Below, piece by piece: positions 1-64,000 of a stretch of DNA of 64,000 nucleotides. A program made the translations under genes and the position numbers. The stretch's first letter is position 1. Each line of letters starts with the position of its first letter. The notes under the pieces were generated by a model that saw only the letters and a list, made by a program, of their open reading frames with translations, was not told the origin of the DNA and did not search any database. The stretch is from Candidatus Bathyarchaeota archaeon (GTDB lineage Archaea; Thermoproteota; Bathyarchaeia; Bathyarchaeales; Bathyarchaeaceae). Where the stretch lies: positions 1 to 64,000 of the forward strand of contig CAVOMX010000006.1 in assembly GCA_963697165.1 (NCBI GenBank), written 5' to 3'.

Positions 1-73
1 AAAGCCCGCGATATTTGCTTTTTTTGTTATTGGGTGATTTACCGTTATTCTTAAATATCTGATATTAACTATA

Positions 74-90
74 TCTAACATAGAGTTAGA
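74..90. promoter_or_regulatory. Putative operator inverted repeat upstream of the membrane-protein/XRE operon
   Basis: TCTAAC-n5-GTTAGA just upstream of a three-gene operon ending in an XRE HTH gene. Confidence 0.4.
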
Positions 91-132
91 AATAACTAAT
101 AAAATGTGATAAATAAACAATGGGGAAAAATA

Positions 133-321
133 ATGAATAATTGGAAAAACATAATCCGAGCATTAGGAATAACAACATGCCTGATTGGTGCCTTTTTGAT
201 GGCTTTTGGAGAACCAATTTTGGGAACAACTCACACAGGCGTTGCAACAGTTGTGGGCATAACTGGAATCGGCATAATAACAACTGCTAAGAAAACATCG
301 TTTTTAGGAAAGAAAAAGTAG
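133..321 (+). CDS. Small two-helix membrane protein
   Basis: Two hydrophobic segments and a basic C-terminus; first gene of a tight operon (the ORF track starts it at 106). Confidence 0.6.
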   Translation: MNNWKNIIRALGITTCLIGAFLMAFGEPILGTTHTGVATVVGITGIGIITTAKKTSFLGKKK

Positions 322-331
322 GGAAAGTAAG

Positions 332-667
332 ATGAATGTTTTCTTATGGCCAATAATAATGGTTCTAATAGCTTCCTTGGCAATAGTCATCGGTGTAATC
401 GCTTTTTGGAGAGTTCGTCGGGAATGGAAGTCGGGTTTTCCACGATCAGATGAGAGAACTTCGAGAATCAATGGAAAAGCAGCATTTTATTCTCTATATG
501 TCGGTTTATACTTCATGATAGCAGTTCTCCTGACCCTTATGGTAGGCAAGGAATTCTTTGGATTTCCTGATCTTGATGCGTACCCCGCTTTGAATGCGTC
601 AATTCTCGTATTCAGTATATCCTTTCTTGTATTGCGATGGTACTTCAACAGAAAAGGCGAATCCTGA
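332..667 (+). CDS. DUF2178-like membrane protein
   Basis: DERTxRI motif followed by TM helices; adjacent to an XRE regulator. Confidence 0.7.
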
Positions 668-873
668 TGCGAACAAGAATCAAAGAGCTACGCGCAAGAT
701 ACAATCTTACGCAAGATGACTTGGCAAAGAAAGTTGGAGTAAGAAGAGAAACAATACTTTACATGGAGAAGGGAAAATACAATCCTTCATTAAAGCTTGC
801 ATATGACGTCGCTAAGGCTCTACAAACAACAATTGACAACCTATTCCTCTTTGATGACGAAGATACCGAATAA
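667..873 (+). CDS. XRE/Cro-family HTH transcriptional regulator
   Basis: [41 protein letters not shown] overlaps the upstream stop (TGATG). Confidence 0.9.
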
Positions 874-972
874 AACAGCTAATGCGAGCACTTCTTTCTT
901 CGTATACAGGCGCTCGTAACAAGAACTTTTAAGTTAATAGAATAAAATGAGTGAGGTAAGAGGGCAACTCAC

Positions 973-2058
973 TTGGACCTGCAAAAAAGAATCGACCTAG
1001 TTATGAGAAACACGGCGGAAGTCGTGACTCCCCCTGAAATCAGCACATTACTCGAAACAAACCTTAACCCCAGAGCTTACTGGGGTTTCGAATGCTCTGG
1101 ACTATTGCACATTGGAATAGGTCTAGTCTGTTCAGCAAAAATCAAAGACATGGTAAACGCTGGATTTAAGTTCACAATATTTCTAGCCGACTGGCATTCA
1201 TGGATAAACAACAAGCTAGGCGGAGACATGGAGAACATCCGCATCTGTGGAGAATACCTGAAACAAATCTTTACAGCTCTTGGATTAACGCCAGACAAAG
1301 TGGAGTTTCTCTGGGCATCAGACATAACCGGCAAAGTTGAATATTGGGAAAAAGTTATTCGAATAGCAAAGAGCGTCTCAGTTAAGCGAACGTGGCGTGC
1401 TCTGCCCGTCATGGGACGTGAAACAAGTATGACCGACATCGAAACCGCATGGGTTTTCTATCCTTGTATGCAAGCGGCAGACATCTTTGAGATGAATATG
1501 GATGTAGCTTGTTCAGGCATCGACCAAAGGAAAGCCCACATGCTTGCTAGAGACTCAGCGGAGAAGCTCAAGTGGAGAAAACCTTCATGTATTCACACTC
1601 CTCTTCTTATTGGACTTCAAGGACCACAGATAACAGAAAAAATGTTTGACGAAAACGAAGAATTGAACGTTGAAATCAGCTCCAAAATGTCCAAAAGCAT
1701 TCCACAGAGCAGCATTCTAGTTCACGATTCTCCCGAAGACATCGCCTTAAAAATAAAGAATGCTTATTGCCCCCCCAAACTGGTGAAAAATAATCCTATA
1801 CTCGAATTGGCTAGACTTATAATCTATCCAGAAAAGGACCAGTTGGAAATACCTCGACCAGCCAAATATGGTGGTCCTGAAACATTCGAAAACTTCAAGC
1901 AGCTTGAAAGCACCTACAGCGAAGGCAAAATTCACCCACTTGACCTAAAGAATGGCGTCACCGAAGCACTTATTGAAATCCTAAGGCCAGTCCGAGAACA
2001 TTTCAGTAAACATCCAGATACGCTGGAAAAAATGTTGAAAATAGAGATAACTAGGTAA
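973..2058 (+). CDS. tyrS: Tyrosine--tRNA ligase (archaeal type)
   Basis: AYWGFECSGLLHIG, ADWHSWIN, YPCMQAAD, GIDQRKAH and KMSKS motifs. Confidence 0.93.
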   Translation: MDLQKRIDLVMRNTAEVVTPPEISTLLETNLNPRAYWGFECSGLLHIGIGLVCSAKIKDMVNAGFKFTIFLADWHSWINNKLGGDMENIRICGEYLKQIFTALGLTPDKVEFLWASDITGKVEYWEKVIRIAKSVSVKRTWRALPVMGRETSMTDIETAWVFYPCMQAADIFEMNMDVACSGIDQRKAHMLARDSAEKLKWRKPSCIHTPLLIGLQGPQITEKMFDENEELNVEISSKMSKSIPQSSILVHDSPEDIALKIKNAYCPPKLVKNNPILELARLIIYPEKDQLEIPRPAKYGGPETFENFKQLESTYSEGKIHPLDLKNGVTEALIEILRPVREHFSKHPDTLEKMLKIEITR

Positions 2059-2063
2059 ATGAG

Positions 2064-2543
2064 TTGTCAACAAAAACAGAGAAAAGGTTAGAACTAATCC
2101 GTAACCTCTTAGAAAGGCTAGAAACCAAATCAGCCAAAGGCACTCCGATAGTTGTAGAAGGAAGGAACGATCTCAAAGCTCTTAACAAACTTGGAATAAC
2201 TGGAGACATAATCTTGGCAAAAACTTCAGGAAAATCATTTCTTGATGTTCTCGGTGAAATAGAAAGAAGGGAAAGCCGCGAAATTATTCTTCTTTTTGAT
2301 TTTGACCGACGTGGCAAAGAATGGACTCGTCGTTTGGCTAGTTGCTTAGAAGGGATGAGAATAACGCCTATTCTTCTTTTTTGGAGAATGCTCTTAGGTC
2401 TGGTTGGTCATGATGTCAAGGATATAGAGGGGTTGGCGACATATCTTGATACTTTGATAACTAAGCGTTCAACTTCACAAAGTATAATAGATACTGAAGA
2501 CTTAAAACAGAAATGTCTCAGTTTTCACGGGGACAAATTATGA
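2064..2543 (+). CDS. Toprim domain protein (small primase-like)
   Basis: IVVEGRND and DFDRRG toprim motifs; directly upstream of dnaG. Confidence 0.85.
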   Translation: MSTKTEKRLELIRNLLERLETKSAKGTPIVVEGRNDLKALNKLGITGDIILAKTSGKSFLDVLGEIERRESREIILLFDFDRRGKEWTRRLASCLEGMRITPILLFWRMLLGLVGHDVKDIEGLATYLDTLITKRSTSQSIIDTEDLKQKCLSFHGDKL

Positions 2544-2552
2544 TTGAGGTGA

Positions 2553-3719
2553 ATAGAAACGAAATCAGAACAAACTGTTACGATAAAGTATGTTATTCGC
2601 GCCCGATTCGACGTGGAGGGAGTCGTTGAAAAACCGGACGTGATTGGAGCACTTTTTGGGCAAACCGAAGGATTGTTTGGACCCGAGCTTGATCTCCGCG
2701 AACTCCAAAAATTGGGTAGAATCGGAAGAATAGAAATTAGCCTAGAATCAAAACAAGACAAAACTAATGGAAAAATAAACATACCCACAAGTCTTGATAG
2801 AGTTTCAACAGCCATTATCGCAGCAAGCATTGAAAGCATAAATCGTGTAGGACCTTGCAAAGCAACGGTTACTCTAATCAAAATAGAGGACACGCGCGAC
2901 GCTAGACGAAGACTCATTATAGACCGAGCCAAAGAGGTTCTCCGTAAATGGACCGTCGAAACTATGCCTGGTACTGACGAGATTTTCAGAGAAGTCTCAG
3001 AAATGTTGAGGCTAGCAAGAGTAGAAAAATACGGACCCGAAGGACTAACTGCAGGACCAGAAATCACCACTTCAAAGCAGATACTTGTTGTCGAAGGAAG
3101 AGCAGACGTAATAAATCTACTACGAGCTGGAATACAGAACACAATCGCTGTCGAAGGCGCCAAAATCCCACAGACAATAATCAAGATATGCCGAGAACGA
3201 GAAGCTACAGCATTTCTCGATGGCGACCGAGGAGGAGACCTTATTCTAAAAGAACTTCAACAAGTAACTACCATAAAGTACGTTGCTAGAGCACCCCGAG
3301 GTAAAGAAGTAGAGGATCTGACTTTCAGAGAGATCGAACAAGCCCTGAAAGAAAAAGTTCTCCTAGCACCAAAAGAAAAAGTTCTCCTCGAAAAACCCAA
3401 AGTAAAGAAAGAGCGACGAAAAAAATTGGTTCCAAAACCGATTGTTGAGGCCGCAACAGTTTTGAGTGGAACGTTGGAAGCTGTGCTCCTTGACAAAGAG
3501 CTGAAACAAGTGGATCGATTGCCCGTAAGAGAACTTGCAGAGAAACTTCAACATATAAAGGATATTGATACTGTTGTCTTTGATGGCATTATAACTCAGA
3601 GAATCGTTGATATCGCTGCAGAAAAGGATATCAGCTACCTTGTAGCAGCCCGAATTTCAACTGCTATGAAACAGCCATTAAAAGTAAAACTGCTGACGTT
3701 CGAAGAAATCTTAGCTTAA
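2553..3719 (+). CDS. dnaG: Archaeal DnaG (exosome-associated primase-like protein)
   Basis: KYVIRARFDVEGVVEKPDVIGALFGQTEG, VVEGRADV, DGDRGG; conserved N-terminus extends upstream of the GTG at 2613. Confidence 0.92.
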   Translation: METKSEQTVTIKYVIRARFDVEGVVEKPDVIGALFGQTEGLFGPELDLRELQKLGRIGRIEISLESKQDKTNGKINIPTSLDRVSTAIIAASIESINRVGPCKATVTLIKIEDTRDARRRLIIDRAKEVLRKWTVETMPGTDEIFREVSEMLRLARVEKYGPEGLTAGPEITTSKQILVVEGRADVINLLRAGIQNTIAVEGAKIPQTIIKICREREATAFLDGDRGGDLILKELQQVTTIKYVARAPRGKEVEDLTFREIEQALKEKVLLAPKEKVLLEKPKVKKERRKKLVPKPIVEAATVLSGTLEAVLLDKELKQVDRLPVRELAEKLQHIKDIDTVVFDGIITQRIVDIAAEKDISYLVAARISTAMKQPLKVKLLTFEEILA

Positions 3720-3989
3720 TCCTCTAAAATCGAGAAAAACAAATAGCTATTATGGAGGCAAACAGTGCCTCCTCAACCAAATTATAATATAATTAAACTT
3801 CCAGAAGCAGTTGACATCGTCTCACTCAAGAACACCTACTTGCTATTTATCTGCTGAAACGTATAGTTTTCCTTTCACAAAAAACTATAATCATCGACAC
3901 GAAAGTTGAGGGAACAATATTCCAATACGCTTTTAACGGTTTTAGCTAGCACTTATTACACTGCTCAACATGGAAAGGATAGAATTCTT

Positions 3990-5069
3990 TTGAAAATTTT
4001 TCGAATAGACCTAAAAAAGGGTTTTGCTAAGGTCATGCCAGAGAGTCTAGACGACCTGTGGCACCTATATAACCTAATTCTCGAAAAGGATGAGGTCTAC
4101 GCCCGCACAACAAGACAAACAAAACCTGATGATCAGTATGCACGACCTACAAAGGCAAAAAGAGTTTCCGTAAATCTGGGTCTACAAGTTGAAAAACTGT
4201 ATTGGGATCGGGTTCTCAATCGCTTGAGGATAACCGGCATTGTATGTGAAGCACCAGAAAAATTGAGCATTGCTGGATCACGGCACACAATTAATGTGAC
4301 TGTGAACAAGCCTGTCACTATCGTAAAAAAGCGATGGCAGAACCACCAACTTGACCGATTGAAGCGAGCAAGCAGAATCACCGCTGCGCCTCTCACAATA
4401 ATTTCGATGGATGACGAAGAATATTGTGTGGCTGTTCTGCGTCAATATGGTGTTGACGTGAAGGTAGGTGAGCGAATTAAGATTCCGGGAAAGTTTGAGG
4501 CAGAAAAAAGAGGGAAAGCAAAACAGGTGTTTTTTAAGAGAGCACTTTCATCTCTGCGGGAAGCGTGGGCTCCTCTTAATAGTCCGATAGTTGTTATTGG
4601 ACCCGGATTTATCAAGGATGATTTCGTTGATTATGTGAAAGAAGAGGCTAAAGATGTTGCTGCCTCAGTTATTGGAGTAAAAGGAGTAAATAGTGCTGGT
4701 TTGTCTGGTATACAAGAATCGCTTCGTTCAGGAATTCTCACTAATGTGCTACAACATGTGAGAGTGGCTGACGAAATGAAGGCTATGGAAGAGTTCTTGG
4801 CGAGGCTTGGAAAAGATAAACAGGACGTAACATATGGATTCGATGAAGTTGAAAAGGCAACTAATTATGGCGCGGTTAAAAAGCTTCTAGTTGCAGACTC
4901 GACCCTGAGGGAAACCACAGAAGAAAAGCGGATAGCCTTGGAGAACCTTATGAAAAACGTTGAAGCTGCACGTGGAGAAATCATGGTCCTTAGTACTGAG
5001 CATGAGGCAGGAACAAAACTTCTTTCACTCGGTGGAGTAGCCGCTCTTCTTCGATTTCCGTTGCCCTAA
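3990..5069 (+). CDS. pelA: mRNA surveillance protein pelota
   Basis: PESLDDLWHLYN, RLRITG, GPGF, EHEAG..L..LGGVAALLRF; likely TTG start at 3990. Confidence 0.93.
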   Translation: MKIFRIDLKKGFAKVMPESLDDLWHLYNLILEKDEVYARTTRQTKPDDQYARPTKAKRVSVNLGLQVEKLYWDRVLNRLRITGIVCEAPEKLSIAGSRHTINVTVNKPVTIVKKRWQNHQLDRLKRASRITAAPLTIISMDDEEYCVAVLRQYGVDVKVGERIKIPGKFEAEKRGKAKQVFFKRALSSLREAWAPLNSPIVVIGPGFIKDDFVDYVKEEAKDVAASVIGVKGVNSAGLSGIQESLRSGILTNVLQHVRVADEMKAMEEFLARLGKDKQDVTYGFDEVEKATNYGAVKKLLVADSTLRETTEEKRIALENLMKNVEAARGEIMVLSTEHEAGTKLLSLGGVAALLRFPLP

Positions 5070-5082
5070 CAGCTCATTTTGG

Positions 5083-5796
5083 TTAGTTTTTGTAAAATTT
5101 TATTCGTCTACGAACCGCAGGATTCTGATCCGCAAGTTTTTTCATAGCTTGCTCATAAGTTTCGTCAGGAGCCAGTTCTTTCTCGATAAAGACTCCTGTT
5201 CTTCCCACTTTATCACGACGTATGAGAGCACGAACACGGTCTAACACTGTATTAAGTGAGACACCTAATAGATTCGCAACCATTTCTTGATGACCTATTA
5301 CTGCAGTCTCTATATGGCCTTCTTCTGTAGGTTCTATTAGCATAAGCCTCTTGTCTACTCCTGAATTACGTTTTTCTTTTCTGAGTTCCGAAAGGGACGC
5401 TTCGCCTCCAAACTTGTAGAACTCCTTTTCTACTGGACGTAGCTTCACCAAAGGAAATGATAGACTAGTTTGGTGATCCAATTCGATGTATCCTTTCAGG
5501 GCATAAAGGGGAGTAGCTTGTATAATTTTTCGTTGATAAGGCTGAAAACCTGACCGTTCAAGCGCCGTTTCTATGCTAAAAGAGGAGGGAGGCTCTGGCA
5601 AATAGATGTCAATATCGCTCATTTCTGAAACGTCGCCGCGGACGATACTTCCGTGAACAATAGAACGCAGATGTAAGTTGTCTAGCTTCTCCATTGTTTG
5701 AATTGTTTCTAACCTTAATTTCTGGAAAAGCTTCCAGTGTTTACTGTCGTAAATAATCTCTTCTTGTTCGGCTCTTTGCATCGGCTTTTTAGCCAT
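5083..5796 (-). CDS. Archaeal Pol-beta-type nucleotidyltransferase (COG2413-like)
   Basis: HGSIVRGDV..SDIDI, GVDKRLMLIEP and RRDKVGRTGVF motifs. Confidence 0.85.
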   Translation of the reverse strand: MAKKPMQRAEQEEIIYDSKHWKLFQKLRLETIQTMEKLDNLHLRSIVHGSIVRGDVSEMSDIDIYLPEPPSSFSIETALERSGFQPYQRKIIQATPLYALKGYIELDHQTSLSFPLVKLRPVEKEFYKFGGEASLSELRKEKRNSGVDKRLMLIEPTEEGHIETAVIGHQEMVANLLGVSLNTVLDRVRALIRRDKVGRTGVFIEKELAPDETYEQAMKKLADQNPAVRRRIKFYKN

Positions 5797-5798
5797 TT

Positions 5799-6122
5799 TT
5801 ATTTCACCGGTTCAAGGCAAGCCTTCATCCAGTCTAGGTACGATTGAGACCCCTCCACTATTGGAAGTGCCAGAATCTCAGGAATCTCATAGCTGTGTAG
5901 TTCCTTTATTTTATTTGAGAGATTTTTGAAGAATTTTTGATGTGACTTCATTATAACTAGTACCTCTTTTTCTTCTTCTATCTTTTCTTTCCAACAGAAA
6001 AATGAAGAAACAGGATCTATTATGTTGGCGCAGGCGATTAACCGTTTTTCTAGTAGAGTATGAACTATCTTCACGGCTTCTTCTTTGTTGCTGGTTGTCA
6101 TTAACACAATCAGGTATGACAT
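5799..6122 (-). CDS. cutA: Divalent-cation tolerance protein CutA
   Basis: LLEKRLIACANI and HSYEIPEI motifs. Confidence 0.92.
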   Translation of the reverse strand: MSYLIVLMTTSNKEEAVKIVHTLLEKRLIACANIIDPVSSFFCWKEKIEEEKEVLVIMKSHQKFFKNLSNKIKELHSYEIPEILALPIVEGSQSYLDWMKACLEPVK

Positions 6123-6292
6123 ATATTCTCCTACAATGATTATATCTGAACACTATTTTAAGTGAATCAATGTGATGATGTAAATCCTGTAAAATATCTC
6201 TGTAATTATGTAAAATTTGGCCCTTTAAAAGGAAAATCTTAAATTAGATCCCTTAAGTACATAGTAGTCGTTAAAAATCGAGAGATGAAAAA

Positions 6293-8920
6293 ATGGAAAT
6301 TCTAAAAAATAAAACAAAATTGACCGCAATATTCGTAATAGTTCTTTTGACAGCATCTACTTTTATGCTAATGGCAAATCCACTACAAGCTCAGGATGAT
6401 CATGGAGGAACTCCAGCGCAGACAGGAATGGCAGGTAGTGTGGTCGGATCCGCACCAGCAAACGCAAACATCACATGGTACTTTGACCCCCAAGCACGTC
6501 TTGCTTTCACTCCTAACCCTGTAGGTGTAAACCAGATATTCACAATTAACTTATGGATTACACCACCACCAAGTGCAGAACGCTACATGAAAGACTACCA
6601 AGTAGAAATCACAAAACCTGATGGCACATCAAACACAGTAACAATCGATTCATATGTAGCCGACGGAACAGCATGGTTCCCTTACCTAGCCGACCAAGTA
6701 GGAGAATGGAATTTACAATTCTTCTTCCAGGGACAATACAACCCAGCAGGATTTTACAGTGACGGAGAATGGCGAACAGAAGAATTCCAAGGCTCAATGT
6801 GGTACGACGGAGACTACTACAGACCCACCCAAACTGCAGTACAAACACTTACCGTACAAGAAGAATTCGTGTACTCTTGGCCACTTATTGACCTACCAAC
6901 CGACTATTGGACCCGTCCAATATCGCTGGAACACAGAGAATGGGCAGCAATCGCAGGCAACTATCCATGGAATGAACAGGAAACAAACTCTGAATGGAGC
7001 GGTGATCCCGACTGGTATGGTCCCTACGTCACGGCACCAAACACTTCACACGTTGTCTGGAAACGACAACAAGACATAGCAGGTATTATAGGTGGAGAAG
7101 CTGGTGTATACGGTGATCTTGCTAGTGTAGATACTCCTAATGTAATCTATTTGGGACGATGCTACGATCAGGTCTACCGTCCTATAGTAGGCGAAACAGC
7201 CAGATGCTATAATCTACGCACAGGAGAAATCTACTACGATATACCCGTCTCAGAAGGTGGAATCACACCGATGTGGATTGCCTACGATAAGCCAGCAGAC
7301 ACTGCAGTTCCTGGCGCAGGCGCGGCCCGCGCAGTCACAGCCACACTTATTGCAGTAGATAGCACTGCTAACCCAACTGAACTGTATAAGATCAATCCAT
7401 TCTCTGGGATAGTAAGCAGCTATGACCTAACAGCCGCTGGCGGACCTGGACGAATACTGGCCTTCAGAAACGATTACTTCCTAAGCGTACGAGATTCAAG
7501 TGACAGCGTTGTTGATCCTTACATGATGTCTCATTTCTGGAACCGCACAAGCATCCAAGATAATGGATATCCAACTTACCTCTATAACTGGACAGTTATC
7601 CCTAACACCAACAACTTCGTCAGCAGACTAAATAGCAACATAACCTTCAGACTATGTCCAAGCTTCAGAGGCTCAGCATATCCAGAAAGCTCTAAATGGA
7701 ACTGGTATGGACGAATGGGTACTGCCGACTTGGATTCAGGTTACACTGTAATCACAAGACGATTCTTTGATAACGCAGTTTGGGGCGGAAATGCATAGGT
7801 GTAAGCCTATATACTGGTGAGGTACTATGGGAAAGATACTTCGATAAATGCACCATACAGCCCATCGAACAACAGTCGCTGAAGATGGAGTCGCAGTTAT
7901 CTGCTTTAACCAAGGAGAAGTCGTGGGACTTGACATGGCAACAGGCGCAATAAAATGGACAAACAATGGAAACTCTTATCCATTCGGTGGATTCTGGGGA
8001 TACGACGAAGCCGCAGCTTACGGCATGGCATACTTCTGGTCATACGATGGAGTTCAAGCCTTTAACTTACAGGACGGAACTCTAACATGGCACTACAATG
8101 ATCCAGCAATACCCTTCGAAACAACATACTATGGCACAACAGGCGTAGAAGCTTACTCCTTTAACGGAAATGGTGTTGTTGCTGATGGAAAAGTTTTCAC
8201 ACGAAACAGCGAGCACACAGCTACTGCACCATATACAAGAGGTTGGAGTCTTCACTGTCTAGATGCCTATACTGGTGAAAAGATATGGAAGATTGCAGCA
8301 CCAATGAATCCTGGTGCAGCAGCAGACGGTTACCTAACAGCAGGCAACAGTTATGATGGATACCTATATGTCTTCGGCAAGGGCAAGAGTGAGACCACTG
8401 TTTCAGCTCCTAATGTTGCAGTACCAAAAGGAACTGCAATGATGATAACTGGATCAGTTTTGGACATATCTCCTGCTCAGAAAGGCACTCCATGTGTATC
8501 TGATGCATCTATGGACACTCAGATGAACTTCTTACACATGGTAAGACCAGTAGATGGAATCTATCACAACGAAACGATCACCGGCGTTCCAGTAATGCTA
8601 ACAGCTATCGGAACAGACGGCACTTATGTCGAAATTGGCACAACCACAACAGACGGATACTATGGCGACTTTGCATCATGCGTGGACACCAGAAAAGGAA
8701 GGAACATACAGAATTCTCGCCCAATTTGTTGGATCCGAATCTTATGGTAGCTCAGGAGCAGCAGTTGGAGTTGTAGTCGGTCCAGCAGCATCACCAGGAG
8801 GCACCAATAGAACCAGAACCCACTCCATTGATCAGCACCGAAGTAGCTATCGCAATAGGTGTGATTGCAGTCGCAATCATAGCCGCAGTCGGATACTTAG
8901 TACTACGAAAACGAAAATAA
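6293..8920 (+). CDS. Large secreted PQQ-like beta-propeller surface protein with C-terminal TM anchor (frameshifted into several ORFs)
   Basis: Signal peptide; LPTDYWTRP, CYNLRTGE, ADGK, CLDAYTGEKIW; C-terminus STEVAIAIGVIAVAIIAAVGYLVLRKRK; frame breaks near 7795, 8680 and 8800. Confidence 0.8.
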
Positions 8921-8940
8921 ATCCCAAAATAATCTTCCAT

Positions 8941-8971
8941 CCCCTTTTTTTTGGGGGGGAGATCCCTTTTT
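8941..8971 (+). terminator. Oligo-T terminator
   Basis: CCCC-T8-GGGGGGG followed by a further T-run just after the stop codon. Confidence 0.5.
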
Positions 8972-9373
8972 TATGTATACATAAACATGTTTGAAGAACA
9001 AATATGAAATTAGTTTTTTATATCGGAATCGGAACAGATAGAGTAAACAATAGTATATTCTGTTTTGTTTGAAGATTAATTAATGCTTTAAAGAAAAGGT
9101 AAAAGTGGTTTAGTATTATATCGTCCTGATTTCTGTTTGGTCTATTGCATACTAGAAGATCAAGTTTCAAGATAAGGAAAAAACTCGCTATTAAAAGGAG
9201 TGCGCGGTTTTCAAACATATGCATATTCTGTTTAAAATTTTTTTCTATATTTTTCTCTAAATTTTGGCAGCATTAATCTCTTCCTAACTGAGACTTCTTT
9301 TTAGAACCGAAGAATATTTAGTGAAACAACCACACACAAGAGAAAGCAAGAACAATATGGATGCATCTATTCA

Positions 9374-10054
9374 TTGGCGAAGGTTTTCAAAATGATGATA
9401 TCTGGAGTTGACGAAGCCGGTCGCGGATCTGTTATTGGGCCTTTAGTTATAGCAGGTATTTCGATTAATGAGAAAGATTTACCTAAGTTGATAGACATTG
9501 GCGTGAAGGATTCAAAGCTCCTTTCGCCTTGTAGACGAGAAGAACTTGCTATACAAGTAAAAGATTTGGCTCTGATCTATCATGTCGTGTTTTTGTCTCC
9601 TGGTGAGATTGACATAGTTGTTGAAAGTAAAAGAAGACTGCATAAGTTGAATCGTCTTGAAGCTAAAGCAATGGCTAAAGTGATAACAATTCTTAAACCC
9701 GACGTGATCTATGTAGACGCATCAGACGTTCTAGCAGATAGATTTGGAGAGCACATCGCAGAAAACCTCAACTTCAAACCCAAAATAATCTCTGAACATA
9801 AGGCAGACCTAACATATCCTATCGTATCAGCTGCATCTATCATAGCCAAAGTAGAACGAGACCAGGTGATTTCACAGTTGCAAAATAAACATGGTAACAT
9901 AGGCTGCGGCTACCCCAGCGACCCGAATACAATAAAATTTCTAGAAAACTGGATAATAAAGTTTGGTTCCTACCCCGATTTCGTAAGAAAATCTTGGAAA
10001 ACCGCAAAAAGACTTAAGGACAAAGCAGATTCAAAACAAAAAAAACTACAGTAA
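9374..10054 (+). CDS. rnhB: Ribonuclease HII
   Basis: GVDEAGRG, DSKLL, VSAASIIAKV, GYPSDP. Confidence 0.95.
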   Translation: MAKVFKMMISGVDEAGRGSVIGPLVIAGISINEKDLPKLIDIGVKDSKLLSPCRREELAIQVKDLALIYHVVFLSPGEIDIVVESKRRLHKLNRLEAKAMAKVITILKPDVIYVDASDVLADRFGEHIAENLNFKPKIISEHKADLTYPIVSAASIIAKVERDQVISQLQNKHGNIGCGYPSDPNTIKFLENWIIKFGSYPDFVRKSWKTAKRLKDKADSKQKKLQ

Positions 10055-10344
10055 AGTTGCAATTGGTTGTGTGAGAATCAGGTTTAATTAAGATTTGCGA
10101 AGGGTTCTTCCTTTTGCTTCATTGTGGATATTACTCCATGTGACGTCTAATGTAACTATTGTCTATCATTTCAGAACCATAAATGTGTTAGATGTCCAAC
10201 TTTCGGCTATTATCGAGGTCCACTTAAAGGGTGAATGAACTCTACAACGGCACTAGCATCAGTCGTTGTTTTTGGAACGCTATCTTTTTTGATTGCAGAG
10301 AATTAACGTAGCTAAGCGGCCCACATCCTTGATCTGAACTGTGT

Positions 10345-11445
10345 TTATCTTATGGCTTTACACATTTTCGTGTCTTTACAAAGAACCCTATGAATTGCCG
10401 TTTCAGCTATTTCTGATCCTATTTCAGCTATTCTTCGAGCCCCCCACAATAGGAAGCTTATTTGAGCGACGGCACAAGCTTCTATCGGTCTTTTACCCTT
10501 GAAATATTTGCTCACCGAGAAATTTTTTCCATGCAAATAAGCAGAACTACATATCCTTTCCTGCAACATCTCTTCCGTTTGCTGAATCTCAAGGTATGTC
10601 TCTATTGCTTTATTTGCCAGTTGGATATCGCTGGAGAAGAAACTGTTTATTGCTTCATGGCATATTCCATAAGTTCGTTCGTTAATCTCAATTATTTTTT
10701 GAATTAATTCTTCTCCAATGATTTCCTTGGATTTGTTTAAAGCAATAATTTTTTCTGCGGTTTTATTTGCCCAATCAGCGATAAGCCGCAAATATTGGGC
10801 TATCAAGCGATACCAGATAATTAGAGATGGGTTGTCTATTTCCATCTGGCTGGCTATGCCTTTGTCTCGTTGGCAGCTATTTAATAAGCGAACTATTACC
10901 CAGAACATTGTGTATGCTTCTTTATCTCTGCGTATTGCTTCGCCTGCAAGTTCCACATCTAAATTCGGTAGAGAATCTATCATTTCTCTGTGCATAGTAG
11001 AGCTGATTATGAACAGTCTTCTAAGCAGAGTGTTTATGGGAAATTTTGTTGTATCAATAGAGCATTGGATCAGGAGCGAATTGGGTGTTTCCTCCATTAT
11101 GCCCATACCCATCAGTTCACGTGTGATGGTCCTGATTTTGTTTACCTGCTCGCTGCTCAGCCTGTTTGTTGAAACTATTTTTATGCTATCGTATCCAAGG
11201 GAATAGACACCCATTAGAGCCCTACCCAACATTTTGGGGTCTTTACAAAAATCTCCGTTCAATTCAACTGTTGAGTCTGGCTGTTTTTCTATTTGTCCTG
11301 GGGTCATTATTTTAAGTATGTTGCCTTCATCTTCTTTAAAGAAGACAAGTTGTCCCTTTTTTAAACCAACTTCTTTTACCCATTCATTAGGAAGTGAAAC
11401 AGCTAAACTAGAAGATCCTACGCGTTGAACTTTTCTGGATTCCAT
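10345..11445 (-). CDS. AbrB-PhoU family archaeal transcriptional regulator
   Basis: RKVQRVGSSSLAVSLPxxW AbrB N-terminus plus two PhoU-like helical repeats. Confidence 0.85.
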   Translation of the reverse strand: MESRKVQRVGSSSLAVSLPNEWVKEVGLKKGQLVFFKEDEGNILKIMTPGQIEKQPDSTVELNGDFCKDPKMLGRALMGVYSLGYDSIKIVSTNRLSSEQVNKIRTITRELMGMGIMEETPNSLLIQCSIDTTKFPINTLLRRLFIISSTMHREMIDSLPNLDVELAGEAIRRDKEAYTMFWVIVRLLNSCQRDKGIASQMEIDNPSLIIWYRLIAQYLRLIADWANKTAEKIIALNKSKEIIGEELIQKIIEINERTYGICHEAINSFFSSDIQLANKAIETYLEIQQTEEMLQERICSSAYLHGKNFSVSKYFKGKRPIEACAVAQISFLLWGARRIAEIGSEIAETAIHRVLCKDTKMCKAIR

Positions 11446-11477
11446 AGTATCTCTCTCTTATCTGTATTTACGGTAAT

Positions 11478-11527
11478 GGTTAGTATATATACATTATTAC
11501 TTTAATCACGTAATGTATATACTAACC
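11478..11527. promoter_or_regulatory. Symmetric divergent promoter/operator
   Basis: GGTTAGTATA(TA)TACATTA ... TAATGTATATACTAACC inverted repeat between divergent genes, with a TATA-like core in each arm. Confidence 0.6.
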
Positions 11528-11558
11528 CTTCTATGTTATTATAATCAAGGCGATAAAA

Positions 11559-12098
11559 ATGTTCAAGAATATATCAATGTTAAAAACGGATCAAAATGAT
11601 GCAGCCCAAAAAGAATACCTTTTCCAGTGCGAGGGGAAAACGGTTTGCGTTAAGACTAACAGAGACTACACAAAAACTCACATGTGGACAAAGAATACTC
11701 TTGAAGGAAATCAAAAAATTGGAATAACTGATTATGCTCAGCAGCATCTAAGGGAAAAAGTAGGTCTAGTAGAGATCTCCAAGAACACCACAGTTGGTGA
11801 AGATGTTGAGGTCGGAGAAGTCTTTGGCACTGTTTATGGAAGACCCTGTGCAGACCTTGACGAGATGCGATGTGAGTACGTTGCCTTTGATCTTATAGCC
11901 CCAATTAGCGGCAAAATAGTTGACATCAACTGGCGAATAATGGAAACTCCTGATATCATAAACAATAGCCCTTACGATGAAGGGTGGATTGTAACTATTG
12001 CCCCTAAAAATAAGACTGACTTAAGCGAGCTCATCACCGCGAAGGCCTACAAAAAATTGCTTGAAAAACAGGAGAAATCTCCCTTCAGAGTCTTGTAA
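11559..12098 (+). CDS. Glycine cleavage H-protein-like protein lacking the lipoyl-lysine
   Basis: YTKTHMW, IGITDYAQ, APISGKIVDIN, PDIINNSPYDEGW; the ESVK turn is replaced by YGRPCADLDEMRCEY. Confidence 0.85.
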   Translation: MFKNISMLKTDQNDAAQKEYLFQCEGKTVCVKTNRDYTKTHMWTKNTLEGNQKIGITDYAQQHLREKVGLVEISKNTTVGEDVEVGEVFGTVYGRPCADLDEMRCEYVAFDLIAPISGKIVDINWRIMETPDIINNSPYDEGWIVTIAPKNKTDLSELITAKAYKKLLEKQEKSPFRVL

Positions 12099-12125
12099 TA
12101 TAGAACGATCTAGTAGGTTCCCCAA

Positions 12126-12692
12126 ATGCAGAAATCTATAGTTCTTCCATCTACGGCAGAGAATGAACTGCGGCAGTTCATCTTTAAGACAACAACAGAT
12201 GCTGCTCGGAAGGATTTGATTCAAGTGCTTCAAGCAGTTCAAGAAAGATACGGATATTTACCAAAAGAAAGCTTGCGAATGATTGCAATCAATCTGAGAG
12301 TCTCTTTTAGTGAAGTCTATGGTGTTGCCACTTTCTATCACCAATTCAGGCTTCAACCCCCTGGAATGTATGTGATCCAAGTGTGCATGGGAACTGGTTG
12401 CCATGCAAAAGGGAACGCCGACAACTTTGAGCACCTCAAATTGCTTCTTGATCTCAAGCCTGATCAATACATTACCAAAGACAAAGTTTTCAGTCTTGAA
12501 TCAGCAAGATGCTTCGGATGTTGTAGTTTAGCACCTGTACTTGCGGTTACTGATAGCACTGGCAATTACCGGCGACTATACGGGAATGTTGACCAGAAGG
12601 TATTGAAGAAAATTTTAGCTGAATACAGAGAGAAAGCCAAACAAGAGGAGAGTGAACCAAAACGCGAAATAATAGTTTGCCCGAAGAGTTAA
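12126..12692 (+). CDS. nuoE: NuoE/HydC-like [2Fe-2S] subunit
   Basis: VYGVATFYHQF, CMGTGC, CFGCCSLAP. Confidence 0.9.
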   Translation: MQKSIVLPSTAENELRQFIFKTTTDAARKDLIQVLQAVQERYGYLPKESLRMIAINLRVSFSEVYGVATFYHQFRLQPPGMYVIQVCMGTGCHAKGNADNFEHLKLLLDLKPDQYITKDKVFSLESARCFGCCSLAPVLAVTDSTGNYRRLYGNVDQKVLKKILAEYREKAKQEESEPKREIIVCPKS

Positions 12693-14540
12693 TCTATGGC
12701 AAGACAGGGTTTAAAATCAGAGTTCCCCTAGGTAGTTGCACAATTGCTGCGGGCGCTAACGAAGTTTTACAAAGTATAAATACAATTGTCAATTCAATGG
12801 GTTTGGATGTTGAGATAACTCCAGTAGGCTGTATGGGACTAGATTTCATTGATCCTTGGATTGAAATAACAAAGAAGGGCTATCCTTCCGCAATTTATGC
12901 TAATGTAACGCCAGACATTGTTGAACAAATTATTCGTGAATATTTAGATGAAAACTTCTCAAGCGCTTACGCATTCAGGTTCGGAAAAACCGTAGAAGAA
13001 AACGTTCCTTTACTAGATGAACTTGATGTGTGGAAGAATCAGGTCAGATGGATTTCTGGAAAATGCGGAATAATTAATCCCGAATCAATAGACGACTACA
13101 CAACAGTTGGGGGCTATGAGGGCCTTAAAAAATGTTTGAGCATGAAACAGGAAGAAACAATAGAAGATCTAAAGAAAGCCAACCTCAGAGGTAGAGGCGG
13201 AGCAGGTTTTCCAACATGGATCAAATGGAACATATGCAAAGAACAGACAAACGACATAAAATACATAATTGCCAACTGTGATGAAGGTGACCCAGGCGCA
13301 TTCATGAATAGACTTCTGGCAGAATCAGACCCGCACAGAATCTTGGAAGGACTAATTATAGCAGGGTACACAATTGGGGCTCACAAGGGATTCATCTTTG
13401 TACGCGCAGAGAAACCTTTGGCTGCCAAACGGCTACTAAAAGCTGCTGAAGACGCAAGAGAGAAAGGTTTCCTAGGCGGAAACATTCTGGGCAGCGGTTA
13501 CTGTTTTGACATAGAAGTTTTTCTGAGTGCTGGCGCTTTCGTTTGTGGCGAAGAAACCGCTATGATCGCTGCAATACAGGGCGAAAGAGCTACTCCTATC
13601 CAAAGACCACCCTTTCCTGCCGTTAAAGGTCTATGGGGCATGCCTACAATAATCAACAATGTTGAAACACTCGCTCACGTGGCAACAATCATGACTGAAG
13701 GATGGGAAAAATTTGCCGCATTAGGAACTGAGAAAAGCAAAGGAACTAAGATGTACTGTGTCACTGGCTCTGTGAAAAGAACTGGAGCTTATGAAGTTCC
13801 AATTGGAACCCCAATAAAGAAGCTATTATATAATATAGCTGGAGGACCTCCCGAAGCTAGAAAAATCAAAGCTGTTCAGTTGGGTGGACCCAGCGGTGGC
13901 TGTATTCCCGTAGACATGTTTGACTTACCCATGGATTATGACAGCCTCCAAAGTGCAGGAGCCATTATGGGCTCGGGCGGTATGGTGGTCCTGGATAACA
14001 CAAACTGTATGGTGGACATGGCTCGTTTCTTTCTTTCATTCACTACTGCTGAGTCCTGTGGTAAATGTTCTGTTGGACGTATAGGAACACGGCTAATGTA
14101 TGAGACATTGAAGCGGATCACTAATGGTGAAGGTACTGCTGATGACGTCGAATTATTGAAGGAAACCAGCGATGTCATTCAAAAAGCGAGTTTATGTGCA
14201 CTAGGCAGAACAGCATCCAACCCAGTACCTGACAACACTTAGATACTTCGAGAAAGAATACGCTGATCACATCGAAGCTAAGAAATGCGAAGCAATGGTC
14301 TGTAAACCACTTCTAACTTATCACATTAATTCTGAGAAATGCAAAGGCTGTCTAGTATGTGCCAAAAGCTGTCCTGTGCAGGCGATTTCAGGCGAGAAAG
14401 GCTCTACACCCACAATAGATCAAACTAAATGTATCAAATGTGGAACTTGCGCAGTTAGCTGCCCCTTTGGTGTAATTGAAAATGTGCCTGGTAGACTTGT
14501 TGACCAGTCAGTAATACTTGAGGAGGGTTGCCGTAAATGA
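12677..14540 (+). CDS. nuoF: NuoF/HydB-like FMN/NADH-binding subunit with C-terminal 2x[4Fe-4S] (one-base frameshift near 14230)
   Basis: LRGRGGAGFPT, NCDEGDPGAF, FVCGEETA; removing one C gives NPVLTTLRYFEKEYADHIEAKKCEAMVC and joins the ferredoxin ORF 14295-14540. Confidence 0.88.
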
Positions 14541-15016
14541 TCTTTTCGAAAATTGAGCCCTATGAAGAAATAATTAAGAAACTGAATAAAAAAGAAGACA
14601 AGATAGCTATAATAAGCTGCAATACTTGTGCCCGAACCTGTGGAAATGGTGGACTAAACAAACTCAACGAGCTAGGTCTAAGATTGATACGTGATGGGTA
14701 CTATGTGACCGATGAAGCTGTCGTATTATATGCTTGTTCAGAACCTATGCTCAGGGAAGCCAAGCTCGATCTGGAGGCTAACACAATTATTGTTCTTTCG
14801 TGTTCTGCAGGTTGGTCATGCTTTACGCGGAACTTTCCTGAAAAGAAAGTGTTGAAAGTCACAGAGGACATTGGCTTGGTTATGACTGACACGGACAATG
14901 AAATCTTCAAAGTTGTGATGCCCTACAAGAATCATGAATCCGAGATGGGAAAAGAGTACAGGATAAACACTGGAGAGCCCCTTGTTGGCGAAAAAATCAA
15001 AGTGAGGTGTGTCTAG
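14537..15016 (+). CDS. MetV N-terminal-like Cys-rich protein
   Basis: CxxCxxxCxxGG ... AC ... LSC pattern as in the N-terminal half of MetV; no C-terminal MTHFR_C cluster motif. Confidence 0.65.
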   Translation: MIFSKIEPYEEIIKKLNKKEDKIAIISCNTCARTCGNGGLNKLNELGLRLIRDGYYVTDEAVVLYACSEPMLREAKLDLEANTIIVLSCSAGWSCFTRNFPEKKVLKVTEDIGLVMTDTDNEIFKVVMPYKNHESEMGKEYRINTGEPLVGEKIKVRCV

Positions 15017-16216
15017 TTGATAATATCTGTTCGTTCATTATCATATGATCAACTTAAACGAAACTTAAATCCCGATGAAAAAATTATAATCTGGAGCTGC
15101 GATACGTGTGTGAAGCACTGTGGCATCGCTGGAATGGAAAAGATGACTGCCCTAGAGGACTTGCTCAAGGAGGATGGCTACAATGTCCTTAAAAAGGAGC
15201 TTATCAGCGAATCTTGCCAGATCAACCTCGCTAAGAAACACAAGGCAACAGAAGAAGAAGTATTCAACGAAGCCACTGCAATAATTGTCCTCACATGCGA
15301 AATTGGCTATCAGTGCGTAAAAACTGTGTTTCCATACAAGAAGATTATTGGAACTGCGAAAACCTTCGGATCAGGAAACTTCAGCAACAAAAAAGGGCCA
15401 ATCTTAACTTCACCTCTACCAACTACAGGTTTAGCCCTGGAACCAGAAGGTTACACTCTAAACAAGTTAGTGGAAGATTTCAATCTGTATCCCAAGTTCT
15501 TCGATGCTGACAAAGTGCCTAACCCAGAAAAGATCACCATAACCGTAGATGGCAAACCTCTCGAAGTAAAGAAAGGCGGTAATTTGCTGGATGAGCTGGA
15601 GGCTAATCGGATAAGAATCCCCCATCTGTGCTACGACTCCAGTTTAGGATCTATTGGAGCCTGCCGAATGTGTCTTGTAAAAATTGAAGGCAAAAGAGGC
15701 TTAATCCCATCATGCTGCACTCAGATCGAAGAAGGTATGAACGTCACAACCGAAGATGAAGAGCTTGAGCGTCTTCGAAGGTCAGTACTGCAGATAATTA
15801 TCGCTGAATGTGGAAATGAGATACAGCAAAGCAGAGACATCCGTTTCTGGATGCGTAGATACAAAATAACCGAAAACAGGTTCAGGCTCTCCAAAAAGGA
15901 TCAAATCGTCGACGACTCCAACGAGGTTCTTATCATGGACCCCAACCGCTGTATTCTTTGTGGAAGATGTGTTCGTGCCTGCGCTAATTTATCAGGTCAA
16001 AAAGTTATCAACTTCGCTTACAGAGGAAGCAACACTGTTGCAATCACTGGATTAAACGACGCTTTCGGTAACACCGATTGTGCACACTGTTTAGCATGTT
16101 CTCACTACTGTCCAACAAATGCGATAACGCCTAAATCAGTCTCCAAGAAGATCTCAGGCTATCCATTCTGGACTCAAATTTCATATCCAAAGAAGATGGT
16201 ACGCACAAGCCAATAG
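15017..16216 (+). CDS. Fusion of a MetV-like Cys domain with a HydA/NuoG/HoxU-type [2Fe-2S]+2x[4Fe-4S] module
   Basis: CDTCVKHC..ESC..LTC, then IPHLC..GACRMCLV..SC, CILCGRCVRAC, CAHCLACSHYCP; ends without a catalytic domain. Confidence 0.8.
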   Translation: MIISVRSLSYDQLKRNLNPDEKIIIWSCDTCVKHCGIAGMEKMTALEDLLKEDGYNVLKKELISESCQINLAKKHKATEEEVFNEATAIIVLTCEIGYQCVKTVFPYKKIIGTAKTFGSGNFSNKKGPILTSPLPTTGLALEPEGYTLNKLVEDFNLYPKFFDADKVPNPEKITITVDGKPLEVKKGGNLLDELEANRIRIPHLCYDSSLGSIGACRMCLVKIEGKRGLIPSCCTQIEEGMNVTTEDEELERLRRSVLQIIIAECGNEIQQSRDIRFWMRRYKITENRFRLSKKDQIVDDSNEVLIMDPNRCILCGRCVRACANLSGQKVINFAYRGSNTVAITGLNDAFGNTDCAHCLACSHYCPTNAITPKSVSKKISGYPFWTQISYPKKMVRTSQ

Positions 16217-16303
16217 ATCAATACACGTAAAAGACTGCTGCTAGACGCCATCTATAAAGAGAATGCGCGTTTAGCCCCTTTTTTCCTGCTCATTTTTTTT
16301 TTT

Positions 16304-18236
16304 TTAGATTGTAAGTAGCCTGAAGGCTATTCCTCCAAGTAGAAGGGCTAGCGCGATTTCAAAAACAGTGATAAGTAATGCCTTCTTCCAGCCGAATTCT
16401 TTGACCAATGCACCTATAGTCGCTACGCAGGGTATGTATAGCATTACCACTAGAGTGAAGACAATCATTTGAGCTTCAGTCATGACCAGAGCAAAGTTTG
16501 TGGTTCCCAACAGCGTAGCAAGCATTACCAACGTCAGTTCCTTTCTTAACACACCAAATATGAGAGCTATTCCCGTAACTGCTGGCAATCCAAGCCAAGT
16601 AACCGTTACGGGGCTAAATATGCTTGCGATTGGTTCTAACACGTTTGCAATCTCTGCAATTTTGATTACGAAGCTGCCCGCAATTATTAGCGGAAACGCC
16701 ATTACTATGAATTCTTGTAGTCTGAACCAAGTTTGCTTTGCAACCGTTTTCATGTGTGGTATTCTGTAGTCGTTCATCTCCATTATCAGTTCAGTTGGTT
16801 CGCCTGGAAGGGCTTTGAATGCTATCCTTCCGAGAACGAAGATTATGATTAGGTTTATGATGTAAAGCGCGAGCGCCCATTGGATCCCTACAAATGCCCC
16901 TACTAGTCCAAGGATGACGACTGATGTTGCAGCGCATGGTACGAGTGTAACAACAAATGCGGTTAAGAGTCTTTCACGGGTGGTCTCCATTATTCTGCAT
17001 CCTAGACACCCTGGAACATTGCAGCCGAAGCTGAGCATAACCGGAATGAATGCTTTTCCATGCAAACCCATTTTGTGCATTAAATTATCCATCAGAAAGG
17101 CAATTCGGCTCAGATACCCTGAATCTTCAAAGAGATACAACATGAAATAGAACGGAAGAATGTAAGGCAATGCAACTGTGACTCCGCCAATGATGCCTTC
17201 TATTGCTCCTCCCCAGACTAGTTCTCCAACGATTCCTGTTCCAAGAACACTGTCAAAAGCTTGGTTTCAAACCAAAAAAGAAGTCGCCTAAAAGAGCAGA
17301 TGTGAAGTCCCCGAAACTGAATATTGCAACAAAAACGGATAGGATCGTCGTTAACATTATCGGATAACCGAAAACTCTGTGTGTTGTCGCAGTGTGCAGT
17401 TTTTCTCTCATGGGCATCTTCAGCGGCTTTGTTATCTCCTGAATTTCTTTCGAAATTCTGCTTGCCACTTCGTATATCTCAGACGTAACAACAGTTGGGC
17501 AGGAGTGACCATGAATCTGTTCAAGTTCTGCCCTAAGCTTTTCGGCAACTGCCACAATTTTTGGATTTGCTTCAAGAACCTCTTTTTCAACTTCTTTGTC
17601 TTCGTCTAGAAGTTTTATTGCAACCCATCTGGCGGGGTACCTCAACTGAGTTTTGTTAAGAAGTTTAACAAGTTTTTCAATTCTTTCTTCGATTTCTTTT
17701 CCGTATCGTGGCTTCAGAGGGTCTATTTTTCTTTTTTTCTCGATAACTTCGATTGCTGTTTCCAGCATCTCATAGACGCCCTTTCCGCTGACTGCAACTG
17801 TTGGAACAACTGGTACCCCTAGAATCTTCTCTGCCTTAGCATAATCAATAATAATGCCCTTTTTCTTTGCCATGTCAATCTGGTTTAAGGCTACTATAAG
17901 GGGGGTTTCCAGTTCCAGAAGCTGCAAAGTGAAGAACAGGTTTCTTTCAAGAAGCGAAGCGTCTACAACATTTATCACTAAATCGGGCTTTTCGGTTGCG
18001 ATGTACTCCCGTGAAATTAGCTCCTCCATGGAAAATGTTGACAACGAGTAGATTCCAGGCAAATCAACAAAGTCTATTGTGTAGCCTTTGAAATGTAGAG
18101 TTCCCTCAGCTTTTTCAACTGTTTTTCCGGGCCAGTTTCCGATATGCTGATGAAGGCCTGTTAATTGATTGAATATGACTGATTTTCCTACGTTTGCGTT
18201 TCCTGCCAAGGCAATTGTAAAATGGTTGTCGCTCAT
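16304..18236 (-). CDS. feoB: Ferrous iron transporter FeoB (frameshift near 17250)
   Basis: GNANVGKS, GNWPGKTVE, DLPG; membrane part EDSGYLSR, SFGCNVP, YIPCVAT. Confidence 0.93.
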
Positions 18237-18529
18237 CTTTCTGCATCCACAAGTATTCTGCTAGCCATTCCTCTGCCTATGGCTAACCTTGAACCCCTAA
18301 CGCAAACTTCTAGTGGTCCATTGAAAGGCGCTGACTTTACAACAGTTACTTCTGTGCCAGGGGTTAGACCCAAATCTGTAAGTCTTTTGACGCAGCGAGA
18401 GGTCGTAAAATGCTTTTTCCAACCTTTTCCTGCTCTATGTCCACACATCGGTTGTCCTTCTGAATTGAGGTCTGTGGATGTTATGACTCCAGTTTCGCCG
18501 TTCCTCAACGCTGTTAGTGGCAGCTCCAT
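18233..18529 (-). CDS. feoA: FeoA family protein
   Basis: RLTDLGLTPGTEV..APFNGP..GSRLAIGRGMA; contains a His/Cys/basic insert. Confidence 0.9.
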   Translation of the reverse strand: MELPLTALRNGETGVITSTDLNSEGQPMCGHRAGKGWKKHFTTSRCVKRLTDLGLTPGTEVTVVKSAPFNGPLEVCVRGSRLAIGRGMASRILVDAER

Positions 18530-19228
18530 TAGTTTCTCACTTCTCCTTCACTTTTCTTAACATAGATGATCGATGCTACATCATGGTCGATTGTGCAGAT
18601 TTTGTTCCTAACTCCGAATTGTAACAGAACCTCTAGGAACTATGTTTTCGATTTGCACTCTTTCTCCGGGTTTGAGTTTTAATTTGGTAAGTTGTTGTAG
18701 GGTCTCAGTTTTTTCTTCAGTTATCTTAACAATAACTCCACTAGTTTTGGCGTCAAGTTCAGTGAGAGCTACTGTTTCGTCTTCAAGGATTCCTCCACAA
18801 CCTGTCGGTATCGGGTTTCCATGAGGGCATCTTTTTGGGTGCCCTAACGCTTTCTCTAGTGGCTTGAGTATTTCTGGTGAAATGGCATGTTCTAGTTTGC
18901 AGGCTGGGTCGTGGACCTCGCTCCAGTCTAGATGTAAAAAATCTGTTAATAGTCGTTCTGCGAGTCGGTGTCTCCTTAGAATGCTTGAAGCAATTTTTTG
19001 TCCATTATCAGTTAACTTTACTCCTTTGTATGGTTCATGAATGACCAGTCCTTTTCTTTCCAAGTTTTCGATTGTGTTTGTAATCGAACCAGGAACTACT
19101 CCCAATTCTCTGGAAAGATCCATTGTTCTGGCGAATCCTACTTTGCTTTGTAAGCGGTAGATTGCCTCTAGATATTCTTCGGCTTGGTTGGTGACTTGTT
19201 TCTCTTCGGTGTTCATGACTTTCACCAC
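18529..19228 (-). CDS. DtxR/MntR family metal-dependent regulator with C-terminal FeoA-like domain (frameshift near 18612)
   Basis: EEYLEAIY, RRHRLAERLL, ACKLEH, CPHGNPIP; the alternative frame continues to a TAA overlapping the feoA ATG. Confidence 0.9.
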
Positions 19229-19232
19229 CTAG

Positions 19233-19254
19233 AAATTACGACCTCTCGTAATTT
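19233..19254. promoter_or_regulatory. Putative DtxR operator
   Basis: Perfect inverted repeat AAATTACGA-cctc-TCGTAATTT immediately upstream of dtxR-feoAB. Confidence 0.6.
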
Positions 19255-19312
19255 TATTTGCTGCATAATTATAGATAAACCTTACCATATACATCTACTA
19301 AAACACCAAAAA

Positions 19313-19989
19313 CTATCTCATACGCTCTGATAAATGCACATGAAGACCTGCCGAAATAAGTAAAGAATAGTTTTTGTTACTTTTCTTTGCTTCTACTTTG
19401 AAATGTTTTTGGAAAACTTGATAGATTTCTTCTGGATTTTCCAGTATAAAGATGCCGTCCATGGCAGCCAGCTTTTTGACATGTTCAACATCTTCTTTTC
19501 TTACACGTATTTTCATTTCGCTCCCGTCGGGAAGCTGCGTAACGGTTACTCCTTCTTTGTAGTCACAGGGCATTATATAGACTGGAACAAAGGCTTTCAG
19601 AGCCATTATCGCAGAGTTACAGTTAGTAAAGTGTCCGATATTCCATTTGCGAGTTTTGCAACTGTATTAGATGTAGCCGGAGCAATCAACAAAAATTCGA
19701 TTTTTCCACTCTGAAGCTGAACCGCAAGGGTTGGTATATTAGAGTTAATTTCAACCCGACTTTTGTCAAATTCTTCCTGCAGCTCTTTAAAAAGATGATA
19801 ATATTTTATAACCAAGTCTCCTGCCTTGGAAAGGTAAACTGTAATTCTGAAGTCATCTTGGTGTTGGTTTTTTATTTGCTTCATGACATCAAATACTTCA
19901 AGAAGACGGTCTCCACTTCCTGTGATTCCCCAAGCAACTCTCTTCTTCTTTTGTTGCTTTTTTTCTCTTTCCACGTTTCCAGCAGCCAT
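19313..19989 (-). CDS. afpA: Archaeal flavoprotein AfpA (frameshift near 19620)
   Basis: VAWGITGSGD, APATSNTVAK..GISDTL, PVYIMPCD. Confidence 0.82.
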
Positions 19990-19996
19990 TTTTCTA

Positions 19997-20599
19997 TCAC
20001 TTTAACTCTTGCTTTTTTATCTCAATTCTATTCATCGCATCAGCGAATCTTTTGAGGGTTTTTTTTAAACTTCTAAAACCTTCCATGTCCTCTTTTACGC
20101 CTTCTAGTGAATCTTTTGACCAGAAGTTTGCTCCCAAGTTTGCTCCAAAAGCACCACCACTTATAGGTATCATCCCATTTAGGACGTAAAATGTATGGAT
20201 TTGCTGGATTGCCAGTTCCTGTCCTCCAATTCTGTCTCCTCCAACAGTTATTGCTGCACCTATTTTGTATTTCAAGACATTGATGTCCGTAGCTAAAAGT
20301 GCTCTACATCTATCTAAAATTGCTTTTGTTTGGGCGCTCATTCCCCCATTGTAGACAGGAGTGGCAAAAATTATCCCATCGGCGTCTTTTAATAGACTGT
20401 AAACGGTGTTCATATCATCCTGTATTATGCATTCTTTATGTTTCAAGCAATGGTCACAGTGTGTGCAGAATCCGATTTTTTTGTTTCTAACTGTGAAAAA
20501 CTCAGTTTTGAAGCCCATCGTTTCCAGTGTGTTCAGGGCTTCTTTTAGAACATGTTCTGTTGCACCTTTTCTAGGGCTTCCGCATATGCCAACAATCAT
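19997..20599 (-). CDS. Iron-sulfur flavoprotein (Isf)/flavodoxin family
   Basis: GSPRKGAT, CTHCDHC..C, TPVYNG, GGQE. Confidence 0.88.
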   Translation of the reverse strand: MIVGICGSPRKGATEHVLKEALNTLETMGFKTEFFTVRNKKIGFCTHCDHCLKHKECIIQDDMNTVYSLLKDADGIIFATPVYNGGMSAQTKAILDRCRALLATDINVLKYKIGAAITVGGDRIGGQELAIQQIHTFYVLNGMIPISGGAFGANLGANFWSKDSLEGVKEDMEGFRSLKKTLKRFADAMNRIEIKKQELK

Positions 20600-20824
20600 T
20601 GAGGTTCATCAGTTTAATATTCACTAAACTCAATAAATGTTACTAAGAAGTGGTAAATTGCATTTTAAACATAATGTAGATTTTTCCCTCTTTCTATCTT
20701 CCCTTGTGTAGGCTTCCTTTTGTAGTGCAAAGAATATATAAGAATGCAAAATAAGCCTTTACTATTTTTATAATGCATTCTGAATCGTTGAATTTAGACC
20801 ACATAGACAGACGTGAATTTTTTT

Positions 20825-20856
20825 GGTAAAATTTTAATCCCAATCCCAAACCCAAA
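20825..20856. repeat. Palindrome family 1, degenerate copy with CCCAAA tail
   Basis: GGTAAAATTTTAATCCCAATCCCAAACCCAAA. Confidence 0.55.
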
Positions 20857-21084
20857 CTCGAGGGTCCCAAAGTATCTGATGAGCTCGTGTTTCCCATGAA
20901 TTTGTTACTTTTGGTCATCTGTTATGTGAAATAGGTTACATTTTTAGTCACTAGTTATTATTTTGCAAAGATTATGGTTTTTTCATAATGAATAGTATCA
21001 TTTTGTGTAACCAAATACGCGTAATTAGGCGAGATTAGAAAAATTTATTTAAAGCGATCAAAATATATATTATATCTGAATTTA

Positions 21085-21918
21085 TTGGAGGTTTTGAAAA
21101 TAAATAAAATCAAAGCAACAACTTTCTGTATGATGATGGTGTGTAGTCTATTTTTGGCATCAATAACTGGAATAGTATTGGCTCAGAAAGCAGGATACAC
21201 ATTAGAACATTATAGGATGGAAACCATACCAACTATCGATGGAACCTGGACTACCTCTTTTGAATGGGCAGATGCAAATGAAAAACAGCTAGACGGCGAG
21301 ATTGAAGCTATTTTCAGATCTAAATATGATTTTGAACTTATTACCAGTGCCATAATAAATCATTATTTCCTTATCGAGGTTTTCGGTGATACAACCGACG
21401 ATTCAGGCGATTATTTACAAATATGTATTGCTGCAGCGAATCAGGTTGGTGGCGTTCCAACTGGAGGCACTACTCCTCAGTCAGATTGTACAAGATTTGA
21501 TTATGTAGGACACAGTAATAGTGGTTTTGCGTTTTACAGAGGTGATGGCTCAGCATGGGTCGAAAGTTCAGCTTACAGTTGGGGACCTGACGTGCAAATA
21601 GTTGATTCCTTTGGCACGTCTCCTCTATCTAATACTCCTCACTTGATTATCGAGGTTAAGATAGCACGGGAGGCCTTTAGTATAAATCCTGAATTTTGGA
21701 TTAGAGTAGCAACATACGATCAAAGCAATTCTGCTGAGGGAGTCCAAGCCTGGCCAGAAGGTTCTAGAGATAATCCGAACGATTGGGGATTAGTAGATAC
21801 GGTCAATGAGACTATTCCAGAATTTCCAGCATGGATTATATTACCAATGTTCGTAATGGCAACTTTAGTAATCATAATCGGTAGAAAAAGACTGACAAAA
21901 AGTGGAACACTGACTTAG
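21085..21918 (+). CDS. Secreted protein with PEF-CTERM-like sorting signal
   Basis: Signal peptide; PTIDG..W N-terminal motif; IPEFP-TM-RKR C-terminus. Confidence 0.8.
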   Translation: MEVLKINKIKATTFCMMMVCSLFLASITGIVLAQKAGYTLEHYRMETIPTIDGTWTTSFEWADANEKQLDGEIEAIFRSKYDFELITSAIINHYFLIEVFGDTTDDSGDYLQICIAAANQVGGVPTGGTTPQSDCTRFDYVGHSNSGFAFYRGDGSAWVESSAYSWGPDVQIVDSFGTSPLSNTPHLIIEVKIAREAFSINPEFWIRVATYDQSNSAEGVQAWPEGSRDNPNDWGLVDTVNETIPEFPAWIILPMFVMATLVIIIGRKRLTKSGTLT

Positions 21919-21948
21919 ATTTATGGCAACGGCTATTCATTCCCTGAT

Positions 21949-22026
21949 TGTGATATCACCCGCGGTTCTTCCGCAAAACTTCCCCTTTTTTTAAGGGCTA
22001 AAATTGAACCCCAAACCCAAACCCAA
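21949..22026 (+). repeat. Composite repeat: family 2 motif + family 1 palindrome + CCCAAA tail
   Basis: TGTGATATCACC..CCGCAAAACTTCCCCTTTTTTT-AA-GGGCTAAAATTGAACCC-CAAACCCAAACCCAA. Confidence 0.75.
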
Positions 22027-22128
22027 TTACGGTTCCATACATTAACTTAGGGTCGTTAACAGAAATAAGTTTTAGTTATCCTTGAAATAGAAACTCATAA
22101 GATTCAGTGACTGGAAGTTTAGGTAGTG

Positions 22129-23017
22129 TTGAATGTAAGAAGGCTCTACTTAGTCGTCATCATGTTGCTGATTATATTTCCATCTTGTGTGGTTCTTGCT
22201 TCTTTCAAGACAGGAGCACAGAACAGAATACTCCATAGATTTTAGAGGATACACGTGGAACCATTCAACAATAAGCGTCAGCATACTTCCACAAGAGAAT
22301 GAGACATGGTGGGAACCGTCCTATCTCAATGCTACGCTTCACGCAATAGCCCAGTGGAACGATGCAATCCAAGAATTCACATCTAATCACGCCAACTTTT
22401 CGTACCTTTCAAATCTCCATCTTGTTCCAACAATATCTTCTGAAGAAGTTTCTGACTTCGACATTTACGTCCAGTGGAACTGCGAGTGCGAAAGCGACGC
22501 ATTGATAGGACAATCTCACGCGACAGTTCAATCGTCATGTATCATCACCAATAGCAGGGTTAGCCTAACGGCAAAAGCCCCAAGCGGTCACGTTATGACA
22601 GAAGTCGATATGCAAAACATTGTTGTCCACGAAATAGGGCACACACTTGGGTTATCTCACTCCAACCATTTTAACGATGTCATGTACGCCTCTGTTGACT
22701 ATCGAGAAACTGTTAAACCGGTTTCCTCGCTTGATATCTATGCTCTCTCCCAAATTTTCGAGTGGATGACCAATTCTACACAGTTCAGTTCTACAATTAA
22801 GTGCCCTCAAGAATCGGTATTAACTTTGCCGCCAAGCATCAGTTACGTTCACTTCAAGATAAATGCTGAAAATCTTCCAGTCTCTTCTCCTCAGAACCTA
22901 ATTGAAGATGTCCTCGGATTATTTTCACGTCCAGAAAGCTTTGCATTTATCATATTTATAGTGACCCTGATTGCCGCTACGGCGATAATCCTAAAGAAAC
23001 GAAAGAAGCCAGAATAA
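22129..23017 (+). CDS. Matrixin-family (M10) zinc metalloprotease, membrane anchored (frameshift near 22220)
   Basis: HEIGHTLGLSH + Met-turn DVMY; signal peptide in the upstream frame; C-terminal TM and KKRKK. Confidence 0.85.
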
Positions 23018-23047
23018 TTTTCGGGATCACTTAACACGCGGTTTTTG

Positions 23048-23064
23048 GGGTTAAATTTTAACCC
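23048..23064. repeat. Palindrome family 1
   Basis: GGGTTAAATTTTAACCC, flanked by TTTTTG and CCCCAAACCCAA. Confidence 0.85.
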
Positions 23065-23304
23065 CCCCAAACCCAAGGCTAACGCTTGATAATGAAAAAT
23101 GAAATAGCGTCAGCATATGATAGAAAGCAGTGATCTGTTCAGGAATATTACACTAACCTGATTTAATGCAGATTCCCACTAACGAATTGTTGCGCGCGCC
23201 GCGCGTGTACAGCAACAGAAATGTTTATTATGTATTACGACGTAATATTTAGATTGGGGAAGTTTAAGTTAAGGTGTTACTTAAAGCCCTGATCTGATGT
23301 ATAA

Positions 23305-23724
23305 ATGAACTGGTTAATAATTACGTTGGACATCATGTTTGCTTTGGTTGCCGCGGTTTTAGGCATTCTAGGTCATGGAACTTTCAAATCTATTAAACAT
23401 CTTGACGTAGGAAAGTCTTTTTGGATCCCCATTTTTGTATCAGGTATTCTTTTCGTATTTGGGTCAGTTGTAAGAATTTTTCACGAATTTGCAGTTGAGT
23501 ACAGTTGGGTAGCAATGACTTATACCGACGAGTTAATCAGAATAAGTTGGCTTCTTGCGATCACAATTCTCTTCGGTTCCATCTATAACTACTCCAAAAA
23601 GGTAAAAATAATTATTAAAGCAACAACACCACAGGCACAAAACGAGGCGGAATTGACAGGATTAAAAAAGCAGACACACGATCTCCTAAAACAAATCGAA
23701 AAACTAAAAGCCGAACAAAAATAG
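23305..23724 (+). CDS. Hypothetical three-TM membrane protein with coiled-coil tail
   Basis: Three hydrophobic helices; charged C-terminal helix. Confidence 0.7.
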   Translation: MNWLIITLDIMFALVAAVLGILGHGTFKSIKHLDVGKSFWIPIFVSGILFVFGSVVRIFHEFAVEYSWVAMTYTDELIRISWLLAITILFGSIYNYSKKVKIIIKATTPQAQNEAELTGLKKQTHDLLKQIEKLKAEQK

Positions 23725-24039
23725 ACATTTTGACTGGATATTTTTTTCTGTCTTTTTCCGAATAGGGTTACAACCGAAGCACTTAGAAGAATAATGCCTA
23801 TTGTATTCTAAAATGCTCGTTCACAGGCAGAAAATATACTGCTTATTTCAGTCAAAGACACATCCCAAAAAGAATGCGTAGCTAATGTATTCACGTACAT
23901 TCCCCACCCGAGGTAGGTAAAAGATCAGGAAAAAAATGTGAGAAAGATGCGAACATAACATTACATCTAGTTTGTTAGAAGTCTATGTGTTTTCTTATTG
24001 TTTTTCGTTTACACTTTTCTTGAGATCTGGCTTATTGAT

Positions 24040-25458
24040 TTACCAATATTCGGTTTTCCATTTTTCGAGGCTCTCATCTAAAGTGGATGACCATCTTTTT
24101 GTCGTTTTAATGCTGGATGGAGGATTTTGCTTAAGCCATTCCCAAAAAACATTCCATTCTTGAGTAGTCATATCTATTGTTCCAGTCTGAGTTTTCCACA
24201 GCTGCAATTGACCTTCTAAAGGTTCATTCCAATCTTCCTTTTGCCATCCTGGAGGATTTTGCTTTAGCCACATCCAGAACACGATCCAATCTTCGGCAGT
24301 CATTTCATTAGATGGAGGAGGTGGAGGTGGCAAGGATTCTAAGTTTAACTCAAAGAATGCTGGTTTAGGAATTCCACGTCTTTTACATATGTTATATTTT
24401 TCATCTTGACTATTATGAACCCACACCCAACTAAAGCACCTGTTCACTCCCAGATTTTGAAATATGTGAATAGTTGACTCGTAATAAATCCTTTGCACTT
24501 CAGTCTTCCTGTTGTTGTTCCCAAATTCACTCACCCAAAATGGGTACCCAGCATTTTTTGTATCTTCTACTGCCTGAACAAAATCATCCCAAGTTGTACC
24601 TTGCCAAGTTACACTAGATCCAAAATCTTGTGGATCCGCAAATGTGTTTATGCTCATAAAATCCAGCGATTGCATGACACGATCAAAATCAACAAAGGTG
24701 CTATAGTCACTACCAGTACGAGTGTGCCATGGACTATAGGGCAATGTAAATTTGATGGTGATAGGTCGATTATCACGGAGGCGAATAACATCACTTCCTT
24801 GCTCTATGAGAACATGAAACTCTTCTCTTTCGATCGCGAGCTGACTAGAACTATAGCTCCCAGAATGCATCGGTTCATTAAGCAAGGACCAACTATTAAT
24901 GGCTGAACTGTACCTGAATTCATCAACCAAATATCCAATCATCTCCAAAAAGTATCCTTTAGTCGTTTCATCGCGCACAATAGCTATGTAACGTTGATTA
25001 CCCGTCTGAGGATCTATACTCCAACTGGGAACTCCCGTAATGGTGTCCATCCAATATTGAAAGAAGCTCATACAGACACCAATCTCATATTGTTCTGCCT
25101 TTGCAAGTACACGTTTAACATTGTTTATGTTTAACTCGTTGTATATAGGCGGATTAACACCAGTCTGAAATGCTGACCAAATAAGATTTATAATAATAGA
25201 ATCCACATTGTTTTCTTTGAACAATTGAAAATCTTGCTCTATTTCACCATCTGAAATTGAATAAGACCAATCATATGGCCCCTCATAGTTTACACCAGTT
25301 GACATATCAGGCGTTTCTTGAGAGTACACAGAAGGAAAAGAAAACATTCCAATCATCAGTGCAAACAGAATCAAGGTTTTAATCCAGTTATGCACATCAA
25401 TACGCTTTACTGATCTTACTTTTTCAAGGAAATAAATATTGGAAGATACATTCTTCAA
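24040..25458 (-). CDS. Secreted clan GH-A glycoside hydrolase (GH5-like) with Pro linker and duplicated Trp-rich tail
   Basis: WSLLNEP acid/base and WVSEFG nucleophile motifs; signal peptide; true start probably downstream of 25458. Confidence 0.78.
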   Translation of the reverse strand: MKNVSSNIYFLEKVRSVKRIDVHNWIKTLILFALMIGMFSFPSVYSQETPDMSTGVNYEGPYDWSYSISDGEIEQDFQLFKENNVDSIIINLIWSAFQTGVNPPIYNELNINNVKRVLAKAEQYEIGVCMSFFQYWMDTITGVPSWSIDPQTGNQRYIAIVRDETTKGYFLEMIGYLVDEFRYSSAINSWSLLNEPMHSGSYSSSQLAIEREEFHVLIEQGSDVIRLRDNRPITIKFTLPYSPWHTRTGSDYSTFVDFDRVMQSLDFMSINTFADPQDFGSSVTWQGTTWDDFVQAVEDTKNAGYPFWVSEFGNNNRKTEVQRIYYESTIHIFQNLGVNRCFSWVWVHNSQDEKYNICKRRGIPKPAFFELNLESLPPPPPPSNEMTAEDWIVFWMWLKQNPPGWQKEDWNEPLEGQLQLWKTQTGTIDMTTQEWNVFWEWLKQNPPSSIKTTKRWSSTLDESLEKWKTEYW

Positions 25459-25570
25459 ATGACCATTTCCTTTTCATTTTATTCTAGTTAGTGTACATAT
25501 TCGGTTTTGCATATTAGAGTTACTCAGTTCCAATGTTTGGGATAAGGTTTGGGAGTGTTTGGGGTTTGGG

Positions 25571-25587
25571 GTGTTAAAATTTAACCC
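25571..25587. repeat. Palindrome family 1
   Basis: GTGTTAAAATTTAACCC preceded by GTTTGGG repeats. Confidence 0.8.
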
Positions 25588-25674
25588 TCAAAATCAAACG
25601 TATTGATGTGTACGTCTACAAATTTTCTCAAGTTCTTGCATCTGTTTCGTGTTTGTATAACTTCTTTTTTAAGG

Positions 25675-26506
25675 TCACTGTTTTAGTTTCTTTCTGTAGG
25701 TAATAACTCCCAAAGTTGCTGTCACAAATAATGGAAGAATTATCCATGAGGGAAACTCTGGAATAATTGGTGCTTCTGTTTGAATCAGCAATGCATAGTC
25801 TGTAATTTCATATGCGAGGGAGCGCATTTCATTTTCTAATTCGGGTATGGCATCAACTGTGTTTAATGTGAATGAAGTGGTCTGACCAGCCTGTAAAGAA
25901 TCTGGAGTCAAATAATCAGAGAAGCCTGTTGCGATTACTGATCCTGTAGAATTGTAGAACGTGCCTACAACCCAGAGTTTGCCTGCGGCTTGATTTCCTG
26001 TGTTCTGTACGCGTCCCGTGATTGTATATATTCCATTTGAATCGATGTGTGGAGAATCGTTTATGATTTCTAAGTCGGGATACTGATAATTATCAGTCTC
26101 ATTACTGATGATAACTTCGAACTCAACATTGTTCAGGTTACCTGAAATCCAATTGAAATCTTCTGAAATGCTAGTGTCAGTGAAAAAATACATGACAAAA
26201 GGCACTTTCTGTTGTGGAAGAATTTCACTAGAATATGGTACCGAGGTGCTCCATGCCTGATCTTCACCATCAGTTGAATTCAAAAATCCACGCAGAGCTA
26301 TATATTCAATATTATTGGGACCTACGTTTTTGTACTTCACCGACAACAATAAAACTGTTGATTGAGGAAATGTACCAACTATAGTCTAGAACTTCAACGT
26401 TTTCTGATTGACTGATTACACTTGGAACTAAATTTACAAACAAAGAAATCATAACAACAAACATAAGAGAAATAACTACAGTTCTTTTCAACAGTTTTAA
26501 CTCCAT
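25675..26506 (-). CDS. Secreted FxLYD-like two-domain protein with PEF-CTERM (frameshift near 26330)
   Basis: Signal peptide; VVGEVQ(N)VG and ITGRVQNTG..TFYN repeats; IPEFP-TM-RKK. Confidence 0.78.
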
Positions 26507-27278
26507 TCTTTAAACTCTCCAACATTTTGTGACTTAAAAATTTTGTTCAGAATTTTGTTAAAATATTAATTTGTTAAAAAAACTAATTTTATCCCCCAAA
26601 TATCGTGGCTACTTATGCAACGATTCGCTACTTACCATATTCGACTATGAACATATGGGAGATATGTTATTCTATACGAGATGTTTTATGAGCGGAATTA
26701 ATTTGTATCCCATTTTTATAGAAACAAGTTACATTTCAGGTGACTAATTATTATAATAAACTAAACATGTTGCTAAAGCATGTTGAAGGTAACATATAAA
26801 GTGACTAACGTCCCAAAACATCCTAATATCTAACCCATATTTTTTACCTAACAATGTGCTACTGTTATCTATAGAGCAAATGAACTGATCCTGTAGATGT
26901 TATGACCGCATGGAAAAGCAGTCTTTGTTATATATGTAACAAAAAAATTGAAATTATCAAAAATAGGTGATGTGTAGATTTGATGGAGTGCCCCATTAGG
27001 TGCAGTCACCATATGTTCCCTAATCACTTCAACTTTTGTCCATATTGTGGATCTAAATTGGATAATGTTTACGACAAGAAAGAGTATAAAAGTCAATAAT
27101 AATGAAAACTAACGAATAACTGAATGAATATACGGGTCCACAAAAGACTAAATGTATTATTCCCTGATTTTTAGGGACCCTTTAGGTCAGTTATCGCGAA
27201 AATGGTTGTTGCTAGGTTTTTGTTTCCCTAACTACTAGGGACAACACCTAAAAGCAAGAGATAACCGACTTAGCCTTT

Positions 27279-28133
27279 ATGGAAAAGAAACAAGTTGCAC
27301 TTTTAGCCGTAATTTTCGGCATCGCTATTTTTGGAATAAAACTAGTAGCCTATTCTATTTCCAATTCTGTAGCTCTGCTTTCTGATGCTCTAGAATCCAT
27401 TGTTAACATAGCCGCTTCAGGACTAATGCTGTTCTCCGTTTGTGTTTCAGGAAGAGCCCCAGACAGTAGCCACAAGTATGGTCACGAAAAAGTCGAAGAC
27501 CTGTCCAGCCTTGTGGAGGGCATCTTCATAATCCTTGCTGCTATTCTCATTATAAATGCCGCCGCGGGACGCTTATTTGAATCCGTTGAATTGTTCAAAC
27601 TCGATCTGGCCATTGGAATCTCAATGTTCGCTACGGCCCTGAATGCTGGGCTTTCTTGGTTATTAATCAAAACTGCTAAGAGCTGCGACTCAGCGGCTCT
27701 TGAGGGCGACGCGAAACACCTATTCTCTGACGTAATCTCAACTGTGGGTGTATGGATAGGTCTATTTGTTGCCCAATTAACGGGTTGGGCCTTCTTGGAT
27801 TCCTTCTTGGCATTTGTGGTTGCAGCCTTGGTTATGAGAGTGGGTGTGGGGCTTATTTTGAAGTCTTCAAATCGTTTAATGGATCAATCATGCATAGATG
27901 AAGAGAAGAAGATATTGGAAGTAATTGGTAGGCATTCATTCCATTTTATTGACTGTCATAATTTGAGAACCCGCCGACATGGGAATCAAGTTTTTGCTGA
28001 GTTACATCTTTCAGTTGATGGATCATTGAGTGTTAAAGATGCTCATGATCTTACGGATCATTTAGAGGATGAACTAAATGAAGAGCAGCCAAACGTGCAC
28101 ATGACAATTCATGTTGAGCCACCCAAAAAGTAG
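27279..28133 (+). CDS. Cation diffusion facilitator (FieF-like) transporter
   Basis: SVALLSDALES, HKYGHEKVE, DAKHLFSD, IHVEP. Confidence 0.92.
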   Translation: MEKKQVALLAVIFGIAIFGIKLVAYSISNSVALLSDALESIVNIAASGLMLFSVCVSGRAPDSSHKYGHEKVEDLSSLVEGIFIILAAILIINAAAGRLFESVELFKLDLAIGISMFATALNAGLSWLLIKTAKSCDSAALEGDAKHLFSDVISTVGVWIGLFVAQLTGWAFLDSFLAFVVAALVMRVGVGLILKSSNRLMDQSCIDEEKKILEVIGRHSFHFIDCHNLRTRRHGNQVFAELHLSVDGSLSVKDAHDLTDHLEDELNEEQPNVHMTIHVEPPKK

Positions 28134-28344
28134 CATGTGGAAAAAACCCTTTCAGTTGTTGAAATACTTTTTTCATAATGTCTCTTATCTTTTAGCGCGT
28201 ATTGTATATTAATATAAGCAATATTAGGTGAACAAGAAGCTGCAAAAGCATTGTGGAACAAAAAGAAGGCCAATCAGAACCCCCAGTGATCTGTTGGAGT
28301 CATCTCCAACAAACCTCCTTTTCTCTTTTCAATCTGGACTTATA

Positions 28345-28908
28345 TTACCATCGTAAAATATTTGCCATCGTCTTCTTGCTAACAGCCTCAGTGACCTGTT
28401 TTCCTGCCAATTTCTCTGCCAGTTTAAGAGCAAACGGAAGAGCTGTTGCAGGTCCTCTACTTGTTATGATATTGCCATCAACTACAACCATTTCCTGTTT
28501 TGGTTTGCCTCCACCATTCTCCAGTTCGTTCTCCATTCCCGGATAAATCGTGCAAGCTTTGCCTTCCAAAACACCAGCGTCTGAAAGAACCGCAGGAGCA
28601 GCACAGATTGCAGCCACTATCTTGTTGGACTTGAACGCCTCTTTGACTATATCTATTACTCGTGGGTCATTTCTAAGATTCTTATAGCCCGGATTCCCTC
28701 CAGGAACTATTACTGCATCAAAACAGTCTACTTTCACCTCGTCGATTGGTTTGTCTGGAACAATCTTTATTGCATGTGCCCCTTCAATCACATTGGATGT
28801 CAAACCAGCAACTGTGACATCTACGCCAGCTCTTCTAAGCACGTCTACAATTGTTACTGTTTCGATTTCTTCAAATCCTGTTGCAAGAAAAACTAATGCT
28901 TTAGCCAA
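28345..28908 (-). CDS. DJ-1/PfpI (YajL/ThiJ) family protein
   Basis: GFEEIE, PGG, AAICAAP, TSRGPATA. Confidence 0.92.
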   Translation of the reverse strand: MAKALVFLATGFEEIETVTIVDVLRRAGVDVTVAGLTSNVIEGAHAIKIVPDKPIDEVKVDCFDAVIVPGGNPGYKNLRNDPRVIDIVKEAFKSNKIVAAICAAPAVLSDAGVLEGKACTIYPGMENELENGGGKPKQEMVVVDGNIITSRGPATALPFALKLAEKLAGKQVTEAVSKKTMANILRW

Positions 28909-28934
28909 ATAGAATCCATCCATTATTTTTTTGA

Positions 28935-29684
28935 TTAATGTTTTAATTCTTCAACCAGTTTCACGATCTGATCGATAACATACTCGTTTATTTTCTGTCC
29001 CTTCTCAGCCGACGCTATTGTCGGGTCGCCCATGACCCCGCTTGGGAAGTAACGTTCAGGGTCTGGAACAACCTCAAAGCGGGGCAGATTCGGAAAACTT
29101 GGCTCTCCTTTTCCTTTCAGCAAGTCTGATCGAATAGCTATTACTCTTGAAGTCTCTATTGTACCTGCGTGGGAATCTCTGTCATCAAAGTCTTTACCTC
29201 TAAGATCGAAAGCGAAGTCATAATCTGAGCAAACCATAATTCTTGGTTTATTCTCTTCGTTAATGTGATTCATTACAACTGTTTTGGCTGCAAGCTTAAT
29301 TGCAGTCATATGTGACCCGCCTGCGTGACCCGTTATAACCAGCAATCTCTTGAAACCATTACGGACGAAATCCTCAAGAATATCAGCCATTATGCTCCGT
29401 AGCGAATCGAAACTTATCGTGATGGTGCCCGGAAAGTTTCTTGTAGAATTACAAAGACCATACCTCAACGGGGGCGCAACCAAGCAGTCGGCTTTTCTGG
29501 CGACCCCCAAAGCTACATACTCTGCTTGAAGGCTGTCTGTACATAGAGGCAGATGTGTTCCATGCTCTTCAATACTTCCACATGGGATAATCACAACTTT
29601 TCCTTCTTTAGCAGCTTTTTCTGCTTCAGGCATACTTAATTCATCAAACCAAACTGTTCTGTTTTTGCTCAAATCTGCACACAT
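28935..29684 (-). CDS. Creatininase family amidohydrolase
   Basis: GSIEEHGTHLPLCTD, GHAGG, HAGTIETS, SGVMGDP. Confidence 0.92.
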   Translation of the reverse strand: MCADLSKNRTVWFDELSMPEAEKAAKEGKVVIIPCGSIEEHGTHLPLCTDSLQAEYVALGVARKADCLVAPPLRYGLCNSTRNFPGTITISFDSLRSIMADILEDFVRNGFKRLLVITGHAGGSHMTAIKLAAKTVVMNHINEENKPRIMVCSDYDFAFDLRGKDFDDRDSHAGTIETSRVIAIRSDLLKGKGEPSFPNLPRFEVVPDPERYFPSGVMGDPTIASAEKGQKINEYVIDQIVKLVEELKH

Positions 29685-29951
29685 GCTTTATCTTTCTCCT
29701 TTTGGTTACAGAAACTGCGTACACTATTTCATTCTTTGAAGTTTTTTATTTTCAGTAAACTAATTCGTTATTTTTAAGTTTATAATTAACTTTAACTGCT
29801 CTTTTTCAGAGCTATTTAGAGTAATATAAATAAGTTTACTTATAAAGAAAATTGTGAAAATTAAGATTTACAAAGAATCTTTTCAATATCCACGGCATTT
29901 CACCAATTTTTTGATGTTAACCTTTTCTATGGAAACGTCTCCGCGTATAGA

Positions 29952-30434
29952 TCATGAAATTTTATCAGTATCTGGTTCAAATAGTTGTATATTGTTGTAT
30001 TCTTCTTTAAGAGGATAAGACGTGTCATCAGTTAATGAAATTTCAATTTTTTCCTCGTAAGGCATTAATCTAATTTTATCAATCACTCCCTTGATTTCTT
30101 TTATATCTCTAAATGCTACCATAGCTAACATATCAAATGCTCCAATAATTTCTGATATCAAGAACACGTTTGGGATCTGATTAAGCGCTTCTGCAATCTT
30201 TTTTTTATCGTATTCTTTGGAAGCCTTCAAAAACAAAAATGCTTTCCCAGTATACCCAATTTTCGAAAGATCAATTAATGTAGTCATTCCAAAAATAATG
30301 CCATCTTTTTTCATTTTTTCATATCTTTTTTGGACGGTTATTGATGATATTCCAATTTCTTTTCCAATTTTTAGAAATGATTTGCTCCCATTCTTTTTTA
30401 GTTTGTTTATAATGTCCAGATCAATTCTGTCCAA
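29952..30434 (-). CDS. Lrp/AsnC family regulator
   Basis: DRIDLDII..L..N.. HTH plus RAM domain (IIGAFD). Confidence 0.85.
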   Translation of the reverse strand: MDRIDLDIINKLKKNGSKSFLKIGKEIGISSITVQKRYEKMKKDGIIFGMTTLIDLSKIGYTGKAFLFLKASKEYDKKKIAEALNQIPNVFLISEIIGAFDMLAMVAFRDIKEIKGVIDKIRLMPYEEKIEISLTDDTSYPLKEEYNNIQLFEPDTDKIS

Positions 30435-30439
30435 AAAAT

Positions 30440-30898
30440 TCAGGCTCCTATTTTTAAGTCGACATTACTATAATTCATATACAGTTCATTCCAGATATTC
30501 ACATCAATATTCTTCACGCTTCTCTGATTCCTTATTAAAGATTTTAATCTGTCCAAATCACTGATGTTTTTTGCAAAGACAAATAGGCAAAGATCATATT
30601 TACCGATTGTTCGATCAATTCCAGCTACTTGTGCATGTTTTTTGAATATTTTGATGATTTTTTGCTCTTGTTTAGGATCTAAATTAACCCCAATTAAAAC
30701 AATCAAAGGGTATTTAAAAAAAGCCATGTTTAAGTTTAAAACTGGTTTAACTATTAAACCACTTTTCTTCATTAGCACAATTCTATTTTTTATTGCTGTT
30801 GACGATAATTTGCAGTCTTTTGCTATATCAACCAGTTTTGAGCGTCCGTCTTTTAATAATGTCCGAAGGATTTTGGCATCAGTTTCATCGATTTTCAT
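30440..30898 (-). CDS. Lrp/AsnC family regulator
   Basis: MKIDETDAKILRTLLKDGRSKLVDIAK HTH; TIGKYDL. Confidence 0.85.
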   Translation of the reverse strand: MKIDETDAKILRTLLKDGRSKLVDIAKDCKLSSTAIKNRIVLMKKSGLIVKPVLNLNMAFFKYPLIVLIGVNLDPKQEQKIIKIFKKHAQVAGIDRTIGKYDLCLFVFAKNISDLDRLKSLIRNQRSVKNIDVNIWNELYMNYSNVDLKIGA

Positions 30899-31082
30899 TG
30901 TCAATACTTCCGTTAGGTTTTTTATTTGTAGGCATATAACCCTTTGCTTTAGACTAGCGTTAAAAAAATCAATTATAATCAACATTATAATTGTTTTTTT
31001 ACATTTTTTTAATCTATTTTGCACAAACATTAAATACCGTTTGAATCCATCTGGTTAAATATAAAAATTAAGAGATGAAAAA

Positions 31083-33750
31083 ATGGAAATTCTAAAAAGT
31101 AAAACAAAATTGACAGCAATATTCATTATGGTTCTTTTAACAACTTCTGCAATTGCTTTAATGGCTACTCCCATCAACGCACAAGATGATCATGGAGAAA
31201 CCGTCTTCGAAAATCAGGGCTCAATACCCCTACCCAGTGGAGTCACTCCTGATCTGACCCTTACATCGATAAGCCACCTTAGCTTTAGTCCTACAACCGT
31301 AGGTGTTAACCAAGAATTCATCATAAACATTTGGCAACAACCACCAATCCATAACAGTCGAAAACTTACAGATTACAAAGTAACAATAACAAAACCTAGT
31401 GGAACCGAAAATGAAGTTGTCCTAGATTCCTATCTAGCAGACGGAACAGCATGGTTCCCATACATAGCCGACGAAGTAGGCACATGGACAATCAAATTCG
31501 ACTTCCCAGGCGGCTACTTCCCAGCAGGAACCTACTCACGAGTACGCGAAGGACAAGCTACCGTATTCACAGAATTTGAAGAATCAGTCTATTACACACC
31601 TAGCAGTGACGGACCCTACGAACTCACCGTTATAGACGACATAGTTTATTCTTGGCCAGACGCTCCGCTTCCAACCGACTACTGGACAAGACCCGTATCA
31701 GCTTACAACCGAGAATGGTGGTCTATTCTAGGAAACTGGCCTTGGACTGGTGTCGGAGGAGGAGAATATTGGCCAGAAATGTATCCGAAACGAACATCTA
31801 CGCCAGCAACTACCGGTTTACCCCCTATGTTCAAGGACCCGAAAGCGCACACGTAGTATGGAAACAATATCAGTACGCAGGTGGTCTCATCGGAGGCGAC
31901 TTGGGAACAATAAGCTATTGGCCAGCCGGTGGATTCACCCGATCTCCAGAGCTACCAGACTTAATCTTTGCAGGAAGGGTCTACCAAGGAGATCTTAACA
32001 AAGTCATCGATGGTGTACCAAGAAGTGACGTATGGCAATGCTATGATCTGCGAACCGGCGAAATCATCTGGGAACAGTACCCCGTCACACAGGAACCAAC
32101 TTACATTACTTACACTGAACGCTCAAATGTCGCTACACCTGGCGAAACGGCTCGTAAATCCGGTTTGAGCGTAGATCTTCTCTACGTAGGCCAAGGTCGA
32201 TTACATAAAATATGACCCATGGACAGGAGCATGTGATACTTGAACGTTTCAATTGCACCCTTAAGCTACAGGTGCTCTATACGCTGATCCATGGCTATTA
32301 AGCACACAGAACATGGGCGGCGGAGACTATCGTTTAATCAACTGGACCGTAGGAAGAGATGACAATGGAGTGACCCGAATGATAGTGCAAAACAACATTA
32401 CATGGCCTTTCAGTAACTTAGGCGATGTACAAGATTTCGAAGCCATGGAATAGCTCTTGACGCATCAGGAATATCTTCCGAATCTACAGGTGTAAGTGAC
32501 AATTATCGACTGGTAGCTGCTAGCCTGACAACAGGACAGGTGCTATGGAATAAGACAACAGACCTTGGATTTGGCTTTTTCAGTGGAAGCACGGATGTTG
32601 CTGACCACGGAAAATAGGCTGTTCGTTTCAATGACGGAAAATGGCATTGTTGGGATTTACGTACAGGAGATTACCTATGGGAAAGTGAGGAGTCAAGTTG
32701 GCCATGGTCAACCTTCGGTTGCTATAACGTCGAATCAGCATACGGCTTACTATACTCTAACCAATACGACGGTGTCGTTGCCCTTGATTGGGACACTGGA
32801 GAAGTAGCTTGGTGGTACCAATCACCCAACTGAATTCGCGTATGAAACACCATACCAGAGCAGATACCCATTCTTCAGCGATTCATATGTTGCTGACGGA
32901 AAGTACTACACATTTAGTAACGAGCATTCAATCAGCCAACCTCTATTCAGAGGACTAAAGAGCATCTGCCTTGACGCTAGAACAGGCGAAGAAATATGGA
33001 AATGGACGAATTTTGCCCAGCCAGTTGCTATCGCTGACGGCTATTTAATCCAACACGGCATGTATGACGGGTATCAATATGTTATCGGCAAGGGTGAAAG
33101 TGAAACAACAGTCACAGCACCAAAGACTAGTATACCTAGAGGAACCGCCCTGACGATTGAAGGCACAGTTCTTGACCTGTCTCCTGCTCAACCAGGTACT
33201 CCATGTGTATCCCAAGAATCAATGGGAACCCAAATGGACTACTTACACATGCAGATGCCAATCGACAGCGTTTGGCACAATACAACGATAACTGGTGTTC
33301 CAGTGACCTTAACAGCAATGGGTCCAACAGGCAATTACATTGACATTGGCACAGTTACAACTGAGGGCTATTATGGCACCTTTGGTCTTTCATGGACTCC
33401 AACAGCGGAAGGAACTTACAAGATACTCGCAACTTTTGCAGGAGACGAATCTTATGGCAGCTCAGGCGCAGCAACATATGTAACAGTCGGACCAGCACGC
33501 TTCAAGCTGGTGGACCAATAGAACCTGAGCCATCACCTTCACCAGAGCCTTCACCATCGCCATCACCTTCACCAGAGCCTTCACCATCGCCATCACCTTC
33601 ACCAGAACCTTCACCATCGAACCATCACCTTCACCAGAACCAACACCTGAAACACCATTGATCACCACTGAAGTAGCAATCATCGCAGCAGTCGCAATCG
33701 CCAGCATAATTGGCGTAGTCAGCTTCTGGGCACTCCGAAAACGAAAATAA
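31083..33750 (+). CDS. Second large PQQ-like beta-propeller surface protein (multiple frameshifts)
   Basis: Paralog of 6293-8920: similar signal peptide, ADGTAWFPY, LPTDYWTRP, CYDLRTGE, GTPCVS..SM.TQM..LHM; TM anchor ending LRKRK. Confidence 0.8.
33530..33640 (+). repeat. 30-bp tandem repeat encoding a Pro/Ser/Glu linker
   Basis: CCATCACCTTCACCAGAGCCTTCACCATCG about 3.5 copies (PSPSPEPSPS). Confidence 0.9.
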
Positions 33751-33956
33751 ACCCAAATTTTCCCTCCCCTTTTTTTGGGAGTAAAAAATTACAGAAATGA
33801 AGGGACTGAAAAGGCTCGACCACCGGAAGTGTGAAACATGATTCTCCTCTATTGTTGTTGGAATCGTTTCATGCACTCATCAACAAACGCCTGTGTGAGA
33901 GCCTCAGATATCCCTTCTTCCTTTAGTTTACCCATAATTGTCTCTTTTTTTTAAAA

Positions 33957-35034
33957 TTATTGAATTACTTTTAAGGTTTGTTCGTAGTAGCGGGGACCAT
34001 AACTTAAGGTAATTTGATGGAACACGTTTGTTCCATTTACAACCTTCTCAATGTTTCCTTCAACCAGCACCTGTTCCCCCTGTTTTGCCTGCATCCTAAA
34101 CTCTTCCATATACGAGAAAATTCGCTGGATATCATCAACTTTTGGTCCATCTAAGACATCCTTTACTTCAATCTGGTAAATCGATGGAATAAACGGTGCA
34201 TCTTTGTCGTCAGTTATCTCGACAATCGCCTTTATCCATCCAACATGGAATATCCTAGTGAATGGGCTGTATTCGTTGCAGATTTCTTTCCAGTTCTTCA
34301 CCGGCTCAAACTCTGCCTTAACAACTCTACCCGCATCCTTTGAATCAAAGTAAGCATAAATCATTTTTCTTCGCTGATGCCAAAGATACTCCTTTAAGCT
34401 GTAATTCACGAACTTCCAATCTTTTGTTGCAACAGCCTTCATGCTGTCAAACTCGTTTCGTAGACAATTATCTTCACGGTAAAGCTCCTCTAGTGCCTCA
34501 GAGAGCCGATTCAGGTTATCTTTGCCATAGACTGTGAGGTCTAAGTCTGAAAAGTTGGGATGATAGAAGCCATGAAGAAGCGAACCAAAAACCCCAAAAT
34601 CGTCTTCTGATAATCCTGACTTGGACGAAACCAACGTAAATAGGTCCTGCAGCGCCTTATGCAAAATGTCATCTGGTTTCTTGGCAAGCAACTCTTGTAA
34701 TCCATCTGTCCGGTTTACGGACTTCCATTATGTCGTTTTCGTTTACGCCCACCAGACATTTCTGTAATGGCCAAAAGAAAATTGTGTACTTCGGGTAGTT
34801 ATTTTGAATAAGTTTCATTCCTTCATCTGCGAAGAACTTGCAGTAACAAAGCTTATTTTTTCCTCTACATGCCCTAGGATTAGATGACTTGAAGATTGTT
34901 GGCGTTGCATATTCTGGGTCACAAACGTATGCACCTTCAGGGTGAATGTAACCGTAAACCCTGAAAATGATGCCGTCCTCTGTGATTATTGAATCTCTGT
35001 CTCTAAGCCTAAACATTTTCATCTTACCTATCAA
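33957..35034 (-). CDS. Predicted nucleotidyltransferase (COG1665-like), frameshift near 34700
   Basis: LRDRD..T.DG..F.V.GY.HP; GVFGSLLHG..SDLDL.VYG. Confidence 0.78.
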
Positions 35035-35037
35035 ATG

Positions 35038-36072
35038 TTAAATGGGTTCAATGTATTCATTTCCATGTATGCCCGTGCCCACCACAACATGATAATACGT
35101 GTCGCCTGTTTCAACGTTTTCCACCAGTTCCAACGCTCCAGAAACCCTTATTCTGTCTCCCTTGCGTGCCACGTTTCGGTAATATCCTATCATAGAGACA
35201 ACGCTTGTTGGAATTTGGTCTTCTGGAAGCTCTGACTCTGAATCAAGCGACTGATAATCTTTGATTGGGTAAATTGCTGGCCTGAACATGTTCTCGTTAT
35301 CATCAATAACTTCGCAACAGAATGCAACATTTTTGATTGGAATATAACGTAGTCGTCCATGCTGGGTACTTATTTCTTCAGGCTTTCGCACCGCGTTATA
35401 GACAAATCGTCTCTCGTTATAGCGTCCCCTGTGCTTTCTTGCGTGGTCAATCTTTTTAGTGAAAACATGCGTGAACACGCCCTCTTCTGCAAGACTATTA
35501 ACTGCACTTTCTAGCCTTTTGAAGTTCTGGGCGCCGTAAACAACTAGGTCAATGTCAGAATGCTCATTATGCATGTTTAAGCCGACAGAACCATGGATGC
35601 CAAAATCTTGGATTGGCACCTTCGACTCGCCTGAAAGAAGCTGAACCAGCTCCACAGCTTCTGTCTGTAACGTATCTTTGTTTTCATTTTCAAAAATCCT
35701 CTGCAGACACGTGTTTGACGCATACACTTTCTTTATGTTGTTTAGTGGTACGCTCAAAACCTCTTTTCCCCTGTAGGGACAGAAATAGAGGTATTCCGGA
35801 AAGTTGTTTCGAAGAGTAACCAAGAATTTTTGGTAGTTCTGGGCTGTGTATAGTTTTTCTGGTCTAGAAAGTTCTATGTTTTCAAGATTCCATTTGTGAC
35901 TTAGAAAACGTACAGGAAATTTGGGTGCAAACCGCGAAGGAATGTATTTCAGGAAAGCTAGAACCCTGTTGTCTGGGTGCTCATATCCGAAAACGTAGAA
36001 TATGAAGCCCTCCTTCATAAGAAGGGTGTCTCCGTCCCTAAGAAGCATCTCAATTATCTCCATGACTTTCAT
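35038..36072 (-). CDS. Predicted nucleotidyltransferase (COG1665-like)
   Basis: [37 protein letters not shown]-like C-terminus. Confidence 0.8.
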
Positions 36073-36531
36073 CCTCAGCTAAAAGCGTAATATATTGCAT
36101 ATTGTTTCTCTGCATCTTTTCCCGTTTTTTCGCCCTTAAACATTCCTGAATAAATCTGCTGACATTTAAGAGCAAACAAAGCGAAAAGGAGCGCGAACAT
36201 TACCTCACGTCTGGTCAGGTTTGGTAGGCGGAGTGGTCTCCACCGAAAAACATACTGAAAGAGCTTGAAGACTGTTGTCTACAAAAGTTAACTGATCTAA
36301 TAGAACCGCCCAGAACTGTTGGGTGCGCCTCAAGATCGCACAAAGTACCTCTCTGCCATCTCACCACCGCGTTATGCCCGTGCAGAAACATTGATTTTTT
36401 CTTAAAACTCCTTACTGGATTCTTCCCTGAAACAGTCTCAGAAGTGCATTTCAAAGCATAAGTATTTGAGAAACGATTTGCCTCCTATTTTTCGACTTAC
36501 GATTTTAATAAATTCTGGAAGTAGTTTTGGA

Positions 36532-37389
36532 ATGAATGAAATGAACGCTAAAGTCTGTATTGTCACTGGTGGCAACTCGGGAATCGGAAAAGAAACAGCT
36601 TTAGCCTTGGCAAAAATGGGTGCAACGGTTGTTCTAGTCGTACGTGACCAAGAACGCGGCGAAAAGGCTAAAGCGGAAATAGTAAGCCAGAGTGGAAACA
36701 AGTCTGTCAATGTCATGATATGTGACCTTTCGTTAATGAATTCAATAAGGCGTTTCGCAGGGGAATTTAAATTGAAATATGGTCGACTGGACGTGTTGAT
36801 AAACAATGCAGGAGCGGTTTTCAACAAGCGAGAGGTCACATCTGAAGGTTTTGAACGAACCCTTGCCGTAAACTATCTGGGGTCATTTCTTCTAACGCAC
36901 GAGTTGTTGGGTTTGTTGAAAGCCAGCGTTCCTTCTAGAGTAATCAACTTGAGTTCTGGACTTGCTAAGAATGGTAAGATAGACCTTGACGATCTGCAGA
37001 GCGAGAGGAATTATGGCGGAATGAAGGTTTACTCCAAGGCAAAGTTGATGGTGATGATGTTTACTTACCAACTGGCAAGGCGGCTTGAAGGTACTGGCGT
37101 GACGGTGAACGTGCTAATGCCGGGTTTTGTCGCTACAAATTTGGGGAAAAACAGCGGTAGCCTCCGTTCATCGATACTGTTCAAAATGGTTCGTCCAATG
37201 CAAATAAGCCCGAAGAAGGGAGCAGAAACGTCCGTATACCTAGCTTCATCAGATGAGATCAAGATTACAACGGGAATGTGCTTTGCCAAGAAAAAGGAAA
37301 CCACGACCTGCCCGATATCATACGACGAGGAACTCCAGGAACGGTTATGGGATAAAACCGCGAGGATGCTTGGTTTAGCTTCAGAATAA
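36532..37389 (+). CDS. SDR family oxidoreductase (retinol dehydrogenase-like)
   Basis: TGGNSGIG, NNAG, YSKAK, PGFVAT. Confidence 0.92.
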   Translation: MNEMNAKVCIVTGGNSGIGKETALALAKMGATVVLVVRDQERGEKAKAEIVSQSGNKSVNVMICDLSLMNSIRRFAGEFKLKYGRLDVLINNAGAVFNKREVTSEGFERTLAVNYLGSFLLTHELLGLLKASVPSRVINLSSGLAKNGKIDLDDLQSERNYGGMKVYSKAKLMVMMFTYQLARRLEGTGVTVNVLMPGFVATNLGKNSGSLRSSILFKMVRPMQISPKKGAETSVYLASSDEIKITTGMCFAKKKETTTCPISYDEELQERLWDKTARMLGLASE

Positions 37390-37517
37390 CCACGAAAGCT
37401 CTAAGAACAGCAGCAGCCAGATTCATGACTTAGAAAATTCAAACCACCCATAAAACGGGTGCAAATACAAACAAAATATCAAATACTAATAATACCAAAT
37501 AGAACTGAATCTAGCAG

Positions 37518-38555
37518 GTGTCTCGTTTGCCTAAGAAAATGTTATGGCCTGAATTATTGTTCAGCTTTTTCCAATCGATAAGAAAAAATTTTGGCAACAG
37601 TTGCTATCAAGATTCCTCTTTCTTTTCCTGCTTTGGTTCTCAGGTTTAGTGGCATATGCAGTAAATGGATTAACAACCACTTATTTGTTTGCGGTAAACA
37701 TTTATGTTCGTATTTTCGGAATGCTTTTTCTCATATTAATTGGATCATATTATGTGCAATACACTCTAAGGAAAATTATTCAGAATTTTAGACCAATGCT
37801 AAAACTGGATGCTTCACAATATCAGAAGTTTTCTGCAAAACTGGAACGATACACATACAGTTTTCTCCCTTGCTTTATTATCGCTATCATTTTTTCCCTC
37901 TTTAGAGGTGCCTTTTCCAATTCCAAACAGTATTAGCTGAAGGTTTAGAGTTATATGTCATATGGAACTCTTTTTTGACTCTTTTGCATCACTTTTGGTG
38001 GGAACTGTAATCTGGATGTTTGCGTCAATTTGGCTAACAATCTTTCTTATTTCAAGACAACAATTGATTGTGCCGTTATCAAAGGAAACAATAACCCGAT
38101 TCCGTGAGCTAAGCATGTTTGCGTTATTGTTTGGGTTATTCTATTTTATTGGTATTTCAATAGGGAATATTTCCTTTCTTACTAATGTTCAAACATTGAC
38201 TCTATATGACATTGTTATATCTCAACATCTTATTTTTGTCATAATAGGTATAGTGGGAATTCTATTTCCCTTTTTTAATCTTCACAATACTCTACTCAAT
38301 ATGAAAAATGAAGAACTAACAAGGATCTCTAAAGAATCTGAACATCTGCTTCAGACTTTAGATGAAGCATTAGAAAAAAAAGATAACAACCAAACACTTT
38401 CAGTTTCAGCTCGTCTTTTCAGCCTGCAACTCAAAGAAAAACAGGTAAAGGGAGCACAAGAATGTCCTATCGATGTAAGTTTTCTCTCAAAACTGATTGT
38501 TATAGGTCTTATACCCATATTAAGCAGGATTATGGCAATGTTACTTATCTCCTAA
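37518..38555 (+). CDS. Multi-pass membrane protein (frameshifted)
   Basis: Contiguous hydrophobic ORF pieces 37601-37936 and 37962-38555 on the same strand. Confidence 0.6.
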
Positions 38556-38580
38556 GAAATCTAAGACTATATGTGTATGA

Positions 38581-38597
38581 GGGTTAAATTTTAACCC
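38581..38597. repeat. Palindrome family 1
   Basis: GGGTTAAATTTTAACCC. Confidence 0.85.
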
Positions 38598-38727
38598 TTA
38601 ACAAATGTTAAGTAATCTGTTATCCCCAAATTTTTAACGGTGATACTAACCTTGAAGTCTAGCGCGCGCAAATTTTATAACTTTAAGCCATCCAAAAGGG
38701 TTTGAGGAAAAGGTAGGTCTACAAATA

Positions 38728-39210
38728 ATGTGCCCAATAAACCAAAATTTACCATCTGAAATTAGCCAACGCGTTCGTGAAATTATAAATGAGTTAAATA
38801 AATATGGAATATCTGCCGAAAACGTCGAACCAGATGCCCAATTGAAAGATTTTTGGAATGTTATAGTTGGAGGTTTCGACCTTGAAAATATATCACAAGA
38901 ATATAAAAAATCTATTAAAGGTCCCACGTCGAGTGGTTCAGAATCCATAAAAGGAAAAAACCTTCAGGTTAAATATACATTGTTTCAAAACGAGCAAGTT
39001 TTACTATTGAAAGGGTCCGACCTCAGAAATATGGGAATCACACTAATCAACCCTCAGATTATTCATGGACTGATGAGACCTATGCCAGTTTTCGACTTCT
39101 CCAAACCGAAATTGGGCTCTGGTTCATATCTGACAGATGAGCCCCTGTCTGAGCCGCAACATACGTATGGTTTCGGCGATGGGAGCCCCTACGAACGAAA
39201 TTCTGAGTAA
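38728..39210 (+). CDS. Hypothetical protein
   Basis: 160-aa ORF with plausible composition; no recognised motif. Confidence 0.55.
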   Translation: MCPINQNLPSEISQRVREIINELNKYGISAENVEPDAQLKDFWNVIVGGFDLENISQEYKKSIKGPTSSGSESIKGKNLQVKYTLFQNEQVLLLKGSDLRNMGITLINPQIIHGLMRPMPVFDFSKPKLGSGSYLTDEPLSEPQHTYGFGDGSPYERNSE

Positions 39211-39380
39211 CCAAATTAGCAAATCATTTTTAAAAAAATGGACTATAATCCACTGACGACTAAAAAATGATAATTGATTGATAAAGCTACCTAGGGAAGA
39301 ACGAACTTAAATCCTTAAATGAAATGCGCGCACGAGGCATACCTCGTTTATTTTTTACCGAAGTTTGTTGAACAAAGAAA

Positions 39381-39908
39381 TTACATTTTTGATATGATTA
39401 TTTCTAACAATCGCTTCATGATATCAAGGGATAATCCCCTATCACTGGTTGTAACCGCTTGTAGAACATCTTGTCCTTTCCGAACAAAAAATACTGCATT
39501 GCTATCTGACCAGTAAGCTTCATCACCAAAACCTTTGACTGCCTTTAAATTTGGAGTTACTTCTTTAAAATAACTCAAAACACCTTCAGGATTATAGCCA
39601 TCCACGTCTTTTCGAGTAAACCAAACCTGAAAATAAGTGTGGATTTTGGGATTACTACTTGTATAGACACCGCCTTCCCAGTCTTCATCCTCATATTGGC
39701 TATAATCATCAATAGGTAATTTAGTGATTTGGGCAACCTCATCAATGCTGAGGTATTTTCTTAAATCAAGGCCTTCCACGGGTGTTGTTTTTTGCTCTTT
39801 TGGTTTATCTTTTGGAGTTTTCTCAGTCTTTTTCTTTGGTTCCCATTCTTTAGCAATTTTATCCAAATGTTTAGTTGCTTTCTCTAATTCTTTAAAAAAA
39901 TCTACCAT
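39381..39908 (-). CDS. Hypothetical protein
   Basis: 175-aa ORF; VKGFGDEAYW motif; Lys/Pro linker. Confidence 0.65.
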   Translation of the reverse strand: MVDFFKELEKATKHLDKIAKEWEPKKKTEKTPKDKPKEQKTTPVEGLDLRKYLSIDEVAQITKLPIDDYSQYEDEDWEGGVYTSSNPKIHTYFQVWFTRKDVDGYNPEGVLSYFKEVTPNLKAVKGFGDEAYWSDSNAVFFVRKGQDVLQAVTTSDRGLSLDIMKRLLEIIISKM

Positions 39909-39935
39909 AAACCATACTACTAATATGAATTCTTT

Positions 39936-40037
39936 TTAAGTATTTCCAACACCTTTCAGTTCTACAGCCTTTTTTAAATCTATAAAATAGCAGTTAATAC
40001 AGTCAGGTGAAGGACCCGGACAAGTTTTATGACACAT
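39936..40037 (-). CDS. Small Cys-rich peptide (33 aa)
   Basis: MCHKTCPGPSPDCINCYFIDLKKAVELKGVGNT with an upstream GGGTGG RBS-like sequence. Confidence 0.45.
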   Translation of the reverse strand: MCHKTCPGPSPDCINCYFIDLKKAVELKGVGNT

Positions 40038-40073
40038 GGTCTAACCACCCTTTTTAATAATATTAAAAACTTG

Positions 40074-40181
40074 CTACTCCTTTTTTTCTGAATTATCATA
40101 CCATTTCCACATTTTTTCAATAGCTTTTGTGGAATATCCTCTTTCCTTTAGCATTTGATTAAAAGTCTTAGAGGATTTCAT
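40074..40181 (-). CDS. Small hypothetical protein (35 aa)
   Basis: MKSSKTFNQMLKERGYSTKAIEKMWKWYDNSEKKE with a TATA-like element upstream. Confidence 0.45.
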   Translation of the reverse strand: MKSSKTFNQMLKERGYSTKAIEKMWKWYDNSEKKE

Positions 40182-40338
40182 TTTAGTAACGTATATATTT
40201 GTGCCTTAAGAAAATTGCTAATTATAAAACTATATCTGTATTTTTGTATAACGCAAATACCCAATCAACAAAAATTATTCAATCACAGTGAAATAGAAAA
40301 AAATTAATCAAAATATAGAACATTATTATAGAAAAATA

Positions 40339-42297
40339 TTAAGGTGGAGCATAGAGGAGGGCGCAATCAACTTCCCAGCTATCTTGAGTTGTATCATTTA
40401 TTTCTGAAGTTCCCAAAAACCTTAAGGTAACAGTTTCTTCAGTTATTGACCGAGTGACATTATTCCATTGATTAGATGCAAGATCAGTTATGAGACTGTC
40501 CCATGATGCTCCATTCCAAATATAAACATCAAGAATTTCTCCACTTGCAGATCCAGTAAATATTGATATTTCATTGTAGTTGTTACTAACATCGACTTCA
40601 GTGAATTGAATTTCAAGGTCCAATTCATAGTTTGCGTCAGCTAAACCTGAAAGATTAATTACCCCAAACCTGTAAGTTCCTGTGTTTCCTGTTCTATGTG
40701 ACCATTCGGCAACATTTGTTGTGGATGTTAAATATCCTCCTGATGATCCTCTAGCATATGCTGTTCCTGTTCCATCAGTATACACATACCATTCCAGAGC
40801 ACTTTCATCTAAACTTGTAAGTCCTGAAACAGTATGATTGTCAGATGTTGGAATAGATTGTGAATCGGTGTATCTGTTAACATTAATATTGTCATTTTGG
40901 ATTACATGAACAAAAACTTCTGTGCCTCCTAATCCTGCTGTGCTGTCAAAAGTTATAGTTACCCCAGTAGTGCTTCCTGATTGTGGCTCTATAACAAATC
41001 CTGTATCCTCTAAAGCATGATCTCCAGAAACATCTCCAGACATTGATGCTTCTATAAAAGCTGTATCCCAATCTCCAACATCAAAACTGCTTCCTGTTCC
41101 ATCTGAACCATCAACCAAAGCTACATTATTAGCTCCTGTGGATAATGAAGAACCTAAAGCGTGTCCAACATCCCAGTTTGATCCAGTAAATTCTACAACA
41201 ACAACATAAACTTTTACTTCTGTTCCTGTTTCTCCACGTTCAACTATTAGGTTATCGCTTGAATCAATATGTGCATGAGAAATAACTCTGTTTCCATCAT
41301 TTCTACTGTTTATATTTCCGATTACTCCTTGAACGAAGGGAACACATTTATCTTTATCAGATATTCCAGAAACAGCTTGAGAGTTTGTTTTAGATCCAGA
41401 AGCAATAGTAACTGCTCCTCTCCATCTAACAACAAACTCGTTTGGTCCTCCAACTGATCCATTGTATCTCCATACTTCACCTCTAATTCTAACTGTTGCG
41501 GTTTGTCCTGTTGCTCGGTATACTGTTAATTCATCTGTGTCTGTTAATTGAGCTCCAGCAGAAAAAACATTCCAGTTAGTATTTGAGCTAGATCCTGTTG
41601 GTCCAGCTGAAGTTCTTCTTGCAACATTATTTCTAAAGAAGGCATTTTCCAAATCTCCAACATCATTTACAGAAGTTGTTGAACCTCCAGCCCCAAAATC
41701 AAATTGTATGTGTTCAACTTTTATTACTGCTTCAGCTCCTCCATTTGTTTCTGTTAAAGTATCAAATATGCTGTCAGGACCAACTCTTTGATCAGCAAAG
41801 TTCCTGTGAGTTCCCTTGTCTGAAGAACTGTCAATATTCGAAGTTGTGTTTACATAATGAGTTGAAGCAAAGCTTTGAACAACTGAAGAGGACGGTGAAC
41901 TTGAAATGTATGCAACATTTGTGCCAATTGCAGTTGTAATCACAAACTCATATTTTGTGGACTGGCTGAAACTTTGAGTCACTCGTAGAACTGTAGTTGC
42001 TCCTGCATCCAAAGATGAGCTACCTGAGATTATGGTTACATTATTTGCTGAGTTGCCATTTACTTTTACTTCGTTTATTGTAGCAGATTCTGTTCCAAAA
42101 TTGTTGACTTTTAAATCAGCATATGAAACATCTGAGGTCCATTGACAATTAGTTATTTCAAGTTCTTCTACAGACATAAACGAGATTGTCATAGAACCCA
42201 ACCACGTTGTTGCTGCTATAGCCACAGCTACCGTTACTGCAATTAGAATAATGCCTGAAATAACTGGACTCAAGGCTCTCTTATCTCTAAGAATCAT
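40339..42297 (-). CDS. Type IV pilin/archaellin N-terminal domain protein with large C-terminal extension
   Basis: Class III signal peptide DKRA|LSPVISGIILIAVTVAVAIAA; Ser/Thr/Gly-rich beta domains. Confidence 0.85.
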   Translation of the reverse strand: MILRDKRALSPVISGIILIAVTVAVAIAATTWLGSMTISFMSVEELEITNCQWTSDVSYADLKVNNFGTESATINEVKVNGNSANNVTIISGSSSLDAGATTVLRVTQSFSQSTKYEFVITTAIGTNVAYISSSPSSSVVQSFASTHYVNTTSNIDSSSDKGTHRNFADQRVGPDSIFDTLTETNGGAEAVIKVEHIQFDFGAGGSTTSVNDVGDLENAFFRNNVARRTSAGPTGSSSNTNWNVFSAGAQLTDTDELTVYRATGQTATVRIRGEVWRYNGSVGGPNEFVVRWRGAVTIASGSKTNSQAVSGISDKDKCVPFVQGVIGNINSRNDGNRVISHAHIDSSDNLIVERGETGTEVKVYVVVVEFTGSNWDVGHALGSSLSTGANNVALVDGSDGTGSSFDVGDWDTAFIEASMSGDVSGDHALEDTGFVIEPQSGSTTGVTITFDSTAGLGGTEVFVHVIQNDNINVNRYTDSQSIPTSDNHTVSGLTSLDESALEWYVYTDGTGTAYARGSSGGYLTSTTNVAEWSHRTGNTGTYRFGVINLSGLADANYELDLEIQFTEVDVSNNYNEISIFTGSASGEILDVYIWNGASWDSLITDLASNQWNNVTRSITEETVTLRFLGTSEINDTTQDSWEVDCALLYAPP

Positions 42298-42477
42298 CTT
42301 TTTACACGATTATCATTAAGTTCTAGTTTATTTTTGAAATAGATTATGAATTAGAGGAACATATTTGAGAAATGAATTCTAAAATAACGGAGGCTTTCTT
42401 TTTCTCTCTTACTTACTCACCCTCACGTGTGAAACGCGCGCGCAATTATCAATATGCACGCTCAAAAGGGGTAACCC

Positions 42478-45069
42478 TTATTTATTCGTAAAGACCAGTT
42501 TCCCGTTCTTCTCATCGACGACAATTACCGAGTTTTTATTAACTTTTTCTTCAAGAATCATTTTTGACAATTCATTCTCTAGGTTTTTTTGAATCACCCG
42601 CTTGATCGGTCGTGCGCCGAACTGTGGATCAAACCCGATCTTGGCGATATAATCCACGGCTTTTTTCGTGACCGTCAATTTAATATTGCTATTTTCCAGC
42701 ATCTTTTGGACAAGTTTGAGTTGAAGTCCCACTATTTTCCGCACTTCCTCCTGTGTCAGTGGTTGAAACATGATAATCTCGTCGACGCGGTTCAGGAATT
42801 CAGGTCGAATGCTTTGTTTCAGCAGATCGAAGACCTGTTCTCGTGTCTGATTCACGATCTCTTCGCGGTTTTGTTCATTTACTCGCTGGAGGTTGTCCTG
42901 AATTATGTGGGAACCAAGGTTGGATGTCATGATGATGATGGTGTTTTTGAAATCCACGGTCCGTCCCTTGTTATCCGTCAATCGGCCATCGTCCAGCACC
43001 TGAAGCAGGATATTGAAGACATCCGGATGAGCTTTTTCGATCTCATCAAGAAGGACCACAGAATAGGGTTTTCTTCTTATCGCTTCGGTGAGCTGCCCGC
43101 TTTCCTCATACCCAATGTAACCGGGGGGAGCACCGATAAGCCGTGAAACTGTGTGCCGTTCCTGATACTCTGACATGTCAATCCGCACTATGCTGTTTTC
43201 GTTATTAAAGAGGAATTCTGCCAAAGCTTTGGCTAATTCGGTTTTTCCAATCCCTGTGCTGCCTAGGAAGATGAAAGATCCGATCGGTCGTTTGGGATCC
43301 TGCAGACCAGCCCGGCTTCTCCGAATGGCATCAGCGACGGCCTTGATAGCTTCATCCTGGCCGACAACCCGCATATGAATTTCCGTTTCTAGATTAAGCA
43401 ATTTCTGCTTTTCGCTTTGGAGCATTCGGCTCACAGGGATACCTGTCCAGCGAGAAACGACTTCAGCGATCTCTTCCGCATCGACTTCCTCATTCACCAT
43501 GGCGGATTCTTTCTGTAGCTTAGACAGTTTGTTCTTTAGAGTTTCAATGGTCTTCTCTGCTTCTGGAATTCTAGCATACTCAATTTCAGCAACCTTTCCT
43601 AGGTCCCCAATGCGGTTCGCACTCTCCGCCTCAAATTTCAGTTGTTCAATCCTATTCCGTTTAATCTGAATCTTATCCACAAGATCTTTTTCAGACAGCC
43701 ACTTCGCCCGCAGCTGATCCCGTTCCTCACTAAGGTTCGCGATCTCCTCATTCAGCGATTCCAGTTTTGTCTCATCTTTCTCCCGTTTAATGGCTTCCCG
43801 TTCAATCTCTAACTGGCGAATCTTCCGGTCTATAGTCTCCAGTTCTTCAGGAACCGAATTAATTTCGAGTTTAAGTTTCGAGGCTGCCTCATCAATCAAG
43901 TCGATGGCCTTATCCGGGAGGAACCGGTTGGAAATATATCGCTGCGAAAGTTCAACTGCGGCAATGATCGCCTCATCTTTTATCCGCACATGATGATATG
44001 TTTCATACCGCTCCTTCAACCCTCGAAGGATGGAAATCGCGTCCAGCGTATCAGGCTCATTAACCATCACTGGCTGGAACCGCCTTTCCAGCGCTTTGTC
44101 TTTTTCAAAATATTTCTGGTACTCATTGAGCGTCGTGGCGCCGATTGCCCGTAATTCGCCCTTAGCTAGTGCGGGTTTTAGAATGTTCGCGGCATCCATT
44201 GCTCCTTCACTGGCACCGGCTCCGACGAGGGTGTGAATCTCGTCGATGAAGAGTACGATTTCGCCCTCAGCCGAAACCACTTCCTTGATCACGCTTTTCA
44301 ATCGTTCTTCGAATTCACCTTTATATTTTGCACCGGCGATAAGCGCTCCCATGTCGAGTGAATAAATTTGCTTTGATTTCAGATTCTCCGGGACATCGCC
44401 ATCAATTATCCGGTGAGCAAGTCCCTCTACGATGGCGGTTTTGCCAACTCCTGCCTCGCCGATGAGGATTGGATTGTTTTTTGTTCGTCGCGATAGGATC
44501 TGAAGGACTCTTCGGATCTCCTCATCGCGACCGATGACTGGGTCAAGTTTTCCCATTCGAGCCAGATCATTTAGGTTCAACGCATATTTATTCAATGAAT
44601 TGTAGGTCTCTTCGGCAGTTTGTGAATTCACAGTCGATCCTTTCCGCAATTGCTTAATTGCCGTCCTCAAATCCCCTTCGGTGATCCCGCTACTCTCGAG
44701 CAGTCTTGAAGCGATATCATTTAAAGGTATGATTCCTAAAAATAAATGTTCGATAGAAATGAAATCATCCTTGAATTCAGAAGCAAATTCTGATGCCTTC
44801 TGAAGGGCTTGGTTAGCACTAGATGAAAAATATTGTTGTCCACCAACAACCTTAGGAAAGGAATCAATTAGCTTATCAAGCCCCTTTGATAATCTATCGG
44901 GGTTTATATTTAATTTTCTCAATAAATAGGGAACTATATTTTCATCAACCAGCAACATACCTTTCAACAAATGCGTGGGCTCAATTGATTGGTTTTGTTT
45001 AGCCATGGCGATTTCCATGGCTTTTTGGATGGCTTCCTGCGCCTTAATAGTAAAATTATTCAAATTCAT
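42478..45069 (-). CDS. clpB: ATP-dependent chaperone ClpB
   Basis: Clp N-domain; two AAA+ modules (GEAGVGKT, GSTGIGKT); coiled-coil M domain; FGARP. Confidence 0.96.
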   Translation of the reverse strand: MNLNNFTIKAQEAIQKAMEIAMAKQNQSIEPTHLLKGMLLVDENIVPYLLRKLNINPDRLSKGLDKLIDSFPKVVGGQQYFSSSANQALQKASEFASEFKDDFISIEHLFLGIIPLNDIASRLLESSGITEGDLRTAIKQLRKGSTVNSQTAEETYNSLNKYALNLNDLARMGKLDPVIGRDEEIRRVLQILSRRTKNNPILIGEAGVGKTAIVEGLAHRIIDGDVPENLKSKQIYSLDMGALIAGAKYKGEFEERLKSVIKEVVSAEGEIVLFIDEIHTLVGAGASEGAMDAANILKPALAKGELRAIGATTLNEYQKYFEKDKALERRFQPVMVNEPDTLDAISILRGLKERYETYHHVRIKDEAIIAAVELSQRYISNRFLPDKAIDLIDEAASKLKLEINSVPEELETIDRKIRQLEIEREAIKREKDETKLESLNEEIANLSEERDQLRAKWLSEKDLVDKIQIKRNRIEQLKFEAESANRIGDLGKVAEIEYARIPEAEKTIETLKNKLSKLQKESAMVNEEVDAEEIAEVVSRWTGIPVSRMLQSEKQKLLNLETEIHMRVVGQDEAIKAVADAIRRSRAGLQDPKRPIGSFIFLGSTGIGKTELAKALAEFLFNNENSIVRIDMSEYQERHTVSRLIGAPPGYIGYEESGQLTEAIRRKPYSVVLLDEIEKAHPDVFNILLQVLDDGRLTDNKGRTVDFKNTIIIMTSNLGSHIIQDNLQRVNEQNREEIVNQTREQVFDLLKQSIRPEFLNRVDEIIMFQPLTQEEVRKIVGLQLKLVQKMLENSNIKLTVTKKAVDYIAKIGFDPQFGARPIKRVIQKNLENELSKMILEEKVNKNSVIVVDEKNGKLVFTNK

Positions 45070-45184
45070 TTTCTTTTATCCTCATCCGACTATTTTCGAA
45101 TTTCATTAATCGGAATTGAAAAGCTCAAACTGTAACCTCATTCATTTTAATTATAAACTTAATCTAAATATTTTTTTGTGTGTA

Positions 45185-45220
45185 GAGTTAGAATTTAACC
45201 CCAAACCCAAATTTTAATCC
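45185..45220. repeat. Palindrome family 1 with CCCAAA tail
   Basis: GAGTTAGAATTTAACCCCAAACCCAAATTTTAATCC. Confidence 0.7.
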
Positions 45221-45221
45221 A

Positions 45222-45473
45222 TTAATCCTCTCCATATTCGTCTTCTGCTAATTCGACTGACACTGAATCTTCATGGCTAGATTTTTTAAGGCGTTTTGCA
45301 GTTTTGGGTGTCATTTCTCTTCCTCTCATAAAACCGTCTTCTGCAGCAGTGATTTCATCGTCTTGCAGCATTTCTTCTCTTTGTTCATCATTATAGATGT
45401 CTTCTGTTTCAAGTTCATTGGACACTTTAGAATCGTCAGTTAAAACGAACCGTTTCTTCTTTTTTGCTGTCAT
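45222..45473 (-). CDS. Small acidic hypothetical protein
   Basis: EDIY..QREEMLQDDEITAAEDGFMRG; GATGTGA RBS-like sequence. Confidence 0.65.
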   Translation of the reverse strand: MTAKKKKRFVLTDDSKVSNELETEDIYNDEQREEMLQDDEITAAEDGFMRGREMTPKTAKRLKKSSHEDSVSVELAEDEYGED

Positions 45474-45510
45474 TAAATCACATCTTATATAACTGTTGAA
45501 CTTCTATAAA

Positions 45511-45527
45511 GGGTTAAATTTTAACCA
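45511..45527. repeat. Palindrome family 1
   Basis: GGGTTAAATTTTAACCA. Confidence 0.8.
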
Positions 45528-45640
45528 AAAAAAAATTACGCTGCTTATGTAACTTGAATTTCAACGGATGAAAAGTAGCATTACAACGAAATTAAAGTGG
45601 AATGAAAAAGAAAAAAAGAGTGTTGTTAGTTTTGTTTTTC

Positions 45641-46486
45641 TTATGATGTTTCTTTTGTCATTTTCTTTGCGAGGTTGTAGATTACGGGAACAAGCATTAT
45701 ACCCATAGCAATTGCGAAAGCCCATGAAATGTTAGCAATTATATTTGTTACTCCCGAGAATGTAGCGAAGATAGCACCTGCACCAATAATTAGGAAAATG
45801 CTGTATAGAACAAATTTTGCGTATCCTGCAACTGGCACAAATTCTTTATGATCATCAGTTATAGATTTTATTAGTCCGTCAGTTAAAGCAATTCCAGCGC
45901 CAATAATTACGAAACCAAGAATCAACGAATAAACAAGGTCTCCTCCTAGTAGCATAATGTCAAGAGCCATCATCAAGATTACAGCGAGTAAGCCAATCTG
46001 TAACAGATTTTTTAGCATATCAGCAATTTCTTCTTTAGCTTCGGTAAAAACAGGTTTTAGCGTATTACCTACTAGAGTCGCCAAGAATCCAACAAGGACT
46101 GTTCCCAAGACGATTATTACGACTCCACCCAATAGCCTAGGTAAGTATGCTGCGATATCCACCAAGAAATTGCCTACTGTTCCGCCAATGTTGAGGATTT
46201 GTATAGCTAGAACTATAGAAATTACTATTATGAAAGCTGTTGTTATGCCGCCAATAAATGATGACAAGTCCATTCCGCTTTTTTTGAAAGATTTTCCAGT
46301 GTCTGTTTCGTCAAAACTCTTCTCAAGACCCATCTTTTCGACAACTTTGTTTACTGTTCTTCCAAGAAATTTTCCAACAACATACCCAATGATAACCACT
46401 ATGATAGCTGCGATTATTGCAGGTAAAGCACTAGTAACATCAGAAAGAAAATCATTTAACATTACTCCAAGATCCACATAAACCAC
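45641..46486 (-). CDS. Conserved TM-helix repeat membrane protein (MscS-associated TM_helix type)
   Basis: LPAIIAAIIVVIIGYVVGK and AYLPRLLGGVVIIVLG repeats. Confidence 0.75.
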   Translation of the reverse strand: MVYVDLGVMLNDFLSDVTSALPAIIAAIIVVIIGYVVGKFLGRTVNKVVEKMGLEKSFDETDTGKSFKKSGMDLSSFIGGITTAFIIVISIVLAIQILNIGGTVGNFLVDIAAYLPRLLGGVVIIVLGTVLVGFLATLVGNTLKPVFTEAKEEIADMLKNLLQIGLLAVILMMALDIMLLGGDLVYSLILGFVIIGAGIALTDGLIKSITDDHKEFVPVAGYAKFVLYSIFLIIGAGAIFATFSGVTNIIANISWAFAIAMGIMLVPVIYNLAKKMTKETS

Positions 46487-46920
46487 CAGTTATTATATCA
46501 AAGGATTTGCTTAAGATACTTGTTATAGCCGACACATGAAATTTAATCCAAATAGCTCGTGCGTTGATTCTCGATGAAAAAGTCAACTCTTTTTTCCATA
46601 AACTGCATCATAAGTTACTTCTGCCCCCAAAGTCACTAGTAACGCAGCAATTACTGTAGCGAGTTCTGGACTAATTATTATCGATATCCCAACCAGTATT
46701 TCCGAGAAAAGAATATTATTCAAATAGTTTTGAATGAAACTCTGGAAAAAAAAGCTATTTTCAATCGATTTTTTTCTACAATGGGTGATGTTGTGATGTT
46801 TTGTGATTTTGTGTTGTGCGTATAAAGAAAGAAAAAAGGATTAGAAAGTAGACAAAAACTAGAGAAAACAGAAAAACGAATGTATACAGACAGGAAACAA
46901 GACAGAAAACAGAGAGATAA

Positions 46921-46937
46921 AGGCTAAAATTTAACCC
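46921..46937. repeat. Palindrome family 1
   Basis: AGGCTAAAATTTAACCC-CAAA. Confidence 0.75.
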
Positions 46938-47094
46938 CAAACATTTTAGAAGCTGCAAACCATTGGTCTTACAATTAACAATCACTCAAGTCTCTAAACA
47001 AAGTGCCTTTGTTATTGTCTTACTACAGCCACATATATTTAAGAGAGCTTGAACCTGTTCAGAGATTGTTTAGGTGTAATATACGAAAGAAAAA

Positions 47095-48171
47095 GTGATC
47101 TTAAGGATGGCGCGGTTTTCAAACTATTTCGTTGAAGAAAAAAAAACTGATTGCTATCAAGAAAAGTTATGGCTGGGGCTGAGGATCTATCGTGGACTAT
47201 TATTAAACTTGTTTGGAAGAAGGATTCCGCTGTTTTGTGGGCACAAATTAACCTATAAATGTAATCTTCAATGCAAGATGTGTCCTTTCTGGCAAAGACC
47301 CAGCGGAGATTCTAGTATAGAGCAGGAAAAAGCGATTCTAAGGCAAATCTATGCTTCAGGTGCTTGTGGGATCGCGTTTGAAGGCGGAGAGCCTCTTCTG
47401 AGAAAGGATTTGGCGGAAATTCTTGCTTTTTCTCGGTCGTTGCCTTTGCACACAAGCCTTGTCACTAATGGAACTCTCCTCGAATCCAGAATAGACGAGA
47501 TAGCCCCATTCATAAACGGCGCTGTCTACGTTTCGTTAGACGGTCTAGAAAAAACGCATGACACGATTAGAGGCGTTAGTGGTTGTTTTAGAAAAGCGGT
47601 AAGAGGCATAATGGCGTCCAGAGAGAAGGTCTCAGTGACAATCAACACGACGATAATGGCTGAGAATATCCACGAGATTGAAGATTTGGTGAAGTTGGCA
47701 AATGAATTGGATACAGTAATATCGGTGGCTGTAGCGCATGAGTACGGTCAAGCCAAGGCTTCCGCAGCTGCCAGTCGCGAAATCAGAGAAATAGCTGGAA
47801 AACTTGCCAAGATGAAAAAGAGTGGGTATCCCATTATTAATTCACCCAGTTATTTTAAAGTCATTGCTAAAGAGAAAAACTGGACCTGTAAACCTTGGGT
47901 ATCAGTTAATGTTAGTCCAGAGGGCAATTTGGTCCTGCCCTGTTATGTTCGGAATGAATACGCGAGTAGCGTTTCGGTTTTTGAAACCGATATCAAAACT
48001 GCAATCTCTGGATTTGACTGGAAGGAAACACAGAACTGCCAAAACTGCAGTCTCCATTGTTATGTAGAGCCTTCTCTGGTACTTTCAGGGGATTTTCGAA
48101 CTTTCCTGAATTGGGTGGCTCAAATTAGCGGGCTCAACTCTAAAAAAGTAAGAGCTAAAAAAGTCGTTTAA
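47095..48171 (+). CDS. Radical SAM protein (PTO1314-like) with SPASM/twitch tail
   Basis: GHKLTYKCNLQCKMCPFW, EGGEP, W.CKP..PCY, CQNCSLHCYVEPS; true start probably near 47151. Confidence 0.88.
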   Translation: MILRMARFSNYFVEEKKTDCYQEKLWLGLRIYRGLLLNLFGRRIPLFCGHKLTYKCNLQCKMCPFWQRPSGDSSIEQEKAILRQIYASGACGIAFEGGEPLLRKDLAEILAFSRSLPLHTSLVTNGTLLESRIDEIAPFINGAVYVSLDGLEKTHDTIRGVSGCFRKAVRGIMASREKVSVTINTTIMAENIHEIEDLVKLANELDTVISVAVAHEYGQAKASAAASREIREIAGKLAKMKKSGYPIINSPSYFKVIAKEKNWTCKPWVSVNVSPEGNLVLPCYVRNEYASSVSVFETDIKTAISGFDWKETQNCQNCSLHCYVEPSLVLSGDFRTFLNWVAQISGLNSKKVRAKKVV

Positions 48172-48207
48172 CTTGAATCAAATATATTTTACTGGTAAAT
48201 TAGGCTG

Positions 48208-48228
48208 CGAATCCCACTCCCCACACCA
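48208..48228 (+). other. Possible tRNA 3'-end remnant (att-like)
   Basis: CGAATCCCACTCCCCACACCA resembles a T-arm 3' half + acceptor + CCA; no 5' half upstream. Confidence 0.4.
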
Positions 48229-48327
48229 TTATTTGATGCAGTTTTTAGTAATCTTTAAATCGTGTCGTCTTTTTTTTCGACCTTGATTAGCGATGGATGT
48301 TGTTACGGCTGTTCTTGTTTGGGTTTG

Positions 48328-48344
48328 GGGTTAAAATTTAACCC
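48328..48344. repeat. Palindrome family 1
   Basis: GGGTTAAAATTTAACCC preceded by GTTTGGGTTTG. Confidence 0.85.
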
Positions 48345-48574
48345 CCCCTTGACGGAACGACGGACGATCTGAACGACGGCGTCCAACGTGGGCGACGAAC
48401 GACGGACCAAACGACGACGGACGGGATGTAACTGTATACACGGTTTAGGTACTACCTGTTACCTATTTCCTTTGGACTGGGACTAATTCTGGTTCGCATA
48501 TTATGAAACAAATAATGAAAAAATAACTATACTAAAAAGCTTTAAATCGGCCTATAAAATATTAGAAGTAGAAA

Positions 48575-51539
48575 ATGTGGAGACAAAAATTGTTTAAAAA
48601 AGTTTGTTTTCTAATTTTGCTGATGCTAGTCTTCTCTCTCTTTATTTCTTCTGCTTTTAGCCAAACCGATAATCAGGTTCCTGTTGCTGATGCAGGTGGT
48701 CCATATTCTGAGATCGAAGGAGCGGTTGTTAGTTTTGATGGTACTGGATCTTACGATCCTGACGGAAATGTGACTTCTTATTATTGGATTTTTGGTGATG
48801 GAGAAAACGGTTCAGGAGAAACAGTTGCTCATACATACAGCCAAGAAGGAAATTATAATGTTACTTTGACTGTCTACGATGATAATTTCGATTACAGTAC
48901 AGATACAACATTTAGTAAATATCGAGGACGTCGATCCTATAGCCAATTTTTCTGCTTTTCCCACTTCTGGAAATGCACCATTAAATGTAACATTTTATGA
49001 CCAAAGTAGTTCATATGACGGATTAATTTCTTGGGAATGGAAACTTGATAACGGTCAAATTTCTTACGATCAAAATCCTGTCTTCACTTATGATAGAAAA
49101 GGAAAATATACTATAGAATTAAAAATAACGGAATCTGATGGTGATGAGGACACTTTTAGTATAAATGATTATATTGAAGTTTTTGTTCCAAATCAGGTTC
49201 CTGTTGCTGATGCAGGTGGTCCATATTCTGAGATCGAAGGAGCGGTTGTTAGTTTTGATGGTACTGGATCTTACGATCCTGACGGAAATGTGACTTCTTA
49301 TTATTGGATTTTTGGTGATGGAGAAAACGGTTCAGGAGAAACAGTTGCTCATACATACAGCCAAGAAGGAAATTATAATGTTACTTTGACTGTCTACGAT
49401 GATAATTTCGATTACAGTACAGATACAACATTAGTAAATATCGAGGACGTCGATCCTATAGCCAATTTTTCTGCTTTTCCCACTTCTGGAAATGCACCAT
49501 TAAATGTAACATTTTATGACGAATCTTTATCTTATGATGGCGTGGTCTATTGGTTCTGGGACTTTGGGGATGGGACAACTAGCGAAGAGCCAAACCCTAG
49601 TCATGTTTACACGGAAGGAGTTTACACAGTAAATTTGACTGTAGAAGAAATTGATGGAGATTTCTATAATTATTCAATGCCGGACTTAATTAACGTAGGG
49701 CCTCGTCCTAATGCTTCTCCAGTAGCCAATTTTATTATCGAATCAGTTAATCCAAAAATAAATGAACAAATAGTCTTTACAGACACTTCAACTGACTCAG
49801 ATGGTTCAATCACATTCTGGTATTGGAACTTTGGAGATCAAACAACTTTAACTATAAGAAATCCTATGCACCAATACCAAAACCCCGGTGTTTATAATGT
49901 AACGCTTACAGTAACAGATGATGATGGAGCAAATCAAAACACAACACAGCAAATATCAATATCTGAAAACACTCCACCAATAACTTCTCATGATTATGAT
50001 GGATTGTGGCATAACACTACTTTTACAATAAATTTGAAAGCAACTGACATCCACAACAGTATACTTGAAACATTTTATAGAATAAATGACGGTCAATTGA
50101 AAAAAGTAAGTGTTGATGGTCAACCCCAGATAACCCTAGATGGTTCAAACAATAAACTTGAGTTCTGGAGTGTTGATATCTTGGGAAACGATGAAATACA
50201 TAAAACAATTTCAAACATAAAACTTGATAAAACACCTCCAGTTGCCGATGCAGGGCAAGATGTTTCAGTTAATGAGGATGCTATCATAACCTTAGATGGA
50301 AGTAATTCTCATGACAACTTGGGAATTAACAACTACACTTGGATTCTTAATGATGAAACTCTTCAACAACTAAATTCAGTTACTCCTCAATACATTTTTC
50401 ATACACCAGGAGTTTATATTGTGGAATTAATTATCGCTGATTTTGCTAACAATTTAGCACTTGATGCCATTAAAATAAACGTCATGGATACCACTGACCC
50501 AATCGCTAATGCAGGTAATTATTCAGTAGTCAACCAAGGAGAAACATTGACATTTGATGGATCAAAATCAACAGACAATGTTAAAATAACTAATTTTGTC
50601 TGGAGTATTAATGATGAGACACCCCAAATAGTAGAAGAAGTAAATGCAACACACACATTTAGATTTCCAGGGGTTTATGAAATCAATTTAACAGTTTTTG
50701 ATGAACAAGGCAATTTTGGTACAGACAATATTTTTGTTACAGTAATAGACAATACTTGGCCAGTGGCAAATGCGGGTCTTGACCAAAATGTTGAGGAAGA
50801 TACATTGGTATATTTAGATGGTTCAGCCTCTTTTGATAATGTTGGAGTTGTAAGTTATCTTTGGTCTTTCATCGATGGTGAAGTTCAATCCTTGAATGGA
50901 ATTACTTCCAGTTATTCTTTTGAAACCCCAGGAACATTCGAGATCACTCTAACTGTTTCAGATACAGAAGGTCATTCTGCTAACGATACTGTTATTGTAG
51001 TTGTTAGAGATATTACTGCTCCAAAAATTGAATTTACGGAATTTAATAAAATAATCGAAGGAATTCCCACAACTTTTGATGCTAGCAAATCATATGATAC
51101 ATCTGGCATCGATAGTTTTTATTGGATTTTTGGGGATGGAAATGTAGAAAACGGTTCTGATTCTTCAGTTTCCCATGTTTATAATGAATCTGGCACATAC
51201 AGTTTGAAGTTGTTTGTAACTGATAAAGCTGGAAATGTTAACTCTGGCGCGATTTCCGTTAACGTTTACTCGGATCCTAACAATTATCCTTCATCCGAAA
51301 CAAGACGAAGTAAATCCTGAACCGGAAAATCCAAAACCCTTAGATGCTGACATCAATCCAGATGATGGAGGGCTGAATGAACCAGAAGAATACGAGAATA
51401 AATATAAATTCTGAAGATAATGATTCCTCTAGGTTTTATTTTAGCAGATATTTTGACAATAATAATAATTGTATTACTAGTGGGGTATGTACTGTACACA
51501 AAACGGCAAGTGCTTATTGATAAAATTAATGAGTATTAA
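48575..51539 (+). CDS. Multi-PKD domain cell-surface protein with C-terminal TM anchor (frameshifted)
   Basis: Repeated PVADAG, W.FGDG, Y...G.Y.V.LTV; signal peptide; TM ILTIIIIVLLVGYVLY-TKR before the stop at 51539. Confidence 0.88.
48671..49520 (+). repeat. Near-perfect 330-bp internal duplication in the PKD gene
   Basis: 48671-49001 matches 49191-49520 except for one extra T at about 48912. Confidence 0.9.
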
Positions 51540-51769
51540 GCTACCTTTTTATAAATTTTAAAGATGGAAAAAACATCTATAAGAAAAAAGACCGAAAAAC
51601 ACAGAATTTAACATTAGTTTTCATCGTTTATATAAGAAAATGGACAACCAAAAAAACAAAAAAGAAACGAATGTAGAGAAGTTTTCTAGACTATTCTACT
51701 GTTTTGTTTCTCACGTTATGTTTTCGTTGAAAGAAACTAAATTATTTCACCGCAAGGCATTATTAAAAA

Positions 51770-51810
51770 ATGTTAAAATTTAACCCTTAAAAAAGAAGGA
51801 TGTTGCGGGA
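51770..51810 (-). repeat. Composite repeat: family 1 palindrome + partial family 2
   Basis: ATGTTAAAATTTAACCC-TT-AAAAAAGAAGGATGTTGCGGGA. Confidence 0.7.
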
Positions 51811-51960
51811 ATTTTTTCGGAATCCTTTCTTGACTCAAGTTCAAATGTAAGACATTGTATTCCGCTGCAAACGTCTAACTTATTTACAATAGTGTGTCTT
51901 CAAATCTGGGCGATGCGGGCGCTAATCTATTCTTAAATTTTTGGAGGGGGGAAGTAAAAA

Positions 51961-52164
51961 ATGGGGGGATGTTACGGGACTGAAGTTGTGATGGAATATA
52001 GACTTATTCGAAAATTTGAGAAAGCCGGAGCAACTTCGAAAGAAAGAGCTGTAACCTTTGATGAAGCAAAGTTAGACATTATGGAACAGTATTGGCTAGA
52101 TTATTTTGCAGGAGTTTTTCTTGGCAAAATAAAAAAGACAAAAAATCATCTATACTACATTTAA
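51961..52164 (+). CDS. Small hypothetical protein (possible winged helix)
   Basis: GGAGG RBS; 67-aa ORF. Confidence 0.6.
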   Translation: MGGCYGTEVVMEYRLIRKFEKAGATSKERAVTFDEAKLDIMEQYWLDYFAGVFLGKIKKTKNHLYYI

Positions 52165-52309
52165 TATTGGTTCATCAATTTCTTCATTCAGCGGCTCTGG
52201 GCGTATAATTTCTTTTAGGGGGTGAGAGAGCAGGCGCGCGAGCGGGCGGGCGTAACCACACACGTACACGCGTACACATTCGTAAATACGAACACGAATG
52301 TGTGTGTTG

Positions 52310-52326
52310 GGGCTAAATTTTAACCT
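52310..52326. repeat. Palindrome family 1
   Basis: GGGCTAAATTTTAACCT between convergent genes. Confidence 0.75.
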
Positions 52327-52498
52327 CAAATCAAAGCGCACCCCTGTACACGAATCTACGTATCTTTTTCCCTCTTTCTAACTTTCTAGAAAACATTAAC
52401 ATTGGCTTAATTTTTTTGTTTCTTTACTTCCGATTTCTCTTTGAAGTCTATTTGATAAGAAAAGAGTTGTAAGCGTATGCATGCGGTTTCCAACACGC

Positions 52499-53059
52499 TT
52501 AGTCATATGATATCAATTCTTTTTCCTCAACTTGTTTATGAAGTTTAGCGATAGCTTTGTAAACGTTTTCCTCTTTTGTGGCTCCTGTGCAAACAATTTT
52601 CCCGCTTGCGAAGATAAGAATCACAACTTTTGGTTCATCCATTCTGTAAATGAGACCCGGAAACTGTTCGGGTTCATACATGGTTCTTTCGAGACTATAA
52701 GTAGCTTCTTCAAGCTCTATTCTCCCTAAAAGGTCCGCTGAGGCAACCATGTTCACTATTTTGATTTCGGGTTTTCCAGGTATGATTATTCCGCTTTTTT
52801 TCAGTTCTTTTACAACTTTCAGAACAGCTTTTTTTGATTCATTTTCAGACTTGGCTCCGGTGCAAACCATCTTCCCCGTACTGAAGATTAGGATGGCGGT
52901 CTTAGGCTTTTTTAGTCTGAAAACTAGACCTGGAAACCTTTCTGGACGATACTCAACTCCAGGATTCCCCTTAACAATCGCATTCAAGTCAAACCTTTGA
53001 TTTAACGTTACAGATGCCACAACATTTTCGATCCTGATAGAATCTTCAACAGTAGTCAT
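52499..53059 (-). CDS. tbp: TATA-box-binding protein
   Basis: IENVVAS, YRPERFPGL, LIFSTGKMVCTGAK, repeated as YEPEQFPGL..LIFASGKIVCTGA. Confidence 0.96.
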   Translation of the reverse strand: MTTVEDSIRIENVVASVTLNQRFDLNAIVKGNPGVEYRPERFPGLVFRLKKPKTAILIFSTGKMVCTGAKSENESKKAVLKVVKELKKSGIIIPGKPEIKIVNMVASADLLGRIELEEATYSLERTMYEPEQFPGLIYRMDEPKVVILIFASGKIVCTGATKEENVYKAIAKLHKQVEEKELISYD

Positions 53060-53160
53060 TCATATCCCCATCATAGACATCATATTTTTTGCTTCTGTTA
53101 AGCCTTTTGACCCAAAGTTCTGTCTCATATACTGAGAGAACCGGAAAAAATTCCTATGAG

Positions 53161-53177
53161 ATGTTAAATTTTAACCC
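53161..53177. repeat. Palindrome family 1
   Basis: ATGTTAAATTTTAACCC-CAAATCC. Confidence 0.8.
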
Positions 53178-53243
53178 CAAATCCAGAGTAATTTAACTTT
53201 GTGGCAACAACAGTCCCTTTATGCTAAATTAAATTTTAGTCAG

Positions 53244-54233
53244 TTACACTCGAAGGCGGTTTATATCTTCATCACTAGCGGCAGTAGATCTAATGATTGT
53301 TACATTTCCAGCTAGTACCCGTTGTACATTCACTTCCTCACAATTTTCAACATCCGAATACCTTATTGTTATCTCAGCTGCTTTCTTTGTAACCTTACCA
53401 GAACAATTTTCTTCCAGTAATGTAATTGGACCCATGTAATCAACAACTTCAAGGTGTGGTAGTTGTTTTCGATTGCTAATCATTAAAAGAGACTGGTTTT
53501 CTTTCTCATTTCTCCCTACAATAATTTTTTTTCCATCAAATCGAAAATGTCTCCCTATTTTCAAAAGATTAACATCATCTATTTTTAGGTCTTTTTTGTA
53601 TTTTAATAAATCCTTTAGTCTTTCAGCAAACTTAGGGTCGGTTAGTAAACATCCACCTGATGGACATGGGTAGTCTTTTACGCCCCATTTGTTAGCTAAA
53701 TCCATTTGTGGCAATCGTCTTCGCCCTTGAATTGAATGCAGCTTCTCCCTATTCACTTGCCCGCTTTTTTCTATCTCTGTTTCAGGTAGAAGTTTTGCAG
53801 ATAAAGGTCTCAGAATCATTCCTTCCATTTCGGCCTTCCTTTCAATAAGATCCATTGCCCTTTTGGTTTGAGAGAATGGTCTTTGATCCAAAACCTCCCC
53901 GGTTACAACGCATTTAGCTCCCAGTTTTTGGGCTAATTCTTTAGCTTTTCTCATCATCATAATTCTACAATCTATACACGGATTCATTTGACTGCCATAT
54001 CCACGAGGAGGATTAGCAATTAAATCCAAATATTCTTGACCCAATATGACTGTATGCGCCTTAATTCCAAAAGTCTTGACTACCGATCCTGCAGAACATT
54101 TATCACAAAGACAAAAAGGGGTAGTAAAAATTGCTGCTTCTACATCTAGGTCTTGATCAATCATTGCTTTAACGGCCAATGTACTGTCTAAACCTCCAGA
54201 AAGTAGAACTAACACTTTGGATTTTTCATTCAT
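53244..54233 (-). CDS. PP-loop ThiI/MnmA-like putative tRNA sulfur-modification protein
   Basis: SGGLDS, NPCIDCR, TGEVLDQRPFSQ, LRPLSA, GGCLLTD, GRHFR, GRNEKEN. Confidence 0.8.
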   Translation of the reverse strand: MNEKSKVLVLLSGGLDSTLAVKAMIDQDLDVEAAIFTTPFCLCDKCSAGSVVKTFGIKAHTVILGQEYLDLIANPPRGYGSQMNPCIDCRIMMMRKAKELAQKLGAKCVVTGEVLDQRPFSQTKRAMDLIERKAEMEGMILRPLSAKLLPETEIEKSGQVNREKLHSIQGRRRLPQMDLANKWGVKDYPCPSGGCLLTDPKFAERLKDLLKYKKDLKIDDVNLLKIGRHFRFDGKKIIVGRNEKENQSLLMISNRKQLPHLEVVDYMGPITLLEENCSGKVTKKAAEITIRYSDVENCEEVNVQRVLAGNVTIIRSTAASDEDINRLRV

Positions 54234-54409
54234 TATATTATCACCAATTAAATATTAACTGATAATTTGGTCAGAATTTGTTCAGTAAAATCTTATTTAT
54301 AGAATTCATGAAGACACCAATTCAATATTCGTCAGTTATAACGAAACAGAATGATGATATAACACCGTTATATATTTTTTCTTTTAAAGGCATAGATGTT
54401 TCAACAGAG

Positions 54410-54426
54410 ATGTTAAATTTTAGCCA
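54410..54426. repeat. Palindrome family 1 (degenerate)
   Basis: ATGTTAAATTTTAGCCA-CCAAATTCAAATCCAAAACC. Confidence 0.65.
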
Positions 54427-54623
54427 CCAAATTCAAATCCAAAACCAAACACACACTATAGACAGCTATTACAATTAGCCATTGCTAATTGTGGAAAAAC
54501 AATAATTTAAAATAATAATACTTCATTGCTAAAAACAGTCTTTTTTCCAGAAAAACAGCGAACCTTAAAGGTTAATAGAAAACTTGACCACCTAACTAGT
54601 ATTCACTTTGGGAGCGGACATTA

Positions 54624-55334
54624 ATGAAGACTCAGTCTGGCTGGAGAGCATCAATAGCGATCGTTTGTTATGTCTCTTTGATTGTTGGAATTTTTTTTGG
54701 AAGCATAATAGTTGCACTAATAGTTTTTTGCTTGGGCATTGACTTTCAAGAATTATCTTTTCCAGCATCCCTAATATCCCTACCCATCACTGAAGGATTA
54801 ATCTTAGGAATCACGTTTTTTTTTGCTAAACATAAAGGTGCAAATTTACAAAAATTGGGATTAAAAAAGCCCCGCCTTAAAACAATATTGATTGTTTCAG
54901 TTGTTGCTCTGCTTCTTATTCTGCTTGCTGGAACCATCTCTGTCTTTGAAGAGGTTGTTCTGGGTCCAGACCCTATGGCTGAAGACCTCTTGACTGTTCT
55001 GTTGCCTCGAGATTCATTTCAACTGGTTGCTCTGGTCGGAATTTCAATATTTCTGGTTGGTCCCGCTGAAGAGTTAGCATTTAGGGGCTTCATCCAGCGG
55101 GGGTTTGAGAACTCGTTTGGCAAGATGAGTGGTCTGCTGATTGCCTCCCTACTGTTTGGGCTCTTGCATGGTCTCAATTCTCTGCGTGCCATCATTCCCG
55201 TTACTGTGATCAGCCTGATTTTGGGTTATGTCTGGCAAAAAACTGATGGCAACACCACAGCTTGTGCTTGGATGCATGGACTATACGACGCAGTAACCAT
55301 AACCTTGGCATATCTTGCTTCCGTTTACGTCTAA
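54624..55334 (+). CDS. CPBP/CAAX-family intramembrane glutamic endopeptidase
   Basis: GPAEELAFRG, FGLLH, HGLYD. Confidence 0.9.
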   Translation: MKTQSGWRASIAIVCYVSLIVGIFFGSIIVALIVFCLGIDFQELSFPASLISLPITEGLILGITFFFAKHKGANLQKLGLKKPRLKTILIVSVVALLLILLAGTISVFEEVVLGPDPMAEDLLTVLLPRDSFQLVALVGISIFLVGPAEELAFRGFIQRGFENSFGKMSGLLIASLLFGLLHGLNSLRAIIPVTVISLILGYVWQKTDGNTTACAWMHGLYDAVTITLAYLASVYV

Positions 55335-55396
55335 ATCACGTGACATCTAGCCTTCTTCGATCAATATAATAACCCGTTATCAAGAATAATGAGGTT

Positions 55397-56447
55397 ATGC
55401 GAGGTTTCAGGGATCGCGATTTTATTCAAACCAGCGAAGGACTCTTTTTTTGTGTAGTTGGGCCACTACATCCGCCGAAGCGGGTCATCTCCTACATTAA
55501 GTACGTTCCATCAGAGTCCGGAGTTTGGGGAAGCGGAGAAAACAAATTCAGCAGAATATTACAGAAATACACGATTCCTAATCTGTTGGAAACATTCAAT
55601 TTTCTTGAGCAAAACTATCCGTATTACCTGTTCCATTCTCCTGTATACAACATAACTATAACCGCTGTTCCTTACGAATGCATAAAGGAGACATTTCAAG
55701 CCAGAACAAAAGTTGGCTCAACTGAGGCAGGCTCAGCAACTGGATTCGTTACAAGAGAAGCTGATCCGTTTCACAATGTTTTTAGAGGAAATAAGTGGTG
55801 TTCCCGCAGCGTCTTTTGGTGTGACAGGTTCTCTTCTTCTTGATATTCATCAACCAGTATTTTCGGACCTTGACATAACGGTGTATGGCGTAGATGACAG
55901 TTGGACTCTGCATAAAGCATTGACTGAAAATCGAGGTTCTGACTTGCCCATGAAACGTCTCAAAGGAAAATCTCTGGAAGACTGGTGCCTCAAGAAGGCT
56001 GAGCAGTATCCGTTGTCTCCCGCGGAAGCATCAAAAATTTACCATCGGAAGTGGAACCTAGGAGTTTTTGAAGACCGCTGGGTTTCTATACATCCTGTTT
56101 ATCTTGAAAGCAATGTTACAGAAGAATACGACCAAAATTCTTACATTCCGTGTGATCAAGTAACAATACAAGCTGTTATAGGCGACAATACAGGTTCCCT
56201 TTTTCTTCCCGCGACATATAAGATTGAAGACGTGAAGTTTCTGGTTGGTCAGCATTTAGATAATGTTACTGAGGTGGTTTCTTACGAGAGCCTCTATGAT
56301 AGTCTAGCTGAAAACGGCGAAACCATCCAAGCTAAAGGCAAACTTGAGAACGTGTCATTGAAAAAGGAACCAAACTAGAGCATTACCGTGTTCTGATAGG
56401 TTCAGCCTGAAGGCAAAGGCAAGGAATACATAAAATTGGTGGATTAA
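55397..56447 (+). CDS. Third COG1665-like nucleotidyltransferase (frameshifted)
   Basis: FRDRDFIQT.EGLFFCVVG..HP..YIKY; GVTGSLLL..SDLDI.VYG. Confidence 0.78.
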
Positions 56448-56461
56448 CCAAAAAAGGGTGG

Positions 56462-57361
56462 TTACTCCAGATTCAACACTTCTTTTAGATTTGCTTTAAA
56501 CGGACCAAGCTTGCCTCCGTAGTTACCAGCAGTAATCTTTATGACTCCAGGAACTTTGATTGCAGCCTGTATTCCTTCACCCATAGCAGCTTTCACAACT
56601 TTCTGGTTCAAACCATTTATTACAATCTCGTAGACGCTATTAACACCGTCTGGAACCATAGAGTCAGACACCAATTTCTTGATGGTTGGACAATATTGAT
56701 GGCTTGTAGATGCAGGAAGCTTATAGTTAAGAGATCCAATTTTCGATCCTGCCCTGCATAGACCGCCGGGGAAGGGCATAATTACTCCCCGAACATTCTT
56801 ACTGATGGCTTCTTTAGCGTCTTCCGATGCCTTTAGAGCAACCTCCCAGTCTTTTGCTAATATAAGCATGTTTCCACTGGCAACTGCTTTCATGATTCCG
56901 AAGGTATCTTCAACTATGAATTCGCCTTCCATAACTGGTATTCGCCAAACTTTCCTTCCAGCAACCTCGTCACTTTTCTGGAAGCCGTCTCCGAATAGGC
57001 GTAGGCTTCTGCCAATTTTGACTCTTCTTTTTGCTTTGGGTAACGCGTCGAAGGCTGCTGTTGTTGGGCAGGTCATGATGCATTGTCCGATTCTTAAACT
57101 CATTTGGTGCTTGAGATCGCCTCTTGAGCTGTGGTAGATTTGAATGATGGCTCCTGGACGTCCGTCTGGAGTTTCTTTTGGAGATACAAGTCCTTCTACT
57201 GATGCCTCTGCTGGTGACATGATGATGGATGAAGCGAAGCCTGATGCGGTTCTTGCTGCGATTAATGCCCATTTTTCATTGGCAGCAGTTATCAGTATTC
57301 GACCTGCCCACATTGGAAACATTTCGGCGAATGTATCCTCTATGGTGCAGAATGTTTCCAT
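56462..57361 (-). CDS. ftr: Formylmethanofuran--tetrahydromethanopterin N-formyltransferase
   Basis: IEDTFAEMF, ETPDGRPG, RIGQCIMTCPTT, FGDG, PVMEGEF, PFPGG, GSKIGS, AGNYGGKLG. Confidence 0.95.
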   Translation of the reverse strand: METFCTIEDTFAEMFPMWAGRILITAANEKWALIAARTASGFASSIIMSPAEASVEGLVSPKETPDGRPGAIIQIYHSSRGDLKHQMSLRIGQCIMTCPTTAAFDALPKAKRRVKIGRSLRLFGDGFQKSDEVAGRKVWRIPVMEGEFIVEDTFGIMKAVASGNMLILAKDWEVALKASEDAKEAISKNVRGVIMPFPGGLCRAGSKIGSLNYKLPASTSHQYCPTIKKLVSDSMVPDGVNSVYEIVINGLNQKVVKAAMGEGIQAAIKVPGVIKITAGNYGGKLGPFKANLKEVLNLE

Positions 57362-57414
57362 TCTCGGTTTTAACTATGAAGTCTCCGTTATCTTCTCTTT
57401 TGATAACTTCGAGT

Positions 57415-58578
57415 TTACTTTCTTTTTCTGAAGATTTTGATTCCGTCTCTTTCTGTGACATACTCGAAACCTGCCATTAACAACTCTTCGTCTTGTTTTA
57501 AACTTTTAGATGTTGCGGTGTGATACTCGTCACTCTCAAAGTTCACAAAATGGGTGTAAATAAGTGTAGATGTTATGTTCCTGTGTCCAAGTCTCTCTTT
57601 AACATGAAGAATGTTTTTTGTTTTGAAGTATTCCAATGAACCATAGAGATGTCGAAGAGTGTGAAAGGTGATTTTGTCTATTCGGGGATTCTGTAGTTTA
57701 TTGGCTACATGTTTTCGTTGTTGCCTGAAGTTTTTTCTGAAATGTTTTAGTTGAGTATTTCCGAATATTTTCTCTCCTGTTTTCGGTAGCATATTAAGCA
57801 TTGAAATTAGTTTGCCTGATATCTTGAATTGACGTGGTAAACCATTTTTTTCAGGTTTGTTGATTGTTAGGATTCCTTTCTCCTGGTCAAAATCTATCCA
57901 TGTTAATTGCCATGCTTCTCCATACCTGCAACCTGTCTCGTTCAATAATTGAATGAATGTCGCAACTTTCCGACTACAACCGCCAATTAATGCCTCGATT
58001 TCTTTTGTTTGTGGTAGCCACGGTAATTTTTCTTGTTTTTTCCCCATGTTTCAAAGTTGATTTGTTCAGAAATCTGTATGTTACATATTTGGCAAAATGA
58101 TTTGTAAGCAATTGCAGAGTTTTTTTTAGCTCCATCAGTCCAGTTCTTTTCTGTTACTGTTCTGGTTTTATGGCTGAATTTTTTGGCCTTGTTAATAATG
58201 TGAAAGACACTTTCAGGGTTTGTTAAGGTTGCTCCACGTTTTTGCAGTAACTTCAACACGTTTACTCGGTTTATGATTGTTTTAGGTTTCAGTCCTTTAA
58301 GAATCAGTTTTGCTTCATAGTTTACTAAATGTCCTTTTGTGGTCGATTCTCCCGCAGTCTGTTTTTCGTTTTGTTTTGACTGCGTCCAAGTTTTTCACTC
58401 TCTCTGTTTCGAGAGCGCATATTTGGCGACCACGTGTTATCTGGTAGTCTTTATAATATTTTTCATTGAAACGATAACCACAGCTTCGACAAAGATATCT
58501 TTGAAACACCTTGCCCTGAACGTAACGTAGACCATCTTTCCAAATCATAGAGTTGGTACATTCAGGACAAACCAGCAT
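57415..58578 (-). CDS. Tyrosine recombinase/integrase with N-terminal Zn ribbon (two frameshifts)
   Basis: CPEC..KDG.R..QRYLCRSCGYRF; catalytic GCRYGE, K, HTLRH, LGH, TLIY; frame breaks near 58330 and 58045. Confidence 0.88.
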
Positions 58579-59060
58579 TATTGCTGGGTCTCCTTGCCTT
58601 TTTTTCGTTCAGATTTATATTTCTCTACGCATGGTTGGCACGCTAGCTTGCCATCTATTATTGAAAGATTCTTCAATAAAATTGGTTTATTACAGATAAA
58701 ACAAACTTGGATATGCCCTGTTTCGTTTCCCGTTTGTTCAGGGAGAAGTTTATTTGGCTTATTTTTCGATTCTGATGACGTTTCTTTGCTCTGTTTGAGG
58801 ATTCTCACGTTCTCATAAGGGTATAGAAATGCTTTCTTTTTTACAACTACTCTCGGTTTTCCTTCATGGATAATAATGTCAATTTCGTTACCGGTAATTG
58901 GGTCAATAAAAGAGCCCTCTATAGGGTAGCGAGAAAGTGAGAAGTTAGTAATAACGCCTAATACTTGCTCTATTTGCTTTTCCGCATCTTCTACATTTCC
59001 CCCTTCAGAAACAAGAAGTGTTTTAGGCGTATTTTCCGTTGTATAAAAAACATAAGACAA
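58578..59060 (-). CDS. Hypothetical element protein with C-terminal CxxC..CxxC finger
   Basis: CFICNKP..CQPC; stop overlaps the integrase start; upstream frame interrupted by a TAA. Confidence 0.55.
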   Translation of the reverse strand: MSYVFYTTENTPKTLLVSEGGNVEDAEKQIEQVLGVITNFSLSRYPIEGSFIDPITGNEIDIIIHEGKPRVVVKKKAFLYPYENVRILKQSKETSSESKNKPNKLLPEQTGNETGHIQVCFICNKPILLKNLSIIDGKLACQPCVEKYKSERKKGKETQQ

Positions 59061-59481
59061 AAATTAACAATAATGTTTTCGATTTAATTGAGAACAAGGA
59101 TGTTGTGTTACACCATCGGGGAAAAGATTTGAACAAAGCAAAACGAAGTATGACTTCTTATTCTTAGAAGCTACACAACTATATTCTGTCTTTTTTCTGA
59201 ATTCGGGTATTGTATTCTTTATGTTTTCTGTCATTGTCTCGTTTTTGTATTTGTGTATTCTTCTGTTTTCTAACTGCCTGTATACAAGAATTACCTAGGT
59301 AAAACTCTCTGTCTTTTGTATGTGTTCTGTTATGTCAAATTGTCTTGTCTGTTTTCGTGAGTGTCTACTTTTTGTCTGTTTCTATTCTGTAGGTTTGTCC
59401 ATTTTCTTGTTTTTCTAAAATAAATGTAATATAGTGTCGGATGTGTTAGATAAATAGCCTCAGGATCGGAGACCATGTAAC

Positions 59482-60477
59482 TTGAGTAATCTTAGATGTT
59501 TTATTAGTTATTCTTGGGATCACCAAAAACACAAAGATTGGGTTAGATTATTAGCAGAAGAATTAAGAAAAAACGGCGTAGATGCAAAATTAGATCAATG
59601 GGATTGCCAGCTCGGAATGGATTTGGCAAATTACATGGAAACTGGCATACGGGAATCCGATTTTGTTCTTTTGATATGTATCCCCATTTTTTGTGAGAAA
59701 GCTAATTCTGGAACGGGTGGGGTTGGATATGAGAAATGTATTGTTACAGGTGAAATATTTCAGGGAACTGACCCTAGGAAGTTTATCCCAATTCTCCGTG
59801 AAGGTACTCCAAAAGAATCCATGCCATCATACCTTAAATCAAAAGTTTACATAGATTTTCGAAACGATGGAGAATTTGATTCAAATTTGGAAGATTTATT
59901 GAGACCGATTTATAAAAGTCCCAAATATGTTAGACCTCCACTTGGATTTAAACCACCTTTTAGTAATGATTCCCAACAATCTGGAATCAGTGGGAAAAAA
60001 GTTAAGATTTGGGATTTTAGAACATACCGACTAGTTTATGATTATGCTATTAGTTATTTTGGAATGAAGTTACTTCCAGAACAAGCAAGAGAGTTTGCCG
60101 ACGAATGGATGTTCAAACACTCGGATAGAAATTTTGAGGACTACAAACAGGTCTACGAGTATGCTGTCAGTTTTATTGGAATGAAATTACTTCCTTCAGC
60201 TGCGAGATTGTTTGCTGATAAATGGATGACTGAATACGCGGATAGAAATTTTGATGGCTACAAACAGGTCTACGAGTATGCTGTTGGCTATTTTGGAATG
60301 AAGTTACTTCCAGAACAAGCAAGAGAGTTTGCTGACGAATGGATGTTCAAATATTCCAAGACAGATTTTGGTAATTTAAAACAGATCTACGAGTATGCTG
60401 TCAGTTCTATTGGAATGAAATTACTACCTTCAGATGCAAAAGAATTTGCTTTGGAAAAAATTAAAGAACAGATTTAA
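59482..60477 (+). CDS. TIR/SEFIR domain protein with four 39-aa C-terminal repeats
   Basis: CFISYSWD..HKDWV..LA..L..NGVD..LDQW, GVGYE, FIPILR, YIDF; YxxVYEYAV..GMKLLP repeats. Confidence 0.87.
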   Translation: MSNLRCFISYSWDHQKHKDWVRLLAEELRKNGVDAKLDQWDCQLGMDLANYMETGIRESDFVLLICIPIFCEKANSGTGGVGYEKCIVTGEIFQGTDPRKFIPILREGTPKESMPSYLKSKVYIDFRNDGEFDSNLEDLLRPIYKSPKYVRPPLGFKPPFSNDSQQSGISGKKVKIWDFRTYRLVYDYAISYFGMKLLPEQAREFADEWMFKHSDRNFEDYKQVYEYAVSFIGMKLLPSAARLFADKWMTEYADRNFDGYKQVYEYAVGYFGMKLLPEQAREFADEWMFKYSKTDFGNLKQIYEYAVSSIGMKLLPSDAKEFALEKIKEQI

Positions 60478-60596
60478 GCAGTCCAAGATACTTTTTTTCT
60501 TCCTCATTTTGTTCCACCCAAAATTACCTAGGTAAAAAGCTAGTCAACAACAAAATTACCTATGTAAAGTTCCAAACGATTAGGGAATACTATAAA

Positions 60597-60613
60597 AAGT
60601 TAAAATTTAACCC
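60597..60613. repeat. Palindrome family 1
   Basis: AAGTTAAAATTTAACCC. Confidence 0.75.
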
Positions 60614-60762
60614 GTAATTAAAAAAATTAAATGGTTTAGTTATTAAATTACGATTAATTGTATATCCGTACATTCATTCTTGATTAGAGAAATGAAAAAA
60701 ACTGTATACAGGGACTATACTATGTAAAGAAACTTGAAAGGCTAACATGGAGGTTTAAAGAA

Positions 60763-60975
60763 TTGGGTTTATGGCAAAAAATAATTCAACGAATTAGACG
60801 TAGATTATTGCTCCCAGGAGAAAATTGGGGAAATAAAAAACATGGAGAATGCTTCAACTTTGATAATGGAACATGTCTAATCATACCAAGGGCATTTAAA
60901 AGAAGAAATTTGGACCCAAAATGGCCAGCATGCCCCCATTTCAAAGCAAAAAATAATCAAAGGAACAATATCTGA
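60763..60975 (+). CDS. Small basic Cys/His protein
   Basis: GGAGG RBS; HGEC.....GTC...ACPHF. Confidence 0.55.
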   Translation: MGLWQKIIQRIRRRLLLPGENWGNKKHGECFNFDNGTCLIIPRAFKRRNLDPKWPACPHFKAKNNQRNNI

Positions 60976-61016
60976 AATGTTGTAGAATAAAATTTCAACT
61001 TAGGACTTATCGGTTT

Positions 61017-61068
61017 GGGTTAAAATTTTAACCTTTAGAAAAAAAGTGGACTTGTGGGAGATATCACC
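61017..61068 (-). repeat. Composite repeat: family 1 palindrome + family 2
   Basis: GGGTTAAAATTTTAACC-TTTAG-AAAAAAAGTGGACTTGTG-GGAGATATCACC. Confidence 0.75.
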
Positions 61069-61278
61069 ACTGGGGTGAGAATCCATGCTAGACCATGACC
61101 CAATATGTTCTGTCTTTCTTATTTGAATAGCTTTCAAAATTTAAAAAAAGGAGGAGTTGCGGGATTTAGTGGCGATGTCTCCAACCATTAAGGGAATGGC
61201 TGTTACCTAAACGGTGGACACATGACCACTTGGTTTTTTGCAAAACCCCCCCTTTTTTTGGAATAGGCAATTTACTAA

Positions 61279-61662
61279 CATAAGAATGCTAAATGTATAT
61301 TTAACTAACTAAACTGACTGACAACCAGCTTAGTCAAAGTAGATAAATATTCTTTTTATTACATGTTTATAGTTGAAAGGTGGGGAAGAAAGAATGACGT
61401 TTCTTATTTGGTTTTTTAACAAAAATCATAAACATCATCATTCTGCAATGATCATCTATTGTTTTTTGTTTGGATTAAGTATGATATTTATTGGTATTGT
61501 TGGAATTAGTATTTCTGAAATTCTTGCACTTACTTGTTTTATTCTAAGCGGTGTGTCTTTTGTTTCTGGATTTTATTATATCATAGATAAGAAAAGGAAA
61601 AAAACAGTTAAGAAAATGTCCAGTAATAGCTCATAAGAATGGTAAATGTATATTTAACTAAC
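61279..61662 (+). repeat. 31-bp direct repeat flanking a small membrane gene
   Basis: CATAAGAATGSTAAATGTATATTTAACTAAC at 61279-61309 and 61632-61662 (30/31). Confidence 0.85.
61394..61636 (+). CDS. Small two-TM membrane protein with His cluster
   Basis: NHKHHHS followed by two hydrophobic helices and a basic tail. Confidence 0.55.
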   Translation: MTFLIWFFNKNHKHHHSAMIIYCFLFGLSMIFIGIVGISISEILALTCFILSGVSFVSGFYYIIDKKRKKTVKKMSSNSS

Positions 61663-61696
61663 CAGTCTCTTCATGGAATGGCTGTTCTCTTAAGGA

Positions 61697-61756
61697 GGGT
61701 GATATCACCCCGTCCATTTCGCAAAACTCCCCTTTTTTCAAGGGTTAATATTTATC
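61697..61756 (+). repeat. Composite repeat: family 2 + degenerate family 1
   Basis: GGGTGATATCACCC..CGCAAAACTCCCCTTTTTT-CAA-GGGTTAATATTTATC. Confidence 0.75.
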
Positions 61757-61798
61757 TTTCTAGATATACATTCCATAATTGCCAAGGATTGAAGATCT

Positions 61799-62284
61799 AT
61801 GTTTAATAAGATACTTGTTCCTTTAGATTGTTCCAAATATGCAGAAACTTCTTTGAAAGTAGCGATTGAGATAGCTAAGAAATTTAAGAAAGTAGCGATT
61901 GAGATAGCTAAGAAATTTAATAGTAGTCTTTCTTTAGTGCATGTTGTTTCATCTCGTAAAGAGTATTGTAGATCTGGGATTACTGGAAAACTTAGAGTCA
62001 AATGTAACTTAGACGAAGTTACTGACAAAGACATCCCAAAGATTTGTAATGCACTTTTAGATACAAGTAAAAATACAGTTATTGCTGAAGGAGTTTCAGT
62101 AAATACAATACTGAAAGAAGGTAAAGTTGTAGAAGAGATACTGAATACGATTAAGGAAGGAAAATTCGATTTAGTTGTAATGGGTTCTAGAGGTCAGGGT
62201 TTGATAAAAAAAATATTCTTAGGGAGTGTTAGTGAAGGAGTTAGTAAAGAAGCTATATGTCCGGTTTTATTGACAAGAAATTAA
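61799..62284 (+). CDS. Universal stress protein (UspA family)
   Basis: MFNKILVPLD.S, LVHV, DLVVMGSRG..LGSVS..CPVL; 33-bp tandem duplication. Confidence 0.9.
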   Translation: MFNKILVPLDCSKYAETSLKVAIEIAKKFKKVAIEIAKKFNSSLSLVHVVSSRKEYCRSGITGKLRVKCNLDEVTDKDIPKICNALLDTSKNTVIAEGVSVNTILKEGKVVEEILNTIKEGKFDLVVMGSRGQGLIKKIFLGSVSEGVSKEAICPVLLTRN

Positions 62285-62312
62285 GGTTTACAAGAATATT
62301 CACAGCAAAGAT

Positions 62313-62373
62313 TGTGACGTCGCCCCGGGCTTTCCTGCAAAACTTCTTTTTTCAAAGATTAAAATGTAATCCC
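62313..62373 (+). repeat. Composite repeat: family 2 + degenerate family 1
   Basis: TGTGACGTCGCC..TGCAAAACTTCTTTTTT-CAA-AGATTAAAATGTAATCCC. Confidence 0.65.
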
Positions 62374-62410
62374 AAAAATATTTAAGAATTTAAAATTAAA
62401 GATAGCAAAT

Positions 62411-62635
62411 ATGAAAACAGTATATTTGAAGGTCTTAGGTTATGTTGGCGAAATTCTGGGTAATTTTATAATAATAGCAGGATTTTTTCTAATGTTCAAT
62501 GATCCAAGCCAAGAATATAGATCGCTTGAAATTGTTTTGTTTTCGGTTGGTGCAATTCTATTGGGAATAGGACTAATTAGTTATATATTATTCCGCAACA
62601 AAACTACGGGAATTATGTTCCAGAAGGCATGTTGA
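62411..62635 (+). CDS. Small two-TM membrane protein
   Basis: Two hydrophobic helices. Confidence 0.55.
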   Translation: MKTVYLKVLGYVGEILGNFIIIAGFFLMFNDPSQEYRSLEIVLFSVGAILLGIGLISYILFRNKTTGIMFQKAC

Positions 62636-62759
62636 AACCTACATATTTTATGCTAGTATGCCCTACCTAAACCGATTAAAATTCAAATACGAAAATTAGG
62701 TGAAAAGCAAGACTTCTCTTTTTTAAACCATTTGCCTAAAATTATCTCATTTCAAGCAA

Positions 62760-62993
62760 GGAAAAATTATTGCTGGATTTGAAGGAATGTTTGGCGGAGA
62801 AGTTACTGCCTATAGTTCTGAGGTAGAAAAAGCTAGAAACGAGTCAATGGAAAGATTGATCGAGAACGCCAAAAGTGTAGGTGCAAATGCAGTTGTTCGC
62901 ACAGATTTTGAAACAAGCGATATACTAAACGGAACAGTCACAATATTTTCTGCCTACGGGACAGCGGTGATTATTAATCCTCTTAAAAAGTAG
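62760..62993 (+). pseudogene. 5'-truncated YbjQ/UPF0145 family gene
   Basis: GKIIAGFEGMFGGEVTAY..AR..GANAVV..SAYGTAV; the N-terminal strands of YbjQ are missing. Confidence 0.7.
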
Positions 62994-63023
62994 GCTTAAT
63001 CAGAGATAATAAAATTCAGCAAA

Positions 63024-63170
63024 TTAAAAAAAGGGAATTTTTGCGGGAGATGTCTCCACTATGGGGAACATTTCAGCGAATGTATCCTCTATTCTTACTG
63101 GGTCTTGTTTTCCGGGTACTTTTACAATGAAATCGTTATCTTCTTTTTTAATAACTTCAAGAGATGCCAT
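63024..63170 (-). pseudogene. Displaced 5' fragment of ftr
   Basis: MASLEVIKKEDNDFIVKVPGKQDPVRIEDTFAEMFP, then runs into the element end; RBS-like and TATA-like elements upstream. Confidence 0.8.
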
Positions 63171-63293
63171 TATCTTTTACTCCATTAACTCTATCTTCTT
63201 CCACTCTGGGAATTATCTGAGCGTGATTTGAGAAGTTCTCATCTTTATTTATACTTTTAGTTGTTGCGGTGTTGGTTTAATTGTACTGTTATG

Positions 63294-64000
63294 TTAACTA
63301 ATCTGTAATGTGTCAATAGGTGTTTTGAGGCGCTTTGGTTTGTCGGAGATTTTATTGATAAAACGTGTTTCAAAGAGGTATATGATAGATAGGTAGGCAA
63401 ACATCCAGGCAATGAAAAAGAATTCTCCATAAAACTCGTGAAACAATTTAGCTGGTGAGTCTCCACCATGAATTCCTAATACATAAATCGTTACTATTCT
63501 GAGGATGTTGACGAAAAATGTTCCAGCTGCTCCTACGATAACGTAAATTATTTTTCTGATACGGGATATGCTGGTACCCCTGAGGAACAACATAATCATA
63601 AACGAATACAGGAAGAGGCTGTGGCTTCCAGCACAAGACCATGCCACATAAGCTGAATAGCTATTGATTCCGTTAGATGCATAGAGACCCAGAGTGTTGT
63701 CGATTCCCGAGAATGTACGAGTCGCGTAGCCCAACAGATTCAGGATAAACTCTGCTCCTGATGCTGTAATGGGAACAAGGGACTGCAAAACAGTGAATGT
63801 GCCATTGGGATAGAATGTGTCAATCATGTAAAAGATTCCTACGCCTCCTATAAAAAAGGAGGAGACAGAGAATATCTTCAGTCCCTGACCTCCATACAGA
63901 AGCCAAATTGATGCCACAAAAAATACTGCAAAGAGAATATACTCAAGGGAGAAAGGCCAAGAATGAGTCAAATACCATGTATCTCCATCTATAATGGGTA
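63294..64000 (-). CDS. Archaeosortase/exosortase family protein (partial, runs off the window)
   Basis: WSCAG..S catalytic Cys, NILRI Arg, FH His; multi-TM. Confidence 0.85.
   Translation of the reverse strand, partial: PIIDGDTWYLTHSWPFSLEYILFAVFFVASIWLLYGGQGLKIFSVSSFFIGGVGIFYMIDTFYPNGTFTVLQSLVPITASGAEFILNLLGYATRTFSGIDNTLGLYASNGINSYSAYVAWSCAGSHSLFLYSFMIMLFLRGTSISRIRKIIYVIVGAAGTFFVNILRIVTIYVLGIHGGDSPAKLFHEFYGEFFFIAWMFAYLSIIYLFETRFINKISDKPKRLKTPIDTLQIS

Follow-up and report, generated by a model that had tools for sequence, protein, structure and literature searches.

A dispersed palindrome at the joints of gene modules in a Bathyarchaeia genus points to a gene-shuffling system

Gene islands and palindromic sites

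The window, a stretch of 64,000 nucleotides from a 1.99-Mb bathyarchaeial genome, contains three gene islands and dispersed copies of the 17-bp palindrome GGGTTAAAWTTTAACCC. Island 1 (20647..27236), missing in the relatives G018 and G003, carries sites at 20824..20840 (the first of the island, with a CCCAAA tail on the right), 21995..22011 (separating the PEF-tail gene from the matrixin gene), 23048..23064 (a perfect copy) and 25571..25587 (tail on the left); the module between the last two comprises two genes. Island 2 (36151..54523) is missing in G019 and contains ClpB and ten sites, including a perfect copy at 38581..38597, both flanks of which are retained in G003, junction sites at 45185..45201 and 45511..45527, and a weaker site at 54410..54426, about 100 bp inside the right island edge. 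Further to the right, sites are located at 60597..60613 (after the TIR/SEFIR gene) and 61017..61033 (with one extra T), and the weak sites 61742..61758 and 62356..62372 form the left and right joints of a Usp module. The outer boundaries of both island 1 and island 2 lie away from sites. At the island 1 locus, G018 and G003 show a direct join without a site, and G001 and G006 contain different, site-bearing inserts.

All 17 copies listed in the initial annotation were confirmed, with one start shifted by a single base (20824, not 20825). Three of them match the palindrome exactly, two have one and eight have two mismatches; three mismatches are found at 20824 and four at 54410, 61742 and 62356. 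Between 45.2 and 54.4 kb, consecutive copies had been described as enclosing one gene each, and the content is as listed, apart from the PKD gene, which is divided between two frames. The site at 52310..52326 indeed lies between convergent genes, the 67-aa ORF and TBP, and the next site (53161..53177) separates TBP from the ThiI-like gene. The blocks at 1-20 kb and 27-37 kb had been regarded as core-like and free of sites. This is correct for the former, where no match with up to four mismatches occurs; the latter has one chance-level match (position 30744, four mismatches, PWM score 6.5) and, contrary to the core-like label, contains a 4.2-kb insert (~29740-33956) that is absent from relatives and has no strong site.

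In the whole genome, 62 matches with at most two mismatches were counted, whereas the three shuffles made with an order-5 Markov model gave 0, 1 and 0, and 22 of the 25 contigs carry sites at up to three mismatches. The palindrome was found in all 24 relatives of the genus, which is probably Ca. Bathyarchaeum, with 1 to 96 copies per genome, and at background level elsewhere among the genomes searched. An assembly artefact is ruled out by its presence in all 24 relatives, including single-contig genomes, and by independent sequencing runs. Structured RNAs or tRNAs were discarded as an explanation after Rfam and ARAGORN each gave no match in the window, and a viral origin after the IMG/VR search, in which the 22-mer had no match, the 19-mer had three isolated matches on unrelated-looking contigs and the integrase of locus L215 had no relative.

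The motif AAA-W-TTT is nearly invariant, its centre base is free and the conservation of the arms, each about AACCCCAAACCC in full, decays outward; the A/T centre and not the G/C arms holds the most conserved bases. The symmetry axis falls on a single base within the invariant core of 7 bp, and the CCCAAA tail is a polar feature of the site. Judged from sequence, this combination is compatible with the pattern expected of a 7-bp recombinase overlap, and the anatomy would likewise suit a tyrosine recombinase that cleaves at the edges of an overlap of 6-8 bp.

Breakpoints and exchange of modules

The clearest case of exchange is the radical-SAM module (PTO1314 family) at 46925..48346 on the forward strand, which recurs with 97.8% identity but unrelated flanks in G019, another species, whereas other segments common to G019 and the window are mostly 78-86% identical. 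The homology stops inside both bounding sites, 46921..46937 and 48328..48344; homology to a contig of run X3 also starts inside the left joint, and the right joint has A as centre base and T in G019. In a search with the cargo protein, every named close relative belonged to Bathyarchaeia or Thermoproteota. Three further modules recur at separate loci; each is bounded by a site on either side, and the DNA beyond these sites is unrelated. In the case of the Usp module, the G019 copy diverges about 21 bp past the left site and inside the right one. Contigs of independent runs start or stop inside sites: at 51770..51786, the alignment of a contig of run X8 starts within the site, after 43 unrelated bases, and at 60597 divergence sets in at the last base of the site, both for a 99% duplicate on contig C14 and for 22 run contigs. 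In general, modules of ~0.4-2.3 kb, mostly with one gene, occur beside unrelated neighbours, and the homology switch falls within the central 11-13 bp of the site.

Intergenic ends of matches with at least 90% identity were located at a site in 21 of 101 cases, compared to 4.6 expected (Poisson p 2e-8). Both this enrichment and the breakpoints inside sites bear out the initial proposal of recombination joints between gene modules, and the alignments support the view that the sites are joints of rearrangement bounding such modules. The remaining 80 intergenic breakpoints lie away from sites. The ClpB block common to G003 stops 77 bp before the site at 45185, and at homologues of the ThiI-like and MscS genes elsewhere sites are displaced or absent.

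Metagenome searches returned 130 loci, with complete flanks for 80; three bacterial-labelled loci (L059, L080, L082) were excluded before flank pairs and arm types were counted. Among 410 unique sites, 29 pairs have one flank in common (at least 85% identity) and four distinct pairs have both; many of the loci were included on account of their site, and the pairs lack independence from each other. Within the 29 one-flank pairs, the centre base differs in eight and positions -1 and +1 in none, while the module-side positions -5 and -6 differ in three and four pairs, which blurs the position of the cut; the control for centre stability comprises only the pairs with both flanks (4/4). The types of the module-internal arms are near random (Ax 102, xx 60, AA 25; 187 modules). 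Two checks suggested in the initial annotation gave negative results: no clean empty site was present among 487 sites, and no exact site-to-site excision joint was found among the joints listed (27 others are not shown), nor was an excised circle. The joint 46943-48315 of run X1 was not counted, as it has a short side and undefined filling.

Known systems and the search for a recombinase

The initial annotation had compared the modules to those of pdif sites and integrons, but with another site sequence. In pdif modules, which are moved by XerC/XerD on Acinetobacter plasmids, gene-sized accessory modules also lie between common recombination sites with crossover inside the site, and the sites are polar, with one arm better conserved and a single spacer mismatch tolerated (PMC13141974). 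The pdif site is 11-6-11 with varied asymmetric spacers, strict C/D alternation, a mostly plasmid-borne location and use of the host Xer, whereas the sites reported here are odd-centred, uniform, near-palindromic and chromosome-wide, with an invariant core of 7 bp instead of a 6-bp spacer and without the alternation of arm types between inversely oriented sites (PMC13141974). Integrons, which are known in archaea too, resemble the present arrays in their tandem, diverse accessory genes between recombination sites and an integrase that is often not nearby; unlike them, the genes here occur in both orientations and modules retain long non-coding ends (bioRxiv 10.1101/2022.02.06.479319). An attC site has R″, L″, L′ and R′ boxes and folds on its bottom strand; of these traits, outer R boxes were not seen in the arm consensus and a common long hairpin was not seen in five window sites. 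The sfx sites of the R64 shufflon share the 7-bp core and the pairing of a conserved 12-bp arm with a variable one, but they form a single locus beside rci and Rci inverts gene parts only, whereas the present sites are scattered, entire genes move from one genome to another and no recombinase gene lies alongside (PMC11852207). Archaeal dif, likewise an inverted-repeat site in non-coding DNA, is single-copy and 11-6-11, in contrast to up to ~100 copies here (PMC2958812, PMC8371274).

At a threshold of E<=1e-40, XerA (NF040815) was found in none of the 25 genomes of the genus, with the control positive in 11 of 14, and eleven integrases scored at most 128 against a cut-off of 220. IntI (TIGR02249) also matched in none of the 25 genomes, where the control likewise matched nowhere; no tested protein reaches the cut-off, since the scores of eleven proteins were at most 79 versus 265. 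Resolvase, IS110, Y1, DDE_1 and telomere resolvase gave no match in four to five genus genomes per family, and rve a sub-threshold match in G006 only. No transposase was recognised in the largest site-adjacent protein clusters, as judged from N-terminal sequence. TopoIB was dismissed because it is also present in an outgroup without the motif. In the single-contig genome G024 (55 sites), 283 of the 293 basic soluble proteins were scanned against Pfam, which revealed no additional recombinase; four of the ten proteins left out are already known integrases, and about 30 scanned proteins matched no family. The underlying filter removed proteins with pI <8.3, <170 aa or >750 aa, a predicted membrane helix or a match to 400 kb of the outgroup G212.

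In the initial annotation, the sites were assigned to the Zn-ribbon tyrosine integrase at 57.4-58.6 kb. The gene (57415..58578, reverse strand) is broken into three frames and is part of an ftr-targeting element bounded by its own direct repeat: copy 1 of the att core (57312..57343) lies inside the ftr 5′ end and copy 2 (63061..63092), which closes island 3, in the displaced original ftr 5′ end, and relatives join the two points directly. With this att of its own, the window integrase was rejected as the enzyme. That its family uses the palindromic sites is hardly credible, since 41 of 44 members examined have no adjacent site, many abutting tRNA-like sequence or core genes, and the family also occurs in genomes lacking the motif. 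Among the PF00589 matches of one relative, which carries 51 sites, there is no intact family member. Just past the stop codon, the palindrome was present in only 3 of the 44; what favours the family is a subclade of the wider family (L215 and L147; SH-aLRT 99 in a quick tree only) with the site 20-25 bp past the stop codon, and the L215 integrase sits in a module bounded by sites.

Possible mechanism and alternative explanations

We slightly favour conservative site-specific recombination by an enzyme acting in trans, similar to pdif modules without membership in that class. The palindrome would be the crossover site of a system confined to one Bathyarchaeia genus, and each site would represent two module ends joined at a common core. 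An enzyme of the tyrosine-recombinase type might bind the arms, with strand exchange spanning the 7-bp core. This core is its own reverse complement apart from a single base, so that module ends could be joined to one another freely and in either orientation, by which arrays would grow, flip and swap chromosome-wide. Since no conserved recombinase was found, the enzyme would act in trans and may ride on a passing mobile element. Islands probably arose by other routes, with later remodelling at the sites. Besides the exchanged modules, flank pairs and breakpoint counts given above, several observations favour this reading. The partner arm was present beside 51 of 61 arm matches (reversed control 8), and in sites picked by one arm alone (n=46, against n=2 for the reversed control) the partner arm had AAA in 93-100% and GGG in 52-74%. 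Orthologues are rarer among site-adjacent genes (30/121 vs 743/1497), and site-adjacent proteins are diverse, with 519 singletons among 653 clusters. Against this reading stand the blank recombinase searches and the lack of a clean empty site or exact excision joint, as well as the island edges, the empty island 1 locus, the majority of breakpoints, the ClpB block and the -5/-6 differences described above.

A rather unlikely explanation is that accessory transcription units end in a palindrome bound by a regulator, chromatin protein or terminator factor specific to the genus, and that modules are exchanged there through general homologous or microhomology recombination, the palindrome being their only common sequence. 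Besides the missing recombinase and the breakpoints away from sites, this would fit the intergenic position of the sites, often after a T tract, and their mild enrichment in convergent intergenes (22/77 vs 272/1455, p 0.04; orientations around the 77 intergenic sites were ++16, --25, +-22 and -+14). However, the distance to start codons ranges from 23 to 590 bp, that to stop codons is not fixed either, and only 5 of 30 orthologues in G024 retain a site nearby; a fixed distance to the starts of conserved genes, named initially as evidence against recombination, is thus not seen, and a promoter operator is ruled out by site orientations and the variable distances to start and stop codons. The variable copy number across the genus, the conservation of the A/T centre instead of the G/C arms and the flank partners, which are almost never kept (29 vs 4), also speak against such a factor. 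Orthologues are rarer among site-adjacent genes (30/121 vs 743/1497), and site-adjacent proteins are diverse, with 519 singletons among 653 clusters.

It is very improbable that the sites are head-to-head transposon ends with a one-base spacer, generated by a DDE, IS110 or HUH transposase inserting beside existing ends. The site can be read as two inverted ends with one free base between them, and IS families with abutted-end intermediates exist, but orphan half-sites are at control level and the transposase searches were blank as given above.

Casposons carry Cas1 with a family B polymerase (polB) between terminal inverted repeats, and a target-site duplication flanks the element. As with casposons and Cas1-solo integrases, stand-alone Cas1 genes are found here in variable regions, often near sites, and may be a new lead for the enzyme. 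A casposase-like solo Cas1 could insert gene-sized DNA at the 13-bp core and duplicate the core, resulting in CRISPR-like arrays with genes as spacers; we consider this improbable. Cas1 matched in 9 of 25 genus genomes, no CRISPR-like array was detected in 17 Cas1 loci of ~3-4 kb, and a site lies within ~1.5 kb on either side of Cas1 in 8 of 17 loci versus 2 of 20 genus integrase loci (p 0.02), compared to 14-17% of non-orthologous genes near a site. Neighbouring sites agree in the centre base in 124 of 213 cases versus 106 for permuted pairs (p 0.016), identical 13-mers are direct 45 times and inverted 20 times, and the one-flank pairs permit a cut at ±6/7. However, variant bases at ±4 to 6 are common directly 15 times and inverted 14 times, and therefore no duplication-specific signal, as in casposons, is given. 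Moreover, Cas1 was not found in the source genome or in G024, both rich in sites, tails move together with module ends, and in both genomes the radical-SAM module is bounded by two unlike sites. The Cas1 loci are related to each other and Cas1 may simply be cargo.

Bathyarchaeia are abundant sediment archaea with highly variable accessory genomes. In the literature searched, neither a dedicated mechanism for this variation nor a palindrome-jointed gene-shuffling system was described, and the palindrome at module joints points to such a system, so far undescribed. Chromosome-wide gene capture without Xer or IntI via a universal self-complementary joint, in its boldest form with stand-alone Cas1 and whole genes as spacers as a living bridge from casposons to CRISPR adaptation, would be well short of probable. 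If true, a recombinase whose 7-bp core is orientation-free or a gene-capturing Cas1 would represent a novel enzymatic activity and might serve as a genetic tool for Bathyarchaeia, a group with few. A short, defined joint is a testable mechanism and predicts places of gene gain, flip and swap. The predicted exchange targets include basal transcription factor paralogues: three of the five TBP genes in the genome lie within ~0.5 kb of a site.

Sites as joints between gene modules

Copies of the dispersed 17-bp palindrome form a genuine family of recombination joints that is confined to the genus and bounds mobile gene modules, a module being the DNA between consecutive sites. All 17 copies listed by the initial annotation were recovered in the window, one of them shifted by a single base (20824), and the genes enclosed between them are those it described. 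In the window's own genome, 62 motif matches were found at ≤2 mismatches, whereas three order-5 Markov shuffles gave 0, 1 and 0. With a simple ORF caller, 77 of the 88 sites at ≤3 mismatches are intergenic and lie between tandem (41), convergent (22) or divergent (14) genes. The single-contig relative G024 contains 55 sites versus 6 in its reversed sequence, and 28 of 54 spacings are below 3 kb where 5.4 are expected.

The window consists of a conserved backbone and islands at about 20647-27236, 36151-54523 and 57344-63055, each missing from some relatives. A copy of the radical-SAM module (46925-48346) with 97.8% identity is found in the relative G019, where its neighbours are unrelated, and the homology ends within both flanking sites; most other segments common to the window and G019 share 78-86% identity, with ClpB (94-95%) as the exception. 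The end of the TIR gene has a 99% duplicate on contig C14, and this duplicate breaks off with the final base of site 60597. In four public runs out of four studies, contigs align starting at 46926 and at 51774, the sequence ahead of those points being unrelated, and 16 + 6 contigs have loose ends at 60613.

Among 410 unique sites, 29 pairs share one flank (≥85%, other flank unrelated) and 4 distinct pairs share both, the loci being partly selected for having a site and the flank pairs non-independent. Four modules of 268-1407 bp recur with both ends at sites and differing outer flanks. Enrichment at breakpoints, proposed earlier as a check, was indeed observed: matches of ≥90% have 101 ends in intergenic DNA, of which 21 lie ≤20 bp from a site centre, versus 4.6 expected from neighbouring intergenic positions. 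Orthologues are present for 30/121 site-adjacent genes versus 743/1497 in the window's genome, and for 30/79 versus 755/1244 in G024; site-adjacent genes fall mostly into singleton clusters (519/653). The median module length is 1043 bp, and 107 of 187 modules hold a single gene.

ClpB (42478-45069), possibly of bacterial origin, scores above the TIGR03346 cut-off and sits within a 7.3-kb block common to the window and the relative G003. Its identity to the G003 and G019 copies is 92-95%, above the roughly 75-82% shown by the backbones of these relatives. The TIR/SEFIR protein (59482-60477), likely the product of a defence gene, carries three C-terminal repeats of 39 residues, and the 3′ part of its gene is duplicated on C14. 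The window's genome encodes five TBP and four TFB paralogues (window 52499-53059; contigs C23, C11, C3 and C18), of which three TBP and one TFB are situated no more than about 0.5 kb from a site.

Distribution and anatomy of the site

All 24 further genus genomes (24/24) carry the motif, at 1 to 96 copies each; among 16 genomes from other families, 4 have one match. Across 201 genomes drawn from the whole class, a 13-base core pattern gave 3-45 matches in the genus and 0-2 in four sister-genus genomes. An exact 22-mer was located at 42 loci of a species-level genome collection, 39 of them labelled Bathyarchaeia or other archaea (several Ca. Bathyarchaeum), and at ≥130 metagenome loci, with no match in IMG/VR. 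The core is also mildly above control in a distant family, f17 (G045, G055, G069, G084; 13 versus 3 in G045), which may possess a related site.

The arm consensus, TTTAACCCCAAACCCAAA, covers 18 bases outward from the centre; as a rule, just one side of a site carries it in full. Sites picked by one arm only (n=46) have AAA in the partner in 93-100%, TT in 85% and GGG in 52-74%, and partnerless arms are no commoner than in the control. When sites are oriented with the CCCAAA tail on the right, the centre base is T in 199/276, and in 54/82 (p 0.005) for two genomes taken without selection; the site is therefore weakly polar. The arm types that face into modules are distributed almost at random, thus direct and inverted sites are used about equally. 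Neighbouring sites have a common centre base slightly above chance (124/213 versus 106). Low-complexity tracts rich in GACG, CT, CA or CCAA often stand behind sites, as at window 48345-48440 and many other loci.

Contribution to island dynamics

Sites account for part of island dynamics and not for island founding, because islands 1 and 2 reach ≥100-180 bp past their outermost sites, the empty island-1 locus of G018 and G003 is without a site, 80 of 101 intergenic breakpoints are away from sites, a 4.2-kb insert (29740-33956) missing from six relatives has no strong site, and sites are displaced or absent at several cargo genes in relatives. Empty sites, which had been suggested as a further check, were not recovered: among 487 sites there is no X-site-Y allele matching a filled allele.

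The gene of the PKD-repeat surface protein (48575-51320) occupies two frames and has an internal 334-bp duplication at 99%; the split is a frameshift or an assembly error. Multi-kb duplicates at 93-98% identity between contigs of the window's genome (C12/C14, C2/C21, C8/C21 and others) suggest strain mixture within the assembly.

Mechanism and candidate enzymes

The simplest fit is a tyrosine-recombinase-type enzyme that would carry out conservative strand exchange over a 7-bp overlap, AAA-W-TTT. This core is self-complementary save one base, so that any two ends could recombine in either orientation; we infer binding, cleavage and circular intermediates. In the 29 one-flank pairs, mismatches at -1 to -8 number 0, 2, 1, 0, 3, 4, 0 and 1 on the shared side and 0, 1, 3, 2, 3, 6, 5 and 9 on the other. 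These counts place the exchange somewhere within the central 11-13 bp. Tyrosine recombinases are described as usually requiring overlap identity (PMC2817482), and pdif sites are reported to tolerate a single spacer mismatch (PMC13141974). We infer tolerance of a central mismatch here because the centre base differs in 8 of the 29 pairs; these differences could also reflect hypermutation of the centre, for which the both-flank control comprises 4 pairs only. In their working, pdif modules (PMC13141974) are alike and the shufflon sfx layout (PMC11852207) resembles the present site, but on the tested features the system belongs neither to these nor to Xer/dif (PMC2958812, PMC8371274) or integrons (bioRxiv 10.1101/2022.02.06.479319). 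The freely accessible literature searched held no description of the motif or such modules in Bathyarchaeia; supplementary tables of genome papers on the group may mention the repeat. A categorically new enzyme system appears unlikely to us.

The Zn-ribbon integrase of the window (57415-58578, in three frames), initially proposed as the enzyme, is not supported in this role and belongs to a separate element inserted in ftr. Two copies of a 32-bp core lie at 57312 and 63061, with the displaced start of the gene at the distal end, and in relatives these two points are joined directly. This integrative element (57312-63272) targets the 5′ end of ftr and provides a substitute start. Integrases related to the one it carries directly precede other core genes, which we take to be cooC-like, rpoK-like and ribosomal protein genes, or tRNA-like sequence. 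In a quick tree of 44 family members, three have a site 20-25 bp past the stop codon, and two of these three are sisters. This subclade, intact at locus L215, is a candidate for the enzyme, but may itself be cargo.

Searches beyond this family covered several recombinase types. XerA was found in none of 25 genus genomes, and TopoIB in all four that were searched for it; an IntI search gave no match, as did its control, and eleven integrases score far below the XerA and IntI cut-offs. Searches for resolvase, IS110, Y1, DDE_1 and telomere resolvase, each in 4-5 genus genomes, gave no match, and a scan of 283 basic soluble G024 proteins revealed no additional recombinase. No tRNA and no Rfam family was found in the window.

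Cas1 matches occur in 9 of 25 genus genomes, with no CRISPR-like array at the loci seen. In 8/17 Cas1 loci a site is present at a distance of about 1.5 kb or less; the same holds for 2/20 integrase loci of the genus and for 14-17% of the non-orthologous genes. Cas1 is a lead only, since neither the window's genome nor G024 yielded a match to it and no signal specific to duplication emerged. Loci L368-L384 comprise stand-alone Cas1 genes and fragments within small variable gene clusters, and in L372 a cas1 fragment starts right at a site.

Follow-up and report, generated by a model that had tools for sequence, protein, structure and literature searches.

The window, a 64,000-nucleotide stretch of a Bathyarchaeia genome from a sediment archaeon, carries an integrated element of 5.75 kb between two copies of an att core, positioned in the first codons of ftr (Asp-Thr-Phe-Ala-Glu-Met-Phe). 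Direct repeats (attL/attR) with an inverted-arm core are present on both sides of the element. The features of the locus are as follows.

56462..57338, minus strand: body of ftr, the formylmethanofuran:H4MPT formyltransferase gene of the host, downstream of the att core (Pfam FTR/FTR_C)
57315..57338, minus strand: att core on the ftr side, in the D-T-F-A-E-M-F codons, with imperfect 9-bp inverted arms and a 6-bp spacer (from sequence)
57339..57461, minus strand: element-supplied 5′ coding region of ftr, with start ATG at 57461, overlapping the last 15 integrase codons
57347..57350, no strand: one extra base, private to the assembly, which breaks the 57461 frame; missing in contigs of 4/4 runs
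57415..58578, minus strand: tyrosine integrase with an N-terminal zinc ribbon (Pfam Phage_integrase) and two frameshifts, near 58040 and 58350
57495..57519, minus strand: likely BRE-TATA promoter for ftr in integrase codons T-A-T-S-K-S-L (silent-site conservation, match to a tRNA-derived motif, remnant boundary)
58578..59060, minus strand: 160-residue ORF abutting the integrase, with C-terminal Cys pairs; short match in another ftr element
59482..60477, plus strand: cargo, TIR/SEFIR protein with 39-residue C-terminal repeats (Pfam TIR_2, SEFIR; PADLOC bSEFIR, E 5.7e-71)
61187..61741, plus strand: inside the element, two remnants of a different att class flanking a small membrane ORF; the element end motif follows each remnant
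61799..62993, plus strand: cargo, universal stress protein, small membrane ORF and YbjQ-family fragment (Pfam)
63029..63057, minus strand: element end motif, a short palindrome followed by an A-run, a C-run and a T-run, common to many elements of the genome
63063..63170, minus strand: displaced ftr 5′ end of KVP type with an SD-like site; 92% identity to the N-terminus in G003, a relative whose ftr is uninterrupted
63064..63087, minus strand: att core on the distal side, 19/20 bases identical to the ftr-side core
63201..63274, minus strand: displaced promoter and leader, likely the decayed integrase 3′ end of an earlier element (nhmmer and alignment)
63294..64000, minus strand: host exosortase/archaeosortase-family gene bordering the site, which adjoins ftr in relatives with an empty site (Pfam/NCBIfam)

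The ftr body lies above the cut-off for NCBIfam PRK02114 and TIGR03119, shares approximately 50% identity with solved Ftr and belongs with Ftr by family score and fold; the chimeric enzyme with a replaced N-terminus is presumed to be active. The integrase matches Pfam PF00589 with an E-value of 3e-15, the catalytic R-K-H-R-H-Y residues are recognisable in its translation, and its frameshifts were located by three-frame matching to intact relatives. The identities given to Ftr, the integrase and the exosortase-family protein in the original prediction hold in Pfam and NCBIfam. Assignment to the archaeal XerA/dif system was rejected, two intact relatives of the integrase scoring 82.7 and 99.3 bits against a XerA equivalog cut-off of 220. 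The TIR/SEFIR protein is a candidate defence gene, and the 160-residue ORF has no family in Pfam, NCBIfam or PADLOC. Among 14 ORFs scanned with Pfam, one of them unassigned, no virion, replication or conjugation/transfer genes, as a provirus or ICE would have, were identified. The element end motif has 27 loose matches genome-wide and directly follows the integrase in one contig of a viral collection. A motif scan of viral contigs gave no match and an integrase scan only two distant loci.

Both ftr 5′ ends that had been described are present where predicted, and a recount of the blocks they share returned the same 25/26 and 23/25 nt. The RBS-like and TATA-like sites ascribed to the displaced end are likewise present, as an SD-like GGAG at 63180-63183 and a TATA-like sequence at 63246-63261. 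The two 5′-end regions align locally with a score of 144, where 300 shuffles reached at most 47, and the similarity reaches upstream into the displaced promoter (57477-57521 against 63228-63272, 35/45). A single base differs between the two att spacers in the window.

Relatives support integration inside the 5′ end of ftr, by which one start was displaced and another took its place. The expected empty site occurs among them as the archaeosortase-family gene joined to ftr, and an integrase lies directly upstream of ftr at many loci, in several families. Comparison of empty sites and displaced ends suggests where in the att core the crossover would fall. Three further displaced ftr 5′ ends, each of another type, were found (L083, L181, L259); none was found within the stretches examined around ftr in G011, G018, G020 and G024. 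Four sequencing runs contain relatives as contigs and not the strain of the window (shares 0.14-0.20). Contigs of two of these, X1 and X2, carry a junction from 63061 to 57318, as would be expected of a circle or of related elements arrayed in tandem. Metagenome contigs in general may include chimeric joins at the shared core. The empty-site joint is not among the run-contig matches listed.

Where, then, does translation of the replaced gene begin? The original prediction offered the ATG at 57361 or at 57461. For the lineage, the latter is supported. It sits in the +1 frame of integrase Tyr-Val codons, an ATG is found at the equivalent position in 17/17 motif-bearing ftr integrases compared with 9/28 other integrases, and the replacement frame is open in 20 of 21 related elements, the sole exception being that of the window. 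As a start for the lineage, the ATG at 57361 was rejected since it is out of frame in relatives. In a relative's protein the element-supplied N-terminus is predicted to form a three-strand sheet, with the first 13 residues disordered. The exception in the window coincides with the extra base at 57347-57350, which marks the break between the LEVIKR.. and TFCTIED.. frames and so brings the ATG at 57361 into frame. This base is probably an assembly error rather than a mutation of the strain; were it real, translation of ftr would begin at 57361 and give a short N-terminus. Eight of 28 matched genes in the window's genome look frameshifted, whilst the same control in relatives is noisy (0-4 of 10-19 genes). 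With integrase and replacement frame both broken in the assembly, the window's copy of the element may be inactive.

The integrase coding sequence also contains the probable promoter, at 57495..57519. At four-fold sites pairwise identity is 0.875 in the motif, which offers only 4 such sites, against 0.33 upstream (16 sites, maximum 0.57). The motif is the region's best match to one learnt from tRNA upstream regions, although its promoter score of 7.9 bits is not significant alone and an ftr coding control contains an 8.5-bit site. It is absent from non-ftr integrases and in KVP lineages has drifted toward an A/T-richer, TATA-like form. Decayed elements stop shrinking at the motif, which forms their 5′ boundary: 11 of 12 truncated remnants keep it and all 12 breakpoints are different. 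Taken together these patterns point to a motif active as a promoter, with transcription predicted to start near 57474.

Read-through transcription of ftr from the integrase operon had been proposed, an arrangement that would favour retention of the whole element and link it to C1 metabolism. The two genes are co-oriented and overlap, and pTN3-like archaeal integrases express a restored tRNA from the integrase promoter (PMC8371274). However, in many relatives ftr is intact and no more than the final 100-250 nt of the element and its integrase is left, and precise excision would rejoin the displaced end and restore the gene; for these reasons the retention link is unsupported. The evidence instead favours an internal promoter, which persists when the remainder of the integrase gene is lost, and we consider read-through unlikely, though it may apply to the clade of GYIL-type integrases where no such motif was found. 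Alternatively the motif could be an arm-type or accessory-protein site of attP, the fossil having persisted by chance. Any function at the DNA level fits silent-site conservation, and the spacing of about 170 nt between motif and core would be plausible for an arm site. Against this, the motif long outlasts the integrase and marks the deletion boundary, it drifts toward the TATA-like form in KVP lineages and it resembles the motif upstream of host tRNAs. A site serving attP alone is very unlikely, whilst a motif acting both as promoter and as attP site is possible.

The displaced 5′ end was originally taken as the native one. Its leader carries the imprint of an integrase instead: an nhmmer profile built from 12 distant ftr integrases matches 63201..63274 with 23.0 bits and an E-value of 9.2e-5 in a whole-genome search. 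Profile matches of at least 12 bits occur upstream of 17/20 KVP-type ftr genes, 0/22 of short type and 0/15 of AENGN type; these are not independent counts, the KVP fossils deriving from one event and the GPCF fossils from one event. Thirteen of 18 KVP fossils start at profile position 346-349, and the promoter-like motif starts at position 349. The fossil-tail search gave no match in 5/18 KVP and 10/19 untrained GPCF regions. Eight N-terminal types are scattered over the Ftr tree, with 53 label changes among 144 Ftr bodies, and unrelated N-termini occur on near-identical bodies. Solved Ftrs have the short N-terminus only, which is kept in 0/22 genomes of the genus. A CooC-like gene in the same genome follows the same pattern as ftr. 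Since the displaced beginning is likely itself the fossil of an earlier element, ftr seems to have had its front end exchanged repeatedly.

The reverse direction, in which an integrase captured a host promoter and 5′ end of KVP type and nothing was domesticated, would suit the habit of target-restoring elements, which usually copy host sequence, and the absence of the motif from non-ftr integrases. Yet the homologous stretch encodes a GFEYV...FRKRK tail found family-wide, also in integrases at tRNA and other targets, motif-bearing elements occur in hosts whose displaced end is of the short type without the motif (L083), and solved Ftrs are short. This explanation is far-fetched and already largely refuted. 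Misassembly or chance duplication is scarcely credible: the contig does show several 1-nt indels, as well as a 33-nt duplication, that related contigs lack, but both junction types recur in independent genomes and contigs, and X1 and X4 contigs (1608 and 1155 nt) span the distal core into the sortase gene.

We hold with good confidence that the integrated element supplies the N-terminus, start and likely promoter of ftr from inside the 3′ end of its integrase, and that such tails are likely domesticated in series. The order of integration and decay we infer as follows. A tyrosine-integrase element would insert at the inverted-arm att core among the opening codons of ftr, the integrase recombining within the 6-bp spacer, and would give the gene a replacement N-terminus with its start codon and likely promoter in the integrase 3′ end. 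Elements would then likely decay down to the integrase tail, which the host would retain as ftr promoter and 5′ end up to its displacement by a further element. On balance we also favour a broader view, that a Bathyarchaeia family of small integrases targets gene 5′ ends with the target's promoter and start dual-coded in its own 3′ end. Repeated cycles would have left core genes across whole genera, among them ftr, the CooC-like ATPase and perhaps more, with promoters and N-termini that are stacked tail fossils, and mobile elements would thereby have a lasting way of writing the promoters and N-terminal domains of their hosts.

Bathyarchaeia, in which Ftr forms a step of the H4MPT C1 pathway, are abundant in anoxic sediments (PMC10321748). 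If the preferred reading is true, it is mobile-element sequence, turning over within species, that sets the level and regulation of Ftr, and the variability of Ftr N-termini and many of the start-codon calls in Bathyarchaeia genomes are explained. The intact element, the truncated tail and the fixed fossil, which has gained a new SD and start, would provide a dated series for the origin of promoters and overlapping frames. Genetic tools could also make use of the new archaeal att site, which lies in a conserved gene.

How does this arrangement compare with known systems? The literature searched did not yield ftr as an integration site, though a supplementary table listing it may exist; one supplement of PMC8371274 lacks the word ‘formyltransferase’. 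Nor did it yield an archaeal protein target with 5′-end replacement, nesting in the integrase gene or serial domestication. Replacement of 5′ ends by elements is known at bacterial dusA and prfC (PMC8409611). DAI islands and IMEVchUSA3, as here, have a tyrosine integrase, insert in the 5′ end of a housekeeping gene, leave the displaced 5′ end as outer boundary and supply a new N-terminus and promoter, the latter demonstrated for IMEVchUSA3 by lacZ fusion and probable here; a replacement beta strand is predicted for them too (PMC4482086, PMC8409611). They differ in being bacterial, in targeting dusA and in their unrelated integrases, and the sections of these papers that treat them describe no start or promoter nested in the integrase coding sequence, no serial replacement and no fixation of fossil tails. 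Membership of the dusA-associated integrases was rejected as the target is ftr, not dusA/dusB. ICE SXT/R391 at prfC is a large conjugative bacterial element (PMC8409611), whereas the elements here span 4.5-6 kb with no transfer genes found.

Thaumarchaeal elements share with ours an archaeal host, integration into protein genes with the frame restored, short att sites and tandem reuse of a site, but 14/14 cases lie in 3′-distal regions and ftr is not among the targets listed (PMC6563490). Integrases of pTN3-like and SSV type resemble this one in having att near or within the integrase gene, and pTN3-like elements use the 5′ half of a tRNA gene that is then expressed from an element promoter (PMC8371274). 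Those integrases are split on integration (PMC8371274), whereas here the integrase remains whole and the target is a protein gene. A split integrase of SSV1/pTN3 type was accordingly rejected: the att core lies downstream, approximately 80 nt past the integrase stop codon, and intact integrases of 400+ residues adjoin ftr.

Two copies of the ftr 5′ end occur in the window, as the original prediction held and at the coordinates it gave, the displaced copy lying at 63063-63170, and the blocks they share agree at 25/26 and 23/25 nt. Alignment of the two regions scores 144 against a maximum of 47 among 300 shuffles. The GC content between the copies is 30-38%, compared to about 44% in ftr. Each element end carries an att core of imperfect 9-bp inverted arms with a 6-bp spacer, the cores being 5749 nt apart. 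Behind the distal core comes an end motif, a short palindrome then runs of A, C and T; a loose pattern for it matches 27 times across this genome (G000), often behind tRNA fragments. In a viral-collection contig (L256) it comes immediately after an integrase.

Features of the ftr element
57315-57338, att core on the ftr side, in D-T-F-A-E-M-F codons
63064-63087, att core on the distal side, D-T-F-A-E-M-F codons
58578-57415, integrase with a zinc ribbon; two frameshifts relative to intact relatives
Cargo: TIR/SEFIR protein (PADLOC bSEFIR)
Cargo: Usp, YbjQ and small ORFs

No replication, transfer or virion genes were recognised in the element. In the TIR/SEFIR gene region 729 nt (59885-60613) have a 99% identical copy on contig C14, and 60495-60613 recurs on C1 and C9, with very deep coverage in the runs examined. 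The Usp gene contains a perfect 33-nt tandem duplication (61855-61920), missing from contigs of sequencing runs X1, X2 and X4. Remnants of another att class, with 8-bp inverted arms, a 6-bp spacer and the end motif after each, lie at 61187-61260, 61672-61741, 62313-62350 and 21949-21991, and further ones on C8, C16 and C17. A 31-nt repeat (61279, 61632) often stands behind their end motif. They alternate with single cargo genes, resembling a cassette array; no target gene for this class was found among the remnants in the window and on C8, C16 and C17.

The empty site anticipated in relatives is present in genome G003 and at several other loci, where 150-520 nt separate a sortase-family gene from an uninterrupted ftr downstream whose N-terminus resembles the displaced fragment (92% in G003). 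Of the ftr relatives that have names, the nearest carry the labels Candidatus Bathyarchaeum or Bathyarchaeia. Three additional displaced ftr 5′ ends, no two of one type, were found: a short-type end 4520 nt upstream of ftr (L083), one 1338 nt upstream (L181) and one in genome G019 (L259). The junction from 63061 to 57318, seen in relatives' contigs of X1 and X2 with four of 18 runs covered, is of the attP type or element-element. At two G019 loci outside ftr (L257, L261) the end motif accompanies half an att core, possibly marking secondary insertions. That an element has entered ftr and replaced its 5′ end is almost certain.

In solved Ftrs the att core falls at about residues 8-16, with only a few residues ahead of it. 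In the clade of the window's integrase (nine rows, SH-aLRT 94 in a quick tree) 17/17 sequences spell the Tyr-Val of the C-terminal GFEYV motif as TAT-GT, creating an ATG in the +1 frame; this ATG occurs in 9/28 non-ftr integrases. The replacement frame, starting at ATG 57461 in the window, runs uninterrupted into ftr in 20 of the 21 rows scored, three more having escaped the pattern used for scoring. The exception is the window, where one extra base at 57347-57350 breaks the frame. This base is likely an assembly error, judging by its absence from contigs of all four runs and by the many genes that look frameshifted in this genome (8 of 28 matched, versus 0-4 of 10-19 in relatives). A conserved gene downstream of ftr (55397-56378) is also split between two frames here and matches in relatives, likely through another 1-nt indel. 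The structure model of a relative's Ftr matches solved Ftrs; residues 1-13, the overlap, are disordered and residues 17-41 form three strands with pLDDT of about 92. A second ftr paralog (C25:106226-107110, 40% identity) might buffer changes at the ftr locus; most relatives have one.

Within the integrase coding sequence, at 57495-57519, a BRE-TATA-like motif probably serves as an internal promoter of ftr. The codons concerned, T-A-T-S-K-S, are almost invariant at silent sites (four-fold sites score 0.875 over four sites in the motif, versus 0.33 over 16 upstream), and non-ftr integrases lack the motif. It is the top match in both the integrase and the displaced region to a matrix trained on sequence upstream of 40 tRNAs in this genome, at a score not significant by itself. 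The decay pattern is stronger evidence. Of 19 untrained loci of the window's type, each with 700 nt upstream, two are long, 12 are truncated and five give no hit; the 12 breakpoints all differ and 11 of the 12 truncated loci keep the motif. One ftr-adjacent integrase row without it has a later start. The proposed link of element retention to C1 metabolism found no support.

The upstream region of the displaced copy had been regarded as native. It reads instead as the fossil of an integrase tail: a DNA profile built from 12 distant ftr integrases, using their final 138 nt, matches 63274-63201 with 23.0 bits (E 9.2e-5, whole-genome search). With identical duplicates and loci having <260 nt upstream left out, at least 12 bits are reached by 17/20 upstream regions of the KVP N-terminal type, the window's included, by 14/20 of the GPCF type (one being a training row), and by 0/22 short and 0/15 AENGN types. 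At L008 the fossil is collinear with the integrase tail across about 125 nt. In 13/18 KVP fossils the match opens at profile position 346-349, which is where the motif begins; the KVP fossils have also acquired an SD as well as a later start. The transfer ran from integrase to host, because the fossil spans the GFEYV...FRKRK tail common to the integrase family and the short type is the one seen in solved Ftrs from methanogens and Archaeoglobus. The ftr 5′ end is visible in 22 of the genus's 25 genomes; read by eye, the types there are KVP (14), the window's (5), GYIL (3) and short (0). In a FastTree built from 144 Ftr bodies, placing the eight N-terminal types takes 53 changes, against a minimum of 7 and a mean of 98 after shuffling; the sample consists of the best hits to the window's ftr and does not represent the class at random, and kin in it are not independent. 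Unrelated N-termini sit on near-identical bodies in two pairs of loci (L114/L116 and L121/L123), and at least two further integrase clades adjoin ftr on its upstream side. Serial replacement of the ftr 5′ end is very probable.

The pattern recurs at a second gene. At C20:7104-9075 (L262) an integrase overlaps the beginning of a gene for a P-loop ATPase, which we take to be CooC-like from its Cys motif; NCBIfam gave MinD/NifH-superfamily hits alone, all below cut-off. The displaced 5′ end of this gene, with end motif, lies at C18:120779-120960 (L263) and is a decayed integrase tail in its own right. A general integrase-tail profile, the C20 integrase being among its sequences, scores at least 20 bits at seven CooC-like loci besides G000's own among 29 relatives' loci read, and many more such loci show a short remnant by eye; integrase tails stand ahead of this gene in numerous genomes of the genus. 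On C17 (82197-88240, L264) a 23-nt repeat at a gene's start codon bounds an integrase element of 6 kb, inside which lie an ftr-type att core plus end motif (82963) and remnants of other att ends. tRNA fragments with end motifs form arrays on C10 (six, 2351-24757), C24, C22 and C25, which suggests repeated accretion at tRNA sites. Related integrases stop directly ahead of genes at L244, C25:156091 and C1:8097. The first two genes are presumably ERCC4-like and ribosomal-protein-like, as named from translations; the third is a tRNA-Glu 5′ end. Integrases of this family may have a general preference for the 5′ ends of genes.

Our search of the openly accessible literature turned up no account of ftr as an integration target, nor of serial domestication. 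Bathyarchaeia proviruses are treated in PMC11705971, and ftr is absent from the portion of text consulted. As far as the accessible text goes, archaeal elements with protein-gene targets use 3′-distal sites (PMC6563490) and others target tRNA 5′ halves (PMC8371274). From the parts of the sources available, the ftr element works like the dusA-targeting islands (PMC4482086, PMC8409611) and like SXT at prfC (PMC8409611), yet is a member of neither.
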